Positions 1 to 64,000 are shown, counted from the stretch's first letter. The stretch is DNA of 64,000 bases from Thermodesulfobacteriota bacterium (GCA_965202785.1 OZ241855.1:1-64000), one strand, 5' to 3'. Notes: generated by a model from the sequence alone, not told the origin. Made by a program: numbers and translations.

Positions 1-1488
1 GCAGAGCTGGTCGGCTGGTCCGCCCTGGCCCACTCGCTTGACGTTGCCGCGCCAGTCCGCAATCTCTCCTGCGTTTCGCAAAGGCATGTTCGCGGAGGCA
101 AGCGAAGCGACGGCACCTGGAATATCTATGACAAGAGGTACCGCCCGGAGTCGACGCTCGAAGGACACCTGACCTTCGCAATGCGTCATGAAACGATCGA
201 TCTTCTGGTCCTCAAAAGAATTCTCCAGGCGGTTCCCGAGACCGCGCTTGTCGAAATGATCCGCGCCAAGCCGAGGGGGACCACGACGCGGAGGATATGG
301 TTCTTCTTTGAGACTCTGACCGGCAAGCGCCTCGACATTGCAGACGCCCCGGCGGCCACGGCCGTCGATGCCCTTGATCCGAACCATTACTATACAGGCG
401 AACGGATGATTTCACCGCGACACCGGGTCCGCAACAACCTTCTGGGTAACGGGAGCCTGTGTCCCATTATAAGACGAACCCCGAAACTCGAGAAAATGAT
501 TGCTCTTGATCTCCCGGCAAAGACGCGGGATACAATCGGAAAAGCCGGTGCGCAACTCATAGCGCGCGCCGCGAGCTTCGCGCTGCTCGAAGACAGCCGG
601 GCGAGTTTTGAGATCGAGGGGGAACGTCCGCCGGTTAACCGGCTCGAGCGGTGGGGGCGCGCGGTTATGGAAGCTGGGAAAAGACCCCTGCGCCAATCGG
701 AAATTTATCGTCTTCACAGCGTCCTGATGGGTGACGATCGTTTCAGAACCACAGGATACAGGACAGAAGAGGTGTTTCTCGGCCCTCGCAACCGCAATTA
801 TGAGCCCCTGCCCGAGTTTATAGGAGCGCCCCAGGGTGATGTTACGCATCTCATGACCGCGCTTGACGAATGCGGCGACCGCCTGCGCCACTCAGGCGTC
901 GACCCCGTTCTCCACGCCGCCTGCGTGGCGTTCGGGTTCGTATATATCCATCCGTTTACCGACGGAAACGGGCGTCTGCACCGCTGCCTGATTCACCAGA
1001 TACTGGCGGAGCGCAAATTCACGCCCCCGGAGATGGTATTTCCCGTTTCATCCGTAATGCTGACCCGCATAGATGACTACGGAGCCACATTGCGGGCGCA
1101 TTCCGGTCCGCTGATGCAGTTCATAGCCTGGAGGGCACTGCCGGACGGCAATGTGGAGATCACAAACGATACCTCGGACCTCTACCGCTATTACGACTGC
1201 ACGAACGAAGCGGAATTTCTCTACGACTGCATTCTGCAGACGACAGAATTCGACCTGCCGCGCGAAATCGACTACCTCAAGCGCCACGACGCTGTCGTGA
1301 AACGGATCATAAACGCCTTTGAAATGCCGGGTCGGACAGCGGAAGACATAATCATGCTCATTCGTCGCAATGGGGGCATTTTTCCCAGGAAACGCCGCAA
1401 GAAAGAATTCGCCAAGCTTGCTGAAAAAGAGATTGCCTCACTTGAAGCGATGGTGGCGGAGGGGTTCGCCGGTTTCGACCAAGAGTGA
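1..1488 (+). CDS. Fic-domain protein (5' partial; frame open from base 1)
   Basis: Canonical Fic motif HPFTDGNGRLHR; frame has no stop upstream of ATG 181 (AELVGWSALAH...LEGHLTFA). Confidence 0.9.
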   Translation, partial: AELVGWSALAHSLDVAAPVRNLSCVSQRHVRGGKRSDGTWNIYDKRYRPESTLEGHLTFAMRHETIDLLVLKRILQAVPETALVEMIRAKPRGTTTRRIWFFFETLTGKRLDIADAPAATAVDALDPNHYYTGERMISPRHRVRNNLLGNGSLCPIIRRTPKLEKMIALDLPAKTRDTIGKAGAQLIARAASFALLEDSRASFEIEGERPPVNRLERWGRAVMEAGKRPLRQSEIYRLHSVLMGDDRFRTTGYRTEEVFLGPRNRNYEPLPEFIGAPQGDVTHLMTALDECGDRLRHSGVDPVLHAACVAFGFVYIHPFTDGNGRLHRCLIHQILAERKFTPPEMVFPVSSVMLTRIDDYGATLRAHSGPLMQFIAWRALPDGNVEITNDTSDLYRYYDCTNEAEFLYDCILQTTEFDLPREIDYLKRHDAVVKRIINAFEMPGRTAEDIIMLIRRNGGIFPRKRRKKEFAKLAEKEIASLEAMVAEGFAGFDQE

Positions 1489-1522
1489 GGCTTTGAGTTC
1501 AGGCCGGCTTTTCCATACCGCC

Positions 1523-3199
1523 CTACGGCAGATCAGCTCGAGTGGCTCCTTTTATAAGCTCGCGGGCGACTTCAAAAGTTTTTTCAGACACGCTTTTTCC
1601 GGCAAGCATCCTGGCAAGTTCCTCTACCCTCTCCTCTTCACCGAGGGCATCCACCGAGACATCCGTTTCACTTTCGCTTGATTCCTTCGCAACCAGCAGA
1701 TGGGTGTTTGCGAACTTAGCAACCTGAGGGAGGTGCGTTATGCACACTACCTGGCTCTGGTCCGAGAGGTCCTTTATTTTCCTCCCTATGCTCTCGGCCA
1801 CAACTCCCCCTATCCCGGCATCCACTTCGTCGAATATGAAGATCGAGCCTGAATCGCCGGTGGAAACGAAGCTTTTAAGCAAAAGCATTATTCTTGAGAG
1901 TTCTCCGCCGGAAGCGACCCTGTTAACGGGCCTCGGAGCCTGGCCCGGGTTGGCGGAGAAAAGAAACTGCACGCTGTCGCGGCCGTCTCCCGAGAGATCC
2001 TTTTCAGAAAACTCCACCTCGAAACGGGCGTTTTTAAGCCCCACGGACTCTGCCTGCCCGGAGAAAAGATCCTGAAGCCGCTTGGCTCCCGCTTTTCTTG
2101 CGGCCGAAATCGAAGAAGCAAGAGCGGAAACCGTCTCCCGCAGGGAATCCCTTTTCCGCTCGATTTCCTCAAGCATCCCGGCCGAATTCTCAAGGCCTTC
2201 AAGCTCGGATTCGATCTCGTGCTGCTTTTTTATTATCTCCTCGATTGAATCCCCGTGCTTTCTCTTGAGCCTCCCTATCTCTTCAAGCCTCGAGAGCACC
2301 TCTTCAAGTCTCTGGGGGTTGTGTTCTACCTTTCCCGCGAATTCACTCAGACCGTAGAAAACATCCTCGGTTTCTATGAGTATGGCCGCTATTCTGTCAC
2401 GAAGTTCCCCGAGAGATGAATCAAGGTCAGAAACCTCCTCAAGGTGCGAGAGAGCCTGTTTCAGAAAGCCCATCGCCGAGCTCTCCCCCTCGTACACACA
2501 CCCGGTCGCGCTTGTGAGAGAAGATGAGAACCTCTCTGAGTTCTCAAGCCTCACCCTCTCCGCCTCAAGCTCGGAATCCTCATTCGGCGCAGGGGAGACT
2601 TTTTTTATCTCTTCAGCCTGGAATCTGAGATAATCCTCTTTTTCCGCCCCCTCCTGCTCTTTTTTCCTCAGAGCCTCAAGCTCATTCTCCGCGCGCACGA
2701 GCTCGGCGTAGGAGGCCTTGTATCCGGAGACTTCATGTTCAAGTTGAGAAAAAGCGTCTATATAACTTAAATAATTGCTTTTCTTAAGAAGGCTCTGGTG
2801 TTCATGCTGACCGAACATGTTAACAAGTCCGTCGGTCACCCCGGAGAGAGTCCCGAGCGTCGCCATCGAACCGTTTATATAAATCCTGTTCTTCCCGCCC
2901 GGGTTAAAGACCCTTTTTATGACAAGCTCGCCTTCTCCCTCCCCGATACCGAACTGCTCGAGTTTCTCCCCGATACCGCAGTCGCCCGGAATTTCGAAAA
3001 AAGCTTCTACCGATGTCTGCCTGTCGGCTGATTTAACGTGGTCCGCCGTAAACTTGTCACCGAGGATTATGTTTATGGCGTCAACAATCAGGGATTTTCC
3101 CGTACCCGTCTCCCCGGTAATTATGTTCAGGTTTGCCCCGAAACTGATGGAAATCTCATCTATTATGGCGAAATTCTTAAGCCTGAGTTCAACAAGCAT
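1523..3199 (-). CDS. recN: DNA repair protein RecN
   Basis: N-term LRLKNFAII, Walker A GETGTGKS, signature SGGELSR, FDEVDAG, ITHLPQVA; 558 aa. Confidence 0.97.
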   Translation of the reverse strand: MLVELRLKNFAIIDEISISFGANLNIITGETGTGKSLIVDAINIILGDKFTADHVKSADRQTSVEAFFEIPGDCGIGEKLEQFGIGEGEGELVIKRVFNPGGKNRIYINGSMATLGTLSGVTDGLVNMFGQHEHQSLLKKSNYLSYIDAFSQLEHEVSGYKASYAELVRAENELEALRKKEQEGAEKEDYLRFQAEEIKKVSPAPNEDSELEAERVRLENSERFSSSLTSATGCVYEGESSAMGFLKQALSHLEEVSDLDSSLGELRDRIAAILIETEDVFYGLSEFAGKVEHNPQRLEEVLSRLEEIGRLKRKHGDSIEEIIKKQHEIESELEGLENSAGMLEEIERKRDSLRETVSALASSISAARKAGAKRLQDLFSGQAESVGLKNARFEVEFSEKDLSGDGRDSVQFLFSANPGQAPRPVNRVASGGELSRIMLLLKSFVSTGDSGSIFIFDEVDAGIGGVVAESIGRKIKDLSDQSQVVCITHLPQVAKFANTHLLVAKESSESETDVSVDALGEEERVEELARMLAGKSVSEKTFEVARELIKGATRADLP

Positions 3200-3274
3200 C
3201 TGTTTTTAAAGCCCCCTGCCATACCTTCGCGGAACCGGCAGTTCCGCGAAAATCCCCCCGAGCCCCCGAAAGGT

Positions 3275-4570
3275 TCAGCTCCTTACCTGACCAGTTCCCG
3301 TTACCACGAACTTCGAAGTGGTCAGCTCCTCAAGCCCCATCGGGCCAAACGCGTGCAGTTTTGAAGTGCTTATGCCTATTTCAGCGCCAAGACCCAACTG
3401 GAAACCGTCATTGAACCTGGTCGACGTATTCACCATGACCGCGGAGGAATCCACTTCTTTTATGAATTTCTCAGAGTTTTCAGCGTCTTTCGTAACTATG
3501 GCGTCAGTATGCATGGAGCCGTAAGTCTGTATATGGCTTATAGCCTCGTCAATCGTCGAAACGACCCTTACGTTAAGGACAAGGTCAAGATACTCCTCGT
3601 ACCAGTCCTCTTCTGCCGCCGGGGCCACGTGGGGAACAAGCTTCCTAGTGTTCTCGCAGCCCTTTATGCTTACTCCCTCTCCCTCAAGCCCCTCTATTGT
3701 GGCCGGCAGGAAATCACTCGCCACAGAGGAGTGCACGAGCATTGTCTCCATGGAGTTACACACTCCGGGTCTCTGGACTTTCGCGTTCCGGCAGATTTCC
3801 TCGGCCATCCCGAGATCCGCATGCTCATCCACGTAAACGTGGCAGACCCCCTTGTAGTGCTTAAGAACCGGAATCCTTGAGTTCTCCGCGACAAACCTTA
3901 TAAGCCCCTCCCCTCCTCTTGGGATAATGAGATCTATTTTGTCCTCGAGCTTGAGCATTTCGGTCACGACCTCTCTGTCGGCAACCGGAACGACCTGGGC
4001 CGTGTACGGCGAAAGACCGCTTTGGGAAAGGGAATCGGCCATAAGTCTGGAGATGGCGAGGTTCGATCTTATCGTTTCCGAACCGCCACGGAGAATTACG
4101 CAATTGCCCGATTTAACGCAGAGTCCCGCGGCGTCGGCCGTAACACCCGGCCTTGACTCATAAATAATCCCTATGACTCCCAGGGGAATTCTTTTTTTCT
4201 CAACGGAAAGCCCGTTCGGCCTATCCCACTTTGCCGATATCTTGCCCACGGGGTCTGGAAGCTCCGCTATCTCCCGCAGTCCGTCGGCCAGGGAACTTAC
4301 CCTCGAGGGGTTAAGCCTCAGGCGGTCCACAAGGGCGCCTGAGAGACCTTTTTCCTCGGCGTCAGAAACGTCCTTTGAGTTTTCCGAGAGCAGATTGCCG
4401 GTTTCCCTTACCAGAAGGTCCGCGAAGCGCAAAAGGAAGTCGTTTTTCTGGGAAGACGGGGCGGAAGCCAAGGTTCTTGAGGCTTCCCTTGAATTCTCGG
4501 CGATACCGCTGATCAGCTGAGCTGGGCTCATTGAGTCAGAAGCCCCCGATTCATTGTTTGAAGCAGACAT
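3275..4570 (-). CDS. proA: Gamma-glutamyl phosphate reductase
   Basis: PLGVIGIIYESRP, LRGGSE, VCNSMET, GAEIGISTSKLHAFGPMGL motifs. Confidence 0.97.
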   Translation of the reverse strand: MSASNNESGASDSMSPAQLISGIAENSREASRTLASAPSSQKNDFLLRFADLLVRETGNLLSENSKDVSDAEEKGLSGALVDRLRLNPSRVSSLADGLREIAELPDPVGKISAKWDRPNGLSVEKKRIPLGVIGIIYESRPGVTADAAGLCVKSGNCVILRGGSETIRSNLAISRLMADSLSQSGLSPYTAQVVPVADREVVTEMLKLEDKIDLIIPRGGEGLIRFVAENSRIPVLKHYKGVCHVYVDEHADLGMAEEICRNAKVQRPGVCNSMETMLVHSSVASDFLPATIEGLEGEGVSIKGCENTRKLVPHVAPAAEEDWYEEYLDLVLNVRVVSTIDEAISHIQTYGSMHTDAIVTKDAENSEKFIKEVDSSAVMVNTSTRFNDGFQLGLGAEIGISTSKLHAFGPMGLEELTTSKFVVTGTGQVRS

Positions 4571-4668
4571 CCGTGTTTCCGAGAAAAACTTTAACGCAAT
4601 CCTAATTATTATGATCTATAAACGCGAATAAAAGAAGCGGCTTCGAAGAGACGGCCCCCAGGCCCCCC

Positions 4669-5271
4669 TTATCCCATGCTCACCACGTCGCGCGCACGCA
4701 GGTAATCGAGTATCTGCTGCTTGCACTCCTCGATAGAGTGCTTCTCCGTATCAACCACGATTTCGGGGCTTGAGGGCTCCTCGTACGGATCGTCAATGCC
4801 CGTAAATCCCTTTATAACCCCCTCTCTGGCCTTCTTGTAAAGCCCCTTTACGTCCCGCTGCTCGCACTGCTCAACGGAGCAGTCGACGAATACCTCGACG
4901 AATTCCCCTTCCTCAACAAGCTCCCTTATCGCGTCACGGTCGGCGCGGTAGGGGGAAACGAAAGCGGAGAGAACAAGAACTCCCGCGTCCATGAAAAGCT
5001 TGGACACCTCCCCTATTCTCCTTATATTCTCCTCGCGGTCCTCTGCGGAAAAACCGAGATCCTTGCAGAGACCCATCCTCACGTTGTCTCCGTCCAGTAT
5101 GTAGGTGCGGTGGTTTCGCTGTATAAGTTCTTTTTCGATTTCATTGGCAAGAGTGGATTTTCCGGAACTCGGAAGTCCGGTGAACCATAGAATCAAAGAA
5201 CCGTGGCCGTTTAGCCTTCTTCTGTCCTCTTTAGTGATTTCATGCTGATGGGGAATAACAAACCTTTCCAT
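4669..5271 (-). CDS. cysC: Adenylyl-sulfate kinase
   Basis: WFTGLPSSGKST, LDGDNVR, RDVKGLY, FTGIDDPYEEP. Confidence 0.97.
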   Translation of the reverse strand: MERFVIPHQHEITKEDRRRLNGHGSLILWFTGLPSSGKSTLANEIEKELIQRNHRTYILDGDNVRMGLCKDLGFSAEDREENIRRIGEVSKLFMDAGVLVLSAFVSPYRADRDAIRELVEEGEFVEVFVDCSVEQCEQRDVKGLYKKAREGVIKGFTGIDDPYEEPSSPEIVVDTEKHSIEECKQQILDYLRARDVVSMG

Positions 5272-5438
5272 TTATGTTGCCTCCAAGATTGTAAGATGCG
5301 GATATGATTTAAAAAAGAGAAGGAAAAACAGAGTAAGACTGTCAAGCTTTTCGTGCTAATTCCTCTTTCTTCCCAAAGCTCTTGGGGCAACATTATACAG
5401 CACGGAAACAAGGGTTGTCCACACTAACGGGGATTCGC

Positions 5439-7076
5439 TTAACCAGAGAGAAAATCCTTCCGGATTAGGTGCCGCTTTTCTCTTCGCAAGCCTCTGGCCG
5501 AAACTGCGAAAAGGAGCAGCGCAGCGAGCAAAAACTGGGCAAGCATCCCGCTTCGAGATGTATTCTGCGCCTGCTGCTCTGCGGCAACTGCGCATCCGAG
5601 GCCGCCTCCTCCTGTCTCCTCCCCCGGCGGCGACACGGAGTCCGGCGGAGGGATACCTGGTTCCGGATCATTATCCCGGTTGGTTAACGACACGTCAGCA
5701 GGGTCAAAGCCATGATAGAACCTGTCCCGGCTCTGCGCCCGCTCAAGCACGATAGCGTAGCGTCTGGCACCATCCTCATCACTGTCGTTCATGCCGGTTA
5801 CCGTCACGGTCTTCGCAACCTCCCAGTCATCGGGAGTGAACTCAAGCGCCCGGGTGTCGGCCCTTCCCTCAGACGGATCGCTGCTGCGAAGCGGAATTAT
5901 GACGTCGCTTATCGGCTCTGATTCAAGTTTCACCTGGAACACAGCCGCCCCGCCCCCCTCCGTGGTCACAAGCCCCGAAGTCGGCGTGACGCTTATTCCG
6001 GTCGCCACGCAGGAAGGCGGAAAGCCTTCGTCGTTTATTTCCCAGCCCATGTCCCTGAGCATGGCAAGACTCAGATCCATGTCCACGGGAAAGGGGTAGA
6101 GATATTCCATGATATCGTCTGTTTCAGTATGAACATGGGTTATGGAACTGCCCTCCTCAAAAGTCGGGGGAGCGTGGAGTTGGGGTTTTCCGTCCGGAGC
6201 TACGCCGGCGGATTTAAGCTCGGCCATGCGCTGTCCGTAACTGCACGAATTTTCCTCCCCTGGCCGCGCGGTTCCGGCCCACAGAAGACCGGTGTCAGAA
6301 GTAATGGCCCGCTCCCTGTCCTGTGGCTCAAGATTGACGATAAATTCACGGTCCTCCTCCGAGTACATCTGCACGTCGTAGATTCTCTGCCACTCCGGCA
6401 CATCAAGTGAAAAACTCTGGGTCGGGCCAGTCACATCAAGGGTCGCACTGGGAAAAGAACCATCTTCCTCAAGGGATGAATGAAACCCGAGCCCGTGAAT
6501 GATCTCGTGCATGGAAAGGGCAACGAAATCTATTGAAAACGGCGGCACTTCCCCGCGAAAACCGTAATAGAACTCAAGGCTCCTTGAGAATTCCACAACG
6601 AGATGAGGCGCCGATTCGTCTATTAAAGTTCTCCCTGCGATTTTCTCCGCAAGCGCCGGGGGGTAGGCTATGTGCAGCAGTTCTTCCGGGCCGAAACTTA
6701 TAGCTTTCCCCGCATAAGCTTTGGCGACCGTGGCTTCATCCTCAAAGAATCTGAACGACACCTCGACCCGGATTGTGTTCGGACCCGGCAATTTCCGCTC
6801 AAGCAAGCTGGCGGCGTGCTCAAAGGCGTTTCTCCTCGCTTCCCCGAGCGTGCCCGCGTTATTGCCGTTATCGCCGAGCAGCGCCCTTTCCTCATCCGCC
6901 AACCCGGTCGCATCATTAAACCCGATTCCGGGAACGTCAGTGTATATCGCCTTGATCGTAACCGCGCCGCTATGGGAAACCGCGGGAAAAACGGTCAGCA
7001 GAAAAAAAAGAAGCCCGATGGAAAAATTATTCACTTCGCTTTTCTTAATGACGTGTGGTTTCGAGTTCACCTTCAT
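5439..7076 (-). CDS. Exported zinc-metallopeptidase-like surface protein with Ig/Calx-beta-like domain and C-terminal Gly-rich-Cys-TM tail
   Basis: Signal peptide (FFLLTVFPAVSHS), HEIIHGLG zinc motif, beta-sandwich segment ISVTPTSGLVTTEGG...TVTVTGMND, tail GGGGLGCAVA...hydrophobic...RREKR. Confidence 0.75.
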   Translation of the reverse strand: MKVNSKPHVIKKSEVNNFSIGLLFFLLTVFPAVSHSGAVTIKAIYTDVPGIGFNDATGLADEERALLGDNGNNAGTLGEARRNAFEHAASLLERKLPGPNTIRVEVSFRFFEDEATVAKAYAGKAISFGPEELLHIAYPPALAEKIAGRTLIDESAPHLVVEFSRSLEFYYGFRGEVPPFSIDFVALSMHEIIHGLGFHSSLEEDGSFPSATLDVTGPTQSFSLDVPEWQRIYDVQMYSEEDREFIVNLEPQDRERAITSDTGLLWAGTARPGEENSCSYGQRMAELKSAGVAPDGKPQLHAPPTFEEGSSITHVHTETDDIMEYLYPFPVDMDLSLAMLRDMGWEINDEGFPPSCVATGISVTPTSGLVTTEGGGAAVFQVKLESEPISDVIIPLRSSDPSEGRADTRALEFTPDDWEVAKTVTVTGMNDSDEDGARRYAIVLERAQSRDRFYHGFDPADVSLTNRDNDPEPGIPPPDSVSPPGEETGGGGLGCAVAAEQQAQNTSRSGMLAQFLLAALLLFAVSARGLRREKRHLIRKDFLSG

Positions 7077-7274
7077 AACCAGTAGGACCAGGCGCTACCA
7101 GAATAACCTAGAAAACCGGCCCATTCCAGAGCGCGGTCGCGAACACGAAATGAAAACCATATAAAACTTGATTCTTCATACCGTAATAATTAGAATCTAG
7201 TTCCGAAACCGGGGGCGGGATTGCCTGTTACAGATTCCGCTTAACGACCGGAATCTGGTTTTCCGGAGTGATTT

Positions 7275-7706
7275 ATGGCTTCCGAAGTCAAAGACAAGCT
7301 TGTGAGTTTCAGAATTCCCGAAAGTGACTATGACTACGTGTGTTCCAACGCCGCCAGCAAGGACATAAGCTCAAGCGAATTTATAAGAATAGCGATAGAA
7401 AAGACCCGAGAGGACGGCAATGAGCCTACCAGGTCCGATGTAATCGTTTACCTGAAGAACCTGAGCGCCTCGGAAAGAGACGAGATTCTTGACAAGGCGG
7501 AAGGCACCCGGAAAAGAAGAATAAGGTCTTTCATAAACGACGCGATCTCCCGCAAACCCGGCATTAAAGGGAAAGAACTCTGTGAAATGGTAAGCAGGGA
7601 GTTTGACCTGCCGATCACCCTTGATCTAAAGCACAAGGTGTATCTAAGAATAAAAAGCCGGAGGAGAAGGAAAAACCTGGTAGGGAAGCTTGAGAAGGAA
7701 TACTAG
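7275..7706 (+). CDS. Hypothetical DNA-binding protein, N-terminal ribbon-helix-helix-like
   Basis: SD GGAG; KLVSFRIPESDYDYV...SSSEFIRIAI pattern; basic C-terminus. Confidence 0.55.
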   Translation: MASEVKDKLVSFRIPESDYDYVCSNAASKDISSSEFIRIAIEKTREDGNEPTRSDVIVYLKNLSASERDEILDKAEGTRKRRIRSFINDAISRKPGIKGKELCEMVSREFDLPITLDLKHKVYLRIKSRRRRKNLVGKLEKEY

Positions 7707-7811
7707 ATACACGGCACCGAGTCCCCCTGAAGCGGCGCATCCCGTTTTAGCTCCCGCCGCAAAACTGACAGTCAGACAGTCATTTCAATCACATAAACAC
7801 GGAGGCAAAAG

Positions 7812-8231
7812 ATGGAAAGAACGTTGTCAATAGTAAAACCCGACGGAGTCGGAGCGAACCTGATCGGCGAGGTTCTCAGGAGGTTCGAGGAGACGGGGAT
7901 TAGCGTCGTCGCGCTCAGGATGATACACCTTTCAAAGAAACAGGCCGAGGGATTCTACCACGTGCACAGGGAAAGACCCTTTTTCTCAAGCCTGACGGAC
8001 TTCATGTCCTCGGGACCGTGCGTGGTAATGGTTCTTGAGGGAGAGGAGGCCATCTCAAGGGTAAGAGCGATCATGGGCGCCACGAACCCGGAGGAAGCGG
8101 ATCCCGGGACCATAAGAAAGGATTTCGCCTCCGGCATAGAAAAGAACATAGTGCACGGGTCGGATTCTCCGGAATCGGCCGCCTACGAGATAGGATATTT
8201 CTTCAGCGAGCTTGAAATAAACAGCCGATAG
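7812..8231 (+). CDS. ndk: Nucleoside diphosphate kinase
   Basis: [28 protein letters not shown] active-site His. Confidence 0.98.
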
Positions 8232-8275
8232 GGTCCCGCCCGCAGACCACCTCGGCCAGGGAGAAAAAGCAGGTC

Positions 8276-9238
8276 GTGCCTTCTGAGAAAAGCATCGACA
8301 TTCATCCGGTCACCGTACTTAAAAGCACCCAGCCCCTTCTGATTGAGGATTTTATCGAGGAACTGAAAAAGGAACTCTCGACGAGCTCTCCCAAATTGCT
8401 GGTTGAAAGCAGAAACCTGGACGACGCGCCCCTCCCGGAAATACTCGAGGACGCGCGGACCCTGCCCATGTTTCACGAGAAAAAACTGATCGTGGTGAAG
8501 GGATACGACGGCCTGGGAAAGGACGATCTTGATCTGCTTAACCAATACGCCGGGGCCCCGGCCTCTTCCTCCGTGCTGGTCCTGCTCTCCGGGGCTTCCA
8601 AGAAAAGAAAAGCAAAACCCGCAAGCGGCATAAGGCTCGTCGACCTTGACAGAGGAAGCAGCCCCGAGCGGGAAATAGAACGCCTGGCGGAAAAACTCGG
8701 AATGTCTCTTGCCCCCGGAGCCGTCGGTTTCATAAAAGCCATGCTCGGCGAAGACATGAACCTCGTAAGGAACGAACTTGAGAAGATATCCCTTTATGTG
8801 GACAGGGAAAAGGCCATAGGCGAGAAGGAATTAAGGGGGCTTATGGAGAAACGGAGCACCGAGAACGTGTTTTCCCTCTCAACCGCGCTTTCAAACAGGG
8901 ACCTCAAGGGGTCTCTCAGGATACTGCGGGAGCTTGAGAAAAACAGGGAGGACCCCCTCTCCATACTCTACATGATTGCCTGGAGATTCCGCCAGATATT
9001 CAAGGTCTCGCAGTTTCTTCGGGAAGGAAAATCCGATGAAGGGATCGCAAAGGCCATAAAAACATCCCGCGGGGCAGTCTTTTACCTTAAAAAAAGCGTG
9101 CGGAACTTCAGGGAAAACGATCTTGGCAGGATACTTGGGCTTATAGAGGAAACGGACTTCGGAATGAAAAACAGTTCCGGGAACAATTACATACTTCTTG
9201 AAAAACTTCTTCTGGGAATCTGCTCGCGGGAAACCTAG
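8276..9238 (+). CDS. holA: DNA polymerase III delta subunit
   Basis: TLPMFHEKKLIVVK, NELEKISLY motifs; convergent with rpsT, a common arrangement. Confidence 0.88.
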   Translation: MPSEKSIDIHPVTVLKSTQPLLIEDFIEELKKELSTSSPKLLVESRNLDDAPLPEILEDARTLPMFHEKKLIVVKGYDGLGKDDLDLLNQYAGAPASSSVLVLLSGASKKRKAKPASGIRLVDLDRGSSPEREIERLAEKLGMSLAPGAVGFIKAMLGEDMNLVRNELEKISLYVDREKAIGEKELRGLMEKRSTENVFSLSTALSNRDLKGSLRILRELEKNREDPLSILYMIAWRFRQIFKVSQFLREGKSDEGIAKAIKTSRGAVFYLKKSVRNFRENDLGRILGLIEETDFGMKNSSGNNYILLEKLLLGICSRET

Positions 9239-9516
9239 GAGCCGGCGCCCTGGCTGAGGTCCGAAAGCTTCTTTGAGAACCTCGATACGTATCTTGAGGC
9301 TTTTTTCCTGTGCATAACCCCTTTAGTGGCGGCCTTGTCCGTAAGGGAAACCAGTTCCTTCAGGAGAGCCTGCGACTGTTCGATATCCTCGTTCCCAACA
9401 GCTTCTGAGTAACGCTTGATCTTGGTTTTAAGAGTGGACGTTACAAACTTGTTTCTCTCCCGTCTTTTCAGGTTCTGGCGATGCTTTTTCTGCGCCGATT
9501 TCGTTCTAAGACCCAT
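9235..9516 (-). CDS. rpsT: 30S ribosomal protein S20
   Basis: KSAQKKHRQ...RN, DKAATKGVMHRKKASR. Confidence 0.95.
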   Translation of the reverse strand: MGLRTKSAQKKHRQNLKRRERNKFVTSTLKTKIKRYSEAVGNEDIEQSQALLKELVSLTDKAATKGVMHRKKASRYVSRFSKKLSDLSQGAGS

Positions 9517-9549
9517 AGAAATCCTCCGGGGTTTACAAATGAGCGTCTA

Positions 9550-9577
9550 AGTCTACATCTTCTCCCTGCATTGTCAA
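9550..9577 (-). promoter_or_regulatory. Putative sigma70 promoter of rpsT
   Basis: Minus strand TTGACA-N16-TAGACT upstream of SD GGAGG. Confidence 0.55.
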
Positions 9578-9724
9578 TATGAACTGAAGGGGATGATACG
9601 CAATGTCAGCCAAAGCCCAGGAGTCCGCAAGGACTGCGGTGAGTTGCGGTACGCTTTGGAGGGGGTGAAAAAAAGAGATCGGCATCCTGGACAAACACTG
9701 ATTGGAAAGTGGTTCTGCCGTGGC

Positions 9725-10084
9725 CTACCCCCCTTCTTTTATTGCTTCTATGGCTTCGGAACGGGACTCGAACACTTCAATTACCTTGTCGAAAGCCACC
9801 ATCCTGAAGATTTTATTTGTCGCCCCGGACAGAGAACACACCGCAAACTTCGCTTTGCTTTCCTGCAACCTTTTCGCAACCATCAGGATTGAACGTAACC
9901 CCGCACTGTTGATGTAGGTGAGCCCCTCAAGGTCAAGAAGCGTGAACTTGTCGGGACCGCCAGTCGCTCCCCACAGCTTCTTGTGAAATTCCCGCGCCTC
10001 AAGACCGCGAATCCCGCCGGATAAACTTATCACGAGAACTCCTTCTATCTGCTCGGTTTGAAACTTGAATGATGATTCCTTTAT
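9725..10084 (-). CDS. STAS-domain anti-sigma factor antagonist (start uncertain: GTG 10033 or ATA 10084)
   Basis: LDLEGLTYINSAGLRSIL phosphorylation motif; frame extends upstream (FKFQTEQIEGVLVISL) to SD GAGGTG. Confidence 0.85.
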   Translation of the reverse strand: MKESSFKFQTEQIEGVLVISLSGGIRGLEAREFHKKLWGATGGPDKFTLLDLEGLTYINSAGLRSILMVAKRLQESKAKFAVCSLSGATNKIFRMVAFDKVIEVFESRSEAIEAIKEGG

Positions 10085-10300
10085 CAGAACACCTCGTATT
10101 TAATAACTATCGGTCAATTGCTACGGAGATTATATACGGCAACCAGCTTTTCAGAAGCAAGAGGACGGGGTTTTCCAGCCATTGAAAGTTATAACTATAT
10201 CATAGAGAAGCAGGGAAACAACTTGTTCTCGGCTAGCGTTTCATGGTCTTGATTAACACTCTCTGCTACCCACAATCCCCGCGGCCAAACTTTAAGAGGG

Positions 10301-10544
10301 TATTTCTATAGAGATGAATGCAAAGACGAAGGAAGTTTCAATCAGTCCAGATATTACTCCGTCACTTCCGTGAAGCTTTGCCCGGACGTCTTTTCATAAT
10401 GTGGGTGCTTGCTCCGTATATGCCTTCGGCGGTTTCCATAATGGTCTCGGTCAGAGTCGGGTGCGGATGTATTGAGAAAGATATGTCCCCGGTCGTCGCA
10501 CCCATTTCAATTGTCAAGACGGCCTCCGATATGAGTTCCCCCGC
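10301..10544 (-). pseudogene. Diverged copy of lpdA 3' end plus downstream ~60 bp (direct repeat of 13741-13984)
   Basis: Ungapped alignment, 38 mismatches in 244 nt by manual count (~84%); encodes AGELISEAVLTIEMGA...HPHPTLTE...KRRPGKASRK*. Confidence 0.93.
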
Positions 10545-10595
10545 ACAGCGCGAACGCCTCAAGGGGTCGCCGGGCCCTATGGAAAACCTGATTTT

Positions 10596-13451
10596 TCAGA
10601 GTGCCGGTTTCTCCGAAGAGCGTCTTTTAATCAAGACGGCCGCAAGAAGCGCGAACACAGCGAGAAACAGGCCGAACGCACTGCCGCCCGCATTTCCTCC
10701 GACGGCGCAGCCTCCGCCGCCGCTTCCACCCGGGTCCACCTGGTAGCCGGAACCCACTATGTATACGCGGTCTCCATCATCCGAAGCAATCTCCACCCTC
10801 ACGGAGTAACCCCTTATGAGAGAACCGTCCTCTGTATACTGGACGACCTCTTCTCCGGCCTTCCCTATAATAAGATTCCTTACGTGCGACTTTCCGTATT
10901 CGCTTGCCTGCTCCCTGCTCCTGTCCCCTCCGTGGAATATCACTCTTCCCGTCTCATCCATGATGTAGATGTAGACGTCCCCATCTCTCCACGGCTCCAT
11001 CCTCAGTATCCCGCGAAGCTGCGCGGGATCCGTATCATCCTCGATGGCCTGCCCGATGGATGTTTCCGCGTCCCCGACAAAGTCAATTAATTCACTGTCG
11101 GTGTCTACATCCCCGGCTTCGGGAGTGGGATCTCCGATATCCGGGTTCCCGGGGAAATCACTGCTCTCGGGAGACCCGTCGTAACCTCCTAGCAGTATGA
11201 ACTCTTCCTCTCCGTTTGTAAGGGGAACTTGGGAGGCGGTAAACCGGTGAGCGTAACCTCCTCCATCTATCACGCATCCCCGATCACTGCCGAGATCAAT
11301 AACGGGTTCTTCATCGTCGCAGAGAATCCCAGACCAGTTTAGATCTTCAGCTTCCCTGTCTTCCGCGTGGAAGTACACCCCTCCTTGTCCGGTGAGAAGA
11401 ACGAGGTACGTTCTGCCGTCCCTCCAGCTTCCATCTTCGTCCCTGAAATCCTCAAGGAGCGCCAGGGTATCGCCGAAGCTCTCCTTGCCGGCGATTTCCT
11501 CCGCGGCGCACTCAACGAAATTACCGATGGGGCCGGAAACCGAGCACATTTCTTCTTCCGTTTCCTGCTGCGCCGGAGGCGAACCACCACCGCCTCCGCC
11601 TCCACCGCCACCGCCGCCTCCGCCGCCTCCGGGTCCCGGCCCGATCGGTCCCGTCGGCGCGTCGTTACGTGGTGCGTCGTTACGTGGCGCGTCATCGTCG
11701 GTCACGTTCACCGTCACCCGGGCCTGTAACGTGGAGTAGTAGGAATCCTGCGAGCTGGAGGACGTCATCCGGATGGTCGTCACGCGTTGGCCTTCTGGGG
11801 AATTGTCGAACCTGTCCTTCACCCCTCTCACCGTCACCGTCTGCGGCATGTTCCAGTTGCCGGTCGTGAACGTAAGCGAGGTCGGGTCGATCGTCGCGAC
11901 CGACTGGTCGGAGGATGCGAGCGTAACCGTTACGTCGGCGGTCGGCTCCCTGTTAAGCTTCACGCTGAAGTTCTTAGTGCCTCCGGCCTCCGCCACCGTC
12001 AGGGCAGAGGGCGTAACCGTGATCCCCGGAGTATCCCCCTCAGTCCGGAACGTCCGGCTCGTGAGCTCCACCGAGCAGCTGCTGTCCGCGTACGCCCTCA
12101 AGGAGTAATTCGTCCCGGGGGTCAGGCCGGTGAAACTGACGGCGCTGTCATTATCCTCCTCGCAGGAACCCGACAACGGCCCCGTGTAGTACCAGGGCTT
12201 GTGGAAGAAATTGCTGAGCTGCACTGTAGCCCCGTTTTCAGAGATACTCATGACAGTCAGGGCGGGCGGGTTGGCATCCTCCGTGGTGAACGTCACGCTG
12301 GCAATCGCATTATCCGTGCACGTACCACTATAGGCCTCCCAGGTATAGCTCGTGTCGCGTTCCAGTCCCGTTAGGGGTATGGGCTCCGAAACGGGGCCGC
12401 CCGAGGTGCAGGGGCCCGGGGCCGGCGAGGTCTGCCGGTACCTCCAGTAATAGGTGCCGACGTATGGTAACGTCATAAACGCCCCTGACGACCATTTCCG
12501 GTCCACCGTCAGGGCGGGTCCGATCAGACTGGTATCTTCGGCCGAAGAATCCGGAACTTCGTCGCCGTCTGAGTCAATCGCCTTCACACGCACCGTGTAA
12601 TGGGTGAGCCACAACATCGGGTTTCCACTAGCGTCCTCCTGGGTGATGGTGTAGGAATTGCCCGTGATCCCTAAAACAAACCAATATCCGGGATCAGGCT
12701 GCCCAGGCCGCTCCCAACGCACGTTGTAACTGGCGGCGCCCGGAACCGTGCTCCAGTCGGCCCGAAGGCCGCCGCTTACAGGCGTCAAGGCCATACCCTG
12801 GGCACTACTGCCGTTTACGCGGATCGTCCGCTGTATTGGCTGGGTCCCGATGCTCCATCCCGATGCCGCGCCCGCGTCTTGACCGGAATGGGCCCTAGTC
12901 CATCTGACACAGCTTAGGGTGGAGCACGTAAACCTCAGATTATAGGTCGTGTTGGCGGCAAGTATCGTTCCCCCGGGCGCCGTGAAGGTGAGCGTATGGG
13001 TAACAATGTGCGTCCCACCTGGAGGGGCCGGATTGGTCAGGGTGGCAACCACGGTTGACCCCTCGCGAATCTGTGCCGTCATTCTGACGACACTGTCGGC
13101 AGTGGAAGCGCGGATACTAACGCTTTCGAGGACATAACCCAGCGGCCAGCCTCCGGTCGTGAAGACCTGATGCAGGCCGGAACCAGGCACGGGACTAGAC
13201 TGAGCTACCGCCCGGCCGAAATTGCTGACCAGCACGTCGGCGCTGGCGGCGCCCGGAGCGGCGCCGAGAGCGGCCGTCGCGAGAATGAGAACGGCCAGGG
13301 CGCAGACATGCCGCCTGGCGGAATTATGGAAGCGGGACGGCCGAGACGGAGGGTTCAGGCAGTCATTCGATTCCGCAGGTGCCGACCCTTGTCGGGGAAG
13401 GAATTTCCTTAACCCGGCCGCGAGAAAGGAGAACAGCCCGCAAACCCTCAT
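10596..13451 (-). CDS. Large surface protein: signal peptide, FN3-like and Ig/Calx-beta-like repeats, Gly linker, two Cache-like repeats, Gly-Cys-TM tail
   Basis: ALAVLILATAALGAAPGAASA signal; W...Y.V FN3 patterns (LTGLERDTSYT, FTGLTPGTNYSLRAY); duplicated WRDGxxYxxxxxxxGxVxFH; tail GGSGGGGCAV...FLAVFALLAAVLIKRR. Confidence 0.8.
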   Translation of the reverse strand: MRVCGLFSFLAAGLRKFLPRQGSAPAESNDCLNPPSRPSRFHNSARRHVCALAVLILATAALGAAPGAASADVLVSNFGRAVAQSSPVPGSGLHQVFTTGGWPLGYVLESVSIRASTADSVVRMTAQIREGSTVVATLTNPAPPGGTHIVTHTLTFTAPGGTILAANTTYNLRFTCSTLSCVRWTRAHSGQDAGAASGWSIGTQPIQRTIRVNGSSAQGMALTPVSGGLRADWSTVPGAASYNVRWERPGQPDPGYWFVLGITGNSYTITQEDASGNPMLWLTHYTVRVKAIDSDGDEVPDSSAEDTSLIGPALTVDRKWSSGAFMTLPYVGTYYWRYRQTSPAPGPCTSGGPVSEPIPLTGLERDTSYTWEAYSGTCTDNAIASVTFTTEDANPPALTVMSISENGATVQLSNFFHKPWYYTGPLSGSCEEDNDSAVSFTGLTPGTNYSLRAYADSSCSVELTSRTFRTEGDTPGITVTPSALTVAEAGGTKNFSVKLNREPTADVTVTLASSDQSVATIDPTSLTFTTGNWNMPQTVTVRGVKDRFDNSPEGQRVTTIRMTSSSSQDSYYSTLQARVTVNVTDDDAPRNDAPRNDAPTGPIGPGPGGGGGGGGGGGGGGGGSPPAQQETEEEMCSVSGPIGNFVECAAEEIAGKESFGDTLALLEDFRDEDGSWRDGRTYLVLLTGQGGVYFHAEDREAEDLNWSGILCDDEEPVIDLGSDRGCVIDGGGYAHRFTASQVPLTNGEEEFILLGGYDGSPESSDFPGNPDIGDPTPEAGDVDTDSELIDFVGDAETSIGQAIEDDTDPAQLRGILRMEPWRDGDVYIYIMDETGRVIFHGGDRSREQASEYGKSHVRNLIIGKAGEEVVQYTEDGSLIRGYSVRVEIASDDGDRVYIVGSGYQVDPGGSGGGGCAVGGNAGGSAFGLFLAVFALLAAVLIKRRSSEKPAL
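11656..11693. repeat. 15-bp tandem repeat (2.5 copies) encoding DAPRN-DAPRN-DAP, next to a poly-Gly tract
   Basis: ggcgcgtcgttacgt ggtgcgtcgttacgt ggcgcgtc. Confidence 0.85.
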
Positions 13452-13452
13452 A

Positions 13453-13463
13453 CCCCCCCCCCC
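13453..13463 (-). repeat. Poly-G11 homopolymer, candidate slipped-strand phase-variation tract
   Basis: C11 on + strand between SD-backed ATG 13497 and ATG 13451 (46 nt apart, i.e. 3n+1). Confidence 0.8.
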
Positions 13464-13554
13464 ATTTTTTACTCATGAAGGGAATTGTACGTTTCATGAT
13501 TTCGGGCCTCCGTTTTTCAGATGATTAAGTATAGCACCAGATAGTTAGTACTAT

Positions 13555-13584
13555 ATTATCATAAATCGGACCGGTCGTTGTCAA
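13555..13584 (-). promoter_or_regulatory. Putative sigma70 promoter of the surface-protein gene
   Basis: Minus strand TTGACA-N18-GATAAT. Confidence 0.45.
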
Positions 13585-13801
13585 TAAGATTTTGGGGCTC
13601 AGGTTTTCGTAAGGATGGCGGACGCGGTGCGGCATCAGCCCGTATCCTGGCAAATCGACGGGAATTCGGCTCGATTCAGACAGAATGCGTCACCGATTTC
13701 CCGCGATACAGGTTCGGGATGAAATTCCTGCTTTCCAAGGTATTGTTATAGAGATGAATCCAGAAGCAAAAGGAGCTTTAAGCAGTGCGGATATTGCTCC
13801 G

Positions 13802-15235
13802 TCACTTCTGTGAAGGTTTGCCCGGACGTCTTTTCATAATGTGCGTGCTTGCTCCGTATATGCCTTCCGCCGCTTCCATAAGGGTCTCGGTCAGAGTCGG
13901 ATGAGGATGTATGGAAAAGGCTATATCCTCAGCAGTCGCACCCATTTCAATTGCCAGTACGGATTCCGATATGAGTTCCCCCGCCTGCGGTCCGACAATT
14001 CCGACACCGATCACTCTCCCGGTTCCCTTATGGGTTATCAGCTTCGTTAGACCGTCGGTCCTGTTAAGCGTAAGCGCCCTGCCCGAGGCCGCCCATGGAA
14101 ACTTAGACACGTCCACTTCCATCCCCGCCTCCCTGGCCTCGCTTTCGGTAACCCCGCACCAGGCGATTTCGGGGTCGGTAAAAATGACCGCCGGAACGGC
14201 TCTTGGGTCATACTGGGTTTTGGATCCGGTTATGACCTCTGCCACGATCTTGGCTTCATACGTAGCCTTGTGGGCAAGCATGGGTTCCCCTGCAACGTCT
14301 CCGATCGCGAAAATCGCCGGATCGGCCGTCCTTCTCTGGGAATCGGTCTCTATAAAGCCCTTTTCGTCCACCGCCACCCGGGTGTTCTCAAGACCGAGAC
14401 CTTCTGTGTAAGGCACCCTTCCGACCGAGATCAGAACCTTTTCGTATTTCTCCTGAAAGTTTTTCCCATCGGCTTCAAATGAAACTTGAACTTCGTTGTC
14501 TAACTCACTTATAGAAATCAATTTTGTTTCAAGCATTATGGAGCGGAATTTCTGGTCGAGCCTCTTTTTAAGGACTTTCGCAAGGTCCCTGTCAACCCCC
14601 TGGACGAGCCCGGGGAGCATCTCAACAACCGTCACCTCGGTGCCCAGGGAAGAGAAAAACGTTCCAAGCTCAAGGCCTATGTAGCCCCCGCCCACCACAA
14701 GCAGGCTCTTGGGAATCTCTCCCATGGAGAGAGCGCCGTCGGAATCGACCACGTTCGGGGAACCGAAATCCACTCCCGGGATCCTCCTCGAAACAGAACC
14801 CGTTGAGATAATAGCATTCTCAAACAGGACTTCCCGCTCCTCGCCGGAGGCCGTTACGACGCGAAGGGTGCTTGAAGATGTAAAAGACGCCCTTCCCCGC
14901 ACGTAATCTACCTTCCTTGCCTTAACAAGCGTGCGAAGCCCGCCCGTGAGCTTGGAGACCACCTCGTCTTTCCATGAAAAAAGCTTCCCGGGGTCTATCT
15001 CCGGTTCCCCGTAGCTAAGACCGAAATCCGCCGCGTCCCTTGCCTCCTCGGCCACCTTCGCCGCGTGAAGAAGGGCCTTTGAAGGTATGCATCCCCTGTA
15101 GAGACAGACCCCTCCGGGGTTAAGCTCGGGATCTATAAGCGTTACTTTCTTTCCCTTGTCTGCAAGGGCAAACGCTGCGGGATATCCCCCGGGGCCAGCC
15201 CCTATTACCGCCACTTCAGTCGTTATTCTCTCCAT
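13802..15235 (-). CDS. lpdA: Dihydrolipoamide dehydrogenase (PDH E3)
   Basis: GAGPGGY, GGVCLYRGCIPSK, GGGYIGLE, HPHPTLTE. Confidence 0.98.
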   Translation of the reverse strand: MERITTEVAVIGAGPGGYPAAFALADKGKKVTLIDPELNPGGVCLYRGCIPSKALLHAAKVAEEARDAADFGLSYGEPEIDPGKLFSWKDEVVSKLTGGLRTLVKARKVDYVRGRASFTSSSTLRVVTASGEEREVLFENAIISTGSVSRRIPGVDFGSPNVVDSDGALSMGEIPKSLLVVGGGYIGLELGTFFSSLGTEVTVVEMLPGLVQGVDRDLAKVLKKRLDQKFRSIMLETKLISISELDNEVQVSFEADGKNFQEKYEKVLISVGRVPYTEGLGLENTRVAVDEKGFIETDSQRRTADPAIFAIGDVAGEPMLAHKATYEAKIVAEVITGSKTQYDPRAVPAVIFTDPEIAWCGVTESEAREAGMEVDVSKFPWAASGRALTLNRTDGLTKLITHKGTGRVIGVGIVGPQAGELISESVLAIEMGATAEDIAFSIHPHPTLTETLMEAAEGIYGASTHIMKRRPGKPSQK

Positions 15236-15241
15236 CGTCTG

Positions 15242-16558
15242 CTACACCGCCTGCTCAAATATGCTCTCGGGAGAGCGCTCAAGCATTTCGCAGAGCCACC
15301 GGAGGAACCTGGCCGCTTCCGCCCCGTCTATAATCCTGTGATCGTAGGAAAGCGAAAGCGGAAGCATGAATCTCGGCACGAATTCCCCGTCTGCGTACGC
15401 GGGCTCAAAGGAGGATCTCGATACTCCCAGTATGGCCACCTCGGGTGGATTGAGAATCGGAGTGAAGAATGTTCCCCCTATTCCCCCCAGGTTGGTTATG
15501 GTGAAGGAGCCCCCCTGGAGCCTGTCGGCTGAAAGCCTCTTCTCCCTAGCCCGGGAAGAGATATCGGTTAACTCAACAGATATCTGCGTTATGTCCTTTT
15601 TGTCGACATCCCTTATCACCGGGACAAGAAGCCCCCTTTCTGTATCCACCGCGACCCCTATGTTTATGTATTTTTTGTAAACGATCGTGCGGCTGCCCAT
15701 ATGTATGCTTGAATTGAATTTCGGAAACTCGGAGAGCGCCCGGGAAAGGGCCTTTACCAGGATCGCGGTTACTGTAAGGTTCCCCCCTGCTTCGGCCACC
15801 CTCTCCCTGTTGAGTCCTCTAAGCTCCTCAAGCCGGGTGGCGTCCGCCTTGTCAAACTGCGTTACGTGCGGGGCCGCCCACGCCCGGGTGAGGCGCTCGG
15901 CTGTAAGCTTCCTCACGGTCGAGAAACTCTCGGTAACCGTCTCCCCCCATCTTGAAAAATCGGGAAGATCGGGTTCCGCAGGCGCAGCCGCCTGGGCCGA
16001 GGCAGCGGATCTTATTATGGCCTTTGCGTGGGCCTTCACGTCTTTTTCAAGGATTCTCCCGCGTGGGCCTGTTCCCGAAACGGAGCCGAGCGAAACGCCA
16101 AGCTCCCTCGCAAGACGCCTCACGGAAGGCGCCGCGGCCACCTTGAGGGGTCCAGACGGTGCCATGTCGTCTGTACGCGGGGTTCTCTCCGGAGAATGTT
16201 TTTCTTCCTCCGCGAGTTTTATCTCTGGAGCGGGTTTTTCAGCTGCGGCAGGAGTTTTCTTTTCTGTCTCATCCACCGCGGCCGAAGCGTCGGGTTCCGC
16301 TGATGCGGGCTCTTTGCCCTCCGAGTCGCCGTCTATCCTTACAAGGACCTCGTTTATCGCCACGGTGTCCCCGGCGCTTACCAGGACGTCCGTAACCGTT
16401 CCGTCTGCGGGGGAAGGGATCTCAACCGCGGCCTTGTCCGTTTCCACTTCAAGCAGGGGCTGCTCAAACAAGACCCTGTCTCCGGGCGCGACGAGAACCT
16501 CTATCACCTGCCCGGATTCAATTCCTTCTCCAAGTTCGGGAAGCCTGAACTCTATCAA
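15242..16558 (-). CDS. aceF: Dihydrolipoamide acetyltransferase (PDH E2), single lipoyl domain
   Basis: Lipoyl ETDKA, E3-binding APSVRRLARELGV, catalytic DHRIIDG; TTG start 16558 with SD GAGGA. Confidence 0.95.
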   Translation of the reverse strand: MIEFRLPELGEGIESGQVIEVLVAPGDRVLFEQPLLEVETDKAAVEIPSPADGTVTDVLVSAGDTVAINEVLVRIDGDSEGKEPASAEPDASAAVDETEKKTPAAAEKPAPEIKLAEEEKHSPERTPRTDDMAPSGPLKVAAAPSVRRLARELGVSLGSVSGTGPRGRILEKDVKAHAKAIIRSAASAQAAAPAEPDLPDFSRWGETVTESFSTVRKLTAERLTRAWAAPHVTQFDKADATRLEELRGLNRERVAEAGGNLTVTAILVKALSRALSEFPKFNSSIHMGSRTIVYKKYINIGVAVDTERGLLVPVIRDVDKKDITQISVELTDISSRAREKRLSADRLQGGSFTITNLGGIGGTFFTPILNPPEVAILGVSRSSFEPAYADGEFVPRFMLPLSLSYDHRIIDGAEAARFLRWLCEMLERSPESIFEQAV

Positions 16559-16571
16559 TTCACGTTCCTCG

Positions 16572-19241
16572 TCATGTGACCGAAGGGCTTGGCTTTCCCC
16601 GGTCAATTCCAAATTCGCTTATCGCCTCGTTTAGGATTTTCTCATCAATCCTGCCTTCCCTCGTAAGCTCGTAAAGCGCCGCGATCGCGATGTGGCGGTA
16701 GTCGACCTCGAAAAAGTCGCGAAGCGCCTCGCGGGTGTCGCTTCTTCCGAACCCGTCAGTTCCAAGGGAAACAAGGGGCCTTGGGAAGTGGGCGGAGACA
16801 GACTCCGGAAGGCTTTTTAGGTAGTCGGTCGCCGCGATAAATACCCCGTCTTCTCCTTCCATGCACTCTGAAATGTAGTTCTTTTTTCTCTTCTCCCCGG
16901 GATTGAGACGGTTCCACCTCTCCGTCTCCTTCGCGTCATCGTAAAGCGCCTTGTAGCTCGTTACGCTCCAGACGTCGGTCGGGACGCCGTAGCCGCTCTC
17001 AAGGACCTCCTTTGCCCAGAGAACCTCGTTCATGATCGCCCCGCTTCCGAGGAGATGGACCTTTTTCCCCGAGTCCTCTATCTGCGAAGGGGCGAACTTG
17101 TACATCCCTTTTATTATACCTTCCTCGACCCCCTCGGGCATGGCGGGCTGCGTGTAGCGCTCGTTCATCACCGTTATGTAGTAGAATATCTCCTCTCCGT
17201 CCTGGTACATCCTCTTTATCCCGTCCCTGACTATCACCGCTATCTCGTAGGAAAAGGCCGGGTCGTAGGCCCGCAGGTTGGGATAGGCGTAGGCGAAATG
17301 ATGGCTGTTTCCGTCCTGGTGCTGAAGGCCCTCGCCCGCAAGGGTGGTGCGCCCGGCGGTGCCCCCCACCATGAAGCCCCTGCATTTCATGTCGGCTGCG
17401 GCCCAGATAAGGTCTCCTATCCTCTGAAAGCCGAACATGGAGTAGTAGATGAAAAACGGGATGGTGTTTATGCCGTGGGTCGAGTAGGCCGTGCCGGCCG
17501 CGATGAAGGAGGACATGCTGCCAGCCTCGGTTATGCCTTCTTCAAGGATCTGGCCGTCCTTTTCCTCCTTGTAGTAAAGGAGGGTGTCCGCGTCGACAGG
17601 TTCGTAGAGCTGTCCCACGCTTGAGTAGATGCCCACCTGGCGGAAAAGCGCCTCCATACCGAAAGTTCTCGCCTCATCGGGGACTATGGGGACTATAAGG
17701 TCTCCTATGTTCCTGTCCCGCATGAGCCTTGAGAGCATGTGGACGATCACCATGGTAGTAGCCACCTTTCTCTTGGAGCCCGAGGCCTTTTTGAACTCCT
17801 CGAATACTTTCTCGGGGATCTTTTCAAGGGGCTTTGCGCGTACGACCCGCTTCGGGACGGGTCCGCCGAGGGCCTCCCTTCTCTCGCGCAGATACCTCAT
17901 CTCGGGGCTCTCGGGAGCGGGCCTGTAGAAGGGAGCTCTTCTCACCTCTTGGTCCGTTAGCGGTATGTAGAATCGGGAGCGGAAGCGTTTCAGTTCCTCC
18001 TCGTTAAGCTTTTTCTGCTGGTGGGTAATGTTCTTGCCCTCCCCCGCTTCCCCGAGGCCGTAGCCCTTTATGGTCTTTGCGAGAATCACGGTGGGGGAGC
18101 CGGTGTTCTCGACCGCGGCTTTGTAGGCGGCGTAGACCTTCTCTGAGTCATGGCCTCCCCTCGCGAGTTTCTCAAGCTGCTCGTCTGAGTGCTTCTCGAC
18201 CATCTTTCGGATTTCAGGGCGGGTGCCGAAGAAATGCTCCCTTATGTACTTTCCGGGAGAGATGGTGTACCTCTGGTAATCGCCGTCAAGGGCCGCCTCC
18301 ATCCTCTCGACAAGAAAACCGTCTTTATCCTGGGCCAAAAGCGGGTCCCATGTCGCCCCCCAGATGACCTTTATCACGTTCCAGCCGGCCCCCCTGAAGA
18401 TTCTTTCTAGCTCCTGTATTATCTTGCCGTTTCCCCTCACGGGACCGTCAAGGCGCTGGAGGTTGCAGTTGACCACGAATATCAGGTTGTCGAGTTTCTC
18501 TCTTGACGCAAGCGTGATGGCTCCCAGGGTTTCGGGCTCGTCCGTTTCCCCGTCCCCGATAAAGGCCCACACCTTGGCGTCGGTGCGGGGCTTAAGACCC
18601 CTGTCCTCGAGGTACCTGTTGAAGCGGGCCTGGTAAATCGCCATTATGGGAGAAAGGCCCATCGAGACCGTAGGGAACTCCCAGAAGCCCGGCATGAGCC
18701 AGGGATGCGGATAGGAGGTGAGGCCGTCTCCGCTGAGTTCCCTCCTGAAGTTGCGCATCTGCTCGATCGAGACCGTGCCTTCGAGAAACGCCCTTGCGTA
18801 TATGCCCGGCGAGGCGTGTCCCTGGAAGTAGATCATGTCCCCTTCCCTGTTCTCGTCGCCCGCCCTGAAGAAATGGTGAAAGCCTATTTCGTAGAGCGTG
18901 GCGGCCGAGGCGTAGGTGGAGATGTGTCCGCCGATGCCGTCGCTTATCCTGTTTGCGCGCACGACCATGGCCATGGCGTTCCACCTTATTATGCTTCTTA
19001 TGTTGCGCTCTATTTCGTAGTTGCCGGGGTACGGAGGCTGGTCCTCCACGGATATAGTGTTCACGTAAGGAGTGTTCGACGTGTAGGGGATCTGCACGCC
19101 TTTTTTCTGGGAGTAAATTCTGAGCTTTCGGAGCAGTTCGGCTGCCCTCTCCCGCCCGGAGTTCTCGATCACGTATTCAAGCGATTCGATCCATTCCCGG
19201 TCTTCTGCTTCTTCTTCCGATATTCGAGGATCTTCTTCCAT
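16572..19241 (-). CDS. aceE: Pyruvate dehydrogenase E1, homodimeric type
   Basis: QGHASPGIY, TPP motif GDGETDE...NCNLQRLDGP, GEGLQHQDG; probable ATG at 19241 (MEEDPR). Confidence 0.97.
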   Translation of the reverse strand: MEEDPRISEEEAEDREWIESLEYVIENSGRERAAELLRKLRIYSQKKGVQIPYTSNTPYVNTISVEDQPPYPGNYEIERNIRSIIRWNAMAMVVRANRISDGIGGHISTYASAATLYEIGFHHFFRAGDENREGDMIYFQGHASPGIYARAFLEGTVSIEQMRNFRRELSGDGLTSYPHPWLMPGFWEFPTVSMGLSPIMAIYQARFNRYLEDRGLKPRTDAKVWAFIGDGETDEPETLGAITLASREKLDNLIFVVNCNLQRLDGPVRGNGKIIQELERIFRGAGWNVIKVIWGATWDPLLAQDKDGFLVERMEAALDGDYQRYTISPGKYIREHFFGTRPEIRKMVEKHSDEQLEKLARGGHDSEKVYAAYKAAVENTGSPTVILAKTIKGYGLGEAGEGKNITHQQKKLNEEELKRFRSRFYIPLTDQEVRRAPFYRPAPESPEMRYLRERREALGGPVPKRVVRAKPLEKIPEKVFEEFKKASGSKRKVATTMVIVHMLSRLMRDRNIGDLIVPIVPDEARTFGMEALFRQVGIYSSVGQLYEPVDADTLLYYKEEKDGQILEEGITEAGSMSSFIAAGTAYSTHGINTIPFFIYYSMFGFQRIGDLIWAAADMKCRGFMVGGTAGRTTLAGEGLQHQDGNSHHFAYAYPNLRAYDPAFSYEIAVIVRDGIKRMYQDGEEIFYYITVMNERYTQPAMPEGVEEGIIKGMYKFAPSQIEDSGKKVHLLGSGAIMNEVLWAKEVLESGYGVPTDVWSVTSYKALYDDAKETERWNRLNPGEKRKKNYISECMEGEDGVFIAATDYLKSLPESVSAHFPRPLVSLGTDGFGRSDTREALRDFFEVDYRHIAIAALYELTREGRIDEKILNEAISEFGIDRGKPSPSVT

Positions 19242-19789
19242 TGTCCGTACAAAACGCGGCGAAGCGGGGCCGCGAGGGAATTTGCAACGTGGAAAAACCA
19301 TGTTGTCCTTGTAATCTGGAACCCGGACTCAAACGCTCAAAACGGTGGTTTGTGCCTGAAGCGGAAACCCGGATTCGGAAAATCATTTTAACCGCAGAGG
19401 GAAAAATATCACTACTGGAGCGAAACTATCTCGGCACTTCTTTTATGGTCATTAACAATATAAACGCAAGAAGAAATGATATTCGTTGCGACCCGCTGAA
19501 GAGCAACTTAATTCGGAAGCAATAATTGAGTTGCGAACTTTTAGATAGAGAACTATTGTTATTTAACTAGATGGAGCAATATCTGCAGTAATAGTTTGGA
19601 AAAGGAAAAACTCCCCTTGTTTCTCATTTGTTTTTTTGTCTTGTCCCAATATTATTGCAGCTTGGCCCTTCTCTCTATTGTGTTTCGGGGCTAAATTCAC
19701 GTAGAATGTCAAGATAACTAAAGCATTCATAAGCCCATTCTACAATTTGCAACTCTAAATAGGCTTTGATCAGATGCGCAAAGGATTTC

Positions 19790-21280
19790 ATGGCTGATCA
19801 ACAACACATACAATGGCTTCGAGAAGGTGTTGATTCTTGGAATGCTAGACGTCTGCCAGCCAAGTTCTTCTCTCATCCCAATTTTTTCTTCCCTGATTTC
19901 ATCGGAGCAAACCTTCTTCTTCTACTTCAAGGAGCAGGCTATAAGGTAAGGAAAGTGCTTCCTTCTGGCGAAGGTTTTATCCTTGATGGTATCAACCTAA
20001 ACAGCGGATTTTTTCGAGACGCCCAACTACCATACTTTAGTTTCAGGGGAGCTAACTTTGAAATGGCCCGGTTTGAAAAAGCTTTGCTCTCGTCCACTGA
20101 CTTTAGTAATGCGAATCTGCAGGGTGCTAATTTTACCGATGCGTTCTTTATGGATGCGAATCTGCAGGGCACTGATCTTACCGGTGCTAATTTTACTCGT
20201 GCCAAGCTTGTGGGAGTAGATCTTAGAGGCGCTAACCTTAGAAAAGCAATTCTAGATAGTACAGATCTTACTGGTGCGCAACCTTGGACATCCATTCTCT
20301 TTCCTGACCCACAAGGCCCGGTAACAGCTCCTGACTATCCAAAAGAAGTTAAAAAAATTGGAGACTTGGCCATTATCCGTCAATCTTTCGAGGATCATTA
20401 CAAAAACAGCATGAAGGGAATTTCTTTCAATGATGGATACATGTTTTATTTCCGCGGAGAAGGCAACCATTCTTGGAAACTTAGTCCCTATATAATGCGA
20501 GAAGAAAAAACTGTCTTACGCAACAAGGAAGGTGAGATGTTACTTGATCTGATGTCACAAAGGCCAGAGGATTTCATCGGAGCAACTTCGGCTCTTTCAC
20601 AATGGGTTATAGCACAACATCATGGATTTAAAACCCGGCTCCTTGACATTACACGAAACCCTCTTGTGGCATTGTTCCACGCTTGTGAACATCCCTTAGA
20701 TTCAAGTGGCAAGATATTACATGTTGACGGTATATTACATGTCTTCGTGGTACCGAAAAATATCGTAAAAACATTTGACAGCGACGCGATCAGCGTTGTT
20801 ACGAATTTGGCAAAGCTTCCACGTTCTCAACAAGACAGGCTTATGGGTCAACGGGTAGAGTCTAGCGAACTTACCCCTGAGAAGATTGTTTTTGACCGCA
20901 CAAACAAATATTTCCATATTATGGACCGTCTTTACCACTATATCAGGCAGGAAAAACCGCACTTTAGGGAACAAATTGACATAAAAGATTTTTTCCGTGT
21001 TTTCGTTGTGGAGCCTCAACAATCGTTTGAACGGATCAGAGTACAATCTGGCGCTTTCCTTCTTTCCGCGTTCCACGAACGGTTTGAAACAGAGGAAATT
21101 CTAAAATTTAATAAAAATACACCTGTGTACCATCACTACAAAGTAAATGTGCCTGTTGATAGAAAGGATAAGATTTTAGATGAGTTAAAATTTCTGAACA
21201 TAACACGCGAAGTTCTTTTCCCAGGTCTTGATACGGCCGCCGAGGCAATTCTGAAGCGCTACGAGAAGCGCAATTCTTGA
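19790..21280 (+). CDS. Pentapeptide-repeat + FRG-domain fusion protein
   Basis: A(D/N)(L/F)xx repeats (ANLQGANFTDA, TDLTGANFTRA); FRG motifs YFRGE, AQHHGFKTRLLDITRNPLVALFHAC, RIRVQSGAF, LFPGLD. Confidence 0.9.
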   Translation: MADQQHIQWLREGVDSWNARRLPAKFFSHPNFFFPDFIGANLLLLLQGAGYKVRKVLPSGEGFILDGINLNSGFFRDAQLPYFSFRGANFEMARFEKALLSSTDFSNANLQGANFTDAFFMDANLQGTDLTGANFTRAKLVGVDLRGANLRKAILDSTDLTGAQPWTSILFPDPQGPVTAPDYPKEVKKIGDLAIIRQSFEDHYKNSMKGISFNDGYMFYFRGEGNHSWKLSPYIMREEKTVLRNKEGEMLLDLMSQRPEDFIGATSALSQWVIAQHHGFKTRLLDITRNPLVALFHACEHPLDSSGKILHVDGILHVFVVPKNIVKTFDSDAISVVTNLAKLPRSQQDRLMGQRVESSELTPEKIVFDRTNKYFHIMDRLYHYIRQEKPHFREQIDIKDFFRVFVVEPQQSFERIRVQSGAFLLSAFHERFETEEILKFNKNTPVYHHYKVNVPVDRKDKILDELKFLNITREVLFPGLDTAAEAILKRYEKRNS

Positions 21281-21419
21281 GGTGGAGTGAAGGTTTTTTC
21301 GGCCTGGTTCACAGAAAATTTCTGGTGCTATATTTTTTGAGAGTATGGTCTCCTTTCCTGCAATTGTTTAGCCTCACTTTGTATTATGTCAGTTGTAAAT
21401 GTATAATCAGTTTTCCAGT

Positions 21420-21851
21420 TTAAAGTGTGCTCATTGTTATAAAAATCACAAAAAACAGAACGGCAAACATAAGCACGAGACATCCCGACTTACCAGCATT
21501 CTTGTATTCTAATCTCGGGTTTTCTGGAAGGCTTTTACTTTTGTTTTCTGATCTCCGCCTAGTGCTCTTTTGTGCATCCTCGGCATCAATGAACTTGGTT
21601 ACTAAATTGAATGTCGTCTCAAAATTGAGAATTTCATACCGATCTGTTCGTTTTGCCTTGGAAAACAATGTGGGGAAATTTTGCTTCCATCCTACATAGT
21701 ACTTGAAGCACTGCTTTTCCGTTCCGAAAATCTGTCCATAATGACCACACAGAAGAGCATGAGTAATCCGTTTGCGCTTGCCGTTTACCTCTTTGGCCTT
21801 TGCGATCTGTTCTGGATTCAAGGTCACTAAAATCAATGGGACTCGAACCAT
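21420..21851 (-). CDS. Hypothetical protein with C-terminal membrane anchor
   Basis: SD GAGGAGG; C-term KSGCLVLMFAVLFFVIFITM. Confidence 0.6.
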   Translation of the reverse strand: MVRVPLILVTLNPEQIAKAKEVNGKRKRITHALLCGHYGQIFGTEKQCFKYYVGWKQNFPTLFSKAKRTDRYEILNFETTFNLVTKFIDAEDAQKSTRRRSENKSKSLPENPRLEYKNAGKSGCLVLMFAVLFFVIFITMSTL

Positions 21852-21887
21852 ATTTTCCTTCCTCCTCGTGTTGTCTTGATCGTCGCT

Positions 21888-23135
21888 TTAGAAATAAGGA
21901 TAACGTTCTTGGTCAGAGTAAAGTACAGGCTCTTGTACCAGATCCGCAATTTCGATCGAGGTCGAAATAAGGGAATCCAAAACCATTTCAATTTTAGAGT
22001 AATCGTATTCGGGTTCTCGTCTCCTCAGGCTTAGAAATTTTCGCTTGTAGGAATCCTTATGCAGCAATTTTCCTTGATACGATTTCGTCGAGTCTTTGTA
22101 GTTTTTCCAGTCCACAATCGGAGGGTTGTCTTGCTTCCAATGCAAGTCTAGATAACACTCAATAGCTGCAGCGCATCCATTAATATCCGCCTTCCATTTG
22201 CCGCATGGACCAATCGTATTAAACTCCCTTAGCGACTCACAATCAGGGAGCTTTAATATTCTCATATTCTTCGGAATGTCGAGTCTGGAAGTCCTTTCGT
22301 AATTTTCTACCCCTTCGGCGTCGTTGTCGTAGATCACAATAATATTGTTTTCGATTTCTATGCTCACTAAACCCTGACAGAAGCGATATAAGTTTCCTGT
22401 GCCAGTAAACGGATACCCTTCCTCCATGTCAACAAAGTAGAAAAAATCTGCGACTTCCGGTCTTAGTAAATTAAATGCATGTCGAATCACTCTGGCATCC
22501 GAACTGCCCTCAGTAACAATCAGAAATTTACGATTGGTGGTTCCTAGGTTGTTGATAATATTTTCACGTTCTACCCATTCACTCTCGACAACACCGGTGA
22601 ATGCCCAACTTACATCGCGAGTCGCAGTATCTGCATTTTCAGCAAGCAATCTCAGTTTTACATACGGGTGTAAGTTCCCAATAAACTCCATGAAATAGTG
22701 ATAAGCAGAGGGGACGTCACAATCAGGAAATTGCAGTTCCAGATGGTTTACGATTTGTTCGAAAAAGGATTCTTCAGGATCAAAGTCGCCGTAGCAGATA
22801 TTAGTCAGGTGTTCAATGTCTGCTCTTTTTAGGATTTCGGCAAAAACTTCAAATAATGAAACTTCCATTCCTTCTCTGATCGCAAGCGATTTAATTAGTC
22901 TCATTGCTGCACACAACGTGTAGCCCATCAACTCCAATCTGCCAACAATCTTGGACAGAGGTCGTGTTACCCCTTCTTTCATCTGGGTGATGATTTCACC
23001 TTCGTTGTCAGCATATTCGTAGGCTATCTGAGCCAAATCACCCCTTTGAAACAGGCATCCATGCATCATAAAAAGATCATCTTCCCCACAATCGATTTCT
23101 AAATCTCCAACAGCTAAATAAATTATTGAATTCAT
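21888..23135 (-). CDS. HEPN/Toprim-associated N-terminal domain + Toprim (OLD-like) domain protein
   Basis: N-term HGCLFQ..D, RPL..I..RLELMGYT; Toprim IVTEGSSD and YDNDAEG. Confidence 0.75.
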   Translation of the reverse strand: MNSIIYLAVGDLEIDCGEDDLFMMHGCLFQRGDLAQIAYEYADNEGEIITQMKEGVTRPLSKIVGRLELMGYTLCAAMRLIKSLAIREGMEVSLFEVFAEILKRADIEHLTNICYGDFDPEESFFEQIVNHLELQFPDCDVPSAYHYFMEFIGNLHPYVKLRLLAENADTATRDVSWAFTGVVESEWVERENIINNLGTTNRKFLIVTEGSSDARVIRHAFNLLRPEVADFFYFVDMEEGYPFTGTGNLYRFCQGLVSIEIENNIIVIYDNDAEGVENYERTSRLDIPKNMRILKLPDCESLREFNTIGPCGKWKADINGCAAAIECYLDLHWKQDNPPIVDWKNYKDSTKSYQGKLLHKDSYKRKFLSLRRREPEYDYSKIEMVLDSLISTSIEIADLVQEPVLYSDQERYPYF

Positions 23136-23268
23136 TGAGCAAACCTTATCCTAGACATTTCTTAAAAAGAACTACGTAGAGGCAATAGAAAAAATCATTA
23201 AATACTCTTGTTATGTTATCTTCATGGCGAGAAGGGGTAGATACACGCTAGCACCAGTATAATACAGC

Positions 23269-23291
23269 GGGAATTATATAGATAACTAGAC
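23269..23291 (+). repeat. Terminal-repeat-like motif copy 1 (GGGAATTATATAGATAACTAGAC)
   Basis: Matches copies at 35424, 36223, 37136, 43970, 44496(-), 58354(-); its TAG ends a decayed hydrophobic minus-strand ORF. Confidence 0.65.
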
Positions 23292-23694
23292 AAATATACA
23301 TAAAACGTGGGGTTGGTTTGTGAAGAAACTTTCACCAAAAATTAAGAAGGCAAATCCTATAAGAATCATCTCCCAAGTGCTTATATCTCCGCTTACTTCC
23401 CTTCTGTAGAAGAAACTACTAATTACCGAAAAATAGAAGAAATTCCAGAAATAAGATTAATGAGGAAGAAAAGATTAGGGTTTCGAGGACATAAAAATTC
23501 TTAAACTCAAATTTGCGAAAAAATTGCTAGTGCCGACTTTTGAGTACTACGGTCTTTTCCCGTATAATATTAGGTTTATATTACTCTAGAACTACCCGTA
23601 AACTGATAATACGCTCTGCTAAATTTTCTGCAAGACAAAAAGGAGTGTCAAAATCCAATGAAGCCTTATAACTCCTACCGTATGGCGGTGTACT

Positions 23695-26600
23695 TTGGAT
23701 AAGATTCGCATCCACAAAGAGGAAATGCCTGCCTACCTCGACAAAGAGGTATCCTCAGCAGATCGGGACAAGTTTGGCCACACACATCTTGCAGATGCAC
23801 TCCGTGGACTCATTGAGAATGAGAAACACCGCCCACCCTATTCGGTTGGGCTGCTTGGCAAATGGGGAACTGGCAAATCCACTGTTAAAGAAATATATCT
23901 CCATGATCTGAAAAATGACGAAATCAAAAATGGGGATGGTATCAAGCGCCGGGACCGCGTCTATACGATCACATTTAATGCATGGAAGTATGGCGGCGAA
24001 ACTGATATCAGGAAATCTCTTTTCCGCCACATATTCCTAAATATTGGCGGTAAGCATGAGGAAGTCGATCGGTATCTGTTTAAGACCGTAAAGTCAACAG
24101 AGTTCCAAAAAAAGTCCTTCAGCGAAATATGTACCGAATTTACTGATCACGTACCAGGGCTTCTAATTGTCGGTTTCTTCGTTTTACTGTTCTCCGCCCT
24201 AGTGACCCTAATGGCATGGGCTTTCGGATATGAAGATCCGATTACTGCATCTGTCGCCCTTGTGTCATCTGCTGGCATTGTAGCTTTGCTAGTCCAGAAA
24301 TTCTTTTCAAACCTTATGCTATTGTCGGCACGCAAACCTATGCATATAACTTCTCCTCCAAGTCAGACTATTGAGGAACTAGAAAGCCTTTTTCTTGCTC
24401 AGATGAAAAAATTTAAAAAAGGGGGCATTTGTTCCAATAAGGGCAAGAATGTCCAACGAATCGTTGTCTTCGTTGATGACCTTGACCGCCTTACGGCCGA
24501 CGAGATGGTGAGTGGCCTTGATGGTATCCGCAGCCTCATCGAGATGGCTTCACATGAAATGCCTGATGATACCGGCATAGTTTTTGTTATCTCATGTGAC
24601 GAAGAACGTGTGGCTGATGTGTTAAGCAAGCGCCGTGCTTATGGTGAACTTTCAGCTAACGTATCGAACATTCAGGATGCGCGACGCTACCTGGACCGCA
24701 TTTTCCAGTTTCGTCTGGAAATTCCGCCGTTTCCAAAACGGGATATGCGAAATTTTGTGCTGAGCTTAGTAGAAACGGAATATCCCGCATTGCAGGCTGA
24801 CTTTGAGCAAAGAAAAATTGATAACACAGAATTAGTGGACAGGATGATTCATCCTGCGGTTCGAAGTCCTCGTAACGCCATTCAGATACTCAACCTGTTT
24901 GCCCAAAGTTGGTGGCTTGGTGTCTTGCGTGAATACAAGGCTGTAGGCTCTGAAAATCCTGGTGGCCTTGGGGAAGGCGTTATCACAAGTCACCCACTCA
25001 CTCTTGCCATTGTCTGCGTTATCAGAACAGATTTTCCAGACTTTCATCAGGCACTCCAAAGGAATCCGCGCATCTTTGATTATTTCATTGACAGATTTAT
25101 TCGTCCTGAACCACTGCAAGCACTTCCTGCAGAGATCCACGAAGAGTTAGCAGTCTTTGCAGATTTTCCAGATGAGCAGCCCAAGGAAGGTCGTTGGGAG
25201 GTAAAACCACAGCATCGTGGGCTTCGACAATTCATGTCGTACACACAAGACGTTCGTCGTCCGTATAGTCTTCAACCATTTCTGGCATTATCACAAGACT
25301 CGGTATCCAGAAAACATGGGGACAAGGCGGTACCTATTGAAGAGGCCCTTAGAACCTCGGATTCTATAGCACTTTTGGATGCGGTTGGACTAACTGGCAG
25401 TGCTGAGCCACTACCTTCTGATTTTGGAACTTTGCTTGCTGATCTCATTGACGACCTGAGGACCGAGACACCGACTATCCAAGACAATGTTGCCTTTACG
25501 GTTGCACAACTTGACCAGAGGATTCCAGAGAAGGACAAGCGGCGCATCCTCGGGTTTGTCATACGCCGCGCCGGAGACAGCGAAGATTTACGCTGGCGCG
25601 TAGGACCGTCCAAGTTGCAAACCCTTGCCTCATATGCGGAAAAAGAGGAATTGCAAGTGCTCGGACGTTCGCTGATCGAGGATATTGCCTCGGACGAAAC
25701 AAAAGTACTTCTTCCAAGTTTGGAGCGTCCTAACTTGCGCGAAGGCCGAAATTTGACCGAAACCACTGCCTCGATGATTCTGGAAATCATGGAAAAGACC
25801 GAACTGCTCCCGTTAACTAGTCAACAATTGGCTGATTGGCTGTTAGACAGGGCGGTCAAAATTTCGGGGCAATCAGACCAGATTCCATTAACTTGGCTTG
25901 AGGAAAAACTGCTGGCGCACGAAAATATTGTGCTTCCGATGATCCGCAACGATTATCCACGCATTATTGCGGAAGAACTCAGCCGGGAGCAACCAGAACA
26001 ACTTGACTTGGCCGTTATAACTGATCGTGTAGGCAGGGTGTTTGACTACTTCTTTGAGCAAGGAGCGCAAACACGGGTAAAACTGTGGGACTACCTAAAG
26101 AGTTTTGCTAGTCTTCGTCAGTCATCGTTAGTAGCTCTTGCTTCCTCGAAGTTTGCCCAATGGCGTGACGATGTTGACGAGGGCCCCGCAGATGAAATTT
26201 TTGAGGTTCTGGGCACACGTCTTATCAAAAATGAGGAAGATGCTGACACATGGCCACTTGACAATGAGGAAGAGACACTCCGCGACATATTCGTTGACCT
26301 TGCGGAGGCACTGGAGCCGTTCAGTGACAATGGTGTATCTAACATGGTTCGTCTGGCGCAGGACTGGTCGAACACACCTGTACGGTCCGGGAGCGCAGCA
26401 CGGATTTATTCCGTCATTGAGGAAGTTGACCCTGACCAGTGGGCGACCCTGAACACGCAGTGGACGGGGAGGCTGTTTGCGGATTTGCCGGAAGCATGCC
26501 AGAAAGTACTGATCGCCGCCGCCAATCAAGAAGATGCGTCAGAGGAACTGCGTATGGAATTGGCTTCCAGTATTGCATCCCTACGCGGTCCAATTGAGTT

Positions 26601-27813
26601 TGACAACCACAAAATTGCGTCGCTTTCGCGGATACTTCACTTACTCGACAAATCCTTACTGCACGCCAGCCCGTTTGCCGAACAGATTGAAGAGTTCATT
26701 AATGACACGATAAGTCTAATAACGCAAAGTCCGGATAGCTCCGCTATCTTGAAGGTTCGAACTCTTGGAGATAACTTGGATAAGTTGCCCGTCGAGAAAG
26801 CACATCAACTGCTCGATTCCTTGAGCAACATAGTGTGGGATATTATCCCCAGCGTGTATAAAGAATTTAGCGAGAAATGGCCTATGCCAGCATCGGAAGG
26901 TGGTATCGACTTTGCGGCTCAGAATCTCTTCGATGCAGGTATAAACGCATTTGATAATTTAGAGCAATCTGAAGAGGCTGTACAACTTTTAAAAAGTCTT
27001 GATAGCCTGCATCGGCGTGCACGTTTGGATCAAGAAGATAACCAGAATAATCTTGTCCATAGAGCCTGTGGGTTTTGGTCATACGCTCCAGAGACCGCCG
27101 AGAATATTGTCGGCCAATACCCTGACGCAAGGCGTACACCTGAACTGCTCTCAGGCTTGGCAGAGCAGGTTTCCGAGATCAGCACAGGTGACGGTGACAA
27201 TAGGGAGCAATTACTGGAATTCCTCGTTTGTGAAGTCGGTCACGCCGACGCGGAAGATATCCAAGAGGTGACAACTAGGCTTCTTTCGGAGCGACCGCAG
27301 GAAATCGATGATTCGCCGGATCCAGTCCTTGCGTTATGGGTTGCCGCGGTGTCACGCCTTGATCCTCAAATACTGGTCGATACACTCGTCAGCAACGAAT
27401 ACATTAATGATGATCAGGCTGCCCACCTCTATAACCACGTCTTAAATAATTTGGAGCATATCTCCGATGAGCACTTCTTCGAAATTCTCAGGGGGACCCT
27501 TTCTACAGCGGACGGCAGAGAAAAGACAGCGGATGTGGTAGTGAGATCAATTGGGAACGTCGCAGACCGACTGCTGACCTCAGATGGTCAGAAGCGTAGG
27601 CTTTGCGAAGCTGCACTTTCTGTTTTCTCGCAAATACCGAACCGCGAGAGAAAAGCGAACTTAGCAAAAATATGTACACCGTTTGAACTTAAGAACGTAA
27701 TTGTGGATGGAGAATATAAGAACCATATATCGGAAGACGACTTAGAAATAATTGAGGGTTTCACGGGGAAGATTTCTAAAAAAGGAGTATTTGGAAGAGA
27801 TTTAGAGGAATAA
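23695..27813 (+). CDS. KAP-family P-loop NTPase with two TM helices and ~900-aa C-terminal extension
   Basis: Walker A GKWGTGKST, FNAWKY, TM hairpin, Walker B VVFVDDLDRL, YLDRIFQ, SPRNA. Confidence 0.9.
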   Translation: MDKIRIHKEEMPAYLDKEVSSADRDKFGHTHLADALRGLIENEKHRPPYSVGLLGKWGTGKSTVKEIYLHDLKNDEIKNGDGIKRRDRVYTITFNAWKYGGETDIRKSLFRHIFLNIGGKHEEVDRYLFKTVKSTEFQKKSFSEICTEFTDHVPGLLIVGFFVLLFSALVTLMAWAFGYEDPITASVALVSSAGIVALLVQKFFSNLMLLSARKPMHITSPPSQTIEELESLFLAQMKKFKKGGICSNKGKNVQRIVVFVDDLDRLTADEMVSGLDGIRSLIEMASHEMPDDTGIVFVISCDEERVADVLSKRRAYGELSANVSNIQDARRYLDRIFQFRLEIPPFPKRDMRNFVLSLVETEYPALQADFEQRKIDNTELVDRMIHPAVRSPRNAIQILNLFAQSWWLGVLREYKAVGSENPGGLGEGVITSHPLTLAIVCVIRTDFPDFHQALQRNPRIFDYFIDRFIRPEPLQALPAEIHEELAVFADFPDEQPKEGRWEVKPQHRGLRQFMSYTQDVRRPYSLQPFLALSQDSVSRKHGDKAVPIEEALRTSDSIALLDAVGLTGSAEPLPSDFGTLLADLIDDLRTETPTIQDNVAFTVAQLDQRIPEKDKRRILGFVIRRAGDSEDLRWRVGPSKLQTLASYAEKEELQVLGRSLIEDIASDETKVLLPSLERPNLREGRNLTETTASMILEIMEKTELLPLTSQQLADWLLDRAVKISGQSDQIPLTWLEEKLLAHENIVLPMIRNDYPRIIAEELSREQPEQLDLAVITDRVGRVFDYFFEQGAQTRVKLWDYLKSFASLRQSSLVALASSKFAQWRDDVDEGPADEIFEVLGTRLIKNEEDADTWPLDNEEETLRDIFVDLAEALEPFSDNGVSNMVRLAQDWSNTPVRSGSAARIYSVIEEVDPDQWATLNTQWTGRLFADLPEACQKVLIAAANQEDASEELRMELASSIASLRGPIEFDNHKIASLSRILHLLDKSLLHASPFAEQIEEFINDTISLITQSPDSSAILKVRTLGDNLDKLPVEKAHQLLDSLSNIVWDIIPSVYKEFSEKWPMPASEGGIDFAAQNLFDAGINAFDNLEQSEEAVQLLKSLDSLHRRARLDQEDNQNNLVHRACGFWSYAPETAENIVGQYPDARRTPELLSGLAEQVSEISTGDGDNREQLLEFLVCEVGHADAEDIQEVTTRLLSERPQEIDDSPDPVLALWVAAVSRLDPQILVDTLVSNEYINDDQAAHLYNHVLNNLEHISDEHFFEILRGTLSTADGREKTADVVVRSIGNVADRLLTSDGQKRRLCEAALSVFSQIPNRERKANLAKICTPFELKNVIVDGEYKNHISEDDLEIIEGFTGKISKKGVFGRDLEE

Positions 27814-27877
27814 AAGAGACGGGAAAAACGGTGAAAACGGGAATTTTGGGATTGGAGAAGGAAAAACTCTTAGATTT

Positions 27878-28537
27878 TCATTGAGATATCTTGATTCCCA
27901 TATAAAACACTTCCGTCTTTTCTTTCTTTTCCGTTGCCGACTCCCCAGCGAGAATTTCTTTTTCCGGTTCTCGCTTTTGTAAAACGGCTTTCGGTACTTC
28001 CGACATAGTAACAGGTGTAGGCACCTCTTTAGAACTAAAGAAAGCAACGAAAAGAAAAAGTGCTAAGACTATAGCAAGGAATATGACCCACCCCTTTTTT
28101 CTGAGTCTGGGTTTCCTCAACTTGAAAACACGCTTGTAGCCTATTTTCCTGCGTTTACGTTTCCTAAACTTGGATAACTCGGCCAGAACCTGCCCTCTCA
28201 AGTCTCTGTCGCCCCCTCCCCATGTCTGAATCAAGTGGTCATAGTAGCCATGCTCACGATACCATCTGATCTTCTTGGCAATGTATTGTCGGTAAGAGTA
28301 ATCATCAACCATTCCCCAGTGTTCCCAGTAATACTGTTCGCCATTGATAAAGAGAGTAAAGTCTGGGTAGCGGAAAGAACCATCCCAGCTAGACAGTTCC
28401 CTTTCATACTCGAAGGAAACACCCTCCGAAGTAAGAAGATTGGCAATAAACCTCTCTTGCTTGCTCCGAACCATATCGCCGGAAACGGCACGATAAACCT
28501 TCCCCGATTCCCAGTTCTCCGTTTCCAATAAACTCAT
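27878..28537 (-). CDS. Predicted PD-(D/E)XK/Vsr-like nuclease domain with C-terminal TM helix
   Basis: RSKQERFIANLL..FEYE..YPDFT..YWEHWG; basic linker; WVIFLAIVLALFLFVAFF. Confidence 0.65.
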   Translation of the reverse strand: MSLLETENWESGKVYRAVSGDMVRSKQERFIANLLTSEGVSFEYERELSSWDGSFRYPDFTLFINGEQYYWEHWGMVDDYSYRQYIAKKIRWYREHGYYDHLIQTWGGGDRDLRGQVLAELSKFRKRKRRKIGYKRVFKLRKPRLRKKGWVIFLAIVLALFLFVAFFSSKEVPTPVTMSEVPKAVLQKREPEKEILAGESATEKKEKTEVFYMGIKISQ

Positions 28538-28714
28538 TTCGTTCTCTCTTTATGCCCTACCGGAAAACATTATGAAGAAACCATGCGGTCATGTAGCCCG
28601 CAATTTCCATATCAAGCATTTTCAATTGTCTCGGTCAATAAAGTCAATCACTGTTTCTCCAGGAAAACGCATCGACAGTATATTGTTCCTACACCAACAA
28701 AATCAATTGGCAAT

Positions 28715-28864
28715 TTGCAGGAACGAAAAATCTCCCAGCGCCGCTTGGCCACTATAGCTGAGGTAAGTTAACCGACGGTCTCGCGCTTTGAGCAGCAAAA
28801 GCAAGATATTCAGCTGTCAAGCGCTATTAAAATCCTTGATGTCCTGGGATTGATGGAGAAATAA
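28715..28864 (+). pseudogene. XRE-family HTH regulator remnant with internal stop
   Basis: LQERKISQRRLATIAEVS*PTVSRFEQQKQDIQLSSAIKILDVLGL; TAA at 28769 inside the HTH. Confidence 0.75.
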
Positions 28865-28937
28865 GGGACCTGTCTTTGCGGACTTGAATCTGCAAAGAAC
28901 TCGGAGCGCTATCCCAAGTCCTGTTTATTGAGTAAAG

Positions 28938-29206
28938 AGTTGCCCGGGCAAGGAAGCTGGTCCTTCAGGGAAATGGTGTTCGCGGCGTAGGGAATATCAA
29001 CTCCTTTTTTTCTGGGAGTATATCCTGAGCTTTCAGAGCAGTTCGGCTACCCTCTCGCGCCCAGAGTTCTCAATCACGTATTCAAGCGATTCGATCCACT
29101 CCCGGTTTTCAGCTTCTTCTTCCGATACTTGAGGATCTTCTTCCATTATACGTATAAAACGCAACGAAGCGGGGCTGCGGAGGAACTGCAACATGAAAAA
29201 CCACAT
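28938..29206 (-). pseudogene. Decayed copy of aceE 5' end and upstream ~60 bp (direct repeat of ~19019-19303)
   Basis: MEEDPQVSEEEAENREWIESLEYVIENSGRER...; T7 vs T6 frameshift and a 15-bp deletion between gtgttc repeats. Confidence 0.92.
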
Positions 29207-29313
29207 TAGACGGTCGCTACTATGACCTGATCAACTATGTGATGTCGGAACTTGCTGTGTGTCTTCAGCCTGTGAAGTCCATTGCCCTAATTCCAAGAAA
29301 TCACAAGAACTTC

Positions 29314-29910
29314 TCACCGATTTAGACTCTTGATCTTATCGGTGATTGCCTCAGTCAACGCAACAAACTTGCGTGCATCATCAGCTGATATCTCAGTAAT
29401 TTCTCTTGAAGGATGAGCGGCTGCATTCCTCAGACGCCGCATTCGTTCGAGTAGACCACAGTTGTCAGCATCAAGATATCCCTCCTTGTGAAGGAGTTGG
29501 GTGTTCTTGATTGCTGAATTGTACGGAGGGTAATCCGGCGAGATGGCTAACCTCATTACGGCTTGCATCAATTCTTGCTCCACCGCCGTCCAAGCTAAAA
29601 TGATGGCAGACCCCTGAAGTTCGGATGCGAGGCGCATTGCGTCGGCAATAATCTGCGCCGAATCCTGTATGTCCGGTTTTTCCCGAGACACATCTTTCGA
29701 AATATCCAAGCCTGCGGCTTTGGCCTTATTTCTGAGTTCTAGTACCTCCCGGCCGAAATTGATTTCTACATCACCATATCGAAATTGTGTGAGACTTCCA
29801 AGAAGAACTCGCAATGGTCCCCGAAGAATAAGCACCAGCAACAAAACTGCAACTGGCCAAGCAAGAGAGTCGATGATCGACGCGATGAATTTCAGATAGC
29901 CCATACCCAT
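29314..29910 (-). CDS. Membrane-anchored HEPN-like (RxxxxH) protein
   Basis: N-term TM LAWPVAVLLLVLIL; AWTAVE; RRLRNAAAH motif near C-terminus. Confidence 0.65.
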   Translation of the reverse strand: MGMGYLKFIASIIDSLAWPVAVLLLVLILRGPLRVLLGSLTQFRYGDVEINFGREVLELRNKAKAAGLDISKDVSREKPDIQDSAQIIADAMRLASELQGSAIILAWTAVEQELMQAVMRLAISPDYPPYNSAIKNTQLLHKEGYLDADNCGLLERMRRLRNAAAHPSREITEISADDARKFVALTEAITDKIKSLNR

Positions 29911-30009
29911 GATCTATTCAAGGTTTTGAAAAACTCTTTTTTCTAAAAAGCGAATGTTTCTTCATGAACCCAGCAACACATCTCACACCGAAACCTAAAC
30001 CAACCCCCT

Positions 30010-30513
30010 TCAATCAGGGAAAAAACACATTGCGTTTTTCCACGGAAATAACAGGCAAAAAGCTATAAGATGAAGAGCCATAAATGCCCAAGGAACTCGA
30101 GTTTCTATGTCCGTAAACGGCAGATACAATTTCGGATTCTCTCCTCTTCCAATTGCTTCCCATTCCGCATCGTAAGGTGAAAGCGGCAACTCCTTCTCAA
30201 TCTCGTGAATCACCTTGAATTTGCCAGAGTTTAGATCCTTGTATGACCGTATAATCCGATACCAGAAGTAACAAATAAAAATAGCTGCCAAATTAACTGC
30301 AAGAACCCAGTTGCTGTTAACCCGCTCGATGTACCCTGCAATACCAAGAATAGACGTATTAACTATTAGAAAGAAAATATTGGCTGACTGCCTGCGGGCA
30401 CTGATATTGTCAGCCATCTCAACACATATCTTGTATATCTCAAGGCAATGATCCTGATATTTCTCGCCATATGAAGACTTATCTTGGACAATAAGTTTTT
30501 CTCGAATACCCAT
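30010..30513 (-). CDS. Small 3-TM membrane protein coupled to TIR gene
   Basis: YK..VEMADNISARRQSAN.FF helix, TM hairpin, SYKDLNSGKFKVIHEIEKELP, C-term TM; ATG 4 nt after TIR stop. Confidence 0.8.
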   Translation of the reverse strand: MGIREKLIVQDKSSYGEKYQDHCLEIYKICVEMADNISARRQSANIFFLIVNTSILGIAGYIERVNSNWVLAVNLAAIFICYFWYRIIRSYKDLNSGKFKVIHEIEKELPLSPYDAEWEAIGRGENPKLYLPFTDIETRVPWAFMALHLIAFCLLFPWKNAMCFFPD

Positions 30514-30517
30514 GTTT

Positions 30518-30928
30518 TTACCCAAGCTCGCGTATAGCGCCGACGATTGACTCCGTATTCCATCCCACGATTATGTCGGCAGCGTCTTGCACGACCGTTG
30601 AAATTCTCTCCGACCCCCGCGGCTGAATCGCAAGAATAGGTTTTGGACTTTGAAACCCCCTCTGCGCGATTCTGATCTCATTGTTGATCCACTTGCTGTA
30701 GGTAGCATAGACTCCAGCCAAAATCACTATGACATGCGCATATGACATCTGTCTTTTTATTGCTTCACGGAGTTCTCGATCAGTTCCACGCGTATGAACC
30801 GGATCATCCTTGGGAACCGAGTAGTTCCGATAACTAAAATAGGATCGGTTATCAAGGAGATTAACAAGACGTTGATAGGTATCACTGTATCCCCAAGAGT
30901 GACTGATAAAAAGATTGTAGGTCTTCAT
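30518..30928 (-). CDS. TIR-domain protein (MTH538/DUF1863, ThsB-like)
   Basis: LFISHSW, YSVPKDDP, SKWINNEI with putative catalytic Glu, KPILAI; SD GAGGAGG. Confidence 0.88.
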   Translation of the reverse strand: MKTYNLFISHSWGYSDTYQRLVNLLDNRSYFSYRNYSVPKDDPVHTRGTDRELREAIKRQMSYAHVIVILAGVYATYSKWINNEIRIAQRGFQSPKPILAIQPRGSERISTVVQDAADIIVGWNTESIVGAIRELG

Positions 30929-31292
30929 CGAATTAAATCCTCCTCATATTTTGTGCTTGAATCTCCACCTCACACTATATAATGTGCATCTTGAAGGAGA
31001 ATTTTCAAGAGGGAATTTTCGATTTCTCAATTGAGTTTCATGCAATGCATCTGTCAGGAGTTTCTAGAAGTAGTCTGAGATAATAGGATAGGATTCTAAG
31101 TTCTTACAGAAATTAAGCCTAAAACTTATCCGCCAATAACCCCGACCTCCTTCAATTATCTTTTCAACTTCCTTCTCCCAGATGTACTCGGCCGCATCAG
31201 AACATACCTGCATAGAGTCCCATACAGGACCCTAGGTACACTCCTTCCAAACTTTTTGGTTTGTTTTGCTCGCGTGTTATCTTTATCTTGAG

Positions 31293-31883
31293 ATGTCGGA
31301 ACAGAAAACACCACCCCATACAACAATAGGGTTTCAAATGCAGGAGACCAAGGATGAAGCCCTACACTTGGTGCTGCAGAAAATAAACAACGTAGATAAA
31401 TGGATTAATCGGTGGGAGATTAAAGAACTCCCTTCAATATTGTGGGAAAATGAACTCCCTGAGAAATTAATCTCAGGGCAATATAACAATGGATGGGGGA
31501 TATTGGTTGCAACTAATCGGCGACTAATTTTTATCGATAAAGGGATGTTATCTCTCAAGGTTGAGGACTTTTCCTATGATAAAATCACATCAATAGAGTC
31601 CAAAACCGGAATGGTGTTTGGTAGTCTGACTATTTACGCTTCTGGGAACAAAGAGAAGTTCGAATACGCCGACAAGGGATTACTCAGGGGATTCGCCGAC
31701 TTCCTGAGAGCCAAGATATCTACTAAAAACTCGCAATCCTCACCGGCTACCTCCGGCGCTGTTGAAAACCCATCATTAACAATATCCGTAGCAGACGAAC
31801 TAGAGAAACTTGCAGGATTGCGTGACAGAGGAATTATTACCGACGAAGAATTCTCCGCTCAGAAAGCTAAGCTATTAGCTTAA
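31293..31883 (+). CDS. Bacterial PH-domain + SHOCT protein
   Basis: GILVATNRRLIFIDKG...YDKITSIE; C-term ADELEKLAGLRDRGIITDEEFSAQKAKLL. Confidence 0.85.
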   Translation: MSEQKTPPHTTIGFQMQETKDEALHLVLQKINNVDKWINRWEIKELPSILWENELPEKLISGQYNNGWGILVATNRRLIFIDKGMLSLKVEDFSYDKITSIESKTGMVFGSLTIYASGNKEKFEYADKGLLRGFADFLRAKISTKNSQSSPATSGAVENPSLTISVADELEKLAGLRDRGIITDEEFSAQKAKLLA

Positions 31884-32038
31884 ATCTCTCCCTGTTAAAA
31901 ATGAGGGTGTAGAGAGTACGTTATATGCCCGGACTTCCTACATGCGTCTTGACAAATTTCAGTATGAGCGGTAAGTTCTGAAAAATATCCGAAATAGATC
32001 GTTAATATCAATAAAAAACCTCAAGGAGATAATAAATT

Positions 32039-32311
32039 ATGGCTGATAGAGCTGTAACACAAACCGGTAAAGATGCAGACGGAGATATAACTAAGCTATG
32101 CAATCCAGGGGAATTCTGGTCGCCCAGATCAAAACAAGATGCTATTGACGACATAGAATCGGGAAACCACACCTATTATGTGCCTTGGATTAGTGGTCGC
32201 AGACAATTTAGAACGGAGATTAGAGTGGTAAACGGACCAAACGGCAAGTATCTGCGCACGAATCACGATGGAACATCCAAAAACAACCTAGACGACTTAC
32301 CTAACTGTTAG
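32039..32311 (+). CDS. DUF3892-family small protein
   Basis: SD AAGGAG; DAIDDIESG..YYV, KYLRT..DGT.KNNLDDLP. Confidence 0.8.
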   Translation: MADRAVTQTGKDADGDITKLCNPGEFWSPRSKQDAIDDIESGNHTYYVPWISGRRQFRTEIRVVNGPNGKYLRTNHDGTSKNNLDDLPNC

Positions 32312-32346
32312 TCTCCTAAACGCCGACTCGCTGTAGGCAATATTAT

Positions 32347-32406
32347 TTAAGTTTGGAATTATTATGGCTAAGGAAAGTTCGTGATCTTAAACAATTCCAA
32401 ACTTAA
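32347..32406. repeat. Perfect 14-bp inverted repeat with 32-nt spacer at the island A/dnaK junction
   Basis: TTAAGTTTGGAATT (32347-32360) ... AATTCCAAACTTAA (32393-32406). Confidence 0.8.
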
Positions 32407-32432
32407 TAAACGGGTTCCCCAATCCCCCACAA

Positions 32433-34352
32433 TTATTTCTGTTCAGTAAACTCGGCGTCTATCACGTCATCGCCCGAGGTGGAATTTCCCTGCTCTGGCT
32501 CTGGACTTTCCTCTCCACCCTCCCCGGCACCCGCGGCGGCTTCTTCCTGCTGTTTCTTGTACATCAGTTCCGCAAGCTTGTGGGAAACGGCGGTTATTTT
32601 CTCCGTCGCCTGATCAATTTTGCCCGAATCATCCGACTTAAGGGCTTCCCTTCCCTCTTCAAGGGCCTGCTCAAGCTCTTTCTTCTCATCATCGGAGAGA
32701 CCATCGCCAAGCTCCTGGAAACTCTTGTCGGTTCTGTAGACAAGCTCGTCAAGCTGGTTTCTCTTCTGAACCTGCTCGCTTTTCTCCTTGTCTTTCTCAG
32801 ACATCTTCTCGGCTTCATCTACCATGGAGTCGATCTCGTCGCTGCTTAACCCGCTTGAAGCTTCAACCTTGACCTTTTGTTCCTTCTGAGTCGCGTTATC
32901 CTTCGCGGAAACATGGAGTATTCCGTCGGCGTCAGTGTCGAAAGTGACCTCTATCTGCGGGATTCCCCTTGCCGCCGCGGGAATTCCCGACAGGATGAAC
33001 CTGGCAAGCGTCCTGTTATCAGCCGCCATCTGCCGTTCTCCCTGCAGCACGTGGATCTCAACCGAGTTCTGGTTGTCCTCGGCCGTTGTGAAAACCTGGC
33101 TTTTCTTGGTGGGAATGGTCGTGTTTCTCTCGATTATGGTGGTCATTACCCCTCCAAGGGTTTCTATGCCCAGTGAGAGCGGTATCACGTCGAGGAGGAG
33201 CACGTCGGTTACGTCTCCGCCGAGCACGCCCGCCTGTATGGCGGCCCCCATGGCGACCACCTCGTCTGGGTTTATTCCCCTGCTCGGCTCCTTTGCGAAA
33301 AAGTCAGTCACGACTTTCTGCACAAGCGGAATCCTGGTCGATCCGCCGACCAGTATCACCTCGGCTATCTCGCCCGGGCGAAGCCCCGCATCCCTGAGAG
33401 CCTGCTCGCAGGGCTTGAGGGTGCCTTTTACGAGATCCTCTATCAGCTGCTCGAACTTGGAGCGCGTTATCTTAAGCACCAGATGCTTGGGACCGCTCGC
33501 GTCGGCCGTTATAAACGGCAGGTTTATTTCCGTCTCGACGGTGTTTGAAAGCTCGATCTTGGCCTTCTCTGCGGCTTCCCTAAGCCTCTGAACAGCCATC
33601 TTGTCCGCCCCGAGGTCTATTCCGGAATCCTTTTTAAACTCGGAGACGATGTAGTCAATGACCCTCTTGTCAAAATCGTCTCCGCCGAGGTGGGTATCAC
33701 CGTTTGTGGACTTAACCTCTATGACGTTGTTTCCGACCTCAAGCACAGATACGTCAAAAGTTCCGCCCCCAAGGTCATAGACCACTATCATGCCCTCTTT
33801 TTTCTTGTCAAACCCGTAGGCAAGCGCCGCCGCGGTCGGCTCGTTTATTATGCGCTTTACGTCAAGGCCGGCTATCTTTCCGGCATCTTTTGTGGCCTGG
33901 CGCTGGCTGTCGTTAAAATACGCGGGAACGGTGATAACGGCTTCTTGGACTTCTGAACCCAGGTAATCTTCGGCTGCCTTCTTAAGCTTCGTCAGCACGT
34001 GCGCTGAGACCTGCGGGGGAGAGTACTCTTTTCCCTCGACCTCGACCCAGGCGTCCGCTTTGCCTGATTTCACTACCTTGTAGGCAAGGCTGTCAGCTTC
34101 GCTCGATATCTCCTCGAACCTGCGGCCCATAAGCCTTTTGGTAGAGTAGACGGTGTTTTCGGGATTGGCGACGGCCTGGCGCTTTGCGGGCCCGCCGACC
34201 AGAACCTCGTCTCCGTCCTTTAGAAAAGCGACCACCGACGGGGTGGTTCTCGTGCCTTCCTCGTTGATTATCACTTTCGGTTCGCCACCCTCAACGATGG
34301 CGACGCATGAATTGGTTGTTCCAAGGTCTATTCCTATTATCTTAGAAGCCAT
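32433..34352 (-). CDS. dnaK: Chaperone DnaK (Hsp70)
   Basis: [32 protein letters not shown]. Confidence 0.99.
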
Positions 34353-34378
34353 TTAATTCCTCCTGGGTTTTCTTCTTG

Positions 34379-35239
34379 TTACGGATGGATTTCTAGTTTT
34401 TCGACCATATGTACCCTGAGTTTCCCTATGGACTCGGCCTGTATCTGCCTTACCCTCTCCTGGGAGACCCCGAGATCACGGGCTATTTCGTGGAGTTTTC
34501 TTGGAGGTTCAGTGAAATACCTCTCGTTTATCACTTTTCTCTGCCTCTCCGAAAGCGTCTTGAGAGCTTCGCTCAGATTCTCCCTAGCAAGGCTGTCAAA
34601 TCCGAGTTCACCGAGCACTTGCTCCTGGTTATCCGACGGGTCAGGGAGCAACTCTCCGTAAGTGGCCAAGGAGTCATCCCCCGCGGGACGCTCAGAAAGG
34701 GAGAGATCCCTTTTGGAAGCGCGAACCTGCATCTCGGAAATTTCCTCTTCCTTGACGCCGAAATGGTCGGCAAGACGGCTTATGTCGTCATCTTCCATGC
34801 AGGCGGCGGTTATCCCGAGTTTTCGCTTTGCCCCTTCTATTCTCTGGAAAAGCTTTCTCTGGGACTGCGTGGTTCCGATCTTCACGTTGCTCCAGAACTT
34901 CATTATGTGGTTCTGAATCCTTACCCTGATCCACCACACCGCGTAGGATATGAGCCTGTAGCCCTTGTAGGGATTGAATTTCTGAACGGCGCGCATGAGC
35001 CCTATCGAACCTTCCTGGACAAGGTCCATCATCGGAAAACCGTAAGATCTGTATTCAGAAGCGATTCTCACCACGAACCTTAGGTTTGACACCACGAGCT
35101 TGTTGGCCGCCTCAAGATCTTCGTTTTCGTAATATCTGACCGCAAGCGCGTGCTCTTCCTCTTTTGAGAGAAGCGGATGTTTTTCCATCTCTCGCATGAA
35201 AACTGAAAGAGAATCGCACGTTGCGACTGCCGTTTGCAT
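34379..35239 (-). CDS. rpoH: RNA polymerase sigma-32-like factor
   Basis: SNLRFVV, DLVQEG, YAVWWI, RpoH-box-like VKIGTTQSQRKLF, VSQERVRQI; directly upstream of dnaK. Confidence 0.88.
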   Translation of the reverse strand: MQTAVATCDSLSVFMREMEKHPLLSKEEEHALAVRYYENEDLEAANKLVVSNLRFVVRIASEYRSYGFPMMDLVQEGSIGLMRAVQKFNPYKGYRLISYAVWWIRVRIQNHIMKFWSNVKIGTTQSQRKLFQRIEGAKRKLGITAACMEDDDISRLADHFGVKEEEISEMQVRASKRDLSLSERPAGDDSLATYGELLPDPSDNQEQVLGELGFDSLARENLSEALKTLSERQRKVINERYFTEPPRKLHEIARDLGVSQERVRQIQAESIGKLRVHMVEKLEIHP

Positions 35240-35261
35240 CTAACATGTACCTCCAATTCTC

Positions 35262-35289
35262 AAGCTAATCATCAGAAGGGTTATGTCAA
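35262..35289 (-). promoter_or_regulatory. Putative sigma70 promoter of rpoH-dnaK
   Basis: Minus strand TTGACA-N16-TAGCTT upstream of SD GGAGG. Confidence 0.5.
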
Positions 35290-35423
35290 GGTTTCAGAGT
35301 AAAATAAAGGGATAGAAGATGAAGGTAGAAAACAGATTAGATTATTATCGTAGTTTCCTAAAATAAATTAGTTTCTTTCGCTATCCTAGACCTAGTGCCT
35401 GCAGAGCGTCAGTCTTAAAAAGC

Positions 35424-35446
35424 CGGAATTATCCAGTTAACTAGAC
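35424..35446 (+). repeat. Terminal-repeat-like motif copy 2 (CGGAATTATCCAGTTAACTAGAC)
   Basis: 19/23 identical to copy at 23269. Confidence 0.65.
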
Positions 35447-35516
35447 AACCTTTCTTTCACTACCTTAAGGGTTTACCTCTTGTGACAACATTCTATAATA
35501 TACAGAAGGGGGAATA

Positions 35517-35957
35517 ATGCGAACAGAAAAAGAACAAAGAGAGTGGCTTTATGAGATACATATTAAAGAGAATCACGAAAGGTACAGATACAATATCCAA
35601 AGCTACGATAAATCAATACTGACTTTATCATCTACCAGCTTAGGGTTTTCTCTTCTAGCTATTAAATATATCGTCCCACTAGAGTATGCGTCTTACAAAT
35701 TCCTTTTAGTCATCGGTTGGGTGTTGTTAGTATTTAGTATTTTTTGCTCATTGTTTGCTTATATGGTTGCTAACAAGTCTCTTGAGGAGGCCGGAAGAAA
35801 CATAACGGATGGATATTTGCACAATGTGCGAGGAGCGCTTACTAGAAAAGTTTCATACGTTAGATATAACGACCTACTTAACTACGCAACAGGTGCATCT
35901 TTTTTTGTGGCGGTAGTAGTTATTCTATTGTTTGTAATTCTAAATCTTCCGACCTAA
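35517..35957 (+). CDS. Hypothetical 3-TM membrane protein
   Basis: QSYDKSILTLSSTSLGFSL then TM hairpin and C-term TM; TATAAT and purine-rich SD upstream. Confidence 0.7.
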   Translation: MRTEKEQREWLYEIHIKENHERYRYNIQSYDKSILTLSSTSLGFSLLAIKYIVPLEYASYKFLLVIGWVLLVFSIFCSLFAYMVANKSLEEAGRNITDGYLHNVRGALTRKVSYVRYNDLLNYATGASFFVAVVVILLFVILNLPT

Positions 35958-36115
35958 TCGGAACTGTCACCTGTATCGCTTGGTGCCTCTGGTGTTGGTT
36001 CTGGCGTCGGTTCACTATCTACGGTTGGTGTTTGTTGTGGCTTCATTGAACGGTTTATATCAGGTCCGGGGGTATCCACTTTTGGTTGTGGGGACTGGGA
36101 TTTGTCTTTACTCAT
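35954..36115 (-). CDS. Small Pro/Thr-rich disordered peptide (53 aa)
   Basis: SD AGGAGG; MSKDKSQSPQPKVDTPGP...EPTPEPTPEAP; stop overlaps stop of convergent gene. Confidence 0.5.
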   Translation of the reverse strand: MSKDKSQSPQPKVDTPGPDINRSMKPQQTPTVDSEPTPEPTPEAPSDTGDSSD

Positions 36116-36222
36116 TGTAGTTGTAGTTCCTCCTTCTTTTTCAACTAAAACTTTCTTATCGATTCTCTTGAACTCTAGAGTATAGAGTAATATACAATAC
36201 GAAAGAATCAACGATGAGAAAA

Positions 36223-36245
36223 GGGCATAATATACTTAACTAAGA
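36223..36245 (+). repeat. Terminal-repeat-like motif copy 3 (GGGCATAATATACTTAACTAAGA)
   Basis: Shares GGG..T.ATATA..TAACTA core with other copies. Confidence 0.5.
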
Positions 36246-36270
36246 TGAACACTAGATATAGAACGAGGGT

Positions 36271-36669
36271 ATGGACTTTGCCAGAGCTTCCTTTATCATC
36301 ATCGCCGAGTATTTTTGGATCGGAGTCGGAGAAGAAATGTTCCCAGATTGGCCTCTAGAAATTCGGACTGCAGGAGCAATCATTTCCAGCATTATAGCTA
36401 TATATCTCTGGCGCCAAGAGTTGCTGGAAATCTTTCAATCTCTTTATCCGCAAAAACCTAAGAAGAAATCACTCCGTTTAGGTCTCGCGAGGATAGCCGC
36501 TCTTGCAAACAGAATTGAGCGAAACCAAGCCACCATGGAAGAGGAGGAGAAATATCACGCATACCTCACCAGTCCTTTTTATCAGGCATGGTTCCAAGAG
36601 TACGACCCCGGAAATTACAAGGAAATTGCGCAGAGAGCTCGCTTTGCGGGGGCAACGTTTCTTTTTTAA
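36271..36669 (+). CDS. Hypothetical membrane protein
   Basis: SD GAGG; hydrophobic N-terminal segments; 132 aa. Confidence 0.55.
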   Translation: MDFARASFIIIAEYFWIGVGEEMFPDWPLEIRTAGAIISSIIAIYLWRQELLEIFQSLYPQKPKKKSLRLGLARIAALANRIERNQATMEEEEKYHAYLTSPFYQAWFQEYDPGNYKEIAQRARFAGATFLF

Positions 36670-36875
36670 TCGTGCTTCTTGCCCAAGGCTATAAGCCAAG
36701 CGAGCGAGAAAACGCCGAAGAAAAAACCTAGTATCGCCCATTTCCAGTTGCTTCGCTTGAACCGATTGGCAATGACAACATGCAATCCTACAAAGAATAT
36801 GTTCCAAAGAATCCACCAGAAAAATATACCGCCTGCATACACAGCCAATAACGCATCAACTTCTGAATCGCTCAT
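36666..36875 (-). CDS. Small 2-TM membrane protein
   Basis: SD AGGAG; IANRFKRSNWKWAILGFFFGVFSLAWLIAL. Confidence 0.65.
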   Translation of the reverse strand: MSDSEVDALLAVYAGGIFFWWILWNIFFVGLHVVIANRFKRSNWKWAILGFFFGVFSLAWLIALGKKHD

Positions 36876-36929
36876 ATCTCTTTCTCCTGTAAGGGGGTCT
36901 AAGTGACGCCGGGAACATCGGGCACGTGG

Positions 36930-37039
36930 GTGCCAGGTCCTGTTGACTCCAACGAGATGTTGAGGTTTCGTTTGTTTCCCGGATGGGTGTTTTATTCCGC
37001 GAAAAACCCAACGGAGCAGGCTCTCATTAGAACCAACAC
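36930..37039 (-). ncRNA. Candidate structured leader RNA with hammerhead-like topology
   Basis: CTAATGA-GAG(CCTG)CTC ... CGAAAC-stem-GTC, closed by GTGTTG/TGGCAC; begins just after TGTGCTATAAT. Confidence 0.35.
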
Positions 37040-37044
37040 GTCCG

Positions 37045-37055
37045 ATTATAGCACA
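37045..37055 (-). promoter_or_regulatory. Extended -10 promoter
   Basis: Minus strand TGTGCTATAAT (TRTGn-TATAAT consensus). Confidence 0.65.
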
Positions 37056-37135
37056 CCTTCGCTTTAATGACTATAATCTAAAGCAATCTTTTTTTGGAAA
37101 AGCGTTCTTTCATGTGTTTTCTCCTGTTTTTGCTA

Positions 37136-37182
37136 GTGCTTTATATACATAACTAGGCATCGTTGAATTCATCCACACATTT
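37136..37182 (+). repeat. Motif copy 4 plus remnant of the GIY-YIG cassette end (direct repeat of 43970-44016)
   Basis: ttatatacataactaggcatcgttgaattcatccacacattt vs ttatacacataactaaacaccattgagttcatccacacgttt, 35/42 identical. Confidence 0.8.
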
Positions 37183-37302
37183 AAATGTTCGTCCGCTCAT
37201 ATGAGAATATTCCTTTGACTAATCATGTGCCAAGCTTTTTTATGTCCTGGCAAGAAGAAACAAGTAAACTTAGGTCATTCCGTATATTGCATATTCCTAC
37301 TG

Positions 37303-37355
37303 AAAAGGGACACCTGTTCCGAGGATAAAGGGACAGGTGTCCCTTTATCTTGGAA
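37303..37355. repeat. REP-like palindrome doublet
   Basis: AAAGGGACACCTGT ... ACAGGTGTCCCTTT perfect IR; internal palindrome GATAAAGGGACA-GG-TGTCCCTTTATC. Confidence 0.7.
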
Positions 37356-37610
37356 TAAGCAATTTTGCTCCTTCCAGAGGCATTTGAAAGGTCGGAGTCC
37401 CTTCATCCTCTAAAAAACAAAAGATGATTGCATTATCAAATCATTTTCAAACTATAGCTATGTTCGATGCGTTTGATCTTGAAAGGACTTGTTAGTACTA
37501 TCTTTATTATGAGGATGATCTTAAAACTTGTTGTGTGTTACACTTATGGGGCCTGAATCCTTGTTCAAACACAAGAAAGTAGTGGTACTACAATATACAA
37601 GGAGCAAAAG

Positions 37611-38006
37611 ATGAATAGGATTTGCATTGCCTTAGCTTTTTGTTTGATGGTTTGTGTTTTGCCAGCAAAAGCGAACAGCATCAGTTTTGAATTTGTAGAT
37701 AGCAAGTTTGGAAGTGATAGCAGTTGGACCAACCTGCGGAAGAAGGAAGAGTGGAAGAAGTATAAGGGAAAATGTGTTGAATGGACAGGGAAATTGGTAT
37801 ATCTGGATGAGGCGTGGGGGAAAATTTCTCTCGGATTTAAACACAAAGATCTCACGTGGACCTATGATGTTTTGGTCTCTGCACCAAAGTCTTACAAGCA
37901 ACATGCTCTAACTATGGAACAGGGCTCTTTCTATAATTACAAAATGAGGCTTGATGGATATGCTGGTGCTATTTTGCCAATTACAGGTGACTTGGGATGT
38001 GACTAA
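37611..38006 (+). CDS. Small exported protein, possible OB-fold
   Basis: SD AAGGAG; signal peptide ending AKA; YKGKCVEWTGKL beta-rich pattern. Confidence 0.65.
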   Translation: MNRICIALAFCLMVCVLPAKANSISFEFVDSKFGSDSSWTNLRKKEEWKKYKGKCVEWTGKLVYLDEAWGKISLGFKHKDLTWTYDVLVSAPKSYKQHALTMEQGSFYNYKMRLDGYAGAILPITGDLGCD

Positions 38007-38055
38007 CCTGAATCGTACTCGAGGAAAAAGCAAGGACACATAACCCATAAAAATT

Positions 38056-39480
38056 ATGCATGCCTCCCAATATTTCAAAATTACCAGAGGACCGGATGAC
38101 GATTGGTTTGATCCAATCCTCAATGCCGATACCAAGCTTTTTGTTGACCCATTTCTGATTTTTAAGGAAAAGACTGGCGCATGGACCGATGCCCATGACA
38201 TTATCATAAAGCACTTTGACCAAGCATTTATGTTGATAGCCAAAGGAAACCTGAAGAGGCAAAGTCTTGCCTATAGAAAAGCCTTGGATCTACTTGTGTT
38301 TCGCGAACCTAAGGAATTGTGCTTGGGTTATACAGGATCAGGCACGGCCGGAGCAGGCAGCGGTCGCGGCTTCGCACAAAAAATCGGGAGAGCAATTGAA
38401 AATGCCATTAACAGGGGAGTGATGCACCTACGGCACTTTGAAGAGCTCGGGATCTTCGAACTTGGGATTGGGGCGGACCGAATTTCTGATATTGCCTGTA
38501 CTATCCTTAAGAGACGGTTAATAGAATATACTCAGGACATTGCAAAACGCCATGGTGTTCCGCTGGATGAACACAGGATTTTTGCATCTGGTTTTGACCA
38601 GTGTAGGTTGCGCTGGATTACAGAAACTGTAAAGTTGCCAACAAATCCTACTAATGCCGATCCCCTATTACTTGTTCCCGGAAGATTTCTGAGAAAGCTG
38701 CCTGTATTGAATTCAGACGATTGGTGGGAAGACTGGGAAAACGAACGGCTCAGGACCGACCTTAACTATGAAGTCATGAGAAACGTCAACAAGAGCAAAA
38801 TTGTTGCCACTGCAAAAGCCTACCCCGAAGCTGTCCAAGAATGGATTGAACAGAAAGAACAGAAATCCGCCGAGCCCTACGATTTCGATGCTGATTCAGA
38901 GGGTGTGTCTAAGTGGGTTAGCTCTACAGAGGAATTTGCGAATCAACATCCGATTCATTTCAAAAAGATCAGTTCGGAAGAACAATTCCTGGATGTAATT
39001 AGAAAAATAATTGAACAGTTCAAGCTATTCGTTGAGGAGAAAGGCGGATGGTCTTTGCTCTGGGATAGTCAAAGTGATAAGGAAAAACCAGAGAATGCTG
39101 CTCAACTACTTTTTAGAGGAATTGGAGAACACTATTGTCGCGCTAACAATATTTCAATGGACCGAGAAGTTAATTTTGGTAGAGGTCCCGTAGACTTTAA
39201 ATTCTCAAGCGGTTATAAATTTCGCGCGCACCTCGAAGTCAAAAAATTGCATAGTGGTCGATTCTGGAATGGTCTTGAGGACCAACTTCCCTCCTATATG
39301 AACAGCGATGAAGTAAATGTTGGGTGGTTTCTCGCGATAAGATATCGGGAAGGCGAAAAGTGGGATAAAAGACAGCGGGAACTATCAAGCAGAGTGGCTG
39401 CCGTACGCAAGCAAAAAGGGTTAGCTGTCAACTTCGATGTAGTTGATGCATGCCGACCGGTTTCTGCTTCGAACTTGTAG
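38056..39480 (+). CDS. Uncharacterised defence-island protein with C-terminal PD-(D/E)XK nuclease-like domain
   Basis: KPE..AQLLF, REVNFGRGPVDFKFS..HLEVKK; N-term DTKLFVDPFLI, GIGADRISDI. Confidence 0.65.
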   Translation: MHASQYFKITRGPDDDWFDPILNADTKLFVDPFLIFKEKTGAWTDAHDIIIKHFDQAFMLIAKGNLKRQSLAYRKALDLLVFREPKELCLGYTGSGTAGAGSGRGFAQKIGRAIENAINRGVMHLRHFEELGIFELGIGADRISDIACTILKRRLIEYTQDIAKRHGVPLDEHRIFASGFDQCRLRWITETVKLPTNPTNADPLLLVPGRFLRKLPVLNSDDWWEDWENERLRTDLNYEVMRNVNKSKIVATAKAYPEAVQEWIEQKEQKSAEPYDFDADSEGVSKWVSSTEEFANQHPIHFKKISSEEQFLDVIRKIIEQFKLFVEEKGGWSLLWDSQSDKEKPENAAQLLFRGIGEHYCRANNISMDREVNFGRGPVDFKFSSGYKFRAHLEVKKLHSGRFWNGLEDQLPSYMNSDEVNVGWFLAIRYREGEKWDKRQRELSSRVAAVRKQKGLAVNFDVVDACRPVSASNL

Positions 39481-39548
39481 ATTTTTTCAATATTATACGT
39501 GGAGACTATATATGTCGAGCATCAGTAGCCCTACTGACACAGGATTAA

Positions 39549-40673
39549 TTAGTCCTCGGCCCACTCCTCGTATTCCTCAATAATCGAATCGTTCATGTGC
39601 ACAAGATGAGAAGTATCTCCAAGGCTTTTAATGGAGTTGTAGGATAGAAAAGTACACTTCTCGTATAGCGGACCTCGTTCAAGCAATGAGAATACGGGAC
39701 GTCTGATTTCCCGCAGCACCTTTTCTCGTTTTTCATCCGGTGCAACTATATGGAGGCGAATATCCATATTGGGTTGGAGCGCAAGGAGGTCAGCCATACG
39801 CAGCAAACCGGAATACACGGCTGTGGTATGTTCAACTTCAAAGGCCCTAGCCATCGAACGGCCTTTCAACCAGATTACGTCTATCTGTTCAATTGTACGA
39901 AGCGTCGTGTCATCGTAGTTTATGGGTAGCATATCTAGAAAAAGCGGTTTTTCGTCATCCGAAACATGGTCGAGTACTCGAGCTTTGTCGTTTCGGGGCA
40001 CCCATATCTGAAACCCCATTTTAATTCCAATTTTGGCGACTTTTGCTTGCATTAGATGTGACTGCCGACCCTCCGAAGTGGTAGCTTCAACATCCGTGTT
40101 GACATCGTCATAACCATCTTCATCATCCTCCGGTACATCGACTGATATTTCACCACCGGGTGTCCGGACTTTGAAAACTTTCGCCAGTTCCCGGCGGTCC
40201 TTATCCGTGAGAGGATATTCACTCTGTTCCTCTTTCTGCTTTTCCAGTTGAGACAACAAGAATTCGCCGTCAGAGTCTTCTATTTTACGTAGAGAGGAGC
40301 GGAAATTGATGGCCCAGCCTCGACTACCTTTGTCTATGCCTTTTGTTTCGGAGAGACCATCCCAAATTCTGTCGTCTAAGATCGGCAGCGAAAACTCCGG
40401 ATCTAGAAGGACCACTGGTTCAACCTTGAACCGAATCACAAAGGGGTCAGGTTTCTGGAAAATCGGTTTTTCATCCTGAAAAGCTGGAGAGACAATACGG
40501 AGGACCCCACACCATCGGGACAATCGAACCATATAACAGAGAAAAATATCTCCTTCCTTAATATGGTCTTGGGCCACGCGACGTTGCCGGTGTCGAAATC
40601 CACTGATATCGGCTCCATGCTCGCGAAAAGCGGACCATGTCTCAGGTGTGAACAAATTAAGAAAGTACGACAT
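39549..40673 (-). CDS. EVE/PUA-like domain + PD-(D/E)XK endonuclease (candidate modification-dependent restriction)
   Basis: N-term YFLNLFTPETW...IKEGDIFLCY; C-term IDVIWL...AFEVEHTTAVYSGLLRMADL. Confidence 0.75.
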   Translation of the reverse strand: MSYFLNLFTPETWSAFREHGADISGFRHRQRRVAQDHIKEGDIFLCYMVRLSRWCGVLRIVSPAFQDEKPIFQKPDPFVIRFKVEPVVLLDPEFSLPILDDRIWDGLSETKGIDKGSRGWAINFRSSLRKIEDSDGEFLLSQLEKQKEEQSEYPLTDKDRRELAKVFKVRTPGGEISVDVPEDDEDGYDDVNTDVEATTSEGRQSHLMQAKVAKIGIKMGFQIWVPRNDKARVLDHVSDDEKPLFLDMLPINYDDTTLRTIEQIDVIWLKGRSMARAFEVEHTTAVYSGLLRMADLLALQPNMDIRLHIVAPDEKREKVLREIRRPVFSLLERGPLYEKCTFLSYNSIKSLGDTSHLVHMNDSIIEEYEEWAED

Positions 40674-40987
40674 AGGCTCAAGCTATCATGTACAAAACAA
40701 TCAGTCAATATGGCGGTGAGTGATAGCAAACAAGAGAAAAGGAACCAAAGGGTTTTTCCCACTGTTTATATGTGGGTAACGGAACAAAGCCACCTACTTG
40801 CAATAGCTAACATATAAAATTAGGGACTATCCCTTTTTTTGTCTCATGCTTGTTTCTTTCAAGTACTATCCGTAATCGCAGTAACATCTCAGTACTGTAG
40901 AAACGCGGCTTAGAGTCCACGAACGGGGCTGGAAGTTTGCCTCTTTACTTGTATCGGTTCACGCATTATAACCGTTTTTATTGTAGG

Positions 40988-42046
40988 TCATCGTGAGAAT
41001 GGACCCATGTCCACCGAAACTTCTGTGATTTCATGTTCCATAATAGTTTCTTCTACTACTTCTGCTTTATCCGGATCAAATAAGGCGAGATTCATTCCTT
41101 TGCTAACGGAACTATTATAAACAACTCCTTGGTAGCCGCACTTTTTAATAAACTCGCACAAATATTGACTTGCAGTGTAGTCGATGGCCGCTGCAGTTGG
41201 AATGACCGGCACTTCCAAGCCTTGTCCAAGGTTTTCCAAAAATTTTATATCACCGCTTCTAAGCTTGGCTAGCGCACTTTCATCACTGAGTAAAAACGGC
41301 GAAATCAGCAAACGTGGTTTACACAGGTCGACTAACTGGAGCTCAGATTCAATCTGAAATTCTGCCACGCAAACAATTTCGCCAGGGTGCGGTCTAACTT
41401 CAGCAGCTACGGTCTCCACTGTTGATCCAAGGTACAAATAGGGAATACCCGCTGGATTAGCCCTCCCATGTGATGCAGCCCGCCTTGGAGGCGCCCCCAT
41501 CTCCTCAGGTTTGTAGCACCTGTCTTCCTTTTCAATTCTCGCCCGGTACCACTTCGAAGAATGCTCGCTTTGATCGAATACAAGATTTCCGAAAAGCCCT
41601 TCCAAACGGCCGTATTCAAATTCTGTATCGGGAAAGAAACGATTGCTATGCATCAATTCCATCGTCAGCCGCTTCCAAGTCATATTCAATTCACATTGAT
41701 CCGGTGCAGATGGAACAAATTTCCGATGGATAATCTCATTGTCATCAAGAATCTCGCCTAAAAGTGCATTTGCACGGACTTCGTCAAGTTCGGTGTGGTC
41801 GAAGAGTAACCAATCTTCTCTCAACCATTCTATTAATAACTTTCCATTCTCTTTAGGTCGATAAATGCCAATTAAAACCTCAAAATATTCAGATAGTTCA
41901 TTTGGCTCTATAAGTGGCTGTTTTTTTGTCTTGCAAAACGAGCAATCACCTTCTTTGCCAGACAAAGAAGGTATGATTTGCGTCTTCAATCCCTTGTCGC
42001 TGAAACATTCCGCACAACAATACATTCGCTCGCGGCCTTTACTCAT
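40988..42046 (-). CDS. RES-domain protein (NAD+ phosphorylase-like) with N-terminal Cys cluster
   Basis: CCAECF..CSFC; WYRAR, GRANPAGIPYLY, AEVRP, GVVYNSS, NLALF; start overlaps upstream stop (ATGAGTAA). Confidence 0.88.
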   Translation of the reverse strand: MSKGRERMYCCAECFSDKGLKTQIIPSLSGKEGDCSFCKTKKQPLIEPNELSEYFEVLIGIYRPKENGKLLIEWLREDWLLFDHTELDEVRANALLGEILDDNEIIHRKFVPSAPDQCELNMTWKRLTMELMHSNRFFPDTEFEYGRLEGLFGNLVFDQSEHSSKWYRARIEKEDRCYKPEEMGAPPRRAASHGRANPAGIPYLYLGSTVETVAAEVRPHPGEIVCVAEFQIESELQLVDLCKPRLLISPFLLSDESALAKLRSGDIKFLENLGQGLEVPVIPTAAAIDYTASQYLCEFIKKCGYQGVVYNSSVSKGMNLALFDPDKAEVVEETIMEHEITEVSVDMGPFSR

Positions 42047-42977
42047 CGAAAAATTTCGCGAGTGTCTCAATATGATGCTTCATCGACAACTTCTTCACAT
42101 ATCCAAGACCGGGGTAATGGCCTCTTTCGTAAAGCTCTTGAAATTCAACTATCGCTTGAGTTTCGAGGATCTTGTTATCGCTTTGGTTCAGTGCAGTAAT
42201 TAGTTTTTCTAATGCTTCAGCAAACTTACCTGCCGGGTCTTTGGGTGTGTCCTGCCTATCCGATTTAAAATGTCGGATATGCATTTCATCATCTTTATCG
42301 GAGTCGATATACGTAAGATGGATAGCAACTGTGTATGCGGGTCCACCGTCTTCAGAATATTCATCACCTACAATCAAAAAATCCCCAAAACCATCCATCC
42401 TTTCTAGCTCGAATGTTGCATGAAGATCGGAAAAAAACTCTGTAGATGGATAATCCCTATTACGCCTTCTTTCGAACCCATCTCGGATCAGAATACGATT
42501 CGAATGATCAGCAAAATGGCGCTGGTAGAGCTTTCCACAATGACCTTCAAAAAAGATACTGGTATTGACATTTTCAAAGTCGTCAATTGCTTTGGAAAGC
42601 TTCTTAGCCTTTGAAAAGCCAGCGTGGATTAGGGCAATCTCGTTGTCGAATACTTCGCATAATTCGATAGCCTCAGAAGCGGAAGTCTCTTCGGCAAGCA
42701 AAAGCCCGCAAATCAGATTCTGCTGTTCATGGTAATGCTCATCAATAAACTCTATTAGATCGGTGTTATCATAACTATGGTCGCCTATCTGCGGATTCAT
42801 TACCAAAATTACCTGAGCATTTTCGTCGCATAATTCATCCAGAGTTTTTTTTAGGCCATTCAACTCCTCTTTCACAGGCTCAATTATTGGTACGAAACTT
42901 TTTGCCGCTAAGATCGGTGCGGATTCTCTAATAGTGATTAATTCGTATAGTCTGCCGCGAAAGTAAGGATAATACAT
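42039..42977 (-). CDS. sce7725-family protein
   Basis: MYYPYFRG..ELI, PIIEPV, GFGDFLIVG..YSE.GGPAY.VAIH, GLGYVKKLSMKHH. Confidence 0.8.
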   Translation of the reverse strand: MYYPYFRGRLYELITIRESAPILAAKSFVPIIEPVKEELNGLKKTLDELCDENAQVILVMNPQIGDHSYDNTDLIEFIDEHYHEQQNLICGLLLAEETSASEAIELCEVFDNEIALIHAGFSKAKKLSKAIDDFENVNTSIFFEGHCGKLYQRHFADHSNRILIRDGFERRRNRDYPSTEFFSDLHATFELERMDGFGDFLIVGDEYSEDGGPAYTVAIHLTYIDSDKDDEMHIRHFKSDRQDTPKDPAGKFAEALEKLITALNQSDNKILETQAIVEFQELYERGHYPGLGYVKKLSMKHHIETLAKFFDE

Positions 42978-42983
42978 TTTAAG

Positions 42984-43874
42984 TTATGCCCACACCGCGG
43001 CTTCACTAATTGGTGTTTTCATCGATTCAACTAGACGAGTGTGGTCTTGCTTCCTCAGGCGCAAGGATAATACTGCCGACCGCAAGGACTTTGGCAACTC
43101 GTTAATGAGTGCGGCAAGTGGCGCAAGATCTCTGGTTTCCCTTAAGATTTGTATCATGCTGGTGTGCACAGAGGTCGGATCAAGTTCGGCGAAACGCCTA
43201 CGTAGTTCTTGATAGCGACGGGTATTAGGCACATCTGGCACCGAAACACCAAGGTCAATGAGTACTAATTCAGCTTCACGCAGACTGATTGAATCAAAAA
43301 TAGCCTTAGGATTAGTTCGAGATGGAATATTGTTGCCTTCTCGAATACTGGAAATTTGATATCTGTCTGAGAGTTTCAAAACGCCTATGTCTTCAGGCAC
43401 AGAATCAAGAACTGCTTTCACATGGTTTTCGCCAACAATCACGTTAACTGTGGCAAACACATTCATATATGCAGCAATCTGTTTTTCGAGCCGCGATAGT
43501 GAATCCCTCTCCGATTTTATCTCGTATACGGTGCTGGTCCCATTTAAAATTACGATGTCCGCCTTGCAACCACCAACTCTGAATTCACTGATCATTGACG
43601 AAGTCTGAAGTGAATGAATGCCAAGTAGTACTTTTTCAGTCAATGCGGCTTTGTATATATATTCGTGGCGGTATCTCTTATGTTTCAAGAACCTAAAGGC
43701 GTGTTCAAAAAGATCAAATACTTTTTCAACTTCACTGGACAGTGCAAGCAGGCGCGATTCATTTAGCAGACGCGCAAACAATGGTGATCGACCTCTTCGT
43801 GCTAGCTCTCTCAATACGGTTGAAGAAAATAAGCGAGCAACGGCAGAGGCCTGAATTTCTTCTGTTTTTTTCAT
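42984..43874 (-). CDS. sce7726-family protein (PD-(D/E)XK-like)
   Basis: YRHEYIYK, EFRVGGCKADIVILNG...YEIKSERDSLSRL; probable ATG 43874. Confidence 0.8.
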   Translation of the reverse strand: MKKTEEIQASAVARLFSSTVLRELARRGRSPLFARLLNESRLLALSSEVEKVFDLFEHAFRFLKHKRYRHEYIYKAALTEKVLLGIHSLQTSSMISEFRVGGCKADIVILNGTSTVYEIKSERDSLSRLEKQIAAYMNVFATVNVIVGENHVKAVLDSVPEDIGVLKLSDRYQISSIREGNNIPSRTNPKAIFDSISLREAELVLIDLGVSVPDVPNTRRYQELRRRFAELDPTSVHTSMIQILRETRDLAPLAALINELPKSLRSAVLSLRLRKQDHTRLVESMKTPISEAAVWA

Positions 43875-43969
43875 TCTACCGCTTTGCCGTCTCAACCTAG
43901 CAGATCGGCTTGCCTCAAACTTGATTTTAACTGACTCGTAAAAACATAGAAATAGCGTCTTAAAAATTT

Positions 43970-44519
43970 GGGAATTATACACATAACTAAACACCATTGA
44001 GTTCATCCACACGTTTGGATAACCGCGTGGCCAACTCCGTTAGTTCTTTCCGACAGATTGATCCAGAATAATGTTCCTCACAATAACGAACAATCGAATC
44101 TAGGTCATTTATCATATGCAATTCTCTTACATCGGCATCCATTTGTTCGGCGAATTCTTCGTATCCCAAGTCCCTAAGTGGGGCCTCTGCATATAAACCT
44201 GTTGAATTAAATCCTCCTAAGTAGGCAGTACCCCATGCAGCAATCAAGGCGGTTTCCAACAACTTGATTACCTCATCTTCGCCTTCGGCGACAACTTTCC
44301 ATGTGAAGGCGTCTTTACCGTATTCTCTAAGCGCATGATGGAAAAATACTCGACCACGATTACTCATCGCATCTCTCTCGTGCTGACTTCTGCGAGCCTT
44401 CAGACTCCGCTTAGTAATGCCTACATAGCGTTTCCCGCTGTCGTTGTGTACCGCCACATAGCAGATCATTTTACGTCGTTCCGCTCCTCTTTTCGGTCTA
44501 GTCATCTATAAATAATCCC
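43970..44519. mobile_element. Transposase-less cassette (MIC/MITE-like) with imperfect terminal IRs and 8-bp TSD, carrying a GIY-YIG gene
   Basis: Left GGGAATTATACACATAACTAAAC; right (revcomp) GGGATTATTTATAGATGACTAGAC; flanks AAAAATTT / AAAAACTT. Confidence 0.65.
43987..44505 (-). CDS. GIY-YIG-family nuclease
   Basis: ICYVAVH...KRYVGIT, RRSQH, FHHALREYG..AF, catalytic LETALI, GFN. Confidence 0.8.
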   Translation of the reverse strand: MTRPKRGAERRKMICYVAVHNDSGKRYVGITKRSLKARRSQHERDAMSNRGRVFFHHALREYGKDAFTWKVVAEGEDEVIKLLETALIAAWGTAYLGGFNSTGLYAEAPLRDLGYEEFAEQMDADVRELHMINDLDSIVRYCEEHYSGSICRKELTELATRLSKRVDELNGV

Positions 44520-44633
44520 AAAAACTTTATCCACCGTTACGCTGAAGCTCTCCCTTCTATAATATGTACTCTCTATCAAGGGAGACATATATCCTTAGGA
44601 AACAGATTATATATTGGTTGTAACTTCTTGGAA

Positions 44634-45800
44634 TTAGGCAGTTTTAGCGGCTTCGACCACCTTGGACGCAGCTTCTTTCATGTCGGCCCCGGTCTGGATG
44701 TCAAGACCCGAATTAGATAAGATTTCCCTTCCGGCCTGAACGTTGGTTCCTTCAAGCCTGACCACTAAAGGAACGTTTATTCCGACCTCTCCCGCGGCCT
44801 CAACGATGCCGTCGGCGATAGTGTCGCACTTCATGATGCCGCCGAAGATATTAACGAATATGGCTTTTACGTTCTCATCGCTCAGGATCATCTTAAAGGC
44901 CTTTGTAACCTGCTCCGTAGTAGCCCCTCCGCCGACATCAAGGAAGTTCGCGGGTTCTCCGCCGTGGTGCTTTATAATGTCCATGGTGGCCATGGCAAGC
45001 CCCGCGCCGTTAACCAGACATCCTATGTTTCCGTCAAGCTTAACGAAGCTTATCCCCGCGTCGCTTGCTTCAAGCTCAAGAGGATCCTCCTCGTCCCTGT
45101 CCCTAAGTCCCGCGATGTCACGGTGGCGGAAAAGCGCGTTGTCATCGAAATTGATCTTCGCGTCAAGCGCCACTATGTTTCCGTCCGAGGTAAGAACAAG
45201 CGGGTTTATCTCCGCAAGGGAGCAGTCCTTTTCGATAAAAACCCGGTAAAGGGATGAGATAAACGATACCGCCTGCCTCACGGCGCCGCCCGAAAGACCC
45301 ATGAAATAAGCGATTTTCCGGCACTGGTAGGGCTGAATGCCAACAGAAATATCAACGTGCTCCTTGATTATCTTCTCTGGAGACCTGGCCGCCACCTCCT
45401 CGATCTCTACCCCGCCCTCGGGGCTTCCCATGACAACCACTTTTTCCCGGGAGCGGTCAATCACCATGCCCAGGTAGAACTCTTTTTCTTTGCTCGAGGC
45501 TTCCTCGATCAGTACGCTTCCCACCGTCTTGCCCTCGGGGCCCGTCTGGTGGGTGACCAGGTTCATCCCGATTATCTCATCTGCGGCCGCCATGGCGTCG
45601 TGGGAATTGTCAACCACCTTTATTCCGCCTCCCTTGCCCCGGCCGCCGGCGTGAATCTGGGCTTTCACCACGTACTTTGCAGAGTTAAGAGTATCGAGCA
45701 CTTCTGACACCTCATCCGCGCTGAAAACAACCTGTCCCCCGGGAACCCTGACTCCGAAATCAGAGAGAAGCTTTTTGGCCTGGTATTCGTGTACGTTCAA
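44634..45800 (-). CDS. sucC: Succinyl-CoA synthetase beta subunit
   Basis: [42 protein letters not shown]. Confidence 0.98.
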
Positions 45801-45814
45801 TCTGGAGCCCTCTT

Positions 45815-46549
45815 CTACTTTCCCTTGATCTTCCGCAAAAGCCAGGAAAGCGGATCATAATACTTGTCAACCACCCTCTCCTTAAGCGGAATGATTCCGT
45901 TATCCGTTATGTGTATGTCCTCGGGGCATACTTCCGTGCAGCATTTCGTGATGTTGCAGAAGCCGACTCCCGCCTCCTCGCGCGCGAACTCCCTCCTGTC
46001 AAGCACGTCCAGGGGATGCATCTCCCGCTCGGCGATCTTTATCATGAACCTCGGCCCCGCAAACGCGTCCTTTCGGTTGTGATCGCGAAGTATGTGACAC
46101 ACGTTCTGGCACATGAAGCACTCTATGCACTTGCGGAACTCCTGTCCCCTCTCGACGTCCTCCTGGTACATGACCCACTCGGTATCCTCGGCGGGGGTAA
46201 ACGGAGGAATCTTCTTGCTTACCTCGTAGTTCCACGACACGTCAGTTACGAGATCCTTTATCACGGGAAAGGCCTTGATCGGGTGAACGGTGATAGTTTC
46301 GCCCTCGGCGAAACTGTCCATGCGCGTTTTGCAGGCAAGCTTCGGTTTTCCGTTTATCTCGGTGCTGCAGGAGCCGCACTTGGCCGCCTTGCAGTTCCAT
46401 CTTATCGCCAGGTCGCCGCCGTAGTTGGCCTGTATGTAGAAAAGCGCGTCGAGGACCACCATTCCCTCATCTACCGGGACCTCGTACTCCTTCTCCTCTC
46501 CACCCTGCGCGTTACCGCGAAAAACTCTTAGCTTGGCTACCGACATCAC
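45815..46549 (-). CDS. sdhB: Succinate dehydrogenase Fe-S subunit
   Basis: [32 protein letters not shown]. Confidence 0.93.
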
Positions 46550-48264
46550 TTATCCTCCGTAAACATTTTCGAAAGCTCATCGGGCATCTCCATGATCGGC
46601 CGTGTTTCGAGATCCATCGCCCCGCCCTTAACAGCCACTATGGAATTAAGCTTGCCCCATGTTCCGTCATCGCTCTCGGGGAAATCGACCCTGCTGTGGG
46701 CCCCCCTGCTCTCCTTTCTCGCAAGCGCGCAACGTGCGAGCGCCTCAGAGACGATCAGCATCGACTTAAGGTCCCTGCAGAGATGCCAGCCTGGGTTAAA
46801 CATCACCGAACCCTCTATCTTGAGCGTCCTGGCCCTCTCCTTTAACTTCTCTATCTCGTCTATGCCCTTTTGTATGTTCTCCTCGGTACGGAACACCCCT
46901 ATGTAGAGCTGCATCACGTCCTGGAGATCCTGATGGATCGTGTAGGGATTCTCCCCTTGCGTGTTGTTAAAAGGCTCTCTAAGCTCGTTTGCGAATCCCT
47001 CTATAAGCTCTTCGGATACCGACGCGTGGGATTTCCCGCTTGCGTAAGCGGCGGCTCCTTCTCCCGCCCTTTTCCCGAAAACGAGAAGATCAGAGAGAGA
47101 ATTCCCGCCGAGACGGTTCGCGCCGTGCATTCCTCCCGCGACCTCGCCCGCCGCGAAAAGCCCCGGAACGGTGCTCGAGCAGGTGTCCCCTTCAACCTTG
47201 ACTCCGCCCATTACGTAATGTGTGGTCGGGAACACTTCCATCGGGCCTTTCGTTATGTCTATATCCGCAAACTCCATGAACTGGTGGTACATGCTCGGAA
47301 GCTTGCGCTTCACGTAATCGGCTCCCCTGTGGGAGACGTCGAGAAACGCTCCTCCGTGGGGGGAACCGCGGCCCTGCTCCACTTCCGTGTATATGGATCT
47401 TGCCACCACGTCGCGGGTCGAGAGCTCCATGCGCTCTGGGTCGTATCTCTCCATAAAGCGCTCGCCCTCGCTGTTTGTGAGTATGCCTCCCTCTCCGCGC
47501 ACAGCCTCCGTGACAAGGATTCCCCTCACGCTCGGGGGCCAGACCATCCCGGTGGGATGGAACTGTATGAATTCCATGTCTATAAGCTCAGCTCCGGCCT
47601 CATACGCCATTGCGTGACCGTCGCCCGTGTACTCCCAGGAATTAGAAGTGTACTTGTAGGCCTTTCCTACCCCGCCCGTCGCAAGAACAATGGCGTTTGC
47701 GCGGAAAAGAACGAACTTGCCGCTTTCCCTCCAGTAGCCGAAAGCTCCCACAACCCTGTCTCCGTCCTTTACGAGATGGGTTATGGTGCACTCCATGTAG
47801 ACGTCTATGCCCGAGTGTATCCCTTTTTCCTGGAGGGTCCTTATCATCTCAAGACCGGTCCGGTCGCCCACGTGGGCAAGCCTCTTCCACGTGTGCCCGC
47901 CGAATGCCCTCTGATTTATATTCCCCTCTTTCGTTCTGTCGAAAAGAGCTCCCCAGTATTCAAGCTCGCGCACCCTCTCGGGAGCCTCCTGCGCATGGTA
48001 AAGGGCCATCTGCCAGTTGTTAAGCATCTTTCCGCCCTTCATGGTGTCCTTGAAGTGGGTTTCCCAGTTGTCCTTGGTATCGACGTTGGCCAAAGCGGCC
48101 GCGACGCCGCCCTCCGCCATCACGGTGTGGGCCTTGCCGAGCAGGGATTTGCATATGAGTGCGGTCGAGGCGCCTTTTGCGGAAGACTCGATAGCGGCCC
48201 TGAGACCTGCCCCGCCTGCGCCGATGATTATAACGTCATGTGTGTGTGTTTCGTATTTTTCCAC
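46546..48264 (-). CDS. sdhA: Succinate dehydrogenase flavoprotein
   Basis: GAGGAG, AHTVMAEGG (covalent FAD His), QFHPTG, HGANRLGGNSL, ESRGAH. Confidence 0.95.
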   Translation of the reverse strand: MEKYETHTHDVIIIGAGGAGLRAAIESSAKGASTALICKSLLGKAHTVMAEGGVAAALANVDTKDNWETHFKDTMKGGKMLNNWQMALYHAQEAPERVRELEYWGALFDRTKEGNINQRAFGGHTWKRLAHVGDRTGLEMIRTLQEKGIHSGIDVYMECTITHLVKDGDRVVGAFGYWRESGKFVLFRANAIVLATGGVGKAYKYTSNSWEYTGDGHAMAYEAGAELIDMEFIQFHPTGMVWPPSVRGILVTEAVRGEGGILTNSEGERFMERYDPERMELSTRDVVARSIYTEVEQGRGSPHGGAFLDVSHRGADYVKRKLPSMYHQFMEFADIDITKGPMEVFPTTHYVMGGVKVEGDTCSSTVPGLFAAGEVAGGMHGANRLGGNSLSDLLVFGKRAGEGAAAYASGKSHASVSEELIEGFANELREPFNNTQGENPYTIHQDLQDVMQLYIGVFRTEENIQKGIDEIEKLKERARTLKIEGSVMFNPGWHLCRDLKSMLIVSEALARCALARKESRGAHSRVDFPESDDGTWGKLNSIVAVKGGAMDLETRPIMEMPDELSKMFTEDK

Positions 48265-48266
48265 GT

Positions 48267-48998
48267 CTATATCAACCTCAGATCAGTGATTGTTCCGTTT
48301 GCGACCAGGAAAACGTAAAGGTCGGTTAAAGCCACGAAAACAAGGCTTGTCCACGCCCATTTCATATGTACTTCGTTCTGGACGCTTATGGCGCCCCAGA
48401 GGCGAAAGCGGGTCGGACACTTTGAGAACACGTCAAGATTCCCTCCCATCAGGTGGCGAAACGAGTGGCAGGAAAACGAATACATGGTAAGCAGAAACGC
48501 GTTTGCGGTAAGAACTATGGTCCCGACGCCCACTCCGACCCCGTCATGGAAGAAAAAGGCCTCGTAGGAGTCAATCCACAAAAACAGCAGAATGACGATA
48601 GAGGCGTAGAGAAAAAACCTGTGGATGTTCTGCAGGATGAACGGAAAGCTCGACTCTCCGCTGTAGGAACCCCTCTTGCCGACCGGTTTTACCGCGCAGC
48701 CCGGAGGCGAGAAGAAATACGCCCTGTAGTACGCTTTTCTGTAGTAGTAGCAGGTCGCCCGGAATCCAAGCGGCGCCCAGAGAATAAGTATTGCCGGGGA
48801 AAGCGGCCACCAGTCAAGAAGCAGAAGCGGGGAATAAAAAGGCGAAAGGTAGGGTTCTGTGTAGTAAAACTGGTTCGAAAGAGCCCTCCACGTGGAGTAG
48901 ATTCCAAAAGCCCCGAGCACCACCCCGGTTATGAGGGGCTCAACCCACCACGCGTCTTTTCTCATGGTGAGCGCCTTGCTCGCCGTACCGTTAGCCAT
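48267..48998 (-). CDS. Succinate dehydrogenase membrane anchor, mycobacterial Sdh1 (Rv0249c)-like
   Basis: YLSPFYSP, FRATCYYYRKAYYR, PPGCAV, SCHSFRH; 5 TM; first gene of sdh cluster. Confidence 0.8.
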   Translation of the reverse strand: MANGTASKALTMRKDAWWVEPLITGVVLGAFGIYSTWRALSNQFYYTEPYLSPFYSPLLLLDWWPLSPAILILWAPLGFRATCYYYRKAYYRAYFFSPPGCAVKPVGKRGSYSGESSFPFILQNIHRFFLYASIVILLFLWIDSYEAFFFHDGVGVGVGTIVLTANAFLLTMYSFSCHSFRHLMGGNLDVFSKCPTRFRLWGAISVQNEVHMKWAWTSLVFVALTDLYVFLVANGTITDLRLI

Positions 48999-49081
48999 AT
49001 TGCAGAAACCTCCAAAAAATATTTCCGGAGCGCCCGTCCGAGATTACAGACGGCGCCGGGGGGCGGAACGTAAGCGGAACC

Positions 49082-50029
49082 CTAAAGGATTCCCATTCCG
49101 TCAATTACTTCGCAAAGCTCTTTCACCTTGCCCGCCGAGACATGCAGAGCCTCCATCTCCTCGCTGGAGATCTCAACCCCTATTATCTCCTCGACCCCTT
49201 CCGCGCCGAGCCTTACGGGAAGACCCACGAACGTATCCTCCACTCCGTAATGTCCGTCCGCGTAAACGCAGCAGGGAAGCACTTTCTTCTTGTCCTTTAT
49301 GATCGCCTCGGCCATTTCCACCGCGGCTACCGCGGGGGCGTAAAAGGCGCTTCCGGTCTTAAGAAGCGCTACTATTTCGGCTCCTCCCTTCCTGGTGCGG
49401 TCGACCATAGCCTCAAGCCTGTCGGCTGGGACAAGCTGCGCTATGGGAATACCCGACACAGTGGTGTTGCTTAGAAGCGGAACCATCGTGTCTCCGTGTC
49501 CGCCGAGAACCGAGGCGTTTATGTTCTCAACCGATACCCCGAGCTCCATCGCGATAAACGCCCGGAAGCGCGCGGAATCAAGCACCCCCGCCATTCCCAT
49601 CACCTTGCTGTCTGAGAGGCCGCTTACCCTGTGCGCCACGTAGACCATGGCGTCAAGCGGGTTGGTTACCAGTATTAGTATCGCGTCGGGGGAATGAGCA
49701 ACCACCTGCTCGGTAACGCTCTTTACTACCTTGGTGTTTGTCGAGATAAGATCATCACGGCTCATCCCGGGCTTTCTCGGAATACCCGAGGTGATTATCA
49801 CCACGTCCGAACCTGCCGTGTCTTCGTAGTTGGTTGAACCGACGAGATTTACGTCGCTTCCGGTAATCGGGCACATCTGGGCAAGGTCAAGCGCCTTTCC
49901 CTCGGGAATTCCCTCCACTATGTCAATCAAAGCCACGTCGGCAAGTTCAAGCTGTGCAATCCGAAACGCCGCCGACGCGCCGACGTTTCCCGCACCTATC
50001 ACAGAAATTTTCGCTCTGCCGTTCTTCAA
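49082..50029 (-). CDS. mdh: Malate dehydrogenase (LDH-like)
   Basis: GAGNVG, PRKPGMSRDDL, NPLD, LDSARFR, GGHGD. Confidence 0.97.
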   Translation of the reverse strand: MKNGRAKISVIGAGNVGASAAFRIAQLELADVALIDIVEGIPEGKALDLAQMCPITGSDVNLVGSTNYEDTAGSDVVIITSGIPRKPGMSRDDLISTNTKVVKSVTEQVVAHSPDAILILVTNPLDAMVYVAHRVSGLSDSKVMGMAGVLDSARFRAFIAMELGVSVENINASVLGGHGDTMVPLLSNTTVSGIPIAQLVPADRLEAMVDRTRKGGAEIVALLKTGSAFYAPAVAAVEMAEAIIKDKKKVLPCCVYADGHYGVEDTFVGLPVRLGAEGVEEIIGVEISSEEMEALHVSAGKVKELCEVIDGMGIL

Positions 50030-50072
50030 GATCCCACTCCTTTTGAAAAGATTTGCTGTGCCGCGAGCCCCT

Positions 50073-51317
50073 CTAGTCCATTACCTTGTCCATGTTTGAC
50101 ACGATGGCCTCTCCATACTCGGAACACTTAAGAAGGGTCGCCCCCTCCATCTGCCTCTCGAGGTCATAGGTAACCGTTTTCTGCAAAACGGTCTCCTCCA
50201 TCGCCCTGAAAACAAGCTCGGCGGCCTCGTGCCATCCGAGGTACTGGAACATCATGACTCCCGAGAGTATCACGGAACCCGGGTTAACCTTGTCCTGCCC
50301 GGTGTACTTGGGAGCGGTTCCGTGGGTGGCTTCGAAACACGCCAGGTAATCGCCTATGTTGCCGCCCGGAGCGACTCCGAGACCTCCTACCTGCGCGGCG
50401 CAGGCATCCGACATGTAGTCGCCGTTTAGGTTGGGCATGGCCATCACGTCATATTCGCTCGGTCTCGTGAGAACCTGCTGGAACATGCTGTCGGCTATGC
50501 GGTCCTTTATTACGATCTTGCCCTCGGGCTGCTTGCCGCCGTGATCGTCCCAGAGCTCGTCCTCGGTCAGGGTGACCTCCGGGAACTCCTCTTTCGCAAG
50601 CTCGTAGCCCCATTCGCGGAAGGCGCCCTCGGTGAACTTCATTATGTTGCCCTTGTGAACGAGGGTGACGCTCTTTCTTTTGTACTCTATTGCGTATTCG
50701 ATCGCCTTTCTGACGAGCCTCTTGGTTCCGAAAGGACTTATGGGCTTTATTCCTATTCCGCTCAGCTCGCGGATGTTAACCCCGTAATTCTCGACGAGGT
50801 ACTCCCTTACGGCGGCCGCTTCCTCGGTACCGCTCTCCCACTCGATTCCCGCGTACACGTCCTCGGTGTTCTCCCTGAATATCACGACATCGAGCTTGCC
50901 GGGAACAAGAAGAGGGTTTGGGGTTCCCTTGATCCATCTCACGGGCCTGACACAGGCGTAGAGATCAAGTATCTGCCGGAGCGCGACGTTAAGACTCCTT
51001 ATTCCTCCTCCCACGGGAGTGGTAAGCGGGCCCTTGATTGCGACTATGTACTCCTTTATCGCCTCGGTGGTCGCCTCGGGGAGCCATTCGCCGGTCTCCT
51101 CATACGCCTTCTCGCCGGCCAGCACCTCAAGCCACGCTATCTTCTTTTTTCCTCCGTAAGCCTTCTCGACCGCGGCGTCAAACACTATCTGGGACGCGTA
51201 CCAGATGTCGGGGCCTATCCCGTCGCCTTCTATGAAGGGGATTATGGGGTTGTCGGGGATTACAAGCTTTCTGCTTCCCTCGTCAATCTGTATTTTTTCT
51301 CCGCTTGGGACTGTCAT
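50073..51317 (-). CDS. icd: Isocitrate dehydrogenase (NADP, prokaryotic dimeric)
   Basis: [48 protein letters not shown]. Confidence 0.98.
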
Positions 51318-51403
51318 TGAACACCTCTCTTTTTGAACTAAACGAAAATTTAAATCTCAAAATATAATGGAAAAAACCGCCCTTTTCAAATCCGCCTCTC
51401 AAC

Positions 51404-54070
51404 CTACCCCGATATCATCTGGCGCAGGACGGTCTGAAGTATCCCGCCGTTTCGGTAATACTCGACCTCAACCGGGGTATCGAGCCTGCACGTGGCGTGA
51501 AATTCCCTCTGCCCGCCATCTGCATCCGTCACGGTCACGGCCATCTGTTTGCCCGGATAAAGATCCTCCGAGATCCCGCTTATACTGAAGGTCTCAAAGC
51601 CCGTAAGGCCGAGGGATTCGGCGCTCTCTCCCTCTTCGAACTGAAGGGGCAGAACCCCCATTCCCACCAGGTTGCTTCTGTGAATCCGCTCGAAGCTCTC
51701 GGCTATGACGCACCTTGCGCCCAGAAGAGCGGTGCCCTTCGCGGCCCAGTCCCGGGAACTTCCCGTCCCGTACTCCTTCCCGCCGATCACGACAAGGTCC
51801 GTCCCGTCGCTCATGTACCTTGAGGACGCTTCGTAAATCGACATTTCCTCTCCCGTGGGAACGTGCACGGTCAACCCTCCTTCCTTTCCTCCGACCATCT
51901 TGTTCCTTATCCTGATGTTAGCAAACGACCCGCGGATCATAACCTCGTGGTTCCCCCTCCTTGAGCCGAAGCTGTTAAAGCTCCTCTGGGTAACGCCCTT
52001 CGAGATAAGGTAGCCGCCCGCGGGGCCGTCCTTGGGGATTGAGCCCGCCGGGGAGATATGGTCCGTGGTTATCGAGTCCCCGAGAAGCGCGAGCACGTTC
52101 GCGTTCTCTATGTCCTCGGGATCTTCGGGCTCAAGCGGGAAATCATCGAAAAATGGGGGCTCCTGTATGTAGGTTGATTCCGTATCCCACTCGTAAATGT
52201 CTGAGTGCGGGGCCTCAAGAGACTTCCAGGTCTCATCGCCCTCGAAAACCCGGGAGTACTGGCTGTTGAATATCTCGGGGGTGATTGACTGCGAAACGGT
52301 GTCGATTATCTCCTGCTGCGTCGGCCAGATGTCCTTTAGGTACACTTCGTCCCCGTCGCTTCCGACCCCTAGGGGTTCCGTGTAGAGATCAATTCCCACC
52401 TTGCCGGCTATCGCGAACGCCACTACAAGCGGAGGCGACGCCAGGTAGGCGAACTTCACGAGCGGGTGCACCCTGCCCTCAAAATTCCTGTTTCCGCTAA
52501 GAACCGCGGCGCAGGTAAGATCGCCCTCCCTTATGGCCGCGTCCACGTCTTCTGGAAGCGGGCCGCTGTTTCCTATGCAGGTCGTGCATCCGTACCCGAC
52601 CAAGTCAAAGCCCAGTTCTTCAAGGTACGGGGTAAGTCCCGCAGCGTTTAGGTAATCCGTTACCACCCTCGATCCCGGCGCCAGGCTCGTTTTCACGTAA
52701 GGCGAAACGGTGAGCCCTCTCTCGACGGCCTTCTTGGCAAAAAGCCCCGCCCCCACCATGACGGAGGGATTAGATGTGTTGGTACAGCTCGTTATGGCGG
52801 CTATCACCACCGAGCCGTCCGAGATTCCGTTCGCGGCGCGCGTGGCGTCTCCGTTCGCGGCAAGCCCTCTCGCCTGGAGGTTCTCGTTGTAGGAGCTTTT
52901 CATGTCGCCGAGCGATATCCTGTCCTGCGGGCGGCTCGGGCCCGCAAGTGAGGGTTCCACCGTTGATATGTCAAGTTCCAGCGTATCGGTGTAAACCGGA
53001 TCCTCGGCGTCGTCTGTTCTGAACATCTTCTGTTCCTTGGTGTAGGCCTCAACCAGCGTGGCGGCGTCATTCCTGCCCGTCGTCTCGAGATAGCGCAGGG
53101 TTTCTGCGTCCACCGGGAAAAATCCCATGGTGGCTCCGTACTCGGGAGCCATGTTCGCTATAGTGGCCTGATCAGAGAGCGCGAGATTGCTCACTCCGGG
53201 CCCGAAAAACTCGACGAACTTGCCGACAACCCCCTTTTTCCTGAGCATCTCGGTCACCGTGAGAACCAGGTCCGTTGCGGTGACTCCCTGGGAGAGGCGG
53301 CCTGTGAGCCTGAATCCGATAACGTCGGGTATCAGCATGTAAAGCGGCTGCCCGAGCATGCACGCCTCCGCCTCTATTCCCCCCACTCCCCAGCCCATGA
53401 CGCTTAGGCCGTTTATCATGGTCGTGTGGGAATCCGTTCCCACAAGGGTGTCCGGGTAAGCCACCGACTCCGAGTTGACCTGCTTTGAGACAACCACGCT
53501 CGCAAGGCACTCAAGGTTCACCTGGTGCACTATTCCGGTCCCCGGCGGCACGACCCTGAAATTGTCAAAAGACCCCTGGGCCCACTTAAGAAATGTATAT
53601 CTTTCCCTGTTTCTTTCGTACTCGACTTCCACGTTCTTGCCGAAAGCGTCGCCGCTTGCGAAATAGTCGACCTGAACTGAGTGGTCTATGACGAGATCAA
53701 CGGGAACTATGGGATTCACAAGCGAGGGGTCTCCCCCTTTTTTCTCGACCACCGACCTCATCGCGGCAAGGTCGACCACGCAGGGAACTCCCGTGAAATC
53801 CTGAAGTATCACTCTCGCCGGGTTGTAGGGAATCTCCTTGGCCTCGGCGTTCGAGGGATCCCAGTTGGCAAGGGACTCAACGTGCCGCTCCGTCACGGTC
53901 TCTCCGTCAAGGTTCCTGAGCACGTTCTCAAGCAGTATTCTTATTGAAAAAGGAAGTCTAGAAATAGATGCTCCGTAGCGCGATTCAAGCTTCGCGAGGG
54001 AGTATATCTTGTAGGTTTTGTCCCCGACTGCGAGGTCGGAGAGAGCCCCTAGATGATTAGTTAAAGCCAT
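51404..54070 (-). CDS. acnA: Aconitate hydratase A
   Basis: [40 protein letters not shown]; ATG 54070 with SD GAGG. Confidence 0.98.
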
Positions 54071-54127
54071 ACTGTACCTCTCTCTCTTCAAGGTTCCGCA
54101 TTTGCGGAGTTAGCGGGGTATTTTACC

Positions 54128-54154
54128 AAAACGAGCGGAAAAATAAAACCGCTC
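54128..54154 (-). terminator. Possible intrinsic terminator after fabF
   Basis: GAGCGG-N10-CCGCTC hairpin followed by GTTTT on minus strand. Confidence 0.35.
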
Positions 54155-54219
54155 CCCGCGCAACGCGCGTGAGCTAAGCGATTTCGGAGTTACGGAGGGT
54201 TTTTTGTGACTTAGGAACG

Positions 54220-55452
54220 TCAGCTGAACTTGCGAAGCGCGACACTCACGTTCGTTCCGCCGAAACCGTAGGAATTGCTGAGCGCCACCTCTATGTCGCT
54301 CTCCCTCGCGGTGTGCGGAACGTAATCCAGATCGCATTCAGGATCGCTCTCAAAGAGGTTTATAGTCGGCGGCAAAACGCCGTCTCGAAGCGCAAGCACG
54401 CAGATTGCCGCTTCCACCGCGCCCGCCGCTCCCAGCAGGTGGCCGGTCATGGATTTCGTGGAACTCACCGGAATTCGCCGGGCGTCCTCGCCGAACACTT
54501 CCTTGATCGCGTTGGTCTCGTTAACGTCGTTAAGACGCGTCGAGGTTCCGTGGGCGTTTATGTAGTCCACGTCCCCGGGATTAAGGCCCGAATCCGAAAG
54601 AGCCGCGTTCATGCAGCTGCTCGGTCCCTCAAGCGAAGGCGCCGTGATGTGAAAAGCGTCCGCGCTCATTCCGGAGCCCAGCACCTCGGCGTATATCCTG
54701 GCGCCCCTTTTTTTCGCGAACTCAAGCTCTTCAAGAATCAGCACTCCCGCCCCTTCTGAAAGGATAAACCCGTCGCGCCCCGCCTCAAAAGGCCTTGAAG
54801 CGGTCTCGGGATCGTCGTTTCTGGTTGAAAGCGCCTTCATGGCGTTAAAAGCCGCGAAGGTAAGGGGTATAAGCGGAGCTTCGGCTCCGCCGGCTATCAT
54901 AACGTCCGCCTTGCCGTCCTTTATTATCTTGGCGGAAAGCGCAAGCGAGTGGCCGCTTGCGGAACACGCTGTCGTCGAGGAACAGTTAGGACCCTTGGCG
55001 TTGAACCTTATCGAGACGTATCCCGAAGCCATGTTGGTCACTATATTGGGTATGAAAAAAGGAGAAACGCGGCCCGGACCCTTGTTCTCCATCGTAAGCA
55101 CGGTGTCGTAGAAGGTCTTCATCCCGCCGATTCCCGATCCGATAAAAGTCCCCGTGCGCCCGGAGATATCATCGGTAACCTCAAGCCCCGCGTCAGAGAG
55201 CGCAAGCGCCGTTGACGCGATGGAGAGTTGAATGAACCTGTCGTTTCTCTTCGCGTCCTTGGGCTCCATGTAGAGCGTGGGATCGAAATCCTTCACCTGC
55301 CCGGCGATCTGGGTTTTAAGATCCGAGGGATCAAAGGACGAAACCCTGCTCACTCCGGGGGTCCCTTCGCAGATTGAAGACCACGTGGCGTCGTTCCCCA
55401 CCCCGACGGGCGTTATTAGCCCTATGCCTGTAACCACTACCCTTCTTGACAT
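54220..55452 (-). CDS. fabF: 3-oxoacyl-ACP synthase II
   Basis: TACSAS, NAHGTST, TGHLLGAAG, SYGFGG. Confidence 0.97.
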   Translation of the reverse strand: MSRRVVVTGIGLITPVGVGNDATWSSICEGTPGVSRVSSFDPSDLKTQIAGQVKDFDPTLYMEPKDAKRNDRFIQLSIASTALALSDAGLEVTDDISGRTGTFIGSGIGGMKTFYDTVLTMENKGPGRVSPFFIPNIVTNMASGYVSIRFNAKGPNCSSTTACSASGHSLALSAKIIKDGKADVMIAGGAEAPLIPLTFAAFNAMKALSTRNDDPETASRPFEAGRDGFILSEGAGVLILEELEFAKKRGARIYAEVLGSGMSADAFHITAPSLEGPSSCMNAALSDSGLNPGDVDYINAHGTSTRLNDVNETNAIKEVFGEDARRIPVSSTKSMTGHLLGAAGAVEAAICVLALRDGVLPPTINLFESDPECDLDYVPHTARESDIEVALSNSYGFGGTNVSVALRKFS

Positions 55453-55458
55453 ATTTCC

Positions 55459-55734
55459 TCAGCCATCCTCCGAAGCGGATTCAACTGAACTCTGGATAAA
55501 GTTGATCGCGTCCTGAACGGTTATTATGTTCTCCGCGTCTTCATCCGAGATCTCAAGCCCGAACTCATCCTCCATGGACATTATGAGTTCCACGAGGTCA
55601 AGCGAGTCGGCTCCGAGATCCTCTATAAAGGAAGAATCGGGAGTTATCTCCTCCTCGGACTTGCCGAGGTGGCTCGCGACCATTTCCTTTACCTTAGCTA
55701 AAATTTCCGCATTATCCTTTGACATATGAGTCAA
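55459..55734 (-). CDS. acpP: Acyl carrier protein
   Basis: [12 protein letters not shown]. Confidence 0.97.
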
Positions 55735-55749
55735 ACCTCCTACTAAATT

Positions 55750-56499
55750 TTACATGTAAATTCCGCCGTTAACCTTTATAACCTCCCCGGTTATATACGA
55801 GGCGCCTTCGGAAATCAGGAAACACACAACACTTGAGATATCCTCAACGCGCCCGAAGCGGCCGAGAGGTATGGCTTCCAGATATTTCTTTCTCATGTCC
55901 TCGTTAAGGTCGGCGATAATATCCGTTTCAACAAAACCGGGACTTACGGCGTTTACCGTTATCCCTCTTGGGCTGAACTCCTTGGCCGTCGATTTCGTAA
56001 AGCCTATTACCCCGGCTTTCGAGGCGGCGTAATTCGCCTGCCCCGGGTTTCCAGCCTCCCCGGCAGCCGAGATGATATTCACTATTCTTCCGTAACGGTT
56101 CTTGAACATGCCCCTTGAAACCGCCTTGGTACAGTTAAACGTTCCCTTGAGGTTTATATCCATGACGCGGTCCCAGTCCTCCTCCCCCATCCTCATCAAA
56201 AGCCCGTCATTCCTTATACCCGCATTGTTAACGAGTATCTGTATTCCGTTAAGCTCGCTTGAGAGTTCCCCCACGATTTTTTGAACCTCGTCAAAATCGG
56301 AAACATCAAAGCCGACCACCCTGCCGCTGCCCCCGTCCTGCTCTATCTCCCCCAGGGTTTCCTCGGCCGCCTCCTGGTTGCTCGCGTAGTTAATCAGCAC
56401 GTACGCGCCGCAGGAGGCGAGTTTCTTCGCAATGTCTTTTCCTATCCCCCGCGATCCGCCCGTGACAAGGGCAACCTGGTTAGTCAGTTCCAGTTTCAT
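55750..56499 (-). CDS. fabG: 3-oxoacyl-ACP reductase
   Basis: TGGSRGIG, NNAG, YAASK; ATG 56499 overlaps fabD end. Confidence 0.96.
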   Translation of the reverse strand: MKLELTNQVALVTGGSRGIGKDIAKKLASCGAYVLINYASNQEAAEETLGEIEQDGGSGRVVGFDVSDFDEVQKIVGELSSELNGIQILVNNAGIRNDGLLMRMGEEDWDRVMDINLKGTFNCTKAVSRGMFKNRYGRIVNIISAAGEAGNPGQANYAASKAGVIGFTKSTAKEFSPRGITVNAVSPGFVETDIIADLNEDMRKKYLEAIPLGRFGRVEDISSVVCFLISEGASYITGEVIKVNGGIYM

Positions 56500-57421
56500 G
56501 TGCTTTAATATGATGTAACTCGTCCGGTTTTTCAATACCGGCGCAACTAACGCCTTTAAGAGTTCTTTTCACAAGACCGCTCAGAACCTTGGAGGGGCCG
56601 ATCTCGAGAAACTCGGAAACCCCGGAGTTCTTCAGGAACTCAAGGGACTCAGCCCATCTCACGGGACTTACCACCTGCTCTACCAGGATGTCCGCCACCC
56701 TCGTGGAATCGGAGTTGGCCTCCGCCCCGACATTTGTGACTACGGGATACTTAATGGGGCGAAAATCTATTTCCGAAAGAACGTCCCCGAGACGCGCGGC
56801 CGCGGGCTCCATGAGGGAGCAGTGAAAAGGCGCGCTTACCTCGAGCTCGACGACCCGTCTTGCCCCTTTTTCCCTGGCAAGCTCCGATGCGGCCTCGACG
56901 GCCCGGGCTTCTCCCGAGATAACGGTCTGGGTGGGTGAATTGAAATTGGCCGGGGAAACCACGCTCTGCTCCCCCGCAACCTCGGCGCAGAGCCCGCTTA
57001 CTTCCTCTGACGTTAGGCCGAGCACGGCAGCCATTTTCCCGACTCCCGCCGGAACCGCCTCCTGCATGAACTCCCCTCTTTTTCTCACGGTACGCACGGC
57101 GTCGCCAAACCCGAGGCACCCGGACGCGACAAGGGCCGTAAATTCCCCGAGGCTGTGCCCCGCCACCAGGTCCGGCCTTACCTCCGTCTCCTCAAGGACC
57201 ACTCTTAACGCCGCCACGCTTGCTGTAAGTATCGCCGGCTGCGCGTTCGCGGTAAGGGCTAGGGTCGCCGCCTCGCCCTCAAAGCAAAGCTTCGCTATGT
57301 CAACTCCGAGAGCGTCGCTTGCTTCCTCGAAAGTCCGCCTGGCAACCTCGAACTCGGTGCAGAAGTCAGCGCCCATACCAATGTACTGGGAACCCTGGCC
57401 TGGAAAAAGGAAAGCTATCAT
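56480..57421 (-). CDS. fabD: Malonyl-CoA:ACP transacylase
   Basis: FPGQGSQ, GHSLGE, VSAPFH. Confidence 0.97.
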   Translation of the reverse strand: MIAFLFPGQGSQYIGMGADFCTEFEVARRTFEEASDALGVDIAKLCFEGEAATLALTANAQPAILTASVAALRVVLEETEVRPDLVAGHSLGEFTALVASGCLGFGDAVRTVRKRGEFMQEAVPAGVGKMAAVLGLTSEEVSGLCAEVAGEQSVVSPANFNSPTQTVISGEARAVEAASELAREKGARRVVELEVSAPFHCSLMEPAAARLGDVLSEIDFRPIKYPVVTNVGAEANSDSTRVADILVEQVVSPVRWAESLEFLKNSGVSEFLEIGPSKVLSGLVKRTLKGVSCAGIEKPDELHHIKAHETGTD

Positions 57422-57436
57422 GGATTCAGTGTGTTT

Positions 57437-57640
57437 TTAGTCTTCCGCAGGGACTTCGGTATCCGGAGCCTCTCTGAAGAAATTCCTTCCCTTGTAGTAA
57501 CCGCAGCTGGGACACGCCCTGTGGGGAGGCTTCATCTCGTTGCACTCGGGACAGAAGGAAGCTCCCGGCACCGCGACTCTGTAATGGGTTCTTCTTTTTC
57601 TCGATTTCGATTTGGAAGTCTTTCTCTTGGGTAATGCCAT
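57437..57640 (-). CDS. rpmF: 50S ribosomal protein L32 (Zn-binding)
   Basis: MALPKRKTSKS, CPEC..PHRACPSCGYY. Confidence 0.96.
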   Translation of the reverse strand: MALPKRKTSKSKSRKRRTHYRVAVPGASFCPECNEMKPPHRACPSCGYYKGRNFFREAPDTEVPAED

Positions 57641-57660
57641 CTCAATCTCCTGGCTTGAAG

Positions 57661-58170
57661 CTATATCTTTATATTTTTAAGTACCGCAAAACGCGAGTCT
57701 TTCTGGTGGGTCTCGCATCCGCAGCGCTGCTCGTTCAGGTTCTGCCCGCACTCGCTGCAAAGTCCCCTGCAGTCCTCGGCGCAGAGCACCTTGTAGGGAA
57801 GCGAAAGATTCACCTGTTCTCTCATGTAATCGTTAAGGTCTATTTTTCTCCCGCGGTAAGTTTCATAATCTATCTCCCCGCCCGCTTCCTCCTTCCTTTC
57901 CGTCTCAGAAGGCGAAAGGATGAGTTTTACCTCAAGATTCGTATCAACGCTTACGTCGCTTAAGCAACGGGAACACCGGGCGGCGGCCAGGAATCCGATT
58001 TTCCCCCGCACGCTTATCTCGCCCGCCGTGCGTAAAAGATCAATATGAAACTCTATATCGGAATCCACGCTCGCGACCTCTGATTTCTCGGAACCGCCGA
58101 GCCATCCCGGCCCCCTCTTTAGATCAAGGCTTAATCCGCCGTCTCCTATTTCCGATACGTTAACTATCAT
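57661..58170 (-). CDS. yceD: YceD/DUF177 family protein
   Basis: CSRCL, LCAEDCRGLCSECGQNLN, DSRFAVL; upstream of rpmF. Confidence 0.9.
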   Translation of the reverse strand: MIVNVSEIGDGGLSLDLKRGPGWLGGSEKSEVASVDSDIEFHIDLLRTAGEISVRGKIGFLAAARCSRCLSDVSVDTNLEVKLILSPSETERKEEAGGEIDYETYRGRKIDLNDYMREQVNLSLPYKVLCAEDCRGLCSECGQNLNEQRCGCETHQKDSRFAVLKNIKI

Positions 58171-58202
58171 CGCGCGGAAACCCCGCCTGTTAAAATCGTT
58201 CT

Positions 58203-58230
58203 AATATAAACCACAATCGCTTTATTGCAA
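58203..58230 (-). promoter_or_regulatory. Putative sigma70 promoter of yceD-rpmF-fab operon
   Basis: Minus strand TTGCAA-N16-TATATT. Confidence 0.45.
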
Positions 58231-58353
58231 GTTATTCAGAAAAAATGGAAAGATCCTTCTAATATCGCTCTCTTCTTAACGCTTTGATGTATACCTATCT
58301 CTATAAGAATTAGCATAGTACTTAAAAGGTCTAGGACTAGACAGACAGTCCAA

Positions 58354-58376
58354 GTTCAGTTATCGATATCTTGCCA
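58354..58376 (-). repeat. Terminal-repeat-like motif copy at start of island C (TGGCAAGATATCGATAACTGAAC)
   Basis: 16/23 identical to copy at 23269. Confidence 0.4.
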
Positions 58377-58405
58377 TTAAAACAGAGACTGAGACAGTGG
58401 AGAAT

Positions 58406-58525
58406 ATGTTGGATTTAATACAGCTTTTGTTGTTTCTGTTTGCGGGATTTGTTACTGCTGCAACACTCTCTAACTTATACGTCTTACCCCAAGCTTTTCC
58501 GGTAGGGATTTTTCAAAAACCTTAG
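58406..58525 (+). CDS. Possible 39-aa single-TM peptide
   Basis: SD GGAG; MLDLIQLLLFLFAGFVTAATLSNLYVLPQAFPVGIFQKP; below ORF-track cutoff. Confidence 0.3.
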   Translation: MLDLIQLLLFLFAGFVTAATLSNLYVLPQAFPVGIFQKP

Positions 58526-58544
58526 CAATGGACAGAACTGCGTA

Positions 58545-60380
58545 ATGAAAGAAATACAGGGTGACGCAAAGAATATATCTAGTCTTTTGGGCAACTCTAA
58601 GTTTTCCATTGATTACTACCAGCGCGAGTACAGGTGGGAAAAAAAACACGTAGTCAAGCTGATTGAAGATCTGACAGAAAAGTTTCTCGATAGCCATGAA
58701 AAGGGAAACGAACGTAGCGAAGTTGAAAATTACGGACGCTATTTTCTCGGTTCCGTTATTATCAGTCACAAAGACCATCGGAGATTCATAGTCGACGGTC
58801 AGCAGCGTCTTACCTCGATAACCCTGCTTTTAATTCACCTATACAGACATGCAGACAACGGCCAGAAGCAGCAGATATCAAACCTTGTCTTTTCTGAAAA
58901 ATTCGGTACCCGTTCTTTTAACCTTGATATTGATGAGCGCGCCGAGTGCATGGAAAGACTTTTCTCGGGAAACCCGTTTGACGAAATGGGGAAACCCGAA
59001 TCCGTGGCAAACATAGTCGCACGCTTTGAAGACATTGCCGACAGCTTTCCCGGTGAGTTGCTTGACCCGAAAATTCTTCCCTATTTCGCCGACTGGCTGA
59101 TGGAAAACGTATACTTGGTGGAAATAACCGCATACTCAGATGCTGACGCCTATACGATCTTCGAGACAATGAACGATCGCGGTCTTTCTCTTACGCCGAC
59201 GGATATGCTTAAAGGCTATCTTCTTGCTAATATCACCGATGCTCAACTTCGTAACGAAGCGAACCGCGTGTGGAGAGAACGCATCGAGTCGCTTCGGGAA
59301 CTAGGCAGGGAAGAAGACGCAGACTGTATCAAAAACTGGCTTCGGAGCCAACACGCAGAGACCATACGTGACCGAAGGCGAGGGGCTCAGCCCGGCGATT
59401 TTGATCTTATCGGCACCGAGTTCCACAGGTGGGTACGCAACCACGAGAAAGACCTCTCGCTTAACCGTAGCGCCGACTTCAGAAGTTTTATTAGCAATGA
59501 CTTCGAATTTTATAGCCGCTGGTATGAACATGTTCGCCGAGCTGCCGAAACATTAACCCAAGAACTGGAAACCGTTTACTTCAACGCACAGAATAATTTC
59601 ACGCTCCAGTATCAGGTTCTGCTGGCACCGATCAAACGAGGCGAAAGCGAAAAACTTATTCTTCTCAAGCTCCAGCTTGTCGCTTCTTTCATTGACATCC
59701 TGATTGCCCGGCGAGTCTGGAATTTTAAGTCGACAACCTATTCAACAATGCAGTATGCGATGCAGCTTCTGGTGCGCGATATTCGTGGCAGTTCCTTGGG
59801 GGAACTTACGGGAATACTGAACGAACGCCTTGTGAATGACGGGAATACGTTTGCGGGCAACGATGGCTTCCGTCTGCATGGTGCAAACAGAAGCCAGGTA
59901 CATCGTCTGCTTGCGCGCATGACTCACTATGTGGAGCTACACTCCGGTTGGGAGAATTCCCGCTATGAGGACTACGCTAAGCGTAGCGGCAAGGGCGGCT
60001 ACCAGATAGAACATATCTGGGCCAACCATCCCCAGCGTCACGAGGACGAATTCGATGACCCCAATGATTTTGATCAGTACCGCAACCGGATCGGCGGACT
60101 GGTACTGCTGCCAAATAGCGTAAACGCAAGTTTCGGAGATAATTCTTACACAGAAAAGCTTGATTACTATTACGGAGAAAATCTTTTAGCCCGGAGCCTT
60201 AATGAGAAAGCTTACAAACACGACCCCGGTTTTTCCCGATTCCTTGGAGAGTCGGAACTGCCATTCCGTCCGCACCTCAAGTTCAAAAGAGCTGATCTTG
60301 AGTCAAGACAAGAGCTTTACAGGAAAATCGCTGAGCGGATATGGAACCCGCAAGTACTGCTTCGGGAAGCGGATACCTAA
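58545..60380 (+). CDS. GmrSD-family type IV restriction protein (DUF262 + DUF1524/HNH)
   Basis: YQREYRW, IVDGQQRLTS, IFETMNDRG, IEHIW, RIGGLVLL..N. Confidence 0.9.
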   Translation: MKEIQGDAKNISSLLGNSKFSIDYYQREYRWEKKHVVKLIEDLTEKFLDSHEKGNERSEVENYGRYFLGSVIISHKDHRRFIVDGQQRLTSITLLLIHLYRHADNGQKQQISNLVFSEKFGTRSFNLDIDERAECMERLFSGNPFDEMGKPESVANIVARFEDIADSFPGELLDPKILPYFADWLMENVYLVEITAYSDADAYTIFETMNDRGLSLTPTDMLKGYLLANITDAQLRNEANRVWRERIESLRELGREEDADCIKNWLRSQHAETIRDRRRGAQPGDFDLIGTEFHRWVRNHEKDLSLNRSADFRSFISNDFEFYSRWYEHVRRAAETLTQELETVYFNAQNNFTLQYQVLLAPIKRGESEKLILLKLQLVASFIDILIARRVWNFKSTTYSTMQYAMQLLVRDIRGSSLGELTGILNERLVNDGNTFAGNDGFRLHGANRSQVHRLLARMTHYVELHSGWENSRYEDYAKRSGKGGYQIEHIWANHPQRHEDEFDDPNDFDQYRNRIGGLVLLPNSVNASFGDNSYTEKLDYYYGENLLARSLNEKAYKHDPGFSRFLGESELPFRPHLKFKRADLESRQELYRKIAERIWNPQVLLREADT

Positions 60381-60517
60381 TTATTTCCAGCCGCACTGGC
60401 ACTTCTGTTGAATCTTTTGAAGAAGCTCTTGATGAATTTGGTTGTTTGATTCGGGCACATATAGAATATGCTTGCCGGAACGATAATGTTATTGGGAGAT
60501 TTAGGTCAGAAACATAA

Positions 60518-61123
60518 ATGAACGAGTTTCTTAAAACAGAGTATGAACAATGTCTTATGCTACTCAAGTATTACGATGAGCGACATCAATCCTTGGTCAA
60601 GTTTACGTCTGGATTATCAAGCGGCGTGCCGTCGCTGCTGTTGGCTTTTTATGGATTGGGGGGAGCAACCGTTGTGCATTTCTGGAAATTCGCGTCTTTA
60701 CTATCCGTTATGACTGCCATCAGTTTGCTTGCCATCTTTACCGTGATGGTTCAGGTTCGCCTGTATTTTGTATACCCGGCAAGGCAAGTGAATGCGATAA
60801 GAAAAGCTGCCCTCGAGGATGTATCTGAACTATTTACGAATAATCAGATGTATCTCGACACGACTTTCAGTGCGTTCAAGTGGTCAAGCGCACATTCGTT
60901 GCTCAATGCTTTTGTGGCACTTCAAATAGGAGCATTTGTAGGCTTGGCTATTTTTGGTCTTTATTTTGAGTCCAAGGATACGGATCATTTGGTTTTGGTT
61001 TCCGGCGGTGGCAGCATTGCTACGGCCAGCATCGTATTTGGGTTGTCCGCTTGGTACCTGCACGCAAAAAGCAAGTATCAGGCAGATAGAAGTATTCATG
61101 GTCAAATTGCTAAAGATGAGTAA
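60518..61123 (+). CDS. Hypothetical 4-TM membrane protein
   Basis: N-term helix LKTEY...YDERHQ, two TM hairpins; stop overlaps next start (ATGAGTAA). Confidence 0.75.
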   Translation: MNEFLKTEYEQCLMLLKYYDERHQSLVKFTSGLSSGVPSLLLAFYGLGGATVVHFWKFASLLSVMTAISLLAIFTVMVQVRLYFVYPARQVNAIRKAALEDVSELFTNNQMYLDTTFSAFKWSSAHSLLNAFVALQIGAFVGLAIFGLYFESKDTDHLVLVSGGGSIATASIVFGLSAWYLHAKSKYQADRSIHGQIAKDE

Positions 61124-61961
61124 CCTCAGAATCCTGATTCATAATGTCGGACATGGACAAGCGGTTCACGTGTTCACGCCGGTCGGCCAAACGGTCGTAA
61201 TAGACCTCGGTCGCTCGGCAAATTTCTCTCCGCTTGAATGGCTGAGGGGGCAGACCAGCACCATAGACCTTCTGACCATTACACATCCTCACGGGGATCA
61301 CATTGATGAAATTGTTCTCCTAGAAAAAATGGGTTTCACAGTAAGACAGTTTTGGCGGCCAGGGTGGCTCCCGAGAGATGAGGTATATAGTCAGAATCAG
61401 GGGTCGTACAAAAGCAAGCTCGATACTTACTTTGAAATGTCTGACAGTTATACAGCCCCCATCAAAGAGAGTGAACGCGTTGGCAACCCATCGGTCAGCG
61501 GAGGTGTATCTATTAGGCAATACGCTTCAAGTTCTTGTGGTGTTTCAAACATTAATAATCATAGCTTTGTAACAGTTCTTGACTATCGAGATGTGACAGT
61601 GGTCATTCCCGGTGATAATGAGCAAGCGTCATGGAACGAACTAATGAAAAATCGAGACTTCGCAACTGCAATGAACCGGGTTAACGTATTTATGGCTAGT
61701 CATCATGGTCGGGAGTCCGGGTACTACGCCGAGATATTTACTGGAAAACCAAATCTGTGTGTCGTTAGTGACGGTCCTGTCCAAGACACGGATGCTCGTC
61801 AGCGTTACTCTTATCACGCAGAAGGATGGATAGTTAACAAAAGGAATGATGGGTCTTCAGAAAAGCGGAACTGCGTGACGACCAGGCAGGATGGTTTTAT
61901 TGATATTGAAATTGGTCTGAATGCTAACAGCAAAACATATCTTTCGGTTGAAATTGACTGA
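61116..61961 (+). CDS. Stand-alone ComEC/Rec2-like metallo-beta-lactamase-fold hydrolase
   Basis: NVGHGQA, VIDLG, THPHGDH, NNHS, PGD, SHHGRESG; no signal peptide. Confidence 0.88.
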   Translation: MSNLRILIHNVGHGQAVHVFTPVGQTVVIDLGRSANFSPLEWLRGQTSTIDLLTITHPHGDHIDEIVLLEKMGFTVRQFWRPGWLPRDEVYSQNQGSYKSKLDTYFEMSDSYTAPIKESERVGNPSVSGGVSIRQYASSSCGVSNINNHSFVTVLDYRDVTVVIPGDNEQASWNELMKNRDFATAMNRVNVFMASHHGRESGYYAEIFTGKPNLCVVSDGPVQDTDARQRYSYHAEGWIVNKRNDGSSEKRNCVTTRQDGFIDIEIGLNANSKTYLSVEID

Positions 61962-62145
61962 CAGAATTCGGGTTTATGGATTATCGCCCCTCCCCCGATA
62001 ACCATTTTACGAGACAGGTGAATAATTACACAAAAAGAGAAGGTCAGGCTCAATTCTACAGTCTGATTGCCGCACGTATTCTTATGCTACGGGGTGACTT
62101 TCATGAATGCCGCGAGGATTTGTGCCACCGCTTTCCACATCGCAT

Positions 62146-63120
62146 TCAGACATTATGACAGGCGACGCTTCGCCCGTCGGCTCTTTTTTTCTCAAGCCGC
62201 GGGGTCTCCCTTGAGCACACCTCGGTCGCAAGAGGGCATCTCGGATGAAAACTGCACCCCGAGGGAATATCCGCAAGGCTCTTTATTTCCCCCGATATGG
62301 ATGCCTCGCTGCCGTTTTCGCTCCTGGTTCGTTTTATCTCGGGAATGGCGGAGATAAGCATCTTGGTGTAAGGGTGCACGGGGTTTGAGTAGATCTCCTC
62401 GCTGGGAGCGATTTCGACTATTTTTCCAAGGTACATTACGGCCACCAGATCGCTTACGTGCTTTACGACGCGCAGGTCATGGGATATGAAGAGGTAGGAA
62501 AGACCGTGTTTTTTCTGAAGATCCTTAAGCAGGTTTATTATCTGCGCCTGCACCGACACATCAAGCGCCGAGACGGGCTCATCGCAGACAACGAACTTCG
62601 GGTGAAGAGAGATCGCGCGCGCTATGGCTATTCTCTGGCGCTGTCCCCCGCTGAACTCGTGGGGGTAGCGGCTCATAACGTCAGCGCCCAGACCCACCTC
62701 GCCAAGAAGCCGGGTCACGAACTCGTGGCGCTCTTCTTTCTTTACCGTGTTGTGGATGCTTATTCCCTCGGAAACAAGCGAACCCACGTTCATCCTGGGA
62801 TTAAGGGAGCCGTAGGGGTTCTGGAATATCATCTGCATCTCTCTTCTCAGGGAACGAAGCCGGGCCGAGTCAAGTTCGGTAATGTCCTCTCCCTCGAAGA
62901 AGATCTTCCCGGCGGTCGGGGCAAGGAGTCTCAGCACCGTCTTTCCAAGCGTAGTCTTTCCGCTGCCGCTTTCCCCGACAAGGCCCACGGTGCTGCCTTT
63001 TTTTATTTCAAGTTCTACTTCATCAACGGCACGTATATAGTCTGAAACCCTTGATAAAACACCCTTGCGAACCGGGAAGTACTTTTTAAGTCCCCTTACG
63101 CTTACTATTGATTCATTCAT
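62146..63120 (-). CDS. Oligopeptide/dipeptide ABC transporter ATP-binding subunit (OppF/DppF-like)
   Basis: GESGSGKT, YPHEFSGGQRQR, CDEPVSALD, HPYT, GCSFHPRC..C..VACH. Confidence 0.95.
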   Translation of the reverse strand: MNESIVSVRGLKKYFPVRKGVLSRVSDYIRAVDEVELEIKKGSTVGLVGESGSGKTTLGKTVLRLLAPTAGKIFFEGEDITELDSARLRSLRREMQMIFQNPYGSLNPRMNVGSLVSEGISIHNTVKKEERHEFVTRLLGEVGLGADVMSRYPHEFSGGQRQRIAIARAISLHPKFVVCDEPVSALDVSVQAQIINLLKDLQKKHGLSYLFISHDLRVVKHVSDLVAVMYLGKIVEIAPSEEIYSNPVHPYTKMLISAIPEIKRTRSENGSEASISGEIKSLADIPSGCSFHPRCPLATEVCSRETPRLEKKRADGRSVACHNV

Positions 63121-63212
63121 GGTTCATAACTGGATCGCAATGGATCAATTCTCCGTCACACCACCATTTGGCTAAGTGTAAAGCATTCAGCAATTTCACA
63201 ACCCTCTTTGAC

Positions 63213-63461
63213 CTATGTCCGCCTAAGCTCCCATGTCTTCTGCAGATTCAGCCACAGTTGCGGAGTCGTCCCGAAATAACCGGCCAATCGCAACGCCATG
63301 TCCTCGCTCACGTCCCGACAGCCGTCAAGGATCATAGCGACCCGATCTACCGGCACACCCAATTCTTTTGATAGCTCGTTGGCCGACAGCCCGAGCGCGT
63401 CAATTTCCTCGCGAAGTATCTCGCCCGGATGCACGGGCCTCATTCCGTTTCTGGGATTCAT
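63213..63461 (-). CDS. higA: HigA-family antitoxin (XRE HTH)
   Basis: RPVHPGEILRE, MALRLAGYFGTTPQLWLNLQ. Confidence 0.88.
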   Translation of the reverse strand: MNPRNGMRPVHPGEILREEIDALGLSANELSKELGVPVDRVAMILDGCRDVSEDMALRLAGYFGTTPQLWLNLQKTWELRRT

Positions 63462-63676
63462 TCCTTCCTAGGCGGGTTATTCGATATACACCCACAATCA
63501 GCGTGAAAATCTATGTCAATCCTGATCTTGTCTATATCCGAAACGTACTTCCGAAGCTCCTCTACCTCTTTCAGTGCTTCGTCCACAGGGTCAGTCCCAC
63601 TTAATTCTGAGAACCGGGTGTGCAGTTTCGGACGTTTGTCGTCCATTGCCTTTACCTTGATCGTAACTTCCATCAT
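63458..63676 (-). CDS. Small hypothetical protein overlapping higA start
   Basis: SD GAGGTG; MMEVTIKVKAMDDKRP...; ATGA overlap with higA; no HigB/RelE motifs. Confidence 0.45.
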   Translation of the reverse strand: MMEVTIKVKAMDDKRPKLHTRFSELSGTDPVDEALKEVEELRKYVSDIDKIRIDIDFHADCGCISNNPPRKE

Positions 63677-63687
63677 TCTACAACACC

Positions 63688-63804
63688 TCAATAGGTTTTG
63701 ATTTTCCTTTTCTGTGCCAACTTCTTATCCGCAGTCAAGCATATCGCCCTTGCTAACTCCTCCGGTGTAACATCTCTTTGTTCTTTTCGCTCATTTGAAC
63801 TCAC
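63688..63804 (-). CDS. Small basic peptide (DVTPEELARAI type)
   Basis: GTG overlapping upstream TAG; VSSNERKEQRDVTPEELARAICLTADKKLAQKRKIKTY. Confidence 0.4.
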   Translation of the reverse strand: MSSNERKEQRDVTPEELARAICLTADKKLAQKRKIKTY

Positions 63805-64000
63805 TAACCCCTGAACATGATTCCAACTGCGAACGCTGCGATAATGATGCCCACAATTGCGAGAAGGAACCAAGCTACTCCTATTGCGACTATGGCAATC
63901 AAGCCTGCTATAAAACCCACGCCGACCACTGTCATAACCGCTAGGTCAAGACCCTTGTTCTGCTTGCGCCATTCCTCCGCCCTCCGCTCCGCATTCTGCT
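63804..64000 (-). CDS. Membrane protein, C-terminal part (runs off window)
   Basis: Open frame QNAERRAEEWRKQNKGLDLAVMTVVGVGFIAGLIAIVAIGVAWFLLAIVGIIIAAFAVGIMFRG*. Confidence 0.6.
   Translation of the reverse strand, partial: QNAERRAEEWRKQNKGLDLAVMTVVGVGFIAGLIAIVAIGVAWFLLAIVGIIIAAFAVGIMFRG

Follow-up and report, generated by a model that had tools for sequence, protein, structure and literature searches.

The window analysed here, a stretch of 64,000 nucleotides, belongs to G000, a single-contig MAG of 1.64 Mb from Candidatus Dadabacteria with a completeness of 96%, which was compared with 35 other genomes of the genus (G003, G042, G049 and so on). On its minus strand, aceE, aceF and lpdA form one co-directional cluster, a PDH operon of the homodimeric E1 type in which the E1, E2 and E3 models all score above cut-off (Table 1), and no second PDH operon was found in G000 at the DNA level. 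The start of aceE was set from the genus alignment at about 19244, the position 19301 given by the ORF caller being an upstream in-frame ATG. The hairpin in the aceE leader shows paired changes in G024 and G009 in the same alignment.

Table 1. Features of the PDH region of G000, in coordinates of the window.
Feature	Position	Strand	Basis or remark
STAS anti-sigma-factor antagonist gene, between lpdA remnant and rpsT	9725-10033	-	Pfam STAS; TIGR00377 just under cut-off
Native lpdA-downstream spacer, runs on from lpdA remnant	10187-10298	-	alignment to relatives
lpdA 3' remnant: last 61 codons (183 nt), open, plus 63 nt past stop	10299-10544	-	pairwise BLASTN
Cargo B: cassette of a single gene (10596-13451; 951 aa, GC-rich surface protein)	10545-13738	-	NCBIfam NF041539
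Intact partner of the lpdA repeat: live lpdA end plus 63 nt	13739-13984	-	pairwise BLASTN
lpdA, intact, 477 aa	13802-15235	-	TIGR01350 496 bits (cut-off 408.8); Pfam Pyr_redox_2, Pyr_redox_dim
aceF, intact, one lipoyl domain	15242-16612	-	ORF-caller limits; Pfam 2-oxoacid_dh, Biotin_lipoyl, E3_binding
aceE, intact, 890 aa from genus-conserved ATG	16572-19244	-	TIGR00759 1380 bits (cut-off 859.9)
Live counterpart of the aceE remnant: leader with codons 1 to ~75	19019-19300	-	pairwise BLASTN
GC-rich hairpin with T-run, 10 nt before the aceE ATG	19255-19274	-	terminator-like; genus-wide conservation
Island 2, 9,636 bp, GC about 0.44	19302-28937	.	Pfam and PADLOC
Island 2: pentapeptide+FRG protein	19766-21280	+	
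Island 2: 143-aa ORF	21420-21851	-	
Island 2: HEPN/Toprim_N protein	21888-23135	-	
Island 2: KAP NTPase	23695-27813	+	
Island 2: PD-(D/E)XK-like protein, 219 aa	27878-28537	-	
Island 2: XRE-HTH pseudogene	28532-28864	+	in-frame TAA where G021 and G003 read CAA
aceE 5' remnant: ~58 nt leader plus ~75 decayed codons	28938-29207	-	pairwise BLASTN
Island 1, GC about 0.43-0.47, dnaK next	29208-32432	.	Pfam and PADLOC
Island 1: DUF4145-like	29314-29910	-	
Island 1: 8xMP membrane protein	30010-30525	-	
Island 1: ThsB-like TIR	30518-30928	-	PADLOC ThsB 5e-13
Island 1: bPH+SHOCT	31266-31883	+	

A second copy of each end of this operon is present on the minus strand as a direct repeat, with cargo between it and the live gene. 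Pairwise BLASTN aligned 28938-29203 with the aceE start at 19019-19300 (80.6% over 283 columns, E 1e-72) and 10299-10544 with the lpdA end at 13739-13984 (84.6% over 246, E 2e-76); the copies lie 9,636 bp (19302-28937) and 3,194 bp (10545-13738), respectively, from their intact counterparts. A BLASTN search of the whole 1.64-Mb genome against itself (word size 11), the check proposed in an earlier note on this DNA, returned for each remnant the intact operon end as its sole match (E 7e-67 for aceE, E 1e-70 for lpdA), so that the diverged double duplication described there is borne out by both searches. Since the true ATG lies at about 19244 and not at 19301, the aceE copy consists of some 58 nt of leader and some 225 nt of coding sequence. 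With a TGA at codon 38, one A too many in an A-run and 15 bp deleted, it is dead. A copy of the leader hairpin persists within it at 29179-29160, with pairing retained through a compensatory G>A with C>T, which suggests that part of its divergence accumulated while the sequence was still under constraint. The reading frame of the lpdA remnant is open, with 9 amino acid changes in 61 codons. Derived changes at first, second and third codon positions number 6/5/8 in the aceE remnant (72 sites each) and 7/3/9 in the lpdA remnant (63 sites each).

A metagenome assembler might have created such a structure by joining alternative haplotypes or species; G000 is a single-contig MAG, and in another MAG of the genus, G008, two haplotypes of the region sit on separate contigs. 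However, all junctions examined are bridged with 0 differences by independently assembled contigs of two public runs, namely contigs 9 (10000-10632) and 16 (28851-29900) of X4, which may be the source sample of the G000 assembly, and contigs 24 (10000-10613), 29 (13577-14081) and 30 (14480-21956) of X6, which comes from a different study. Nor would the live gene of a co-occurring strain bear the premature stop, frameshift and deletion of the aceE copy, and an artefact is considered very improbable.

On its outer side, the lpdA remnant continues into sequence that is native to the downstream flank. Positions 10544-10187 form one aligned block with the lpdA end and the region downstream of it in G003 (81.9% over 359), G017 (81.6% over 359) and G049 (77% over 362), and in the last of these the STAS gene and rpsT then follow as in the window. 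The position of the STAS gene is thus common to G049, and a STAS homologue is also found behind an lpdA remnant in G047. That genome has its own lpdA 3' duplicate of 1,190 bp (90.7%), which ends at the stop codon, whereas the one in G000 ends 63 nt beyond it; in G047, 7 kb separate the duplicate from the lpdA upstream of it, with the gene of a GC-rich protein of 1,802 aa in between, and the STAS gene comes next. It is a recurrence, independent of the event in G000. In none of the 35 other genomes does one contig hold two copies of the aceE 5' end, the second copy of G008 being a contig-end haplotype.

Both flanks of the operon vary in content across the genus, as the synteny comparison suggested in the earlier note confirmed, G047 providing a similar lpdA case. 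In the other genomes fetched, dnaK and aceE lie 0.6 to 18 kb apart, and lpdA and rpsT 0.05 to more than 8 kb, with differing contents; in the distant member G006 (sucC-rpoH-dnaK-aceE), the dnaK-aceE gap measures 0.2 kb. From these comparisons, both sites are variable hot spots genus-wide, and they present the features of core-gene-flanked defence hot spots, that is, constant flanking genes, varying cargo and PADLOC defence matches, including the ThsB-like one in island 1. In island 2, PADLOC matches comprise PDC-S15 (3e-71), a PifA/QatA-like protein and the C-terminus of PDC-S68 (2e-35). Relatives share outer parts of island 2 at this hot spot, namely 28944-28719 in G021 (89%), G003 (88%) and G049 (87%), and 21407-19302 in G021 (about 84%). 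For island 1, no BLASTN match of at least 100 columns was obtained in the hot-spot regions fetched from other genus genomes, nor were relatives found beside aceE in genome or metagenome collections. The product of the single gene of cargo B has a choice-of-anchor R domain (NF041539, 53 bits, cut-off 30), a hydrophobic and basic C-terminal tail and a weak fn3 match under the Pfam cut-off. Across the four variable regions of the window, the two remnants are the only core-gene fragments found.

Gene-end repeats around foreign cargo bring integrative elements to mind, which duplicate the 3' or 5' end of a gene as attL and attR, leave the live gene intact and, after loss of the integrase, persist as CIME-like remnants. 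The cargo might thus have entered the ends of aceE and lpdA site-specifically, carrying a gene-end copy, with the integrase lost later. Such elements are classically recognised by direct repeats of a gene end on both sides of foreign cargo, and elsewhere in G000 a Gabija-like island (70.4-76.7 kb) is bracketed by a 65-bp, 92% repeat of the 3' end of an SBP gene, copies of which occupy the same site in G049 and G011. However, a Pfam scan of the 35 ORFs of the window detected no recombinase in or beside either cargo, nor a fragment of one within them, and the three PF00589 matches in G000 (at 154418, 973612 and 1636063) all lie outside the window. The repeats are also long (246-283 bp, 4-6 times the usual att length) and only 81-85% identical, hence 15-19% diverged, with no long identical core, and their limits differ between genomes (1,190 bp in G047 versus 246 bp), unlike those of a fixed att site. 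In addition, the outer parts of island 2 are found in G003, G021 and G049 without the repeat, and cargo B consists of one gene, to which a paralogue within G000 is the closest relative. Decayed elements of this kind are therefore regarded as improbable, third among the alternatives weighed here.

The earlier note had proposed that an incoming segment comprising operon and cargo replaced the interior of the resident operon, and the intact genes do not support this as stated. Over about 5.7 kb, the operon of G000 is 92.5, 92.0 and 91.6% identical to those of G003, G042 and G049, in line with the flanks (89.9% downstream and 92.6% in rpoH-dnaK, relative to G003), and identity along it shows no break at the repeat boundaries. 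Diagnostic sites, with 30 that match neither side excluded, agree with the G003/G042/G049 clade in 474 cases and with G010 in 26, and the end bins behave likewise (4 versus 0 at the aceE start, 25 versus 1 at the lpdA end, 13900-13700). Because identity matches that of the flanks and the sites side with the clade throughout, ends included, the PDH operon of G000 is, on this evidence, a case of normal vertical inheritance.

The remnants themselves derive from the same clade. Both side with the G003/G042/G049 consensus against each of 20-22 other genomes, and among the states specific to the intact G000 copy, 1 of 9 is present in the aceE remnant and 0 of 10 in the lpdA remnant. Clade membership and the near-absence of shared G000-specific states together suggest that the remnants split from the live copy at lineage-level divergence rather than at an arbitrary point along the branch of G000. 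A tree constrained to group the aceE remnant with the intact copy is worse by 17.5 lnL units (p-AU 0.07, for a group named post hoc from the tree); for lpdA, a tree with the two as sisters cannot be rejected (delta lnL 0.26, AU p 0.22). Since the clade is star-like, with pairwise divergences of 5-14%, and both remnants come from it, foreign and native copies, and likewise donor and recipient, are indistinguishable; the phylogenetic grouping called for in the earlier note thus places both remnants but does not separate these roles. No donor-type allele was found in the 35 other genomes, where the best full-length identities are 85.5% (aceE) and 83.6% (lpdA), both to G042 by a margin of 1-2 sites, and where brief local BLAST alignments go up to 90 and 88%. 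Neither dnaK nor rpsT contains a divergent tract next to a remnant.

Remnant-derived coding changes amount to 19 of 216 sites for aceE and 19 of 189 for lpdA, and hence to similar apparent ages, on 19 changes each. A single episode might account for this, in which a long molecule of a sister lineage recombined across dnaK-rpsT and, through two illegitimate joints in one event, left island 2, operon and cargo B of one lineage nested inside the operon ends of the other, or the mirror image. Such an origin would suit the near-absence of derived states of the intact copy in both remnants, their common best full-length match and their standing as the sole core-gene fragments in the variable regions. 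On the other hand, the match to G042 hangs on its margin of 1-2 sites and the ages on so few changes, the intact operon bears no foreign sign, and bringing a foreign operon in while the resident interior went out would have called for two illegitimate joints while the 5.6 kb of homology (about 90%) between them went unused. That G003, G049 and G021 carry outer parts of island 2 at this hot spot fits an island 2 that was resident. This scenario leads the alternatives but is nonetheless unlikely.

Copying in place within the G000 lineage, for example by template switching during replication, was also considered. A 3.15-kb surface-protein cassette from 355.8-359.0 kb might have been copied to the lpdA terminus, with re-entry 246 nt upstream, so that cargo B and the lpdA repeat arose at once, and the start of aceE would have been pasted separately 9.6 kb upstream. 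Cargo B (10581-13726) is indeed 86.8% identical to 355795-358958 of G000 in the self-BLASTN, whereas its best match in the 35 other genomes reaches 72%, in the 3' third only; a nearest homologue in the same genome (87%) would suit an in-genome copy event, and the divergence resembles the 15.4% of the lpdA repeat. The unrejected sister relation for lpdA and the G047 remnant, which is nearest to its own lpdA, point the same way, and the mild third-position bias of the remnant-specific changes (13/8/17, summed) implies that neutral decay following an early duplication in place could make up most of the remnant branch. With 1 of 9 and 0 of 10 shared specific states, however, both events would have to date from the very start of the branch of G000, and the lnL cost of 17.5 disfavours the aceE remnant as sister of the intact copy. 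Moreover, the neighbour of the aceE remnant is island 1, which none of the fetched relatives has, and the HipA-site repeats of G000 clearly mix alleles of two lineages (see below). This origin remains doubtful, second in rank among the alternatives.

The HipA island, at 142-144 kb of G000, is bracketed by a 165-bp repeat of a yicC-upstream segment, and the site is empty in 4 of 5 relatives. The copy next to yicC is 94.8% identical to the single copy of G049 and shares 10 of 14 diagnostic sites with it, the far copy is 91.5% identical to that of G003 and has 11 of 14 sites of the G003/G011/G019/G042 type, and the two are 82.5% alike. By these diagnostic sites, the repeat pair clearly combines alleles of two lineages, and the island is, as far as sequence can tell, direct evidence elsewhere in G000 of recombination between lineages that differ in island content.

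With a probability of about 0.5, the remnants at the PDH operon are dead by-products of recombination between related lineages with differing hot-spot cargo, the operon itself being vertical. On one side, an incoming fragment would have undergone homologous pairing within a flanking core gene, while its other end, lying by chance inside aceE or lpdA, would have been joined illegitimately at short microhomology beside the resident cargo. The outcome would be additive, the cargo of both lineages being retained, and a short extra copy of an operon end, caught between two cargos, would then decay. We infer a one-sided mechanism of the homology-facilitated illegitimate recombination (HFIR) type; the choice of the incoming copy and the number of events, two or a single episode, are similarly matters of interpretation. 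The anchor side is as HFIR would have it, since the lpdA remnant is continuous with spacer, STAS gene and rpsT as in G049 (for the spacer, also G003 and G017), and island 1 adjoins dnaK, which at its 3' end shows collinearity with relatives. At the joint between the aceE remnant and island 2, GGCAACT in aceE faces GGAAACT in the island (6 of 7, with 4 exact), as read against G021 as a proxy for the unrearranged island, at 1 of 4 joints, the others being without an unrearranged partner; in G021, G003 and G049 the same island segment has no adjoining aceE fragment. This junction, the vertical operon, the hot spots, the lack of a recombinase in the cargo, the clade placement of the remnants with so few states of the live copy, the compensated leader hairpin, the HipA precedent and the recurrence in G047 all support the reading as scars. 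The other suggestion of the earlier note, that the operon termini act as integrase-independent homologous landing pads, comes close to it, with the absence of a recombinase, the one microhomology and the mixed HipA alleles in its favour.

Several observations count against HFIR. It was defined in natural transformation, as cited in PMC5361080, and the corresponding machinery is not visible in G000, in which ComEC (PF03772) had no match and DprA (PF02481) scored 21.5 bits, below the cut-off of 29.6. The lack of a donor-type allele and of island 1 relatives beside aceE, the star-like clade and the lack of a divergent tract in dnaK or rpsT weigh in the same direction, as do the unrejected lpdA sister relation, the mildness of the third-position bias and the proximity of cargo B to the paralogue in G000. 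Remnants of similar age at both ends of one operon would, for two independent events, be a coincidence.

Events of this sort are of a known kind, and the unusual route for building defence islands envisaged in the earlier note loses its novelty, as HFIR that leaves orphan gene ends has already been proposed for T6SS effector-immunity arrays of Vibrio cholerae and for the orphan 3' ends of Rhs and CDI systems (PMC5361080). In that proposal, as in the reading offered here for G000, a conserved flank anchors incoming DNA, the other end is joined illegitimately, the old module is displaced rather than replaced, truncated ends pile up by the live gene and no integrase is involved. In contrast to those arrays, the fragments in G000 are ends of a housekeeping operon and not of polymorphic toxin genes, they flank both sides of it, no ComEC is found, and microhomology is checkable at one junction. 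The hot spots themselves resemble cDHS1 and cDHS2 of Pseudomonas aeruginosa, in which variable defence cargo of lower GC lies between core genes that are constant in every genome; according to PMC10250203, 29% and 47% of sites are without a detectable mobile gene, and its authors suggest transfer via homologous recombination in the flanks. What sets G000 apart is that gene-end fragments are visible there as scars, in an uncultured lineage with a small genome.

The PDH operon of G000, the Candidatus Dadabacteria MAG to which the window belongs (one contig of 1,643,464 bp, 50.7% GC), is flanked on both sides by cargo, beyond which lie diverged copies of its own two ends. The earlier note had described these copies as direct repeats of the live gene ends, and pairwise BLASTN bears this out, with 80.6% identity over 283 columns for aceE and 84.6% over 246 columns for lpdA. 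When the whole 1.64-Mb genome was searched against itself by BLASTN, each remnant matched its live gene end alone. The aceE remnant comprises a leader of ~58 nt and ~75 codons, interrupted by a TGA at codon 38 and further altered by one additional A and a deletion of 15 bp, and the lpdA remnant holds the last 61 codons in an open reading frame, with 63 nt beyond the stop. The junctions were bridged with 0 differences by contigs assembled independently from public runs, a run from another study spanning the lpdA side and the operon. Run X6 covers 10000-21956 at ~2.4x, with almost no cover at 21957-29375 and loose ends at 21547 and 27910; this gap may reflect a strain with other cargo there, absent cover in itself proving nothing. 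Another run, X1, yielded short parts only, at 95-99%.

Features around the PDH operon, in minus-strand transcription order
Feature	Position (nt)	Strand	Place and content
rpoH-dnaK	35239-32433	minus	first in order
Island 1	32432-29208		between dnaK and the aceE remnant; ThsB-like TIR, 8xMP membrane protein, DUF4145-like protein, bPH-SHOCT protein
aceE 5' remnant	29207-28938	minus	
Island 2	28937-19302		between the aceE remnant and live aceE; GC ~0.44; pentapeptide+FRG protein (PADLOC PDC-S15 at 3e-71), HEPN/Toprim_N protein, KAP NTPase (1,372 aa, PifA/QatA-like), XRE-HTH pseudogene
219-aa protein of island 2	27878-28537		like the PD-(D/E)XK end (C-terminal part) of PADLOC PDC-S68
aceE-aceF-lpdA, intact	19244-13802	minus	
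Cargo B	13738-10545	minus	3' of lpdA; single GC-rich gene, choice-of-anchor R surface protein, 951 aa
lpdA 3' remnant	10544-10299	minus	
Native spacer	10298-10187	minus	
STAS gene	10033-9725	minus	
rpsT	9516-9235	minus	

The intact operon is 92.5, 92.0 and 91.6% identical over ~5.7 kb to those of three relatives of the same genus (G003, G042 and G049, respectively), and the flanks are similarly placed relative to G003 (89.9% over 9.6 kb downstream, 92.6% for rpoH-dnaK). Sliding windows over the operon revealed no identity break at the repeat limits. At diagnostic sites, defined as those where G003, G042 and G049 share a state not found in G010, the G000 operon has the clade state at 474 sites and the G010 state at 26; the end bins follow suit, with 4 versus 0 at the start of aceE and 25 versus 1 at the end of lpdA. 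A foreign segment within the intact operon was rejected on both sliding identity and diagnostic sites. Vertical inheritance of the PDH operon is thus the best-supported reading of these comparisons, and the suggestion that an incoming operon had replaced the interior of the resident one finds no sign in its favor as regards a foreign origin of the intact copy, since its ends side with the clade too.

The remnants, in turn, also belong with the clade. Compared at full length with all genus copies except that of G006, they are 72-86% (aceE) and 64-84% (lpdA) identical, G042 being the best match for both. A donor search through 36 genus genomes found nothing closer than 85.5% (aceE) and 83.6% (lpdA) at full length, and local identities of at most 90 and 88%. 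Trees of 250-300 columns are polytomies, with remnant end branches of 0.18 and 0.15, and were rejected as a means of placing the remnants. Where G003, G042 and G049 agree, the remnants side with the clade against every other genome, and they carry just 1/9 (aceE) and 0/10 (lpdA) of the states at which the intact G000 operon departs from it. Constraining each remnant to group with its intact copy lowered the log-likelihood by 17.5 units for aceE (p-AU 0.07) and by 0.26 for lpdA (p 0.22); these groupings were chosen after inspection of the tree. Changes derived in the remnants number 6/5/8 (aceE) and 7/3/9 (lpdA) at the three codon positions, as against 3/1/9 and 2/1/4 in the intact copies, a pattern that marks the remnants as largely unconstrained, perhaps after an early constrained phase. 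In the copy of the leader hairpin within the aceE remnant, pairing is preserved by a G>A/C>T double change. The clade itself (G000, G003, G042, G049, G011 and G019) has a star-like shape; its members differ pairwise by 5-14%, according to the gene compared. These observations fit copies that would have diverged from the live genes when lineages of the clade separated and been trapped, in a dead state, later on. In-place copying is a plausible alternative chiefly in the case of cargo B, to which a paralogue in G000 itself comes closest (87%). For the remnants, an in-place duplication would need to date from the very start of the G000 branch, and this twice over. Divergent tracts were sought beside the remnants in dnaK and in rpsT-holA, and a single 0.6-kb patch in holA (8980-8380), not adjacent to a remnant, was found. 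Over this patch G000 lies 14-20% from all 12 relatives compared, which differ among themselves by 9-14%; it may represent a short tract of recombination or a locally fast-evolving segment.

The surface-protein family of cargo B recurs in the genome: window positions 10581-13726 match G000 355795-358958 at 87% over 3.15 kb, non-coding flanks included, further loci lie at 1148049-1151477 and 1579582-1579741, and a 5' region of ~150-350 bp is common to the four loci (76-93%).

Both flanks of the operon, dnaK|aceE and lpdA|rpsT, are hot spots. The dnaK-aceE gap is only 0.2 kb in the distant genus member G006, which has the order sucC-rpoH-dnaK-aceE; among the other fetched genomes it measures 0.6-18 kb, the lpdA|rpsT gap ranges from 0.05 to >8 kb, and the contents differ. 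Outer parts of island 2 are found at the same hot spot in relatives: its HTH tail in G021, G003 and G049 (87-89%), the pentapeptide+FRG gene in G021 and on the second of two G008 haplotypes (~84-85%), and the 219-aa gene upstream of aceE in G003 and G021 (homologues overall 87-92%). No aceE fragment lies beside these shared parts in the relatives that carry them. Homologues of the 219-aa gene also occur downstream of lpdA in G002 and G041, so that this gene moves between both hot spots. On the other side of the operon, lpdA-spacer-STAS-rpsT of G049 is collinear with remnant-spacer-STAS-rpsT of the window.

Island 1 had no match in the fetched relatives. For its DUF4145-like protein, no relatives were found in genome or metagenome contig collections, and its 8xMP protein has 42 metagenome loci at identities of at most 63%, with aceE or dnaK nearby in 0/42. 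The TIR gene adjoins that of 8xMP in 4/42 of these loci (L145, L146, L151 and L152; TIR identity 60-70%), and the two genes (window 30010-30928) form a two-gene module. Between rpoH and sucC (35240-44633), the window has a third variable region of low GC, with RES-domain, GIY-YIG and EVE-like genes and several family-less ORFs; sucC directly adjoins rpoH in G006, without this region. The aceE leader contains a hairpin (19255-19274; remnant copy 29160-29179) with a GC-rich 6-bp stem followed by TTTTGT, 10 nt 5' of the ATG, and this hairpin persists throughout the genus, where substitutions in it come in pairs (C>T with G>A in G024, G>A with C>T in G009). No Rfam family matches it; it may act as a leader or attenuator, or insulate against transcription that reads through from the hot spot.

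The arrangement is not confined to the PDH operon. Self-BLASTN revealed two further cargo segments that have a repeat of a neighboring gene's end on either side, which brings the repeat-bracketed segments of G000 to four (aceE, lpdA, a Gabija-like island and a HipA island). The Gabija-like island (G000 70420-76738, L126; 6.2 kb, GC 0.42) lies between aldehyde dehydrogenase and SBP (SBP_bac_5) genes and encodes a GajA-like (AAA_15 + OLD-TOPRIM) protein, a GajB-like (UvrD) protein and a 504-aa protein without known family. A direct repeat of the SBP 3' end (65 bp, 92%) stands on either side of this island, and G049 and G011 likewise have copies of the segment next to their aldehyde dehydrogenase gene. 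An independent, stop-broken duplicate of the lpdA 3' end (1,190 bp, 90.7%) was found in G047 (L041/L042, ~11.3-20.7 kb of the joined stretch), 7 kb downstream of lpdA, past two genes, one of 328 aa and a GC-rich one of 1,802 aa, and with STAS next. The HipA island (G000 141846-144406, L129; 2.2 kb) has a 165-bp repeat of a yicC-upstream segment on either side. Its site is empty in G011, G019, G042 and G049, whereas in G003 the island is present next to a single copy of the repeat. The G000 copy by yicC is the G049 allele (94.8%; 10/14 diagnostic sites), and the far copy is of the G003/G011/G019/G042 type (91.5%; 11/14 diagnostic sites). This pair of alleles is direct evidence that, in G000, such repeats arise by imprecise recombination between lineages with and without an island.

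Could the cargo segments beside the PDH operon instead be decayed integrative elements? This is disfavored by the lack of any recombinase in a Pfam scan of the window (the 3 PF00589 matches in the genome are all distant) and by repeat limits that differ between genomes. No tRNA gene was found in the window and Rfam gave no match over its whole length, hence there is no tRNA-type integration target. The aceE remnant stops at GGCAACT, where the island continuation in G021 reads GGAAACT. ComEC had no match in G000, a 96%-complete single contig, and DprA remained below the cut-off; G000 nevertheless shows much inter-lineage recombination.

We favor the view that the remnants are scars of one-sided homologous plus illegitimate recombination, by which one lineage's cargo would have been gained beside another's, not swapped for it. 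With incoming fragments dnaK...island 1...aceE' and 'lpdA...STAS...rpsT, the geometry would be classical, the free ends having fallen inside the operon because the donor would have been without island 2 and cargo B. The nested topology put forward in the earlier note would stem from a single episode, in which one sister lineage's operon and both flanking islands became nested in the other's operon ends, homology being provided by the essential, highly conserved operon between the two hot spots. Such an episode is compatible with a donor and a recipient from one star-like clade, but appears unlikely. If it did occur, essential operons would be integrase-free scaffolds on which defense and surface-protein cargo stack additively, in a small-genome uncultured bacterium without visible competence genes.

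Many defense hot spots flanked by core genes are devoid of mobility genes, and movement of their cargo is mostly inferred. Trapped gene-end fragments would be physical, roughly datable scars that record cargo addition, not replacement, by recombination between related lineages, and systematic mining for them could chart how islands move without integrases in uncultured lineages. To a specialist, the present case in isolation comes as no surprise. Among the papers listed on homology-facilitated illegitimate recombination (HFIR) and genomic islands, and on Dadabacteria, sponges and defense systems, none described PDH-operon end duplicates. HFIR displacement that leaves orphan gene ends is proposed for loci of the T6SS, Rhs and CDI kinds (PMC5361080), and core defense hot spots without mobility genes are described for P. 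aeruginosa (PMC10250203). The main text of PMC9122126, consulted on core-gene fragments in P2/P4 defense hot spots, contains neither 'pseudogene' nor 'remnant'. Relative to the HFIR and hot-spot systems, G000 provides a further example, from an uncultured lineage, and is unusual in that the two scars derive from the ends of a single housekeeping operon.
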